Positions 1 to 23,447 of a stretch of DNA of 23,447 bases are shown piece after piece (within the stretch, counting starts at the first letter, position 1; each line of letters opens with the position of its first letter). The notes beneath the pieces are model-generated. The model saw only the letters and a program-made list of their open reading frames with translations, did no database searches and had not been told where the DNA came from. The stretch spans positions 1-23,447 of the forward strand of contig JAEORO010000041.1 in NCBI GenBank assembly GCA_016840855.1, read 5' to 3'. This stretch comes from Candidatus Thorarchaeota archaeon. Lineage in GTDB: Archaea > Asgardarchaeota > Thorarchaeia > Thorarchaeales > Thorarchaeaceae. The position numbers and the translations under genes were made by a program.

Positions 1-3000
1 GTAACATTTTCAAGGAAGGGAGTGTTACCTGGCGTCTTGATTATCCGTATCTGCGTAGGACGCTCAACAACGTTTGCTGAGATTGTTCTTAAAGAAGAAC
101 GATAATACGGCGCTCCACTAAATGAAACAGATACATTGAGTTGATAGGTATCTGGAGGACCGAGAGCCGATGTATCGACTTCAATCAGGTATTCACCAAG
201 CCCATTATCAGTAACCCAATAATCAGCTCCAAGCACTAGAGTGAGTGGATCACTACTAACTTGTACTGTTGCTCCAGAGATTCCTGTTCCGGTTGTGTCA
301 TCGCTGTAAGTAATTGTAAATGTTAGAATAGTTAGGTATGGTGCGTTATCTGGACTCTCATATCCAATCTGCGTCGATCTTTCAAGAACAGTGAATGCAA
401 AGTACTCAAAAGCGTCACTTACATACGAAGCGCCACTATAGACTATGCTTGCATTGATGTAATATAATTGAGGTACACCAAGTATTGATGAGTTAATAGT
501 AACTATGAAGTGCCCATCAGCTATTGGAGTTACGCTGTAGGATGCAGGATCCACATCTAAAGTAAGGGCACCTGACATTCCTAATGTACTTCCAGATATG
601 AGATCCGTATAGACAAACTCGATTGTGACATTGTTACCCCACTGACCAGGAGTAAACGGTAGATGCGTCAACTGAGAGCTGCGTAGTAAGACAATTACAA
701 CAAATTGCTGGTTTTGGACATCAGTATAGAAAGGCGCACCATCCCAAGTTAGATTGAGATGTAATGTTATCGGACCCACACCACCCAAGGTTGTGGTGTT
801 AATCACTATGGTAAACTCTTTAGTAATTGCATTAAAGGAATATGACCAATCGACACCTACTTCATTGATATTAATGCTCAACGAGGGAGAATCAGCTATT
901 TTCTTGGTTCGAATCGAATCAACAAAGGAAAATACTAGATCTGCATCCTCACCATAGGAAGTTGGAGGAACTTGAGTATAGTCCACATAGGTTGGTCTTT
1001 CGAGAACCATCAGAAATACATTGATTGTTTGATTCTCGTAGAATGGTAAAGCTCCACTCTTCCATAGAAAGGCAATCTCAACCTCGAACATTCCTATTCC
1101 TTCTAGATTGGTGCTGTTCAGTTGGAAGCTATAATACACGGTCGGACCGTTAATGAGGATTTCAAGGAAGAAATCGTTACCTGTGACTGGATTTGTGCCA
1201 ATTGGTGTGAATGATATTGATACAGCACCTGTGGCATTCGAGATATAGGTGGAATTAATGAGATCATAGTACACAGCCGAGAAAGTGAAATTATCCAAAT
1301 AGTAGGTTGCAACAGGGGCTGTTTCTAGATAAAGATCTGTCTGAGTTCCAACCAATCTAAATGAGGGGTTTAATGATTTGGGCTGAAGCTTCAGTACTGG
1401 TCCCGTCCAACTAATTTGGATTGAGAAGTCTTTCCAACCAACTGTTGACCATTGTGATGTTGGAACAGTGATGTTGTAATGCCCTGACCCTAAATCAGTG
1501 ACTATGTAGGTCAAAGAAGTAATGCCAGGTGTTGTTACAGAGATGTGAATATAGCCAGAGCTGTTATCTATACCAGTACCAAGATCTGTATCAAGATAGT
1601 AAACAAGTATGTAGGTATCAACGCCATAAAATGTCTGCGAAATTGGTTCATCGAGTGTGAACAATGTTGTGTGGGATCTAACAGTTACAGTAATTGAGAT
1701 TGTATGATTTTGCATCATTGCACCTGAGAAGGTCACTTTGACTGCCGAGCTACCGAGAGGTGTCGAATCAGTCGTAAGTATAGTCAGGATATACGTCCCA
1801 GGTGTTGTTTCAAGAATGCTGTATGAACCAGTCCAGTCGCACAAGATTGTATCATTCAAACCAGTCAATGGAGTGTTATGGTCTGCATCTGTCCATTTGA
1901 AGCTCAATGAACGTGCTTCGCCAACTGGTATGTTCACAACGTTCTGCAGATATGTTACCTTTGTGTACAGCTCACGAACCTCAACATAGAGTAGATACTT
2001 TTGAGGTAGGATGTATGGAGCGGTGCCTGTGATCTCAACCACATAGTCACCCATGGCAGTAAATGTCGTGTTCAACCAGAACAAGTAACTACCAGGAGAA
2101 CCAGCTACAGGCGTAACGCTGTAGTAGCTAGACCAGTTACAGTCGAGCGAACCGGTGACAATGGGGGATCCAAGATAGTCTTCGAATCCCATTCTAAATG
2201 AACCATTATATCCATATGGTATTGATAGACCTGGAGAGTCTGGAGCTTCTAATACAAGATTTCCGTCGAAATTGAGGTTTATTGTAAGTACGTCTTGAAC
2301 AGTATCGAAGTGTGGGTGTGTCCATTCAATATTGAGTGTATATTGCCCCTTCTGTGGCAAATCACCAGAGTCAAGAGTAATTAGATACTCTCCATTACCT
2401 CCTTCTCCAAAGTATTTTGTACCTGTTGTCCAGTTATAACTCATCTGTCCACCTGACACAGTAACTCCAGAAATATCAGCATCATTGATGCGTATTCTGA
2501 CCAAGAAAAGATCGGGGTATGTAACATTAGTAATCCATGTCGAAACAGCATCGGTGGGATTCAGTAGAGTTGACGTTGATGCATGAATAATATTGAATGT
2601 TCGCTGGAAGAATCCTGTCTTATTCCAACTAGAACCTCCAATACTGTTGTTACAGAATGCTTGGATAAGCCATTCTCCTGCAGAAGCATTAGTACCAAAC
2701 GTCAACATTCTTGAATTTGCATAACCAGTACTGTTCACAGGAACAATCTCAGAATACCAGCTTGTGCCAGAGGGTGAGAATAAGGTTATGTTTACGTCCA
2801 CGCCTGCAAATTGAGCACCTACATTGACTCCGAAATACGCGGTATCATCAGCCCGAAGATCAACGCTTCTCGCAGAGGTTCCTACCGTGGCACTGGTCAT
2901 GAGTAAGTCTGTGATCATGTTAGCACCTTTACTCTTAATGAGCCAGTACCCCCACCTATCGAGATACGGATATGCAGTGATGTTTGCATACCACTCAGGA

Positions 3001-4388
3001 CCATGTCCCTCATCCCAAGACGAGATGTTCAAAGTTGTAAGTAAAGGCGAACCAACAAAGTACACGTCTCGATTTTCTGGTAAAGAGATATTGAAGTAAT
3101 ATCTGTTGTCATACCCATCAGGTATATCAGCGAAGAACCATGTCATGTATTCAACTACGGTGGAGTTTGTTGTTACAAAATTCTCTCCAAACGCAGATGG
3201 ATCTTGTGTTGTAAGTGTTGTTGATAAAGTCCTAGCGTAGAGATTAGTTTCTACATTGAAGTCAACCCATATATTACGATCTGGATTTGGTGTAGATGGA
3301 GTTGAACTCCAAGAAAAGGACACATCAACTGGACTAGCTGTCCATGTTGGTGATGGGATTTGAGTCACGTTACCTAAACCAGGAATTGATGTACCACCAA
3401 TATCATAATCATTTACATCAAGTCCATTCATTTTTAGGTTGACATCACTCGGATTTGCCTTTGTTTTTAGGTATAGTTCTACATTATCGACGCGGGCATA
3501 TGGGTCAAGATCGGGACTGTAGTTGACTGTTTGTTGGCTATACAAGCCTACCGTTAACATTACACCATCAGACAAATCAAAAAAGGATAAATCAGGCAAG
3601 ACAATTAAACCGCTATCATACCAAGTCTGAACAGCTTCTACTTCACCAAATGATTTCTGCCAAACCCGTTGCGCATAATCATTTGTTTCTATTGAAACAA
3701 ATATGGCTACAAACCCATTTGGTCCCCAAGCTGGATCGGTGTCAATCCAATAGTCAAGCCTAAATCCAGCCCACACAACATCACCTCGATCAACTGTGAA
3801 AGTTTGTTGAGCCCATGCTCGCTCCTCGAAATATGGATCACCACCTTCTGCGATTTCAAACTGAACACAGTCATCACCTACTCCGTGACCATCATTCAAC
3901 CAGGTTGCAGAGGGAGCAGCCCCACCCCCAAGACTTACTTGGTTTAGAGTCCAACTTGAAGGACTATTCTCCATATCTGGATCCTGAACCCAAGTTCTGT
4001 TTTCAGTCAAATCTGTTATTTCAACAAATAGCTCATGGCCTTCCCAGCCAGTCCCAATAGGGACAGCAACTGACGTATTGCTAGTACTACTATTGGATGC
4101 AAAGTATCTCATTTGGTTGTCACTAAAGAAATCACTTCTGTTACCATAAGCTTGAGCAGGTAATCCAGATGAAACACCTGACCACATGGTCCAACCTTGT
4201 TGGGAAAGCGAATAATACGGTTTAGATTCAATTAGAGGAGTTGATACACTTTGTGCTTCTTGAAGGGTCTCTGAATTTGATGGTAATAGGATATTTGAAG
4301 TTTGTAAGATTCCAATTGCATTTAATGTATTAAAGACCATTAGAAATGTGATGAGCATCAAGAATGGTAGTTTAAACTTAGGCTTCAT
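1..4388 (-). CDS. Giant secreted cell-surface protein B (partial, >1462 aa, 3' end beyond the window); paralog of 4385..12094
   Basis: Absent from the ORF track, consistent with having no stop codon in the window. Manual translation from ATG 4388 gives MKPKFKLPFLMLITFLMVFNTLNAIG (signal peptide)...VPIGTGWEGHELFVEITDLTENRTW, matching VPLGPLWEGTDMFINVSDLQENRTW in protein A. The same frame at positions 3-62 reads RPTQIRIIKTPGNTPFLENV, matching RYATISVTRSPLTTPFLEIV in A. SD AGGAGGG lies 8 nt upstream. Confidence 0.95.
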   Translation of the reverse strand, partial: MKPKFKLPFLMLITFLMVFNTLNAIGILQTSNILLPSNSETLQEAQSVSTPLIESKPYYSLSQQGWTMWSGVSSGLPAQAYGNRSDFFSDNQMRYFASNSSTSNTSVAVPIGTGWEGHELFVEITDLTENRTWVQDPDMENSPSSWTLNQVSLGGGAAPSATWLNDGHGVGDDCVQFEIAEGGDPYFEERAWAQQTFTVDRGDVVWAGFRLDYWIDTDPAWGPNGFVAIFVSIETNDYAQRVWQKSFGEVEAVQTWYDSGLIVLPDLSFFDLSDGVMLTVGLYSQQTVNYSPDLDPYARVDNVELYLKTKANPSDVNLKMNGLDVNDYDIGGTSIPGLGNVTQIPSPTWTASPVDVSFSWSSTPSTPNPDRNIWVDFNVETNLYARTLSTTLTTQDPSAFGENFVTTNSTVVEYMTWFFADIPDGYDNRYYFNISLPENRDVYFVGSPLLTTLNISSWDEGHGPEWYANITAYPYLDRWGYWLIKSKGANMITDLLMTSATVGTSARSVDLRADDTAYFGVNVGAQFAGVDVNITLFSPSGTSWYSEIVPVNSTGYANSRMLTFGTNASAGEWLIQAFCNNSIGGSSWNKTGFFQRTFNIIHASTSTLLNPTDAVSTWITNVTYPDLFLVRIRINDADISGVTVSGGQMSYNWTTGTKYFGEGGNGEYLITLDSGDLPQKGQYTLNIEWTHPHFDTVQDVLTINLNFDGNLVLEAPDSPGLSIPYGYNGSFRMGFEDYLGSPIVTGSLDCNWSSYYSVTPVAGSPGSYLFWLNTTFTAMGDYVVEITGTAPYILPQKYLLYVEVRELYTKVTYLQNVVNIPVGEARSLSFKWTDADHNTPLTGLNDTILCDWTGSYSILETTPGTYILTILTTDSTPLGSSAVKVTFSGAMMQNHTISITVTVRSHTTLFTLDEPISQTFYGVDTYILVYYLDTDLGTGIDNSSGYIHISVTTPGITSLTYIVTDLGSGHYNITVPTSQWSTVGWKDFSIQISWTGPVLKLQPKSLNPSFRLVGTQTDLYLETAPVATYYLDNFTFSAVYYDLINSTYISNATGAVSISFTPIGTNPVTGNDFFLEILINGPTVYYSFQLNSTNLEGIGMFEVEIAFLWKSGALPFYENQTINVFLMVLERPTYVDYTQVPPTSYGEDADLVFSFVDSIRTKKIADSPSLSININEVGVDWSYSFNAITKEFTIVINTTTLGGVGPITLHLNLTWDGAPFYTDVQNQQFVVIVLLRSSQLTHLPFTPGQWGNNVTIEFVYTDLISGSTLGMSGALTLDVDPASYSVTPIADGHFIVTINSSILGVPQLYYINASIVYSGASYVSDAFEYFAFTVLERSTQIGYESPDNAPYLTILTFTITYSDDTTGTGISGATVQVSSDPLTLVLGADYWVTDNGLGEYLIEVDTSALGPPDTYQLNVSVSFSGAPYYRSSLRTISANVVERPTQIRIIKTPGNTPFLENV

Positions 4389-7300
4389 TCGTCCATCCCT
4401 CCTATCTCTTCAAGAAGTGCTTCAATCTCCGACTTTGATAGATTCCGGGCTTGTTCTATCATAAGATCGGCTTCGGTTTCTTCAATACCCATCTTAATCA
4501 GACGCTCTCTCAAGTGCAGCAGCTCTTCTTCAGACAGACGTTCTTCAACTACTTCAGATGGCGCGCCTTCTTCCACAATCTTTTCAGCTTCAGCAAGCTC
4601 CCGAGCTCGTCGAGATCGCTCCTGCTTGAGAACTTCGTTGATGAATCCAGCTCGTTCACTTGGTCTCATCTTGTCAAGATCTTGACGTAGAGTGTCAATG
4701 TCATCAGGAGTAAGACCTACTACTGTCGCCAATTGTTCAAGTAGTTGCTCGACATCCATGATGGTTACATCAACTGTTGACAAAGAAATGTCGTCAACGG
4801 TCTTCATAATTCCAACTTTCTTTAGATCCTCATTCATCATTGCTAGAAGCATTGAGCGTCTAAGCGGGACATCTGCGGGCTTTGGTATCATTCTACGTTC
4901 TAGAGTTCTAATCATTCGTCTTATGATACGTAATAATTTCGGCACTGAAAGAACTCTGAAATACAATGCACCTAAAGCTGCGATTAAGAGGACGAGAATA
5001 GTACTGATCCTAAAACCTGAAACCAATGCTTCTTGTTCAGGACTCAAATCTGTGTAGATATCAAACTCAACAGTTGCCGATTGGTAGTCATTTTTACTAA
5101 ATATGATTTGAAGTCTATAATAAGCTAAATCTGGGGCACGGAATGCTAGTGTATACGTGCCATTTCCATGGTTTATATCCAGACTTGTTTCGTGAATAAG
5201 ATCTGAAGTCGCTAAGCTACTTCTTGATACGACGGTTATTTCAGCATCAGAAATTGCTATGGAATGGTCTGTGTCAAAGTAGGTTACGTTAATCAAGAAT
5301 ACACGACCAACAAAAATCAGAGAAGGAAGCGCAGTAGTTGTTAATTCTGTAGCAATCTCCCGAATAGTCAAGAAAAATTCAATTTCACCACGAGAGTAGT
5401 TACCTCGAGATATGGATATTCGTATTTGATAGGGTGAAGCTCTATCCTGCAAAGGTGTGGCTAGATTTGCTTCATCAGGACCAAAAGCGTAGGAGCCATT
5501 GTGAAGGTTAGTCAATTGAACTGTACCAAATTCCCAATAAGCTGTCGCCAGACCATCTTCAATCCATTCACCGTTAAGATCATCCCAGAATCCGAACAGC
5601 ATTGTATAATCATCGTATACAGCAAATTCCGCTTCTAATTCACCCATAATTATTGTTCTAATTGGATTTACAAGAAGCTTCAATAGAGTTGAAGCAAATC
5701 GGAAGTTTTCTTTTCGGAACGAAACTGAAATGTCATGGGGTATACTTCCAGCACGAACTAATGATGTATTCAAAGTAAGAGAGTATGTGCCATTTCCATA
5801 ATCTATGAGAGAACCTTTGAATTGTTCCAAAGTATAGTTGGTAATTGCGCCAGGTATTCCTTCATTAGAATGTGTATCATTGAAGAATAGTCGAAATGTG
5901 ACTTCTTCACCATAATATGCATTGAGAGTTGCGGATGTAATGAGTACAATGTCAGTTTCAACAACCTCAACAGCTAATGTGAATTGAATTGAAGAAGGTG
6001 TATAACCAGGCTTAGCACTTGAAATAATGACTGTCCATTCCTGCACGCCAAGTGGTGTTGTGTCTATAAGCGCGCAATAATAACCGGGTGTTGCAAGTTC
6101 AGATAAATTACCGACTAATGGACCCACACCAAATGATAGAATCGCTTCAGAAACAAAAGTGTTCAAATCTGTGTTGTTAAGGTAGACTGTGATATTTGCC
6201 AAATCACGATAGTTTACAGTCACTATGAAATCTGAAATAGCAATAAGACTTGTAGAAAGTTCTGTAATTTCTATTGTTAGTTGCATGCTTCTGCTCTTGT
6301 AGTTTGCAGAGGATGCTTGAATGAGAATTTGATGAGTTCCCACAGGTACACCTGATACAATAAACTCAACTACATACTTACCATCGAGTACAGACCAGAC
6401 AAGCTGACCAGATCCTCCAATCCAGCTATAGGTTACAAGTCCATCAACTATTGGGGAACTATTGGAGTATAGAAGGTAGTCTATCTCAATTCTGACAGGT
6501 AATCCGTTGACTGTTGAGAGCGGGTCAAGCGAACCTGAAATCTTCGATGCAATTTTATCAATACGTATCTGGAAATCTCTCTGTCTTGTTTCATAATTCA
6601 GTAAGAATGAACTAACTGTAATTGTATATTCACCAGCACCAATTTGCCAGCTCTGGATAGTACAGGTATAAAGGCCACTCCCTACTGATGTCATATTGAC
6701 TGCAATTGAAGATATGGTAAGATTGACATACGCACCATCAATGGGACTTCCATTTCTTGCATCGGTAATATTTGCCTGAAAATCAATAGGATCGCCCCAA
6801 AGTGGATTTGTTGGAACGAATGAAAGCTCTATTTGAACTGGAACTGCAGCTAATAGGATATCCGCTAGAATTGTCTTATTTTGGTGTAGATACTTTGAAG
6901 CAGATATTGAAAATGAATACAACCCTGCATCCATACCGGATGTCTGGATTATCATTTCATATACACCAATATCAATCATGCTTATTGTTGCTATTGTTGG
7001 ATATGTTGAGTTCCAGTTGCTAGTAATGTTGGCATCTGGAATTCCAACACCAAATTCGATTGCAGTGTATGTGATGTTCGCATGAATCTCATCGCCAAGA
7101 TAGTAGATTACCCCCTGCGGGAGCGTGAAACTGAGAGTTGTTGATACTGAATTTACAACAACAGAGAAACTAAGGTTTGTGACATTCGTATAGAATGGAG
7201 TTCCATACCAAGAGATATTGACAGTGAAATAGTATCTCCCTAATCCATACAAAGTTGTGGTATCTACAAGAATCTGATACGTCCCATCTCCTTTATCACT

Positions 7301-10300
7301 AATCCAACTGGTGAAACTCGTTGAATTTACAGAACCAACGGAAACGTCGGCTCCAGCTATACCGCTTCCAGTAAGGTAGTCACTATAATAGATCAGGGTG
7401 CTGATATTGAAGAAATAATATGCTGGAGGTGTTGACAAAACTGAGGCTTGTGTAAATCTCGTCGAGATTGTCACTTGCGTTGTCGTTGTTGAATTATCAT
7501 AATACGGTGTAACATCACCCCAATGGAATAAAATCGTAATTGGATATGCATCAACAAGTTCTGAGGTCAATAGAGTGGAACTAAATGATATTAAGTAAAA
7601 ACCATTCTGATCAGTTAGTGTGTACTCAGAATCAAGAATCTGTGTGCTACCACCATGAGTTAGAGTCAATACAGATTTTGTGAGTGGTATTCTTGTACCA
7701 TTTACATCATCAACTACGGTTATTTGAAACTCGACAATTTCGAGGAAAGGTGTAGTCAGAGGTGATCGAGTTACAGAGATTGTTGCGTATCTTCTTACAA
7801 CATCAATGGAAACATCTATGATTCTGCTCCGGTAGAATGGGACCCCTGCTTTACTTGCTGAAACTGTAATTGTATATTGACCAAAGTTACCGAGAGCAAG
7901 GGTTGAAATTCTTATGCGATAGTCTCCACTTGGGAGGGCATCAACCCAGTAGTTGATTCCTAGCTGGAGTGTTGCATTTACACAGGTCGCAGTTATTGTT
8001 GCTCCAAGAATGGATGCATAGGTGTTATCATCAATGTATGATACAATGATCACAGCTTCCTCTAAGAAAACAGCAAGTGATGGAACTTCGCTCGTTAATT
8101 GAGTTCTTCTCTGAATTAGAGTTAGATAGAAGAAATCGTTGGCATTGTAACAAAAGTTTGTTCCCGTGTAAGCTATGGACGCATTCACTGTAAAGATACC
8201 TAGAGATGGAAAGACGCTTGTATCAAGTGTGACAGTATAAGTACCATCCATATTGTTGTCGACATCATAGAAACCAGTGAGTGATGCGTCAAGCGTCAAT
8301 GTTCCAGTACTCAATAGAGATTGGCCATCAAGATCCCTGTAAGTAAATATGATAATCAATTCATTCCCATATTGAATTGATGTGTATGAGCCATGTTCGA
8401 GATTTGTGTACCGATTCCGTATTGATATGGAAATCTGAATGTTTGTACGATTCTGATAATAGGGAGATCCAGACCATTCAACATCGAGATGGAATGTATA
8501 GGTACCTACATTGTTCCACCATGTAGTATCAAGTGTAAGGACGAACTGCTGAGTACCCGCTAAATATGTTGAAGCAATGAGAAGGCCGACTTCCTGAACT
8601 TCATAGCTAAGTTGTGCATCATCAGGAATTCGTGAACCTGAAAGTACATCAATGTAGGAGAAAGTTAAGTTAACCTCATCACCATATGGGACTGTTGGCA
8701 AGGGACTCCATAACACACTAGTTTGTCGATATCGAGTAAATACTGTTATTGCTAAGGTTCGATTCTCATACAGTGGTAGCTGGCCATCTGTCCAATTTGC
8801 ATAGATACGAAGCTGGCATCCAATAATTCCGCTCAAATAAATAGTGTCAAACGAAATCCGATATTCTCCATTACCTAATTCTGTGATAGCCATTAGACTC
8901 TGCGTTAAGGTTTGCCCAGGTGTCAACACATCTATGAAGAAATGGACATTGAGAGGGTATGCACCTGTGCTATTTGTAACACCTGTACTGTTGCTCACAT
9001 CCCAATACACAACTGAAAATGTAATATTCTCTCCATAAGGCGTTGCAATCGGATTTATACCAATATACAGGTCTGTTGGGCTCCCAGCAACCCTTGCCCG
9101 AACGTTGAGGACCTTATTGTCATGTTTGGGTTGTGGTCCGGTCCAATTCGCATAAACGACAATGTCTTTCCATCCAATTGAGCCCCACTGATCTGCTCCG
9201 ATTCTTATAATGTATTGACCTTGTTGACTTCCATTTACTACAGTGAATTGTAGCAATGGTATTCCAGGAGCTTCTGCATAGATTAGGACATCATTACCAA
9301 TAATGCCAGTTTGGGTAGTGATATCAAAATAAAGGACATAGATTGTGATTTGGCCAGTATATGGTGTGGGTTCAATAGGATTATCCAAAGACAGAGAGGT
9401 TAGGTGGGTGACGATATTAATACCAATATCAAAGGTGTGATTCTGATAAGCAAAACGATTGACATCAAAAACAACTGTAAAACCTTGTATAGGATCAGAA
9501 TCAAGGGAGTTGAAGGTTATATCATACTCTCCAGGAGCACTCATCACGATATTATAATCGGACCAATTACAAGAGATTGAACTCTCAGCACCGGATATTG
9601 GGAGATCATGGTCGGTATCCCAATATGTTAGCGTAATGGTTTCTTGATATCCGACTGGTAATGCCAGAATACTTTGAGATACAGATACAGATGTGAAAAT
9701 TTGTCTAACTTCAACAAAAAGGAGAACCTTCGAAGTGATATAGTAGTCTTTCTGTGCAGTGACAATAATGGCGTAGGTGTCTAGGTCTGAATTGTTAGTT
9801 GTGATTGTCAAAGTGTAATTACCGGGATCTCCAATTACTGGATCGATCGAGTATGATGAGTCAGTCCAATTACAATAAAGAGCAGCATTATCGATACCAT
9901 CACCTTCAGAGTCAGCGTAGAAGAGTTGAAGTATTGCATTATCACCACGTGGAACCTGTACACCAGGTGCACTTGCTGACTTTAGTGTTGTTTTTTCAAC
10001 AACATTGATGACAAAGAATCGTTGAAGAGGGTCAAAATACGTTTTACTCCAAGTTATGCTAATCACATAGCGTCCCGGAAGCCCTAAGTCTCCGGTATTA
10101 AGAACGACACTATACTCCCCTGTGCCCATATCATTTAGAGGATGGGTGCCTGTTGTCCAATTATATGAGGCAGACCCCCCAGGTAGTAGGAATCCATTAT
10201 CTGAATCGTTAACACCAATTTGGAGAAGCATGTCCTGACCATATGTAAGATTTCGTTCCCATGTCAGTATTGATTCTCTGGGATAGGCAATGTACATGTC

Positions 10301-12094
10301 GGAACCATGTTCAATTGAAAAAGAACGAGAATAGAATCCTACATTCTCAACAGGAGAACCGGATATTGAATCATTCACAAATGCTTGGACTCTCCATTCT
10401 CCAATTTCCGCAGAAAATGCGTCTAAACTGAGGTCAGTTGTTTCAGCAATCCCAGAGGAAACAACAGCATTCATTGTATTCCATAGTTCACCTAACGTAT
10501 TGTAAACATTAAATGTCACAATAGCACCATTGTATATTGAATCGAGATATGCTCGAAAACGAACATTATCATTGGCTCGATAAGTTTCAGTTTTAGTCCA
10601 CGCTGCACCACTTGACATTCTTAAATCTTGGATGATATTATCAGAATGTCCAGCAATCCTCCAGAAGCCATTTTGGTAAGTCCCAACTACTCCCTCGTAT
10701 ACTGAAATATTCAAACTATCTGAAGTTGCAGACCAGTATGGAAAATTAACTCCAGGAAAACGAGGCTGCGAAACCATGTCAATCGCGAGAGTGTTTGATT
10801 TACTTGCGTTGAAATAGAAGAAATTCGAGTATCCATTTGGAACAGCGATATAATAATATGTTAGCCATTGGACCTGACTTGCATTTGAAATTGTATAACG
10901 AGTCCCTAGGCTTTGAACATCAGCTTCGTACAAAGAAGATTGACCTACTTTTCTAGCATATACTGTCATGTCAACTGAAAATGTTACGCGAATATCTTGG
11001 TTAGGATTAGGATTGACTGGAGAAGGAGTCCAACTAAAAGTAGCATTTACAGCACTACCACTCCACGGTGTTGTTGTTGATTGCCAAACAGAGCCCAAAC
11101 TCCACAGCCAACTTAACCCATCTGAGGTATTGGTAACTGTTTTACCGTTCATTTTCAGATTAACTTGACTAGGAGTTACTCGAGATTTGACGAAGATCCT
11201 AACATCATCCATTCGGACTTCTGGATTAAGTTGAGGATTACATCCAAATGACCGAGTGGTTCTCATACCAACTTGCAGAACAAAGTTTGATGAAGTAATA
11301 AGCGATGGATCAGCTTCAACTAATCCTGTTGAGTACCATGTTGTTTTGGAAAGTACATCGCTGAATTGAATATTCCATAGGTGATTATCAACATCATCAT
11401 CATGTCCAACTTGTGCGTATAGCTCCCAAAAACCAATGGGGAGTCCACCCCATAAATCATCAACATAGTATCTTAGAGATACCCCTACCCAAGTCACCTC
11501 GCCCCGATTAGTATTAATGGTCTGTTCTGCAAATGCCCTATCACCAAGATCGTGTCGGTAATAGTTATTGTCATAGATTCCACTCATAGTGAATCTAACA
11601 TAACCACCAGTTATTGTAGAAGTAATAGGGTTTGAATGGGTGGGAAGATCATCAGTACCTAATGTCCAATCCGCTGTGGAGTCAAAACCCGGATTGGTAA
11701 GCCAAGTTCGATTCTCTTGAAGATCACTCACATTGATGAACATGTCAGTACCCTCCCAGAGAGGACCCAGAGGAACTGACACTGCTTGCGTCGTTGTTGT
11801 GTTTGAGGTATAGTAAGCTAGGTCTAAATCATCAAAATGATTTGTCCGCTGACCATATTCTGAAACTACAAGAGGAGATCCTTCGCCTTGGATGGTAGTC
11901 GGAATCTCAGAAAGTGAGAAAGTTTCAAGAACCTCATCAGGACCTACTTCTATGAATTGACCGTTGCCAACATCAACCACTCGTGAGGGTTGAGAATTTG
12001 ATTGATGGATGTTTGAATTTGTTCCAATCAAACCAAAACTCAAGATGAGGGATGTTATCACAAAAAGGAGGCTCAAGTTCTTTTTCACTTTCAT
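4385..12094 (-). CDS. Giant type I membrane cell-surface protein A (2569 aa): signal peptide, beta-rich jelly-roll-like head, MG2-like domain, ~17 Ig-like repeats, TM helix, ~190-aa helical cytoplasmic tail
   Basis: N-terminus MKVKKNLSLLFVITSLILSFGLIG. Recurring ~100-aa unit (PxYG...YxDxD...I.GA...G.Y.....T). Hydrophobic ISTILVLLIAALGALYF followed by a basic stretch (positive-inside). Many N-x-S/T sequons. SD GTGAGGAG lies 8 nt upstream. Confidence 0.95.
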   Translation of the reverse strand: MKVKKNLSLLFVITSLILSFGLIGTNSNIHQSNSQPSRVVDVGNGQFIEVGPDEVLETFSLSEIPTTIQGEGSPLVVSEYGQRTNHFDDLDLAYYTSNTTTTQAVSVPLGPLWEGTDMFINVSDLQENRTWLTNPGFDSTADWTLGTDDLPTHSNPITSTITGGYVRFTMSGIYDNNYYRHDLGDRAFAEQTINTNRGEVTWVGVSLRYYVDDLWGGLPIGFWELYAQVGHDDDVDNHLWNIQFSDVLSKTTWYSTGLVEADPSLITSSNFVLQVGMRTTRSFGCNPQLNPEVRMDDVRIFVKSRVTPSQVNLKMNGKTVTNTSDGLSWLWSLGSVWQSTTTPWSGSAVNATFSWTPSPVNPNPNQDIRVTFSVDMTVYARKVGQSSLYEADVQSLGTRYTISNASQVQWLTYYYIAVPNGYSNFFYFNASKSNTLAIDMVSQPRFPGVNFPYWSATSDSLNISVYEGVVGTYQNGFWRIAGHSDNIIQDLRMSSGAAWTKTETYRANDNVRFRAYLDSIYNGAIVTFNVYNTLGELWNTMNAVVSSGIAETTDLSLDAFSAEIGEWRVQAFVNDSISGSPVENVGFYSRSFSIEHGSDMYIAYPRESILTWERNLTYGQDMLLQIGVNDSDNGFLLPGGSASYNWTTGTHPLNDMGTGEYSVVLNTGDLGLPGRYVISITWSKTYFDPLQRFFVINVVEKTTLKSASAPGVQVPRGDNAILQLFYADSEGDGIDNAALYCNWTDSSYSIDPVIGDPGNYTLTITTNNSDLDTYAIIVTAQKDYYITSKVLLFVEVRQIFTSVSVSQSILALPVGYQETITLTYWDTDHDLPISGAESSISCNWSDYNIVMSAPGEYDITFNSLDSDPIQGFTVVFDVNRFAYQNHTFDIGINIVTHLTSLSLDNPIEPTPYTGQITIYVLYFDITTQTGIIGNDVLIYAEAPGIPLLQFTVVNGSQQGQYIIRIGADQWGSIGWKDIVVYANWTGPQPKHDNKVLNVRARVAGSPTDLYIGINPIATPYGENITFSVVYWDVSNSTGVTNSTGAYPLNVHFFIDVLTPGQTLTQSLMAITELGNGEYRISFDTIYLSGIIGCQLRIYANWTDGQLPLYENRTLAITVFTRYRQTSVLWSPLPTVPYGDEVNLTFSYIDVLSGSRIPDDAQLSYEVQEVGLLIASTYLAGTQQFVLTLDTTWWNNVGTYTFHLDVEWSGSPYYQNRTNIQISISIRNRYTNLEHGSYTSIQYGNELIIIFTYRDLDGQSLLSTGTLTLDASLTGFYDVDNNMDGTYTVTLDTSVFPSLGIFTVNASIAYTGTNFCYNANDFFYLTLIQRRTQLTSEVPSLAVFLEEAVIIVSYIDDNTYASILGATITATCVNATLQLGINYWVDALPSGDYRIRISTLALGNFGQYTITVSASKAGVPFYRSRIIDVSIDVVRRYATISVTRSPLTTPFLEIVEFQITVVDDVNGTRIPLTKSVLTLTHGGSTQILDSEYTLTDQNGFYLISFSSTLLTSELVDAYPITILFHWGDVTPYYDNSTTTTQVTISTRFTQASVLSTPPAYYFFNISTLIYYSDYLTGSGIAGADVSVGSVNSTSFTSWISDKGDGTYQILVDTTTLYGLGRYYFTVNISWYGTPFYTNVTNLSFSVVVNSVSTTLSFTLPQGVIYYLGDEIHANITYTAIEFGVGIPDANITSNWNSTYPTIATISMIDIGVYEMIIQTSGMDAGLYSFSISASKYLHQNKTILADILLAAVPVQIELSFVPTNPLWGDPIDFQANITDARNGSPIDGAYVNLTISSIAVNMTSVGSGLYTCTIQSWQIGAGEYTITVSSFLLNYETRQRDFQIRIDKIASKISGSLDPLSTVNGLPVRIEIDYLLYSNSSPIVDGLVTYSWIGGSGQLVWSVLDGKYVVEFIVSGVPVGTHQILIQASSANYKSRSMQLTIEITELSTSLIAISDFIVTVNYRDLANITVYLNNTDLNTFVSEAILSFGVGPLVGNLSELATPGYYCALIDTTPLGVQEWTVIISSAKPGYTPSSIQFTLAVEVVETDIVLITSATLNAYYGEEVTFRLFFNDTHSNEGIPGAITNYTLEQFKGSLIDYGNGTYSLTLNTSLVRAGSIPHDISVSFRKENFRFASTLLKLLVNPIRTIIMGELEAEFAVYDDYTMLFGFWDDLNGEWIEDGLATAYWEFGTVQLTNLHNGSYAFGPDEANLATPLQDRASPYQIRISISRGNYSRGEIEFFLTIREIATELTTTALPSLIFVGRVFLINVTYFDTDHSIAISDAEITVVSRSSLATSDLIHETSLDINHGNGTYTLAFRAPDLAYYRLQIIFSKNDYQSATVEFDIYTDLSPEQEALVSGFRISTILVLLIAALGALYFRVLSVPKLLRIIRRMIRTLERRMIPKPADVPLRRSMLLAMMNEDLKKVGIMKTVDDISLSTVDVTIMDVEQLLEQLATVVGLTPDDIDTLRQDLDKMRPSERAGFINEVLKQERSRRARELAEAEKIVEEGAPSEVVEERLSEEELLHLRERLIKMGIEETEADLMIEQARNLSKSEIEALLEEIGGMDE
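4397..4403 (-). promoter_or_regulatory. Shine-Dalgarno site (AGGAGGG) for gene B, embedded in the last codons of gene A
   Basis: Minus strand reads AT-AGGAGGG-ATGGACGA-ATG(A), with an 8-nt spacer to ATG 4388. Confidence 0.75.
5055..10310 (-). repeat. About 17 tandem ~100-105 aa Ig-like (beta-sandwich) repeats in protein A; protein-level repeats, diverged at DNA level; boundaries approximate
   Basis: 17 repeat starts counted by eye, from LTYGQDMLLQIGVNDSDNG, VPRGDNAILQLFYADSEGD and LPVGYQETITLTYWDTDHD through to IFVGRVFLINVTYFDTDHS. Confidence 0.8.
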
Positions 12095-12102
12095 AGGTAG
12101 AT

Positions 12103-12110
12103 CTCCTCAC
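12103..12110 (-). promoter_or_regulatory. Shine-Dalgarno site (GTGAGGAG) for gene A
   Basis: Lies 8 nt upstream of ATG 12094. Confidence 0.7.
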
Positions 12111-12127
12111 TGATATGAATAAGACCA

Positions 12128-12147
12128 AGTCGACTGGTTAGTTGACT
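12128..12147. promoter_or_regulatory. Candidate operator AGTCGACT-GGTT-AGTTGACT upstream of gene A
   Basis: Two near-identical palindromic octamers separated by 4 nt, 34-53 nt upstream of the gene A start. Confidence 0.3.
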
Positions 12148-12196
12148 AGTGTTTTACCTGTATATGAATAGATGTAGCATATAGAAATCGTCAAGT

Positions 12197-12214
12197 CTTT
12201 CGATTTTTCGAAAG
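12197..12214. terminator. Perfect 7-bp inverted repeat CTTTCGA-TTTT-TCGAAAG; possible terminator or protein-binding site
   Basis: Lies ~22 nt downstream of the metzincin stop codon. There is no strong U-tract after it on the minus strand. Confidence 0.25.
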
Positions 12215-12236
12215 TTGTCAGATTAAAGATAGAGTG

Positions 12237-14390
12237 TTATATCGTACACGACATCACTTTTCTTTTCATAGCATAAACTCCAAGAGCAATTACGATGCAA
12301 GCTGTCGTTGCAGCTATAACTAGTGGAAATAGCCAATCAGGAGGATTCTGTACTTGAGCGAGAATGTTTCTTCTCGCCACATTCATACCCCAGTCCCATG
12401 CTTCAATCCAAATTGTCAGATTTGAAGTGTGACTAGGCACTTGAGCTATCACGGTCCAATTGTTTCCGTTAAAAGACATCGGAAATGCCTTGATGGCGCC
12501 TTCGTCAGCTTGGATATATAATGTAACATTTTCAATACCAGAAAAGTCATCAGTCACATATGTCCAACAAAGAAACTCTTCAGATTCTACTTCTTCAGGT
12601 ATTGTTCCCCACGCATGAATCACAGGGGGAACCAGGTCTGAGATAGAAAAAAGGTATCGTCTAATCCAATCTTTGGCAACTAAAAGTGCATCATAAGTTC
12701 CACGCCAATCCATCTCATTGTAGCATACTTGTGCAATTTCAAAGGCGTTGGATACATGCTGTTCAGCAAATTCGGTTTCAGGTCTATCTTCTGTTGTAAG
12801 TGGTCTATTCAAAAATTCTTCCCAGAGTCCTCCTTCCATCTGATCTAAATATGTGCTCTGAACCCAGTTCTTGTCAAAGGTTGATGTCCCATTGTGGTAA
12901 GCAAAATAGCCCATTGGCCCCCATGAAAAATCACTTGAATAATGTTCATGCTGCCATGAATGATGAAACCCGATTGCATGCATAGTTTCATGAAGTTGTA
13001 CTGATGATATCCCATCTTTGGGTGTTACACCATCAGATCGATAATACCGTTCCCATGATTTCCAAATGACAGTTTGACCATCCCCTCCTAACCCGGTGAA
13101 TGTTCCGTTATACGCATGCATCTCCATCTGTTTCTTGATGAAAACAACTCCAAACACTGTGATATTACCATCTTCAACCACGTATGCGGGTTTCATAGAA
13201 TTGTAGATTGCATAAAACATGTCAGTACCATTAACAACAGTAGTTCCATCAGGTTCAATGGCTGCATAAGTCCAGAATAGTGAATTCCAGAGAGGTTCTT
13301 TGTCAATATCGTAATAGTCAATATCGACAGTCCAATCAATAAATGGATAGAGCTCTTCAAGGTGAGACTTTTGCATTTCTGAGTTTGTAATCCATTCAAG
13401 ACTTTCAATAGATGTTCCATTTGCTACATCCATGCAAAACACGAGAGACTTCAAGGTTCCTGTAGAAACATAACTGGCAGGTTGATGTTGGTACGGGAAG
13501 AATAGTTGTGTAATTGGATCCCAGATACACTCCCTCAAGTACACATTGAGAGCATCAACATCTACAGGAATTGTCAAATTCAGAGTTCCCACTTTGTCCT
13601 CGAGGTCTTGAGTCCAGAAATCATACTCTGTACCGATATTTTCACTCCACCAAATTCGACACCATTTCAAATACCATTGGTGAGCACTAGGGTCTATAAT
13701 GTATGAGTTGTAACGTCCACCAAAGAATGGATGGTCCATAGTAACATTGGGATTGAGTGCATTATCCCATTCTAAACGGAACCAATCTTGTTCTTCTCCT
13801 GTATCAGGATCAACAGGATGGTAGTCATACCAATGCTCGAGACTGTGATCAGCACTATCAAATGTAGAGAAGTTAACAAGGTATAGTGTGTATCCCGGAT
13901 TTGGAGGAAGCACGAATGGATTTTCCTCTAGCCAATCTTCAACGGCATAACCATCAATAACACGACCATCTCGAGGAAAGAATATCCTTTGTGGCTCATC
14001 AGGGTTATTCTTTTGGTAGGACAGCGCAGTCTCATCAAGTCTAGTTCCTGTGCTAGTCCCATTCTTTGAATTATCTTGCATCACTTGGCGAAGTTCATCA
14101 AAATAGCTGTTGTCTGCATAATAGATGTTATAGTTGATAGTATATGTAATTTCAGCAGTATCAGTAGCGTAGTATCTGACTGTAGGTAACCCCTGTAGCA
14201 GAATCGGCTCATCAATCATAGTTGGATTATACCCCACCACTATGATATTAGCATACCAATCTCTCACAATCGGGATAGGTTCTGGAGGAGGAAGATAAAT
14301 TTCAGTACTTCTTGGAATAGGTCTTTCAATAACAGCAGGAACTGTGACTAAAAGGAGAAATACAATGCCAAGAACAAGAGTGGTACGCAT
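12237..14390 (-). CDS. Secreted, C-terminally membrane-anchored metzincin-type zinc metalloprotease (717 aa)
   Basis: Signal peptide MRTTLVLGIVFLLLVTVPA. HETMHAIGFHHS fits HExxHxxGxxH (12960-12992). Candidate Met-turn WGPMGY. Ig-like DLVPPVI...IEAWDWGMN domain. C-terminal TM LFPLVIAATTACIVIALGVYAM followed by KRK. Confidence 0.88.
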   Translation of the reverse strand: MRTTLVLGIVFLLLVTVPAVIERPIPRSTEIYLPPPEPIPIVRDWYANIIVVGYNPTMIDEPILLQGLPTVRYYATDTAEITYTINYNIYYADNSYFDELRQVMQDNSKNGTSTGTRLDETALSYQKNNPDEPQRIFFPRDGRVIDGYAVEDWLEENPFVLPPNPGYTLYLVNFSTFDSADHSLEHWYDYHPVDPDTGEEQDWFRLEWDNALNPNVTMDHPFFGGRYNSYIIDPSAHQWYLKWCRIWWSENIGTEYDFWTQDLEDKVGTLNLTIPVDVDALNVYLRECIWDPITQLFFPYQHQPASYVSTGTLKSLVFCMDVANGTSIESLEWITNSEMQKSHLEELYPFIDWTVDIDYYDIDKEPLWNSLFWTYAAIEPDGTTVVNGTDMFYAIYNSMKPAYVVEDGNITVFGVVFIKKQMEMHAYNGTFTGLGGDGQTVIWKSWERYYRSDGVTPKDGISSVQLHETMHAIGFHHSWQHEHYSSDFSWGPMGYFAYHNGTSTFDKNWVQSTYLDQMEGGLWEEFLNRPLTTEDRPETEFAEQHVSNAFEIAQVCYNEMDWRGTYDALLVAKDWIRRYLFSISDLVPPVIHAWGTIPEEVESEEFLCWTYVTDDFSGIENVTLYIQADEGAIKAFPMSFNGNNWTVIAQVPSHTSNLTIWIEAWDWGMNVARRNILAQVQNPPDWLFPLVIAATTACIVIALGVYAMKRKVMSCTI

Positions 14391-14506
14391 GCTCTAACTT
14401 CTTCAATTAAATCATATTAACAAGCTGGTTCACGTGTCGATTCAAATTTGGCGCGTTTTGAATATATACGAACATATTATATTAGGAAATATGATTTCTC
14501 TGGGTA

Positions 14507-14624
14507 AATGCGTCGGTCACGACATACCACATCGGTTATCCTCGATACGCCTTCTTTGATTGTTACGTATGTGTCCGCAGGCTAGCGTAATAGTATAAAG
14601 ATCTCAAAAAACGACCGACGCATT
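14507..14624. repeat. 118-bp element bounded by a perfect 12-bp inverted repeat (AATGCGTCGGTC ... GACCGACGCATT)
   Basis: Arms at 14507-14518 and 14613-14624 are exact reverse complements. Further internal complementary segments are present. Confidence 0.7.
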
Positions 14625-14723
14625 CTCCTCACCATCTATTCTTTTCTTCTCTAACAACTTAGTGTCTTTCAGCTATTCTTAAATCGGACGTGAATTCCCT
14701 CGACTTCAGTCGGAGACACCTCA

Positions 14724-16160
14724 ATGACCCTAACTAAGAAACCCTCTATTGCTGAAATTCTGGACATAAAGTCAGTTGCAGTTGTCGGTGTATCTCCCAA
14801 CTTTGGCTACTACTGGGTATACTCAATGCTTCAATGGGAACACAACCTCAGGCTCTGGTTCATTTCTAGGCGAGGCGGCGAAATTCTAGGCCATAAGATA
14901 TTAACACAGATAGATGAAATCCCTGAGAAAATAGACTATGCAATCATTCGCGTTCCATATACGATCGTTCCTCAAACTTTGAGAGAGTGCTACAAACAAG
15001 GCGCGAAGGCTGTGACCATTTTTACTAGTGGATTTTCTGAATTAGGGACTGAAGAGGGCATGGAGCGAGAGAATGAGATTCGCAGGATACTGGATGAAAC
15101 AGGAATGAGGGCATTTGGTCCAAACTGCATGGGCTTGATGTACCCTAAAATTGGATTTGCATTTATGCCTACAATCAAAAGGTTGGCTGGAAACGTAGGA
15201 TTCCTTTCGCAATCGGGAGGTGTCGCAATCACCACCTATACAGCAGGTGTGGAATCAGGTGTAGGCTTTAGTAAAGTGTTCAGTTTTGGAAATCAGGTAG
15301 ATATAACTCCTCAAGAACTTCTAGATTTCTTTCGAGAGGATGCTGAAACAGAGGCAATTGGAGCATATTTAGAGGGAGTCAAGAATGGCAAGAAAATCCT
15401 AGATTCAATGAAGAAGCTGGCAGATAGAAAACCAATCGTCGTTTTGAAAGGTGGAAGGTCAACAGAGGGGTCTCGAGCAGCTGCCTCACATACTGGAGCA
15501 CTTGCTGGCAGCAGAGAGATATGGCAGGCAGCATTCCGCCAAGCAAATGTTGTAACAGTTAATACTGTCGAAGATTTGGTTGCTACTTTGAGTATTTTCT
15601 CTCTAAGCCCAAAACCAAAGACACGAAATGTGGGGCTCATCGCAATTAGTGGTGGAGCTAGTGTAATTCTAACAGATCTTTGCATTGAGAAGGGGCTCAA
15701 TGTGCCAAGGACTTCGGATGATACAATTAAAAAACTGGACCCACTAATTCTCGATGTTGGTACAGGTTTGGGGAATCCTATAGATCTTGCTGCGGATTAT
15801 TATCAAGATCAGACTACATCAGAAGTAATACGAATCGCTGGAGAAGATACAAACTTTGATTCATTGATAATCGAAGCTGATGTACATAATATGCATCAAG
15901 TAGCGACTATAATGGATGCAGCCGATGTACTAGTCGATTATTGGAAAGTTATGGCAAAGGCTGCGAAGACAGTCGTGAAAACGAAAAACAAACCAGTTCT
16001 AGTTGTCATTCCTGAAGTGGCATATCCAATTCCAAGAAATGACGCATGGAATATTTTTGTCGATCATGGACTTCCTGTATTTAGAAATATAACAGAAGCT
16101 GTAAGTGCTTTGTCCCGAGTTTGTGATTACTACGAAACCAAGGAAGAGCGAACGAATTAA
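14724..16160 (+). CDS. Acyl-CoA synthetase (ADP/NDP-forming) alpha-subunit-like CoA-binding protein (478 aa)
   Basis: KSVAVVGVS CoA-binding start, FTSGFSELG, GPNCMG, SQSGG, SFGNQVDI, YLEG, KGGRS, AASHTGALAG (phospho-His loop) and NPIDL. No ATP-grasp domain. Confidence 0.92.
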   Translation: MTLTKKPSIAEILDIKSVAVVGVSPNFGYYWVYSMLQWEHNLRLWFISRRGGEILGHKILTQIDEIPEKIDYAIIRVPYTIVPQTLRECYKQGAKAVTIFTSGFSELGTEEGMERENEIRRILDETGMRAFGPNCMGLMYPKIGFAFMPTIKRLAGNVGFLSQSGGVAITTYTAGVESGVGFSKVFSFGNQVDITPQELLDFFREDAETEAIGAYLEGVKNGKKILDSMKKLADRKPIVVLKGGRSTEGSRAAASHTGALAGSREIWQAAFRQANVVTVNTVEDLVATLSIFSLSPKPKTRNVGLIAISGGASVILTDLCIEKGLNVPRTSDDTIKKLDPLILDVGTGLGNPIDLAADYYQDQTTSEVIRIAGEDTNFDSLIIEADVHNMHQVATIMDAADVLVDYWKVMAKAAKTVVKTKNKPVLVVIPEVAYPIPRNDAWNIFVDHGLPVFRNITEAVSALSRVCDYYETKEERTN

Positions 16161-16162
16161 TA

Positions 16163-16771
16163 CTATACCTTAACAATCCAAGTCACTAGTTCAGCGTTCA
16201 TTGAGTTTTCATTAATGAATGAATCTCGATAAGTAGGATTACTAAGTGCAAACCAAACATATTGCATTTCAAAATCAAAGCCAATAATTTTGAATGATGC
16301 TTCTAGAGCGGATGGTTGAAATGAAACGTAAACGAAAACGAGTGAAAGAATGAGAATGAGTAAGTAAGAATAAACCCAAGAGCTTACTGGTCGTCCAGCC
16401 CAATAGTCAGCACCTGCATAGAAAAGAGCAAAAATCGAAGCACCAGCTACAATTGAAGCAATGATTGTGGAAAGACTTCGCATCCTCATTTCTGCATTAT
16501 CTGAAATCGAATGATCTTCGCATACTTCCACAAGGAAACTTTTACTCATATCGTTTGTTTGATGGTTTTTCCCATATGGATTCAAATAAGAGTCCAAGCC
16601 AGGACGAAGCCAAATCTTATGTCCAGGATTTGCAAATATTCGCGTAGTTTTGGACGTCTGAGCTCCACAGACAGGACATATTTTTGGAAATCTAACTCTA
16701 CTAACCTTTGTTCTTACGATTGGTTCATCGAAATAAAGCCGATGTCTTGGTAGAGTCAAAGGTTTCATCAC
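16163..16771 (-). CDS. Hypothetical membrane protein with a CxxC...CxxH zinc-finger-like motif and two TM helices (~201 aa; start GTG 16771 or ATG 16768)
   Basis: CPVC and CEDH motifs. Hydrophobic segments IIASIVAGASIFALFYA and VYSYLLILILSLVFVYVSF. Confidence 0.8.
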   Translation of the reverse strand: MMKPLTLPRHRLYFDEPIVRTKVSRVRFPKICPVCGAQTSKTTRIFANPGHKIWLRPGLDSYLNPYGKNHQTNDMSKSFLVEVCEDHSISDNAEMRMRSLSTIIASIVAGASIFALFYAGADYWAGRPVSSWVYSYLLILILSLVFVYVSFQPSALEASFKIIGFDFEMQYVWFALSNPTYRDSFINENSMNAELVTWIVKV

Positions 16772-16835
16772 CAGCTGTGATTAGCTTCGAAAATGGGTAA
16801 TTTAGTCTATCGAAGAAGGTAACTATTTTAAGACT

Positions 16836-17966
16836 TCATAAATAGGCTTTTTCGATTTCATTAATGACATATTTTCTCATGCTTCGAGAAGTGACGAGTG
16901 GATGTTTAAGTTGAACATCCTGCAAAGATTCAACTTCCTGCGTTTTCAACGAAAATCCAAGGTCTGCAAAACTTGCTTTTACTTTTTCAAGTCCAACACC
17001 AAAGTGTTTTATCCCGACATTCAATGCTTCAAGAATCTTGTATCCATAATGAGTCAACCAAAGAGAATTCAAAAGAGAAGTACTTCCTTTGGTAAATACC
17101 ACAGTATTTTCGATTTCTTTAGCTCTCGCTTCGACGATCTTGGGGATGAGTTTTGATGCGCTTGTTTCTTCCATGGCTTCTGTATCTAGAAAGAGGGTTG
17201 GACCGTTTCTTGATATCTGTTCATCAAGAAGCTCCACAGTACGATTGAAGATGACTTTTCTTGCAGTTCTATAATCCATAGAAGCCTTAGTCGTGTCCAA
17301 GATTTTAGAGGGGTCACCATCGAAACCTGCAAGCTCCTTCATGCCTAGTCCAATTAAGAGACCTCGTTGAACACTATACCAGTTATCTTCTGTGATATGT
17401 TCTAAAACAGACAGGATTCTATCTTGAATGTGAGTCCATCCCATGTTCCTAGCTAAGTCATCATATAACGCCCACATTAAAACTGGAGGCGCGGTCCATG
17501 GAGCTTTATCCGGTCGAACAAGTAAGAAACGTTTAGCTAATTCTTTAGATGTAAAAAAGAAGCGGAAAATATTGTCAGCAGACAAGACCACAGATGAATC
17601 AAGCATCACACTTGAGTGCGTAAATATTGGAGTAACATCCAAAGTCTGTAGGCGATTCTGAGTTAGAATTATTTTTTCTAGCCCGGAGCATCGGACTAGT
17701 GGCCAAAGATTAAGAGAAACCAAATGGTTATTCTCCAAATGAATTTCTGATATGGTTTTGTTTTTTGAGAGAGGGCTAAGTTCAAGTTCCTCAATCATGT
17801 TATTTGCTAAATTTAAGGCAGTTAGTTTTTCACATCTTTCGACATCAGAGAGGTCGACTTTCTTTGCTGCTCTCGTTGTGAGGTCGATCTTCGTGTCCGC
17901 ACAGTGGAATTTCCTTTCTTCTTGACGTCCATGAGGACTCCAGTACCTGATAGAAATTTCGTCCAT
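16836..17966 (-). CDS. Cytoplasmic leucine-rich repeat protein (376 aa) with an uncharacterised helical C-terminal region
   Basis: LxxLxLxxNxI/L repeats: LTALNLANNMIEELELSPL, ISEIHLENNHLVSLNLWPL, LEKIILTQNRLQTLDVTPI. No signal peptide or TM. Confidence 0.88.
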   Translation of the reverse strand: MDEISIRYWSPHGRQEERKFHCADTKIDLTTRAAKKVDLSDVERCEKLTALNLANNMIEELELSPLSKNKTISEIHLENNHLVSLNLWPLVRCSGLEKIILTQNRLQTLDVTPIFTHSSVMLDSSVVLSADNIFRFFFTSKELAKRFLLVRPDKAPWTAPPVLMWALYDDLARNMGWTHIQDRILSVLEHITEDNWYSVQRGLLIGLGMKELAGFDGDPSKILDTTKASMDYRTARKVIFNRTVELLDEQISRNGPTLFLDTEAMEETSASKLIPKIVEARAKEIENTVVFTKGSTSLLNSLWLTHYGYKILEALNVGIKHFGVGLEKVKASFADLGFSLKTQEVESLQDVQLKHPLVTSRSMRKYVINEIEKAYL

Positions 17967-18035
17967 TTTTAGCTCGACCGAGAGCTTGTAATCAAGATTC
18001 GTAATATATGAAATCTATCTAAGCAGATTCCAACT

Positions 18036-21000
18036 CTAATCTTCAGTTTCATGGGGAGAAGGAAGTTTGGAACTAGCAGCAATTAGATACCCATTATCAA
18101 TTGCCTCTAGAGTGCATTTGTAAGCCGTTCTTTCACTGTGCCCCAGTACACTTATTGATTTGATTATTGCATCTACAGAAACACCATGGTCGATATCCAT
18201 TGACTCAAGCGCTTCTGAAACGACGCTAAGGTGTTTTGGTATACTCTTTGAAACACCAACATATCTTTTCATAAGCTGACCATCAAAATGATTGTCAAAA
18301 ATTGCGTAAAAGGACCCATTTAGGGTTGGAGTTCTAACCATTTTTCGAATTGCTTCATCCTCTTTATCATAGAGACCTCCGACCTCACTTCCGAAAGCCT
18401 CTAGCTGAGCTTTCTGTCTACTCGACGCGGGTTCGATTGTTACTATAGCACAAATCAGTGCCTCGGTCTGAACAGCAGTGATTACCTCAGTGATTGGAAT
18501 TGCAGTCCAAATTGGCTCATCCATGGAGAATTCAGATCGAAACTGAGATATTGCAGAAATTAAGGAGCTTAGTAGAGATTCCTGAAAACCTCCCTTTAGT
18601 ATGTTTGAATAAACTGGCAAACCAATTGATCGATGTATCACAAGCAATCCAATCAAATTCCTTGCATCATCAATACGGCCTTTCAGATCCAGTAATTCCA
18701 AGTTCCTTTTAGCTGTTGAAGACATATAGAAACGGCGGCCTACGGTAATTGCTGTGAATGAAATTAAGACAAGAAAACCTCCAACCAAGCCAGCTCTGAA
18801 AGTAACGTCGTATAGAGATTCAGGATTTGGAATTTCAATATTGATTTCCGTACTACTGCTTTCAAAATATGGTAATGATACTTCTACTAAAATTACAAAA
18901 TTCCCGGTGCCAATTGAAGTTGTATTAAAATCAGCCTCCCACCAGCCTTTCGCTAGATTGGGATTGAATTTCACATTGCTTATGGTCCAGTTGCCAATCA
19001 CATCAGCACCGCTTAAAATTGGATTACCATTATCTTGATCATAAAGATAGACTTCTGCCGTGAATCCTTCTCCTGATTCAATTTTCTTGTTAGGAGCGTT
19101 GGCAAAAACGGTCAATCTATGATATAGTTCAAAAGTTGCTGAACTATAAGCAACCTCAGTACCATTAGTCCATAAGATGGACACCATCCAAGCTCCGATT
19201 GAGGCATTAGTCGGACCCAATGTAGCTCCCTGACTAACAACTTCAGAACCATTTGAATTTCTAACTTCTTCACTCATCCAAATGCCGCCAGATGGAGTAT
19301 ACCAGCTCAACTCGACACTACTTTCATTTGGGATGAGTTGTACATCACTACCAAACAATGCTCTACATCTAATTCTGTCACCACTGTGGAATTCAGATTC
19401 TGCAGTCCATGGTAACCCGGAGGGACTTTCGACTTCCGTAGAAATGGAATCGGCATAGTTGATTCCATCCATCATGATTTTCCACCAGCCTACAGAGTCA
19501 ATTACTCCCGAAGGAATCTCAAGATAACCTGACTCAACGATAGCCTGACTAGAAACATCACTACCGAAGGGACTCTCCACTCTAGGATTTTCCCAGTCAA
19601 GAGGATAATACATTCTTATACCAATATCTTTTGCTTCAGTGTATGATTTTATGTATGTGTACATGGTGAATTCTGGTATAAGATCAAGTTCCACACTATA
19701 TGAAACACCTTCATTCTGAAGATTGTTTGAATACGTGGAGTTGCAAAAGCGTGTCATTTTTGTTATCGATACCATGTATTCAAAGGAAATGCTTGAGTTT
19801 GATGAGAAAAATAACGAGTTTGATGACTTCCACCAATAACTATTATTCAATGTTATTTCACCAATCCCATTACTACCAGAAATAGGGAGGCTTCCAAGTG
19901 GTGTAATGTTAATGGTGAGATCCACGGTATCTGGGTCCGGCACTTGGTTTGCTCTCAGCGATAAATCATCAATCAGTAGAGTTATGAATCTTCCATTTGT
20001 CGGATCTCCATCCAAATCAGGATCTGTTTCTGAAATCTGAACATAGCTAGAGTTTGTATTAACTTCTAAGGATATGCGAATTTGAAATGTTTGAGGAGCA
20101 TCTGGAATAGTGAAGGGAATCCGGTTTGTGTTATACCATATCCCCCTCTGCGTAATGTTAGTTGGATCTGTTGACCAGCTCCATAACATATCTGAACCAT
20201 TTAGGACCACAAAGCTAAATCTGAAAATATCACTATAGCTCGTACCAATAGGTCCTCGTTGGTACAGGTAACTCATACTAAACTCAAACTGTTCAGTTAA
20301 TCGACTATTGTCAACATTTTGATACCAATAGATTTTCGTACCATCATAATGACGATATCCATTTGGAGAGGTTACCTCATATCCCTCATTCTCTATCCCA
20401 ATGTATTTTGGATCTGTATTAATGTACGATGCACGTTGATATCCATGGTAATCAAGATATTCTCTTCTCGCACGCCAACCTTCTGCGTAATAAACTGCAT
20501 CACCACTCCAATCCACAGCTGTGCCAGGGTTTCCACTTTCAAAGGTTCCATTTAATGCGTGAAGAATCTGTAGTTCTCGAACATCAACCTCAATTTGTTC
20601 AGCTCTCCATCCACCGTCTCCAGTAATGACATCAATGCTGAATGAATAGCTTCCTGAAGGAACAAGATTTGCACTTCCTACAGAATCAGTCAAGTCACCC
20701 TCGAATTCATAATAATGAGTCAAACCATCTTCTGTACCAGAGAGTGACTTATTGTAGTCACTCTTTATATCTTCCAAACTCCTCGCTATATTGTAGTATC
20801 GAAAATCGTCCACATGACCGTCAACTTGACCATTGGTGTATGCTCTAGAATTCATGATATTGTTCTCGGTATGGAGTCCAACAACAGAATCAGGCCATGC
20901 TAGCAAAGAAGCATCCTCAAAAGGTTCAGTTACCTCATCACCACAGTAGATTCTAAGAAAGTTTGCAGATTGATCCCACACGATTGAAATGAAGTACCAG

Positions 21001-21536
21001 TTATCTGGAATCCAATCATTCTTTGTTCCAAATAGAGTGTTATCTGAGCCCCAGTCGAGTACTAATCTACTTCCTGAAAAGCGAGTTTCGAAATTACCAT
21101 TTTGACCCCAGAATCGACCATGTGGAGCAGTCACATCCCATTTAATCCATAATGAAATAGTTCCCTCGGGTGAACCAAAATTAGCTGAGCCACCAAGGCC
21201 AACCATAAAATAGCCACCACTACAATCTGCCGAGCGAGTGTTACTCTCGGAACCTGCGGGAAACAGTACTTCAGCACAAGGATTATGCTCAGAGTCGGTC
21301 CTACTGGTAACATACTGCGCTGTTCCAGATGGAGCTCCAGTATGCTCTATGAGAATTGGATTCAGATACCCAGTCTCAGGTCTCACATCATAACTAACAC
21401 TTTGCGGGTTATTCTTTTCCAGTAGGGTAAAATTTGTTATTTGAGAAAAGGTGTTCCGATAAACAAGTGGGATTATTGGCACCCATGCTAGCATAAGTAT
21501 AATTGATAGTAGCTTAGCTACATGGGCCTTTTTCAA
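18036..21536 (-). CDS. Single-pass receptor-like protein C (~1166 aa from TTG 21536): signal peptide, LamG/ConA-like domain, A/B-family head, one Ig-like repeat, TM, cytoplasmic longin-like and winged-helix-like domains
   Basis: GGAGGT lies 6 nt before TTG 21536, giving MKKAHVAKLLSIILMLAWVPIIPLV. LamG motifs: TISLWIK, NWYFISIVWD, GHVDDFRYYNIARSLEDI. TM AGLVGGFLVLISFTAITV-GRR. Longin-like IGLLVIHRSIGLPVYS...LLSSLISAISQFRSEF. C-terminal AYKCTLEAIDNGYLIA. Confidence 0.9.
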   Translation of the reverse strand: MKKAHVAKLLSIILMLAWVPIIPLVYRNTFSQITNFTLLEKNNPQSVSYDVRPETGYLNPILIEHTGAPSGTAQYVTSRTDSEHNPCAEVLFPAGSESNTRSADCSGGYFMVGLGGSANFGSPEGTISLWIKWDVTAPHGRFWGQNGNFETRFSGSRLVLDWGSDNTLFGTKNDWIPDNWYFISIVWDQSANFLRIYCGDEVTEPFEDASLLAWPDSVVGLHTENNIMNSRAYTNGQVDGHVDDFRYYNIARSLEDIKSDYNKSLSGTEDGLTHYYEFEGDLTDSVGSANLVPSGSYSFSIDVITGDGGWRAEQIEVDVRELQILHALNGTFESGNPGTAVDWSGDAVYYAEGWRARREYLDYHGYQRASYINTDPKYIGIENEGYEVTSPNGYRHYDGTKIYWYQNVDNSRLTEQFEFSMSYLYQRGPIGTSYSDIFRFSFVVLNGSDMLWSWSTDPTNITQRGIWYNTNRIPFTIPDAPQTFQIRISLEVNTNSSYVQISETDPDLDGDPTNGRFITLLIDDLSLRANQVPDPDTVDLTINITPLGSLPISGSNGIGEITLNNSYWWKSSNSLFFSSNSSISFEYMVSITKMTRFCNSTYSNNLQNEGVSYSVELDLIPEFTMYTYIKSYTEAKDIGIRMYYPLDWENPRVESPFGSDVSSQAIVESGYLEIPSGVIDSVGWWKIMMDGINYADSISTEVESPSGLPWTAESEFHSGDRIRCRALFGSDVQLIPNESSVELSWYTPSGGIWMSEEVRNSNGSEVVSQGATLGPTNASIGAWMVSILWTNGTEVAYSSATFELYHRLTVFANAPNKKIESGEGFTAEVYLYDQDNGNPILSGADVIGNWTISNVKFNPNLAKGWWEADFNTTSIGTGNFVILVEVSLPYFESSSTEINIEIPNPESLYDVTFRAGLVGGFLVLISFTAITVGRRFYMSSTAKRNLELLDLKGRIDDARNLIGLLVIHRSIGLPVYSNILKGGFQESLLSSLISAISQFRSEFSMDEPIWTAIPITEVITAVQTEALICAIVTIEPASSRQKAQLEAFGSEVGGLYDKEDEAIRKMVRTPTLNGSFYAIFDNHFDGQLMKRYVGVSKSIPKHLSVVSEALESMDIDHGVSVDAIIKSISVLGHSERTAYKCTLEAIDNGYLIAASSKLPSPHETED

Positions 21537-21542
21537 TGGTGG

Positions 21543-21548
21543 ACCTCC
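21543..21548 (-). promoter_or_regulatory. Shine-Dalgarno site GGAGGT supporting the TTG start at 21536
   Basis: Minus strand reads TC-GGAGGT-CCACCA-TTG-AAA-AAG. Confidence 0.7.
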
Positions 21549-21769
21549 GAACTTTATTAGTCGGATATTAACTAAGGACACAAAGGCATTTCTATGTATG
21601 TCTGCACCCCTGCATCCAAACGACTCAACATGACATAATATCTTAGTTATAGTAACTATTTCAGCAAATGTTGTGTGAACCGGTTGAGTCATTTGCGGAC
21701 TATTTTACTAGCAATCCATCTAATTGACAGATGACCTTTACAATTTGAAACCAGTATTTGGACAAGCAA

Positions 21770-23236
21770 CTAGATCAATCCAACTTTCTCGTTGAACTGT
21801 ACGATGAGCTCATCAATTTTCGGAGTGGTTTGTTGTATATGTTCCCAGTATGCAGGATAGTCATACCATTGTCTGTTAAGCTCGTCCAGACCAAAGCCTT
21901 GTTGTTCAATCCAAGTGAAATATTTCAAGTGATGGACTCGCTTTCTATCATAGTGGTTTAACTCAATCATAGCATCTGTCTTCTGACCCATGAGGTGTAG
22001 ATAGTAATCTTTGATAGCATCTTTTCCATTATACTCCCCATGAGCATGTCGTGCTTCTCTGATGCGTGATTGATACATGTCCATTGAGTCAGTGAAGACG
22101 GTCAGAACAACATCATTTTTGGTCAGTTCATAATATTTTGCAAACTTGATCGACATTAGTAAATTCGCAATACTTGAAATCCCTAACAGGTTAAGTTGCG
22201 ATACTATTGATTCAGGTGCACCAACTTCACTGGTTAGATATTTCCGTCCAGCGTCTTCATTGAATAACCGAATGAGGTTCATAGTATCATTATCGTCAAT
22301 AGCGATTATGTTGTCTGTGTTTCGGACATTGTGAATCCATGGGACATGTTTGTCACCAATCCCCTCAATTCTATGAGCACCATATCCATTTAGCCAAAGA
22401 GTTGGACACTGTACAGCCTCACCAGCGGCAACCTTTGATGTTGGAAATGAATGTTTCATGAAGTCCCCAGAACCAATGGTGCCTGCAGATCCAGTGGTTA
22501 AACATACACCTCTATAAACGTCGTTGCCTAGTTCTTTCTCGAGAACCTCTTTCATTGCATGACCTGTTATGTCATAGTGCCATAGATAATTGCCAAACTC
22601 GCTGAACTGATTGAAAACAAAGATATTATCCCTTGTAGCTTTAAGTTCCGCAACTTTGTCATAAATCTCCTTGACATTACTTTCGCTTCCAGGAGTTTTG
22701 ATTATCTCACCAGCTACTGTTTTGAGCCAATCAAATCGTTCTTGACTCATTTCTTCAGGAAGAATTGCCACACTTTCACATGCCAAGAGACTTGCATCAT
22801 AAGCTCCACCTCTGCAATAGTTACCAGTGGATGGCCAGACAGCTTTGTGTAGCGTAGGATCGAATTGACCTGTCACTAGAGGAGGAACCAAACATCCGAA
22901 CGCAGCACCAACTTTGTGAGCTCCTGTTGGGAACCATTTCCCAACAAGTGCAATTATCCGTGCTTCTACTCCAGTGAGCTCATAGGGAATTTCCATGTAA
23001 TTCGCAATAGGTCTAAAGAGACCTCCCTTATTGATAGGTTCATTCTTCCAAGTGATTCTGAAAAGGTTCTGAGGAACAACATCCCAGAGAGCGATGTCCT
23101 TCAGTTCATCCTTGATTCTATCAGGCACTCTAACGGGGTTTCTCATCTGCTCAAACGTTGGTATAATGATGTTACGTTCGCGACATCGTTCAACAGTTCT
23201 CTTAAGCTGGGTTTCATTTACTGTCAAGTCAATCAT
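21770..23236 (-). CDS. Pyridoxal-5'-phosphate-dependent enzyme, fold type II (tryptophan synthase beta/cysteine synthase superfamily), ~488 aa; substrate unknown
   Basis: FPTGAHKVG (Schiff-base Lys), PSTGNY, TTGSAGTIG phosphate loop and HRIEGIG. TGAGGA lies 7 nt upstream of ATG 23236 (MIDLTVNE), preferred over the ORF-track start at 23275. Confidence 0.9.
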   Translation of the reverse strand: MIDLTVNETQLKRTVERCRERNIIIPTFEQMRNPVRVPDRIKDELKDIALWDVVPQNLFRITWKNEPINKGGLFRPIANYMEIPYELTGVEARIIALVGKWFPTGAHKVGAAFGCLVPPLVTGQFDPTLHKAVWPSTGNYCRGGAYDASLLACESVAILPEEMSQERFDWLKTVAGEIIKTPGSESNVKEIYDKVAELKATRDNIFVFNQFSEFGNYLWHYDITGHAMKEVLEKELGNDVYRGVCLTTGSAGTIGSGDFMKHSFPTSKVAAGEAVQCPTLWLNGYGAHRIEGIGDKHVPWIHNVRNTDNIIAIDDNDTMNLIRLFNEDAGRKYLTSEVGAPESIVSQLNLLGISSIANLLMSIKFAKYYELTKNDVVLTVFTDSMDMYQSRIREARHAHGEYNGKDAIKDYYLHLMGQKTDAMIELNHYDRKRVHHLKYFTWIEQQGFGLDELNRQWYDYPAYWEHIQQTTPKIDELIVQFNEKVGLI

Positions 23237-23447
23237 TCTACATTCCTCATATGATGACACACAAGACGGATGCAACTCCTGAAAAAGGATTTCGGCATGA
23301 CTGCATGATTATAGATGCGCCTCAATAGACAGTTTAATAATGAACCATAGTGAATAGCGATTTAGCTTAGAGGATTAAACTCCCCTAATTGATGATTAGC
23401 GATAATGCCATTTTGAATCTCGCTTTTGGTTCAGGCTAGAACCTCAC

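Follow-up and report, generated by a model that had tools for sequence, protein, structure and literature searches.

A 23,447-nucleotide stretch of a Candidatus Thorarchaeota genome (contig JAEORO010000041.1; the window) encodes three proteins, A, B, and C, which profile comparison and topology indicators assign to one paralogous family of type I membrane proteins with a homologous head, as the first-pass annotation of this DNA had proposed. On balance, we think it likely that these are surface proteins linking binding outside the cell to the cell interior through conserved cytoplasmic tails. Consistent with the earlier view that this is not a characterized system, no described family was matched by Pfam, NCBIfam, or PDB profile searches. 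Pfam gave nothing above cutoffs for A, B, or either tail, with the LamG domain of C as the exception; NCBIfam gave nothing above cutoffs for the eight full-length window proteins; PDB sequence searches with C-family and A-family profiles gave no meaningful match; and an Rfam scan of the window gave no match.

The TGA of A is overlapped by the ATG of B (ATGA), and the reading frames lie where they had been annotated before. We placed the start of C at TTG 21536, which has GGAGGT upstream and gives a length of 1166 residues, the same as in C orthologues; the mechanical open reading frame extends to ATG 21692 (1218-residue numbering). Several paralogues of very different lengths occur per locus.

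Table 1. Features of the window, with nucleotide positions, strand, and residue numbers of the encoded proteins
Feature	Position (strand)	Residues	Description
Gene A	4385..12094 (-)	2569 aa	Signal peptide, head, 17-repeat stalk, TM helix, A-type tail
A head	10280..11812 (-)	95-605	Three beta-sandwich domains; AF2 pLDDT 87.2, all-beta
A head domains		D1 95-310; D2 311-450; D3 451-605	D1 jelly-roll-like
A stalk	5096..10249 (-)	616-2333	17 Ig-like repeats of about 100 aa; iterated repeat HMM
A TM helix	4961..5029 (-)	2356-2378	R/K-rich segment after
A-type cytoplasmic tail	4388..4960 (-)	about 190 aa	Charged, highly conserved
Gene B	3..4388 (-)	first 1462 aa	Cut by window; signal peptide, head, 8 repeats and start of ninth
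B head	2556..4097 (-)	about 98-611	Alignment to A95-605
Gene C	18036..21536 (-)	1166 aa	From TTG 21536
C LamG/ConA-like domain	20763..21185 (-)	118-258	Pfam Laminin_G_3, 34.8 bits vs cutoff 27.6, E 2.2e-8
C head	19113..20654 (-)	295-808	Homology to A/B head
C stalk repeat, single	18876..19082 (-)	819-887	Iterated repeat HMM, E 5e-19
C TM helix	18738..18794 (-)	915-933	
C longin-type domain	18369..18656 (-)	961-1056	Beta-beta-alpha-beta-beta-beta-alpha
C tail, C-terminal helix/strand domain	18078..18359 (-)	1060-1153	
Zincin-like protein	12237..14390 (-)	717 aa	Type I membrane protein, C-terminal TM helix, extracellular motif
ACD	14724..16160 (+)		Acetate-CoA ligase (ADP-forming) alpha-subunit-like; opposite strand, syntenic neighbour
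TM202	16163..16771 (-)	202 aa	Membrane protein; CxxC...H N-terminus, hydrophobic C-terminal half
LRR protein	16836..17966 (-)	376 aa	LRR at 25-128 and a further 250-aa domain

A shared head on stalks of different length

Proteins A and B aligned at 756 bits (33% identity across 1496 aligned columns). BLASTP matches to C spanned about 250 residues at 23-25% identity; in A this was a single region (A447-688 = C703-944 in the 1218-residue numbering; 25% identity, E 2e-10), and for B the E value was 1e-5. We compared the A and C heads by profiles only, the AF2 head model being that of A. A first hhalign comparison of an A/B head profile (41 sequences) with a C-family profile (48 sequences) gave a probability of 98.7 and E 4.2e-16 over 552 columns (A110-705 = C307-909); taken alone, the N-terminal half of the head was weak at this profile width (E 1.4e-3). 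This weak half, and the small portion visible to BLASTP, could reflect chance or compositional likeness between unrelated beta-rich proteins, a reading that we rejected, and hold to be scarcely credible, once a C-head profile widened by 53 further representatives made each head domain significant separately (E 1.7e-9, 5e-7, and 2.6e-15 for domains 1, 2, and 3). With the widened profile, the N-terminal half alone reached a probability of 98.3 (E 1.2e-14) and the whole head E 2e-25. The matches were collinear, off-register controls gave E values of 0.04-0.5, and the A/B head HMM directly matched six representatives of the family that bears the C tail, down to E 3e-14. The proposal of a collinear head common to all three proteins thus withstood the check for a lack of significant similarity between C and A/B. 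Six A/C motif pairs had been quoted in its support; hhalign mutually aligned all six, and the last (NDSDNG...) proved to sit in stalk repeat 1 rather than in the head.

An iterated repeat HMM reproduced the proposed repeat counts of about 17, at least 8, and 1, finding 17 in A, 8 in B (aa 622-1422, a count cut by the end of the window at aa 1462), and 1 in C. The A repeats have a period of 95-117 residues and a mean mutual identity of 20.5%, and repeat 1 was modeled by AF2 as a 7-strand sandwich. No Pfam repeat family matched the stalk repeats above cutoff, and a tandem-repeat scan of the DNA found none within the A or B stalk; the same scan of the window found one 33-base tandem repeat inside the C head region. 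An Ig-like domain is about 4 nm long, so one repeat versus 17 would give the stalks a reach of roughly 4 nm in C versus 70 nm in A.

The four-domain head model of A matched generic multi-sandwich ectodomains in Foldseek, with TM-scores of 0.13-0.22. These included SraP (4m00), Bap (7c7u), PrgB (8beg), RTX adhesin repeats (6xi1), and archaeal S-layer proteins (Nitrosopumilus 8c8l, E 2e-9; 7ptp), with the Eph receptors (4m4p) and RPTPmu (2v5y) among the top matches; no Pfam or NCBIfam adhesin domain matched the head.

Membrane topology and two types of cytoplasmic tail

A signal peptide and one TM helix were predicted in A, C, and the zincin-like protein, and every TM helix is followed by R/K-rich sequence, in keeping with the positive-inside rule. 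N-X-S/T sites number 1.8-2.4 per 100 residues in the ectodomains and 0.2-0.5 in the tails and cytoplasmic neighbors. Because signal peptides, positive-inside helices, and sites enriched only in the ectodomains agree, we place the tails in the cytoplasm; the type I topology proposed earlier is upheld, and a check for tails lying outside the cell pointed the other way. Judged by these sequons, A, B, and C are likely N-glycosylated.

The A-type tail is 69-72% identical where heads are 35-45% identical, and it is the most conserved region of A in the more divergent A orthologues. It had no Pfam, PDB, or ESM Atlas match. The first-pass annotation had called this tail duplicated, a claim that we do not retain since an hhalign self-match was not significant (E 0.039). 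Two B orthologues of about 2600 residues (P0056 and P0057) bear an A-type tail (E 5e-42), so that only two tail types are in evidence; the earlier statement that the proteins have different tails holds for C versus A and not as a count of three. Among 75 matches of the A-type tail on shorter proteins, all nine that we checked were C-terminal fragments beginning mid-stalk, and we rejected short A-tailed proteins as real variants.

The longin core, used by eukaryotes in membrane traffic, runs beta-beta-alpha-beta-beta-beta-alpha with C-terminal helices. The AF2 model of the C tail (pLDDT 84.5, pTM 0.77) has the elements E39-46, E52-57, H63-80, E90-92, E97-101, E105-111, and H117-134, and its best Foldseek matches in the PDB were AP-2 sigma (E 5.6e-4, TMt 0.56), zeta-COP, and Sec22b (TMt 0.61), with VAMP7, Mon1-Ccz1, and Fuzzy also near the top. 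Target-normalized TM-scores of the longin matches were 0.53-0.64 over about 125 residues, and only two Foldseek matches reached E <= 1e-3. Roadblock/LC7 domains have an N-terminal helix packed on the sheet and the order alpha-beta-beta-alpha-beta-beta-beta; in the C tail, beta-1 is preceded by the TM/juxtamembrane helix, and roadblock chains (Ragulator and Prometheoarchaeum Roadblock2, 9jq8) ranked below the longin matches (E 8e-3, TMt 0.40-0.48). NPRL2/NPRL3-like proteins of GATOR1 join a longin domain to an NPRL2-specific C-terminal domain; GATOR1 and SEA chains matched the C tail at E about 1e-2 with rmsd 11-13 Å over 245-293 columns, and Pfam NPR2/NPR3 had no match in 21 tail members. No Pfam longin model matched above cutoff: C had no match, one of 21 tail orthologues hit Fuz_longin_1 at E 0.06, and no other sequence family was hit, and the C-tail profile had no meaningful match among PDB sequences.

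The domain at the end of the C tail was modeled with pLDDT mostly 83-95, dipping at the interdomain linker and the disordered C-terminal end, as H179-190, H199-208, and H213-225 with short strands. The winged helix-turn-helix is a three-helix bundle with a beta-hairpin wing; no such protein was among the 49 Foldseek matches listed for the C tail, Pfam HTH models had no match in C tail members, and Foldseek yielded no fold match for this domain. The earlier description of the tail as longin-like plus wHTH-like is therefore borne out in its first half, whereas the second was not established. The AF2 model, a confident one, thus gives the C tail a longin-type domain followed by a small alpha/beta domain.

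Conservation of both tails equals or exceeds that of the ectodomains. It peaks in the longin domain, whose median identity across 47 orthologues is 70%, the highest in C, against 46-59% for parts of the ectodomain. A C-tail profile found 177 cluster representatives at E <= 1e-3 among 1.84 billion, the longin tail being C-terminal or near-terminal in the proteins listed. The same head is present in 59 of 84 tail-bearing representatives of at least 600 residues; those with a complete head have 1070-2342 residues and stalks of varying length. The LamG domain, which is N-terminal in C, is absent from A and B and from this wider family (0 of 84). All homologues are annotated as "hypothetical"; those with names come from Thorarchaeota, Sifarchaeia, or unclassified Promethearchaeota, plus one partial entry labeled Odinarchaeota, and this agrees with the Asgard origin suspected from the sequence.

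The S-layer matches of the head model raise the alternative that these are structural envelope proteins, building a glycocalyx or a coat like an S-layer, graded in height, with tails that only anchor or space them. Such a coat would suit large proteins that are conserved across Thorarchaeota and dense in sequons, and which share with archaeal S-layer glycoproteins (Nitrosopumilus SLP, 8c8l) Ig-like sandwich chains, likely N-glycosylation, and an archaeal surface location. It would also suit cultured Asgard archaea as portrayed in parts of PMC9834061, where Lokiarchaeia are described as lacking an ordered S-layer and showing many surface proteins of unidentified nature. However, the structural similarity is that of a generic Ig-chain (TM-score 0.13), and a check for assignment to a known S-layer protein returned nothing closer. 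S-layer proteins are defined by self-assembly into a cell-covering two-dimensional lattice. The family differs from S-layer glycoproteins in its graded stalks and long conserved tails. Anchoring alone leaves the most conserved regions, within cytoplasmic tails of 190-233 residues, unexplained, and the paralogues of very different length at one locus also argue against it. We consider a purely structural coat unlikely.

A conserved gene neighborhood

Four genes lie between A and C, not just the metzincin-motif and LRR genes that had been noted, both of which are present. A genome scan keyed on LamG patterns, and so covering family members that carry LamG, found the order PALP-C-LRR-TM202-ACD-zincin-A conserved across Thorarchaeota genomes. 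The LRR gene, 69 nucleotides downstream of C in the window, immediately follows C in 16 of 20 testable loci; the gene for the 202-residue protein is kept after it in 14 loci; an A-family gene lies downstream in all 11 loci reaching far enough; and 7 of these 11 also have the zincin-like gene. Because the cluster also holds housekeeping genes (PALP and ACD), the synteny may partly reflect shared ancestry in one lineage rather than function, and the ACD gene is probably not part of the system.

The LRR protein is a true one, as annotated: a profile of 18 orthologues matched the Roco LRR (5il7, E 1.4e-22) and internalin A in the PDB over residues 25-128, a single-sequence Pfam search having stayed below cutoff. 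It has neither a predicted signal peptide nor a TM helix, which places it in the cytoplasm. The zincin-like protein carries HETMHAIGFHH (nt 12960-12992), in which H467, E468, H471, G474, and H477 of HExxHxxGxxH are invariant in eight of eight orthologues, with an invariant Met, a candidate for the metzincin Met-turn, in PMGYFA 16 residues past the third His. It matched nothing in Pfam, NCBIfam, or the PDB, and the ESM Atlas returned its own Thorarchaeal cluster plus weak leads (PF12044, score 0.76). Of the label "membrane-anchored metzincin," the anchor and zinc motif stand; metzincin identity is a matter of the motif, with no family match.

Substrate capture for feeding would also suit the LamG/ConA-like domain in C, the jelly-roll-like D1, and the conservation within the cluster of an extracellular protein with a zincin motif: the jelly-roll and LamG domains would seize polysaccharide or protein from detritus, and the neighboring metalloprotease would digest the catch. 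The placement of paralogue loci beside peptide ABC-transporter binding proteins and MFS transporters would fit as well. Yet 4 of the 11 loci retaining C, LRR, and A lack the zincin gene, Pfam and NCBIfam detected neither glycoside hydrolase nor peptidase families in A, B, or C, and capture needs no conserved cytoplasmic domains; we regard this explanation as distinctly improbable. Among 38 neighboring ORFs in six loci, we found no GTPase or roadblock gene, and no gene for a kinase partner except one histidine-kinase-type ATPase beside a paralogue in locus L021.

Proposed coupling of the cell surface to the interior, and related systems

Returning to the reading that we favor, in which external binding is linked to the interior, we infer that surface binding is coupled to cytoplasmic machinery in an adhesion function. 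Each protein would be exported by its N-terminal signal peptide and held by its single TM helix, with the conserved tail at the cytoplasmic end. The membrane-distal head of three beta-sandwiches, whose first domain is jelly-roll-like, would be the likely ligand- or glycan-binding part, at a distance from the membrane set by the number of Ig-like repeats, from 1 in C to 17 in A. Heads would bind external surfaces, partner cells, or polymers, and tails would dock cytoplasmic partners, tying external binding to positioning, sorting, or signaling inside. By likeness to other longin and roadblock domains, which are described in parts of PMC10933270 as dimeric GTPase platforms, the longin tail's likeliest partner would be a dimerizing platform for a small GTPase or adaptor. 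The co-conserved zincin-like protein may process or shed ectodomains, and a candidate for a partner in the cytoplasm is the LRR protein, whose gene comes directly after that of C. More speculatively, and with little probability in our estimation, C-type proteins could be adhesion receptors whose membrane-proximal longin domains dimerize upon ligand binding. These domains would then draw in a small GTPase or a coat-like adaptor, perhaps together with the LRR protein, and so convert contact with a partner cell or particle into local membrane remodeling or sorting. If true, the lineage closest to eukaryotes would hold a prokaryotic precursor of receptor-coupled membrane traffic.

The architecture is that of bacterial and archaeal fibrillar adhesins and Ig-repeat surface proteins, with a distal binding module, a tandem Ig-like rod that varies between paralogues (17, 8+, and 1 repeats), and a cell anchor; adhesive activity is putative. 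It differs in its anchor, one TM helix with a conserved cytoplasmic domain of 190-233 residues behind it; in its head, for which Pfam and NCBIfam gave no adhesin match; and in its repeats, which are old (about 20% identity). The family offers concrete, conserved candidates for Thorarchaeal surface fibrils, and parts of PMC9834061 suggest that surface proteins of cultured Asgard archaea bring about the contacts between cells on which models of eukaryote origin draw.

The C tail shares the beta-beta-alpha-beta-beta-beta-alpha fold of eukaryotic longins (AP sigma/mu N-terminal domains, zeta-COP, Sec22b, VAMP7, Mon1-Ccz1), but its place is behind the TM helix in a type I surface protein, and it has no SNARE motif, coat subunit context, or detectable sequence similarity to them. 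Asgard "NPRL2-like" longin proteins, which Liu et al. (preprint 10.1101/2020.10.19.343400, seen in part) report from most Thor MAGs, likewise combine a longin with a small C-terminal domain, a likeness drawn from descriptions; the word "transmembrane" has no occurrence in the text of that preprint available to us. In the same parts of PMC10933270, longin and roadblock domains figure among the Asgard "eukaryotic signature" proteins, as soluble platforms for GTPases. C-type proteins join a longin-fold domain directly to the inner side of a surface protein, an architecture of which we found no example in the literature searched, itself partly in excerpt. Recombinant tails and heads now make it testable whether trafficking-type domains of Asgard archaea communicate with the cell surface. 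Metazoan type I adhesion receptors (Eph, 4m4p; RPTPmu, 2v5y) follow a similar design, in which a jelly-roll head is carried on beta-sandwich spacers and a single TM helix leads to an effector domain in the cytoplasm; with TM-scores of about 0.2, and no kinase or phosphatase in the family described here, this is an analogy that implies no common ancestry.

Genes of the window and a head common to A, B and C

The window contains eight ORFs that reach 190 aa or more, among them those of the three large surface proteins A, B and C. A GGAGGT lies 7 nt upstream of TTG 21536, the protein begun there has an N-terminal signal-like helix, and many orthologues are 1166 aa long; C therefore most likely starts at this TTG, yielding 1166 aa, and its residues are numbered from there. 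P0062, the 1218-aa database prediction for the window contig, probably has its start placed too far upstream. The stop codon of A overlaps the start codon of B (ATGA, 4385-4388), so the two giant genes are probably co-translated.

Genes of the window with coordinates and strand
Gene	Coordinates	Strand	Remark
B	3..4388	minus	1462 aa, runs off window
A	4385..12094	minus	2569 aa
Zincin-like protein	12237..14390	minus	717 aa
ACD	14724..16160	plus	acetate-CoA ligase alpha-subunit-like
TM202	16163..16771	minus	202 aa, membrane protein
LRR	16836..17966	minus	376 aa
C	18036..21692	minus	mechanical ORF from ATG 21692
PALP	21770..23275	minus	PLP enzyme, cysteine-synthase-like, 501 aa

The first-pass annotation had proposed that A, B and C share a head. 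The paralogy of A and B is clear, with 33% identity across 1496 aligned columns. In BLASTP, the alignment of C with A is confined to A447-688 (E 2e-10 at 25% identity), and that with B has E 1e-5. We gathered 61 A/B-family and 102 C-family proteins and set the families against each other by profile, which matched the A/B head to the C family over 552 columns (A110-705 to C307-909; Prob 98.7, E 4.2e-16), with all six motif pairs picked out in the annotation aligned to each other. Most of this score was contributed by domain 3 (A446-605 vs C651-808, E 2.6e-15) together with stalk repeat 1, and the N-terminal half alone reached just E 1.4e-3. When the C-head profile was widened by 53 more divergent complete-head proteins from the C-tail search, the whole head matched at Prob 99.7 and E 2e-25, the N-terminal half alone at Prob 98.3 and E 1.2e-14, domain 1 alone (A95-310 vs C295-534) at E 1.7e-9, and domain 2 alone (A306-450 vs C530-650) at E 5e-7; off-register control pairings gave E 0.04-0.16. 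The proposed common head was thus borne out over its whole length, with domains 1, 2 and 3 each significant alone, and we conclude from these separate domain-level matches that, as judged by profile comparison, the A/B and C heads are homologous domain by domain. C carries an additional LamG/ConA-like domain ahead of the head (Pfam 34.8 bits, cutoff 27.6).

An AF2 model of A85-710, made from a 24-row alignment, was all-beta (pLDDT 87.2) and consisted of four units (model residues 1-222, 237-360, 370-520 and 529-615), the last being stalk repeat 1. All that Foldseek retrieved from the PDB were multi-sandwich ectodomains of a generic kind, at TM-scores of 0.13-0.22 (phage lambda tail-tip protein, Nitrosopumilus S-layer protein, PrgB, RPTPmu, EphA4, SraP, Bap), from which no specific family could be named for the A head, and profile searches of PDB sequences with the A and C family profiles gave no match.

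The stalks were counted using a repeat HMM seeded on A699-798 and iterated to convergence at 26 domains, which reproduced the counts of the first-pass annotation: 17 repeats in A (616-2333), 8 in B (622-1422) before the window cuts the protein off at residue 1462, and a single one in C (819-887, E 5e-19). The repeat period is 95-117 aa, and A repeats are 10-34% identical to each other (mean 20.5%). Over the aligned core, 4 of the 8 B repeats most resemble their positional counterpart in A; for the remaining four, the counterpart scores nearly as high or the best match lies elsewhere in A. The window scan found no DNA-level tandem repeat in the A/B stalk, and the array is therefore old. Stalk length varies within the C type too, since paralogues in the C family that have a C-type tail measure about 1560 or 1840-1870 aa.

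Topology and the cytoplasmic tails

A signal-like hydrophobic segment at the N terminus and a single further strong TM helix close to the C terminus are found in A, in C and in the 717-aa protein; the N-terminal segment is likewise present in the window part of B. The window sequence of A also contains a borderline segment (1742-1760) that is missing in most orthologues. An R/K-rich stretch follows every TM helix. N-X-S/T sequons occur in the ectodomains at 2.36 (A), 2.44 (B), 1.79 (C) and 1.80 (717-aa protein) per 100 aa, or ∼1.4 to 2.5 times the composition-based expectation, as against 0.43-0.51 in the tails and 0.21-0.53 in the LRR, ACD and PALP proteins. Taken together, these features put the long N-terminal portions on the extracellular side and the tails in the cytoplasm.

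The tail of C had been called longin-like. Sequence methods did not detect a longin domain in it, and we modeled its 244 residues with AF2 from a 41-row alignment (pLDDT 84.5, pTM 0.77). The model runs from a TM/juxtamembrane helix through a beta-beta-alpha-beta-beta-beta-alpha order to a helix/strand domain. Its best Foldseek matches were longin domains, namely AP-2 sigma (E 5.6e-4), zeta-COP and Sec22b (TMt 0.61), with VAMP7, Mon1-Ccz1 and Fuzzy-Inturned further among the longin matches and roadblock proteins ranking below; only 2 matches reached E <= 1e-3. Both the predicted fold and the top-ranked matches agree with the earlier call, and one of the conserved cytoplasmic tails is, on this model, of the longin type. 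The second domain, previously described as wHTH-like, was confidently folded in the model and had no match. Among 47 orthologues, the longin domain has a median identity of 70%, compared with 46-59% for ectodomain parts.

The A-type tail is also strongly conserved (69-72% identity in the 2600-aa A subfamily, where head domains are 35-45% identical), and it had no match in Pfam, the PDB or the ESM Atlas. Its description as duplicated did not hold up, as self-comparison gave a nonsignificant E of 0.039. The B orthologues P0056 (2626 aa) and P0057 (2584 aa; 38% identity, E 5e-42) have an A-type tail, so B very probably has the same. This tail was found in the A/B family only; there were 75 shorter matches, and all 9 examined were fragments.

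The wider family and reuse of its modules

When 1.84 billion cluster representatives were searched with a profile made from 21 C tails, 177 matched at E <= 1e-3, 125 of them at <= 1e-10 and 104 of them at <= 1e-30, and the tail was C-terminal or near-terminal among the 150 matches listed. Of 146 new representatives, 84 were at least 600 aa long; 59 of these 84 have a C-type head, complete in 49 and starting at residues 7-130, and neither LamG nor an A-type tail was found in any of the 84. Representatives with a complete head and intact N terminus span 1070-2342 aa. From these architectures, the basic plan is a signal peptide, a head, a variable stalk, a TM helix and a longin tail, to which C adds LamG.

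P0289, P0295, P0296 and P0301, distant tail-bearers about 1950-2050 aa in length, each have a TM helix and Big_1/macroglobulin-type Ig domains and lack a C-type head; three of them have a signal-like N-terminal segment. P0297 (1021 aa) combines a C-tail-related longin segment (E 7e-6) with an FG-GAP/BBS2-BBS7-like beta-propeller, PCI and DDRGK, a eukaryote-like set unusual for a single protein, and no TM helix was detected in it. These five proteins indicate that the tail class is reused on other architectures. In the A family, some members (2875-2923 aa; P0023, P0024, P0028, P0030, P0042, P0050 and P0052) carry an NHL-type six-bladed beta-propeller between signal peptide and head; the insertion is seen at L010:17153-23485 and L011:16989-23336, and both of these loci lack the zincin-like gene.

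LamG is the only part that P0158, P0160 and P0161 have in common with C. Their tail of about 200 aa after the TM helix is unrelated to the A and C tails by BLASTP; it would make a third type of tail, here joined to a LamG ectodomain. Large proteins of Bathyarchaeia and a Hodarchaeote (L026, L028-L034) that are otherwise unrelated also have LamG domains, with 42-48% identity to that of C, and the module may be shared among archaeal lineages.

Organism range, published systems and gene neighborhood

Named homologues are all from Thorarchaeota, Sifarchaeia or unclassified Promethearchaeota, plus one labeled Odinarchaeota. The genome scan gave 34 loci, 26 of them Thorarchaeal-type C-family loci and 8 matching by LamG domain only (Bathyarchaeia, Hodarchaeota and one Promethearchaeota record). 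A full-text literature search returned no description of the A/B/C family or of a surface protein whose tail is a membrane-anchored longin domain. In PMC10933270, the longin and roadblock proteins of Asgard archaea are presented as dimeric platforms for GTPases, and the word "transmembrane" occurs nowhere in that paper. The preprint by Liu et al. reports that most Thor MAGs have an NPRL2-like family in which a small C-terminal domain follows a longin domain, and the C tail might belong to it. Cultured Lokiarchaeia are described, in part of PMC9834061, as lacking an ordered S-layer and bearing numerous complex surface proteins. The essentials of the first-pass annotation were correct, and its structural interpretation stands: an Asgard archaeon has a modular family of type I surface proteins that share a head, have stalks of graded length and end in conserved cytoplasmic tails.

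When C is put on the plus strand, the genes run PALP, C, LRR, TM202, ACD (opposite strand), zincin-like, A. L007, whose C gene is interrupted by an N-run, was set aside. LRR directly follows C in 16 of 20 loci with an examinable region; in L014 it lies 4.5 kb away, beyond three inserted metabolic/transport genes, and the long-paralogue loci L018, L019 and L021 have no LRR gene. In the two of these three whose upstream side can be examined, L018 and L021, PALP is missing as well. Among loci reaching far enough, an A-family gene lies downstream in 11/11 and a zincin-like gene in 7/11. For the latter protein, earlier termed a metzincin, the zinc motif stands (HExxHxxGxxH and a subsequent PMGYFA are invariant in 8/8 orthologues), and no family or structure match was found to back the name itself. 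In the 376-aa protein, residues 25-128 form a genuine LRR (E 1.4e-22 vs Roco LRR), and the protein has neither signal peptide nor TM helix. Among 38 ORFs flanking these loci, none is for a GTPase or a roadblock protein. The 202-aa protein, encoded after the LRR gene in 14 loci, has no family match, a CPVCG...H zinc-ribbon-like N terminus and a hydrophobic C-terminal half. PALP is 79-86% identical across loci, and PALP and ACD look metabolic yet are embedded in this conserved surface-protein cluster.

Follow-up and report, generated by a model that had tools for sequence, protein, structure and literature searches.

On the minus strand of the window (the whole stretch of DNA that was analysed, 23,447 nucleotides) lies a gene whose product is a type-I single-pass protein made up of a signal peptide, an ectodomain of ~890 aa, a transmembrane (TM) helix and a 229-aa cytoplasmic tail. 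The features of this gene and of the gene downstream of it are given below, with residues counted along the longest open reading frame (ORF) unless tail numbering is indicated.

18036..21692, minus strand: ORF of 1218 aa with an ATG start, stop codon included
18036..21536, minus strand: likely real coding sequence, 1166 aa, with a TTG start at residue 53 of the long ORF
21459..21527, minus strand: N-terminal hydrophobic segment, residues 56-78, read as the h-region of a signal peptide
20763..21185, minus strand: Laminin_G_3 domain (concanavalin A-like lectin/glucanase superfamily), residues 170-310, Pfam PF13385
18795..20762, minus strand: remaining ectodomain, residues 311-966, beta-rich
18726..18794, minus strand: TM helix AGLVGGFLVLISFTAITVG, residues 967-989, by Kyte-Doolittle hydropathy
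18657..18719, minus strand: juxtamembrane helix of the model, tail residues 3-23, basic, a candidate roadblock-type N-terminal helix
18333..18656, minus strand: predicted roadblock/longin-fold core, tail residues 24-131, from the AlphaFold2 model and Foldseek matches in PDB
18246..18332, minus strand: helical linker, tail residues 132-160, with conserved F143, D148 and L151
18075..18245, minus strand: winged-helix-like unit, tail residues 161-217 (helices 164-174, 184-193 and 198-210, strand 214-216)
18039..18074, minus strand: acidic C-terminal end, tail residues 218-229, unstructured judging by model and conservation
16836..17966, minus strand: gene F, 376 aa, leucine-rich repeats (LRR) at residues ~28-122 and a C-terminal half with no assignment, a candidate partner by position only

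The ATG start of the listed ORF is probably wrong, because the TTG codon at residue 53, which is preceded by GGAGG (window 21536), gives a product of 1166 aa with a signal-peptide-like N-terminus, as in the homologues P0130, P0002 and P0137 (all 1166 aa, all beginning with M-K-[KR]-T and a hydrophobic run). The hydrophobic segment that follows (19-residue Kyte-Doolittle maximum 2.22) agrees in location with the N-termini of these homologues. Two peptide strings quoted in an earlier, sequence-only reading of this DNA were recovered in the translation of 18036..21692 (minus strand) at the places it gave, NLIGLL... beginning at residue 1012 (window 18659) and VSVDAII... at residue 1171 (window 18182). 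The host is an Asgard archaeon; the closest related locus, where the tail is 91% identical, bears the label Thorarchaeota.

Only one segment of the protein is more hydrophobic than the TM segment (19-residue Kyte-Doolittle mean 2.02). Among the 101 homologues with at least 45 aa upstream of the tail, a hydrophobic segment (Kyte-Doolittle ≥1.4) directly precedes the tail in 96, and the remaining five reach 1.12-1.38; together with the signal-peptide-like N-terminus this bears out the single-pass topology proposed from the sequence. The distribution of N-glycosylation sequons, used as a further topology test, was not significant (16 in the ectodomain vs 1 in the tail, with 10.6% of shuffles reaching 16). 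Immediately beneath the membrane, the juxtamembrane helix (block pLDDT 92-97 in the AlphaFold2 model) averages a net charge of +3.85; of 99 aligned tails (98 homologues plus that of the window), 94% have a positively charged helix here.

On the extracellular side, the Laminin_G_3 match (E 2.2e-8) scores 34.8 bits vs a gathering cut-off of 27.6, which justifies the label "lectin" attached to the protein by the earlier reading, and precomputed annotation places the same domain on several homologues. A stretch of the remaining ectodomain, residues 632-954, is similar to the giant neighbours A and B (BLASTP E 5e-5 for ORF 3..4388 and 3e-10 for ORF 4385..12094), and Ig-like Pfam families are present on homologues. 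The idea that the TM-plus-tail cassette has been shuffled among unrelated ectodomains was dismissed: single-linkage BLAST clustering joins all 72 proteins that have at least 500 aa before the TM helix into one component, a link for which repeated Ig-like domains may be responsible.

Matches to the tail occur in 126 cluster representatives at E≤1e-3, and in 118 the match reaches E≤1e-10; the pattern of the tail is more than chance, because so many clusters match and the upstream hydrophobic segment is kept in nearly all homologues. It is C-terminal throughout, with at most 30 residues following it in 88 of 108 matches and a maximum of 83. As judged by sequence comparison, a large family of surface proteins thus shares the TM-plus-tail cassette as its invariable C-terminus; all named members are "hypothetical protein" and all come from Asgard metagenome-assembled genomes (MAGs); locus-tag prefixes common to named matches point to several paralogues per genome. 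A search for stand-alone soluble tails gave no evidence of them: short matches lie mostly on contigs of 1-4 kb, the NCBI-named ones are marked partial in 5 of 5 cases, and a 233-aa Atlas cluster was left out of this count. Since the cassette is absent from Pfam and its named entries are uniformly hypothetical, defining it would annotate more than 100 protein clusters. Literature searches, with subscription papers and preprint supplements outside their scope, brought up no account of a roadblock/longin tail anchored by a TM helix in Asgard archaea.

The tail (residues 990-1218) was modelled by AlphaFold2 from an alignment of 45 sequences (A1), giving a mean pLDDT of 90.4 and a pTM of 0.85. In tail numbering, the model consists of helix 3-23, strands b1 (24-31) and b2 (37-42), helix a1 (49-65), strands b3 (75-77), b4 (82-86) and b5 (90-96), and helices a2 (102-119) and a3 (123-131), followed by helices 137-147 and 149-152, strand 155-158, and the helices 164-174, 184-193 and 198-210 with strand 214-216. 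The order of elements is therefore alpha-beta-beta-alpha-beta-beta-beta-alpha-alpha and then a small helical unit, and the beta-beta-alpha-beta-beta-beta-alpha pattern that had been read from the letters within ~18365-18665 is present in the model. The five-stranded antiparallel beta-meander flanked by helices, by which the roadblock/longin superfamily is defined, is likewise seen there.

A Foldseek search of the tail against PDB, the check that the sequence-only reading had called for, yielded longin- or roadblock-containing assemblies for 48 of the 48 matches listed, including Sec22b, AP sigma/mu, Mon1-Ccz1, Fuzzy-Inturned, the Rag C-terminal domain (CTD), LAMTOR and an Asgard Roadblock2. 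This likeness to solved members of the superfamily is of modest significance (best match the Sec22b longin domain at E 5.7e-4, range 5.7e-4 to 0.04, two matches at E≤0.001), with a target-normalised TM-score of 0.5-0.65 over ~125 columns for single-domain targets and a query-normalised one of just 0.3-0.4. At the level of sequence profiles the tail has no match to Robl_LC7, Longin, Clat_adaptor_s, Sybindin, Sedlin or similar families. Apart from a weak Linker_histone match (E 0.2), the Pfam scan of the tail retrieved no family at E≤10; the 45 alignment members matched 24 Pfam families at E≤0.1, none of them of roadblock or longin type; and the PDB sequence search found nothing below E 0.35 with the single tail and nothing with a tail-only profile (A2). 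Intimin/invasin-type Ig matches appearing in the PDB profile search with A1 were discarded, as they derive from ectodomain columns of the longer members rather than from the tail. Overall, a longin/roadblock-type fold of the tail is supported by the model and its structural matches.

The same matches bear on the idea that the tail domain is a small-molecule sensor of the profilin-like alpha/beta class (GAF/PAS-like), relaying a cytoplasmic metabolite signal to the ectodomain or partners. We regard this as very improbable: the roadblock, longin and profilin folds are described as having a common core (PMC10933270), and the polar residues S40, E65, D80 and T87 are conserved in the tail, but GAF/PAS proteins account for none of the 48 Foldseek matches listed, and neither the tail nor the 45 alignment members have a Pfam match to a sensor domain.

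Within the superfamily, the element order of the model may be read as a full roadblock (MglB/LAMTOR2 type) as much as a longin, because the N-terminal helix is conserved, with R17, F18, D20 and N23 of its C-terminal half at 82-96%. The tail thus carries both this helix and two helices after the sheet. In Roadblock/LC7 domains, as defined in PMC10933270, the N- and C-terminal helices lie on one face of a five-stranded sheet and the central helix on the other. The modelled tail has these elements in the same order (alpha-bb-alpha-bbb-alpha), and LAMTOR, Rag CTD and Asgard Roadblock2 chains (PDB 9jq8 being an Asgard roadblock) are among the Foldseek matches listed. It differs from them in giving no sequence match to Pfam Robl_LC7 (PF03259) or to PDB chains. 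Moreover, the known Roadblock/LC7 proteins are small soluble proteins or GTPase fusions, whereas this domain sits behind the TM helix of a surface protein of ~1166 aa and is followed by an extra C-terminal unit. Longins (Sec22b, VAMP7, the AP/COPI sigma, zeta and mu N-termini, Mon1-Ccz1, Fuzzy-Inturned), on the other hand, provide the best fold matches of the tail, with target-normalised TM-scores of 0.53-0.58 for Sec22b and of 0.54-0.65 for AP sigma chains (rmsd 3.7-4.2 over ~125-130 columns), and have in common with the model the two helices after the sheet. In the description of PMC10933270 they lack the N-terminal helix, whose place is taken by the second of the two C-terminal helices, unlike the tail, which has no Pfam Longin, Clat_adaptor_s or Sybindin match. 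SNAREs with a longin domain are tail-anchored and have it at their N-terminus; in the present type-I protein the domain follows the TM helix.

Conservation of the tail is highest in b1, b2, a1, b3 and b5 (G35, A58 and F62 at 100%, P77 and T87 at 99%) and lower in a2, a3 and the winged-helix-like part; residues 218-229 are the least conserved stretch, with pLDDT below 50 at 221-229. The conserved residues of a1 and b3 are partly hydrophobic and may be mere core residues.

The small unit that follows the core had been read as resembling a winged helix, a claim weaker than that on the fold of the core. The order of its elements fits a winged helix, which is a three-helix bundle with a C-terminal beta-hairpin wing, and G195 and E198 are conserved. 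No significant match accompanies it: the unit modelled separately (pLDDT 84.5) has a best Foldseek E-value of 0.47 and no match at E≤0.001, and the Linker_histone match remains at E 0.2. The top Foldseek rows comprise Fur/Mur, linker histone, the KAT6A WH and the RPC39 WH, with non-winged-helix folds interspersed. Atlas leads to TrmB and HTH_47 clusters were set aside, as their scores (0.80-0.81) fall under the level counted as more than a lead. The resemblance is thus weakly supported, by the modelled element order and by non-significant fold matches.

If the unit bound DNA, the protein might act as a membrane-tethered transcription factor, perhaps once its tail has been freed by proteolysis. 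The best (non-significant) fold matches of the unit, to the DNA-binding winged helices of Fur/Mur, linker histones and KAT6A, and the weak Linker_histone match speak for this reading, which we nevertheless find scarcely credible. The unit is acidic (net charge -4 here, family mean -2.7), its third helix averages a charge of -1.7, with a positive value in 4% of the 99 aligned tails, the Pfam and Foldseek searches gave no significant match to a DNA-binding family, and this part of the tail is less conserved than the roadblock/longin core. On charge, a DNA-binding winged helix was rejected.

A longin domain followed by a winged helix-turn-helix (HTH) is also the architecture of NPRL2/NPRL3 (GATOR1/SEACIT), as described in PMC3747258, and the likeness of the tail to them is one of architecture only. 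SEA-complex and GATOR1 entries occur among the fold matches listed, being matched by entry, over 254-285 columns with an rmsd of ~13 Å and a query-normalised TM-score of 0.33-0.34. In contrast to the tail, with its single winged-helix-like unit and a domain that is not N-terminal, NPRL proteins are soluble, have an N-terminal longin and contain two or more winged HTH repeats. The tail has no Pfam NPR2 or NPR3 match, and it does not qualify as an NPRL2/NPRL3-like protein.

Genome context was assessed in the window and in seven related loci, retrieved with a two-sequence alignment that reaches close relatives only. The product of gene F has LRR_8/LRR_4 matches under the Pfam cut-offs and matches LRR proteins in PDB (E 3.7e-6 and weaker), and a search of it for a hydrophobic or TM segment found none. 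In the window and in six of the seven loci this LRR gene, or its homologue, lies directly downstream of the tail gene on the same strand, at a distance of 50-75 nt or, in L006, overlapping it; in L007, the most distant locus, another neighbour takes its place. In the loci that keep the LRR gene, the entire G-F-E-D-C-B block is syntenic, an unrelated acetate-CoA ligase gene included. The adjacency of the LRR gene may therefore reflect only close kinship, and the LRR protein as a specific partner was not established.

This neighbour matters for a reading of the tail as an adaptor or sorting handle, which would bind a helix in some cytoskeletal, motor-like or coat-like protein, and perhaps also the LRR protein, and so place the surface protein in protrusions or membrane zones. 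Analogies are at hand in LC7/roadblock, which binds the dynein intermediate chain, and in LAMTOR2/3, which binds LAMTOR1. Roadblock dimers are reported to provide a helix-binding site (PMC10933270), and the fold matches listed include AP/COPI small subunits and SNARE longins active in sorting. Apart from these, the reading leans on the proximity of the cytoplasmic LRR protein gene, but that adjacency is part of the syntenic block and is lost in L007, and we consider an adaptor role quite unlikely.

A scan of neighbouring genes in the window and the seven related loci turned up neither a small GTPase nor a roadblock gene. Of the roles considered for the protein, glycan binding, receptor signalling and GEF/GAP function on GTPases gained no support from the results. 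Small-GTPase genes are reported to lie generally outside operons with roadblock, longin or TRAPPC3 genes (PMC10933270). The lack of a nearby GTPase gene is one of the points in favour of another explanation, in which the tail would be an oligomerisation or lattice module working without a GTPase, its homodimers or paralogue pairs clustering or ordering giant surface proteins from the cytoplasmic side as a stand-in for missing S-layer order. Roadblock and longin domains are described as habitually dimeric (PMC3747258; PMC10933270), several paralogues per genome are indicated by the locus-tag prefixes, the most conserved elements of the tail are those of the known dimer interface, and another Asgard archaeon has been reported to combine complex surface proteins with the absence of an ordered S-layer (PMC9834061). 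A lattice module would, however, leave unexplained the conserved winged-helix-like unit and the residues D120, D148 and E198, and dimers in known systems usually serve as a platform for something else. This explanation strikes us as rather unlikely.

What we tentatively favour, at somewhat short of even chances, is that the cytoplasmic cassette of the surface protein would be a roadblock/longin docking platform for a small GTPase or for another roadblock/longin protein. By analogy with roadblock/longin domains elsewhere, it would act as a docking platform and not as an enzyme. Tethered right under the membrane, probably as a pair of copies, it would offer a cytoplasmic partner the elements that are best conserved in it (helix a1, strand b3). 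According to PMC3747258, longin/roadblock dimers pair through a1 and b3 and seat GTPases on their single-helix face; Asgard roadblock proteins crystallise as dimers (PMC10933270). The likeliest partner would come from the numerous small GTPases of Asgard archaea or be a further roadblock/longin protein, and the position or state of the surface protein might thereby be tied to intracellular machinery. In one Asgard genome, 26 of 74 small-GTPase-related sequences are reported in combination with roadblock or longin domains (PMC10933270). We infer the coupling of the tail to a GTPase. The winged-helix-like unit would serve as an accessory for protein binding, as in NPRL2/NPRL3, and not as a DNA binder; NPRL2-like longin proteins have been reported in Thor and Loki MAGs, among them most Thor MAGs (preprint 10.1101/2020.10.19.343400). 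The nearest functional analogy to such a docking platform, and an analogy only, is provided by the SRX domain of SRP receptor alpha with SR-beta and by Ragulator, both of them longin/roadblock platforms attached to a membrane, where they keep a GTPase in place (PMC3747258). These attach via a partner (TM-anchored SR-beta or lipidated LAMTOR1), whereas the tail is attached via its own polypeptide, and they have no extracellular domain, unlike the surface protein described here.

A bolder form of the docking-platform proposal, which we think unlikely, is that in a family of plasma-membrane receptors of Thorarchaeota-type Asgard archaea the tail would be a Ragulator/GATOR-style platform of roadblock/longin domain and winged helix, recruiting or regulating eukaryote-like small GTPases in response to contacts of the ectodomain. 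If true, it would amount to a prokaryotic precursor of membrane-anchored GTPase platforms and to the first direct link between the Asgard cell surface and its eukaryotic-signature machinery. Asgard genomes are rich in roadblock/longin proteins and small GTPases: among the eukaryotic signature proteins (ESPs) of these archaea, 130 asCOGs of the roadblock/LC7 superfamily and 94 of small GTPases have been reported (preprint 10.1101/2020.10.19.343400). Two cultured strains are described as having no internal membranes, and where their roadblock/longin and GTPase proteins act is posed as an open question (PMC10933270). A putative roadblock/longin domain joined to the inner end of a surface protein would tie that question to a defined place and make it accessible to experiment: the tail could be expressed alone, tested for pairing and used as bait for the GTPases of the organism. 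The surface protein may in this way show how Asgard archaea connect their cell surface to a eukaryote-like internal machinery.

The tail coding region forms the 3′ end of an open reading frame on the minus strand (gene G, 18036..21692), listed as 1218 aa, of which residues 990–1218 make up the tail (numbered 1–229 below). The product has two prominent hydrophobic segments, residues 56–78 (KD 2.22) and 967–989 (KD 2.02). An alternative start lies within the frame:

21534..21536, minus strand, TTG start codon at residue 53 of the listed frame, with GGAGG before it

From this codon the product has 1166 aa and a signal-peptide-like N-terminus; three homologous proteins (P0130, P0002 and P0137) are exactly 1166 aa long and begin with M-K-[KR]-T followed by a hydrophobic run. 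Because the TTG with its GGAGG yields both a signal-peptide-like start and the length of the homologues, the listed ATG (at 21692) is probably too far upstream and the TTG the true start. The layout then reads as a signal peptide, an ectodomain of ~890 aa, a TM helix and the 229-aa tail. Across its full length Pfam recognises only Laminin_G_3 (residues 170–310, E 2.2e-8, exceeding the curated cut-off), and residues 632–954 are similar to both giant neighbours (3..4388 and 4385..12094). The segment directly behind the TM helix is basic (mean net charge +3.85, positive in 94% of 99 aligned tails, namely the window's tail and 98 homologues), which fits a cytoplasmic location of the tail.

A Pfam search of the tail gave no family at E≤10, the best chain in a PDB sequence search had an E of 0.35, and a tail-only profile gave zero matches; 45 aligned family members, scanned singly, matched 24 Pfam families, none of them roadblock or longin. 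The AlphaFold2 model built from the alignment of these 45 sequences has a mean pLDDT of 90.4 and a pTM of 0.85. Its core consists of a helix (3–23), two strands (24–31, 37–42), a helix (49–65), three strands (75–77, 82–86, 90–96) and two helices (102–119, 123–131), behind which come a helix (137–152), a strand (155–158), three helices (164–174, 184–193, 198–210) and a strand (214–216). Two PDB chains reached E≤0.001 in Foldseek, each a Sec22b longin, and all 48 of the 48 matches listed are entries of longin- or roadblock-containing assemblies, as judged by entry titles and not chain by chain. The assemblies among the matches listed include AP-1/2/3 and COPI small/medium subunits, VAMP7, Mon1-Ccz1, Fuzzy-Inturned/CPLANE, Gtr/Rag C-terminal domains, Ragulator/LAMTOR, GATOR1/SEA, FLCN-FNIP and Asgard Roadblock2; target-normalised TM-scores for single-domain targets are 0.5–0.65. 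The longin-type fold proposed in the sequence-only reading is therefore supported by the model and its PDB matches, at fold level only.

Roadblock domains are described as having N- and C-terminal helices, whereas longin domains lack the N-terminal helix and have a second C-terminal one instead (PMC10933270, in excerpt). The tail model has two C-terminal helices and also an N-terminal one, with pLDDT 92–97 and with R17, F18, D20 and N23 conserved at 82–96%, which suggests that the N-terminal helix is part of the domain and not a mere stalk. On this model we assign the domain to the roadblock/longin superfamily, making no choice between the two. That such a tail might act as a metabolite sensor appears very improbable.

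Modelled separately, the C-terminal unit (residues 133–229) has a pLDDT of 84.5. Its resemblance to a winged helix, also claimed from sequence, was recovered in the kind of structure ranked highest but not in significance: Fur/Mur DNA-binding domains, linker histones H1/H5 and the winged helices of KAT6A and RPC39 are common among the top Foldseek rows, with unrelated folds (kappa GST, ribosomal proteins) interspersed, and none reaches E≤0.001 (best E 0.47). Pfam offered Linker_histone at E 0.2. A winged helix is thus a plausible reading of the model. The unit is acidic (charge −4 in the window's tail, family mean −2.7), with a third helix of mean charge −1.7 that is positive in 4% of aligned tails, and we read it as a putative protein-binding module, not a DNA binder. 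Taking the DNA-binding likenesses and the acidic charge together, G would be a tethered transcription factor only with extremely low probability.

Scanned in full with HMMER, 1.84 billion cluster representatives yielded 126 proteins at E≤1e-3 (118 at E≤1e-10, 54 at E≤1e-30), up to 2342 aa long, and in 126 of 126 the tail match sits at the C-terminal end. Where the match reaches tail residue 205, at most 30 residues follow it in 88 of 108 proteins (maximum 83). Of the 101 members in which 45 or more residues precede the tail, 96 carry a hydrophobic 19-mer (KD≥1.4) immediately ahead of it; in the other five the segment has a KD of 1.12–1.38. A word-indexed search listed 86 proteins of 669–2132 aa; all source-given names are "hypothetical protein", and the named ones come from MAGs of Thorarchaeota, Sifarchaeia and Promethearchaeota. 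The nearest clusters in the protein atlas are from Archaea only. Soluble stand-alone tails are not shown, since the short matches are mostly fragments on short contigs. The ectodomains of 72 long members form one connected BLAST component, and the family looks like a single expanded set of surface proteins whose inner end stays constant; transfer of a cassette onto unrelated proteins is disfavoured by these links. Two length classes occur (~1150–1170 and ~1540–1580 aa) with closely related tails, as seen in the orthologues of G in four related loci (L003, L004, L006, L007); the ectodomain has therefore gained or lost ~400 aa with the tail retained.

An alignment of the window's tail with 98 near-full homologous tails shows G35, A58 and F62 without variation, while P77 and T87 reach 99%. 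Numbering the core strands b1–b5 and helices a1–a3, information per element is highest in b1, b2, a1, b3 and b5 (3.0–3.3) and lower in a2 (1.9), a3 (1.3) and the winged-helix helices (1.4–2.3). Longin/roadblock pairs are described as dimerising via b3 and a1, with GTPases on the single-helix face (PMC3747258, in excerpt). The coincidence of the conservation peak with these dimer/GTPase elements is suggestive, part of the peak necessarily being hydrophobic core. The same elements might serve a tail that only pairs or forms a lattice, with no GTPase involved, which we consider somewhat unlikely.

The neighbourhood of G contains the following genes:

3..4388, minus strand, giant A, >1462 aa, extending beyond the window
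4385..12094, minus strand, giant B, 2569 aa, signal peptide, TM helix near residue 2366
12237..14390, minus strand, gene C, 717 aa, signal peptide, C-terminal TM anchor
14724..16160, plus strand, gene D, ADP-forming acetate-CoA ligase alpha-type, Succ_CoA_lig and CoA_binding domains
16163..16771, minus strand, gene E, 202 aa, N-terminal CxxC zinc-ribbon-like stretch (weak matches), two hydrophobic segments
16836..17966, minus strand, gene F, 376 aa, without TM, LRR-like residues ~28–122, helical C-terminal half without family assignment
21770..23275, minus strand, cysteine-synthase-like gene, PLP-dependent, 501 aa, far under equivalog cut-offs

The comparison covers seven related loci, each from an Asgard MAG; in the closest of them (L001, labelled Thorarchaeota) the tail is 91% identical. 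The order G, F (LRR), E (zinc-ribbon membrane), D (acetate-CoA ligase-like, opposite strand), C, B is maintained to contig ends in L001–L006; downstream in the most distant, L007, are an Ig-domain protein and an MFS transporter instead. E is syntenic with F and G in five loci. D, the sole plus-strand gene of the block, is syntenic in five and scores 333 bits against TIGR02717, under the model's cut-off. C had no family match in the scan and is 57–73% identical across the related loci. The 21770..23275 product is 84–85% identical in L003 and L006, both with a transglutaminase-like protein further upstream. A and B are giant paralogous surface proteins (33% identical over ~1500 aa), with nothing above cut-off on B in Pfam. 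The B ectodomain resembles that of G, yet its tail behind the TM helix (~185 aa, acidic, helical, predicted cytoplasmic) is unrelated to the roadblock/longin tail.

F starts 69 nt downstream of G, this neighbourhood being retained in six of the seven loci and missing in L007, and its sequence predicts a cytoplasmic protein. An adaptor role of the tail, with cytoskeletal, sorting or LRR proteins as partners and F as a candidate among the last, seems unlikely. Small GTPase and roadblock families were absent from the neighbours scanned (window and related loci), so the context neither supports nor excludes GTPase coupling; in one complete genome, small-GTPase genes generally lie outside operons with roadblock, longin or TRAPPC3 genes (PMC10933270, in excerpt).

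Among known systems, roadblock proteins (MglB/LAMTOR2 type) and longin domains are nearest to the tail in fold, and NPRL2/NPRL3, with a longin and then a winged HTH (PMC3747258, in excerpt), in architecture; most Thor MAGs reportedly encode NPRL2-like proteins (10.1101/2020.10.19.343400, in excerpt). In function the nearest, by analogy only, would be Ragulator and the SRP receptor as membrane-held GTPase platforms. Unlike the tail of G, none of these is joined to a large extracellular domain through a TM helix of its own. Such a TM-anchored tail is not described in the literature searched, partly excerpts, and the 130 roadblock/LC7-superfamily asCOGs (10.1101/2020.10.19.343400) may already include the family.

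Beyond the established topology, fold class, conservation and constant C-terminal position of the tail, we tentatively favour, as a real possibility, a docking platform under the membrane. A roadblock/longin cassette would be kept against the inner membrane face, probably paired, with its conserved a1/b3 side available to a partner in the cytoplasm. This partner would most likely be a small GTPase or a further protein of the roadblock/longin kind. The acidic winged-helix-like unit may provide a second protein-binding element.
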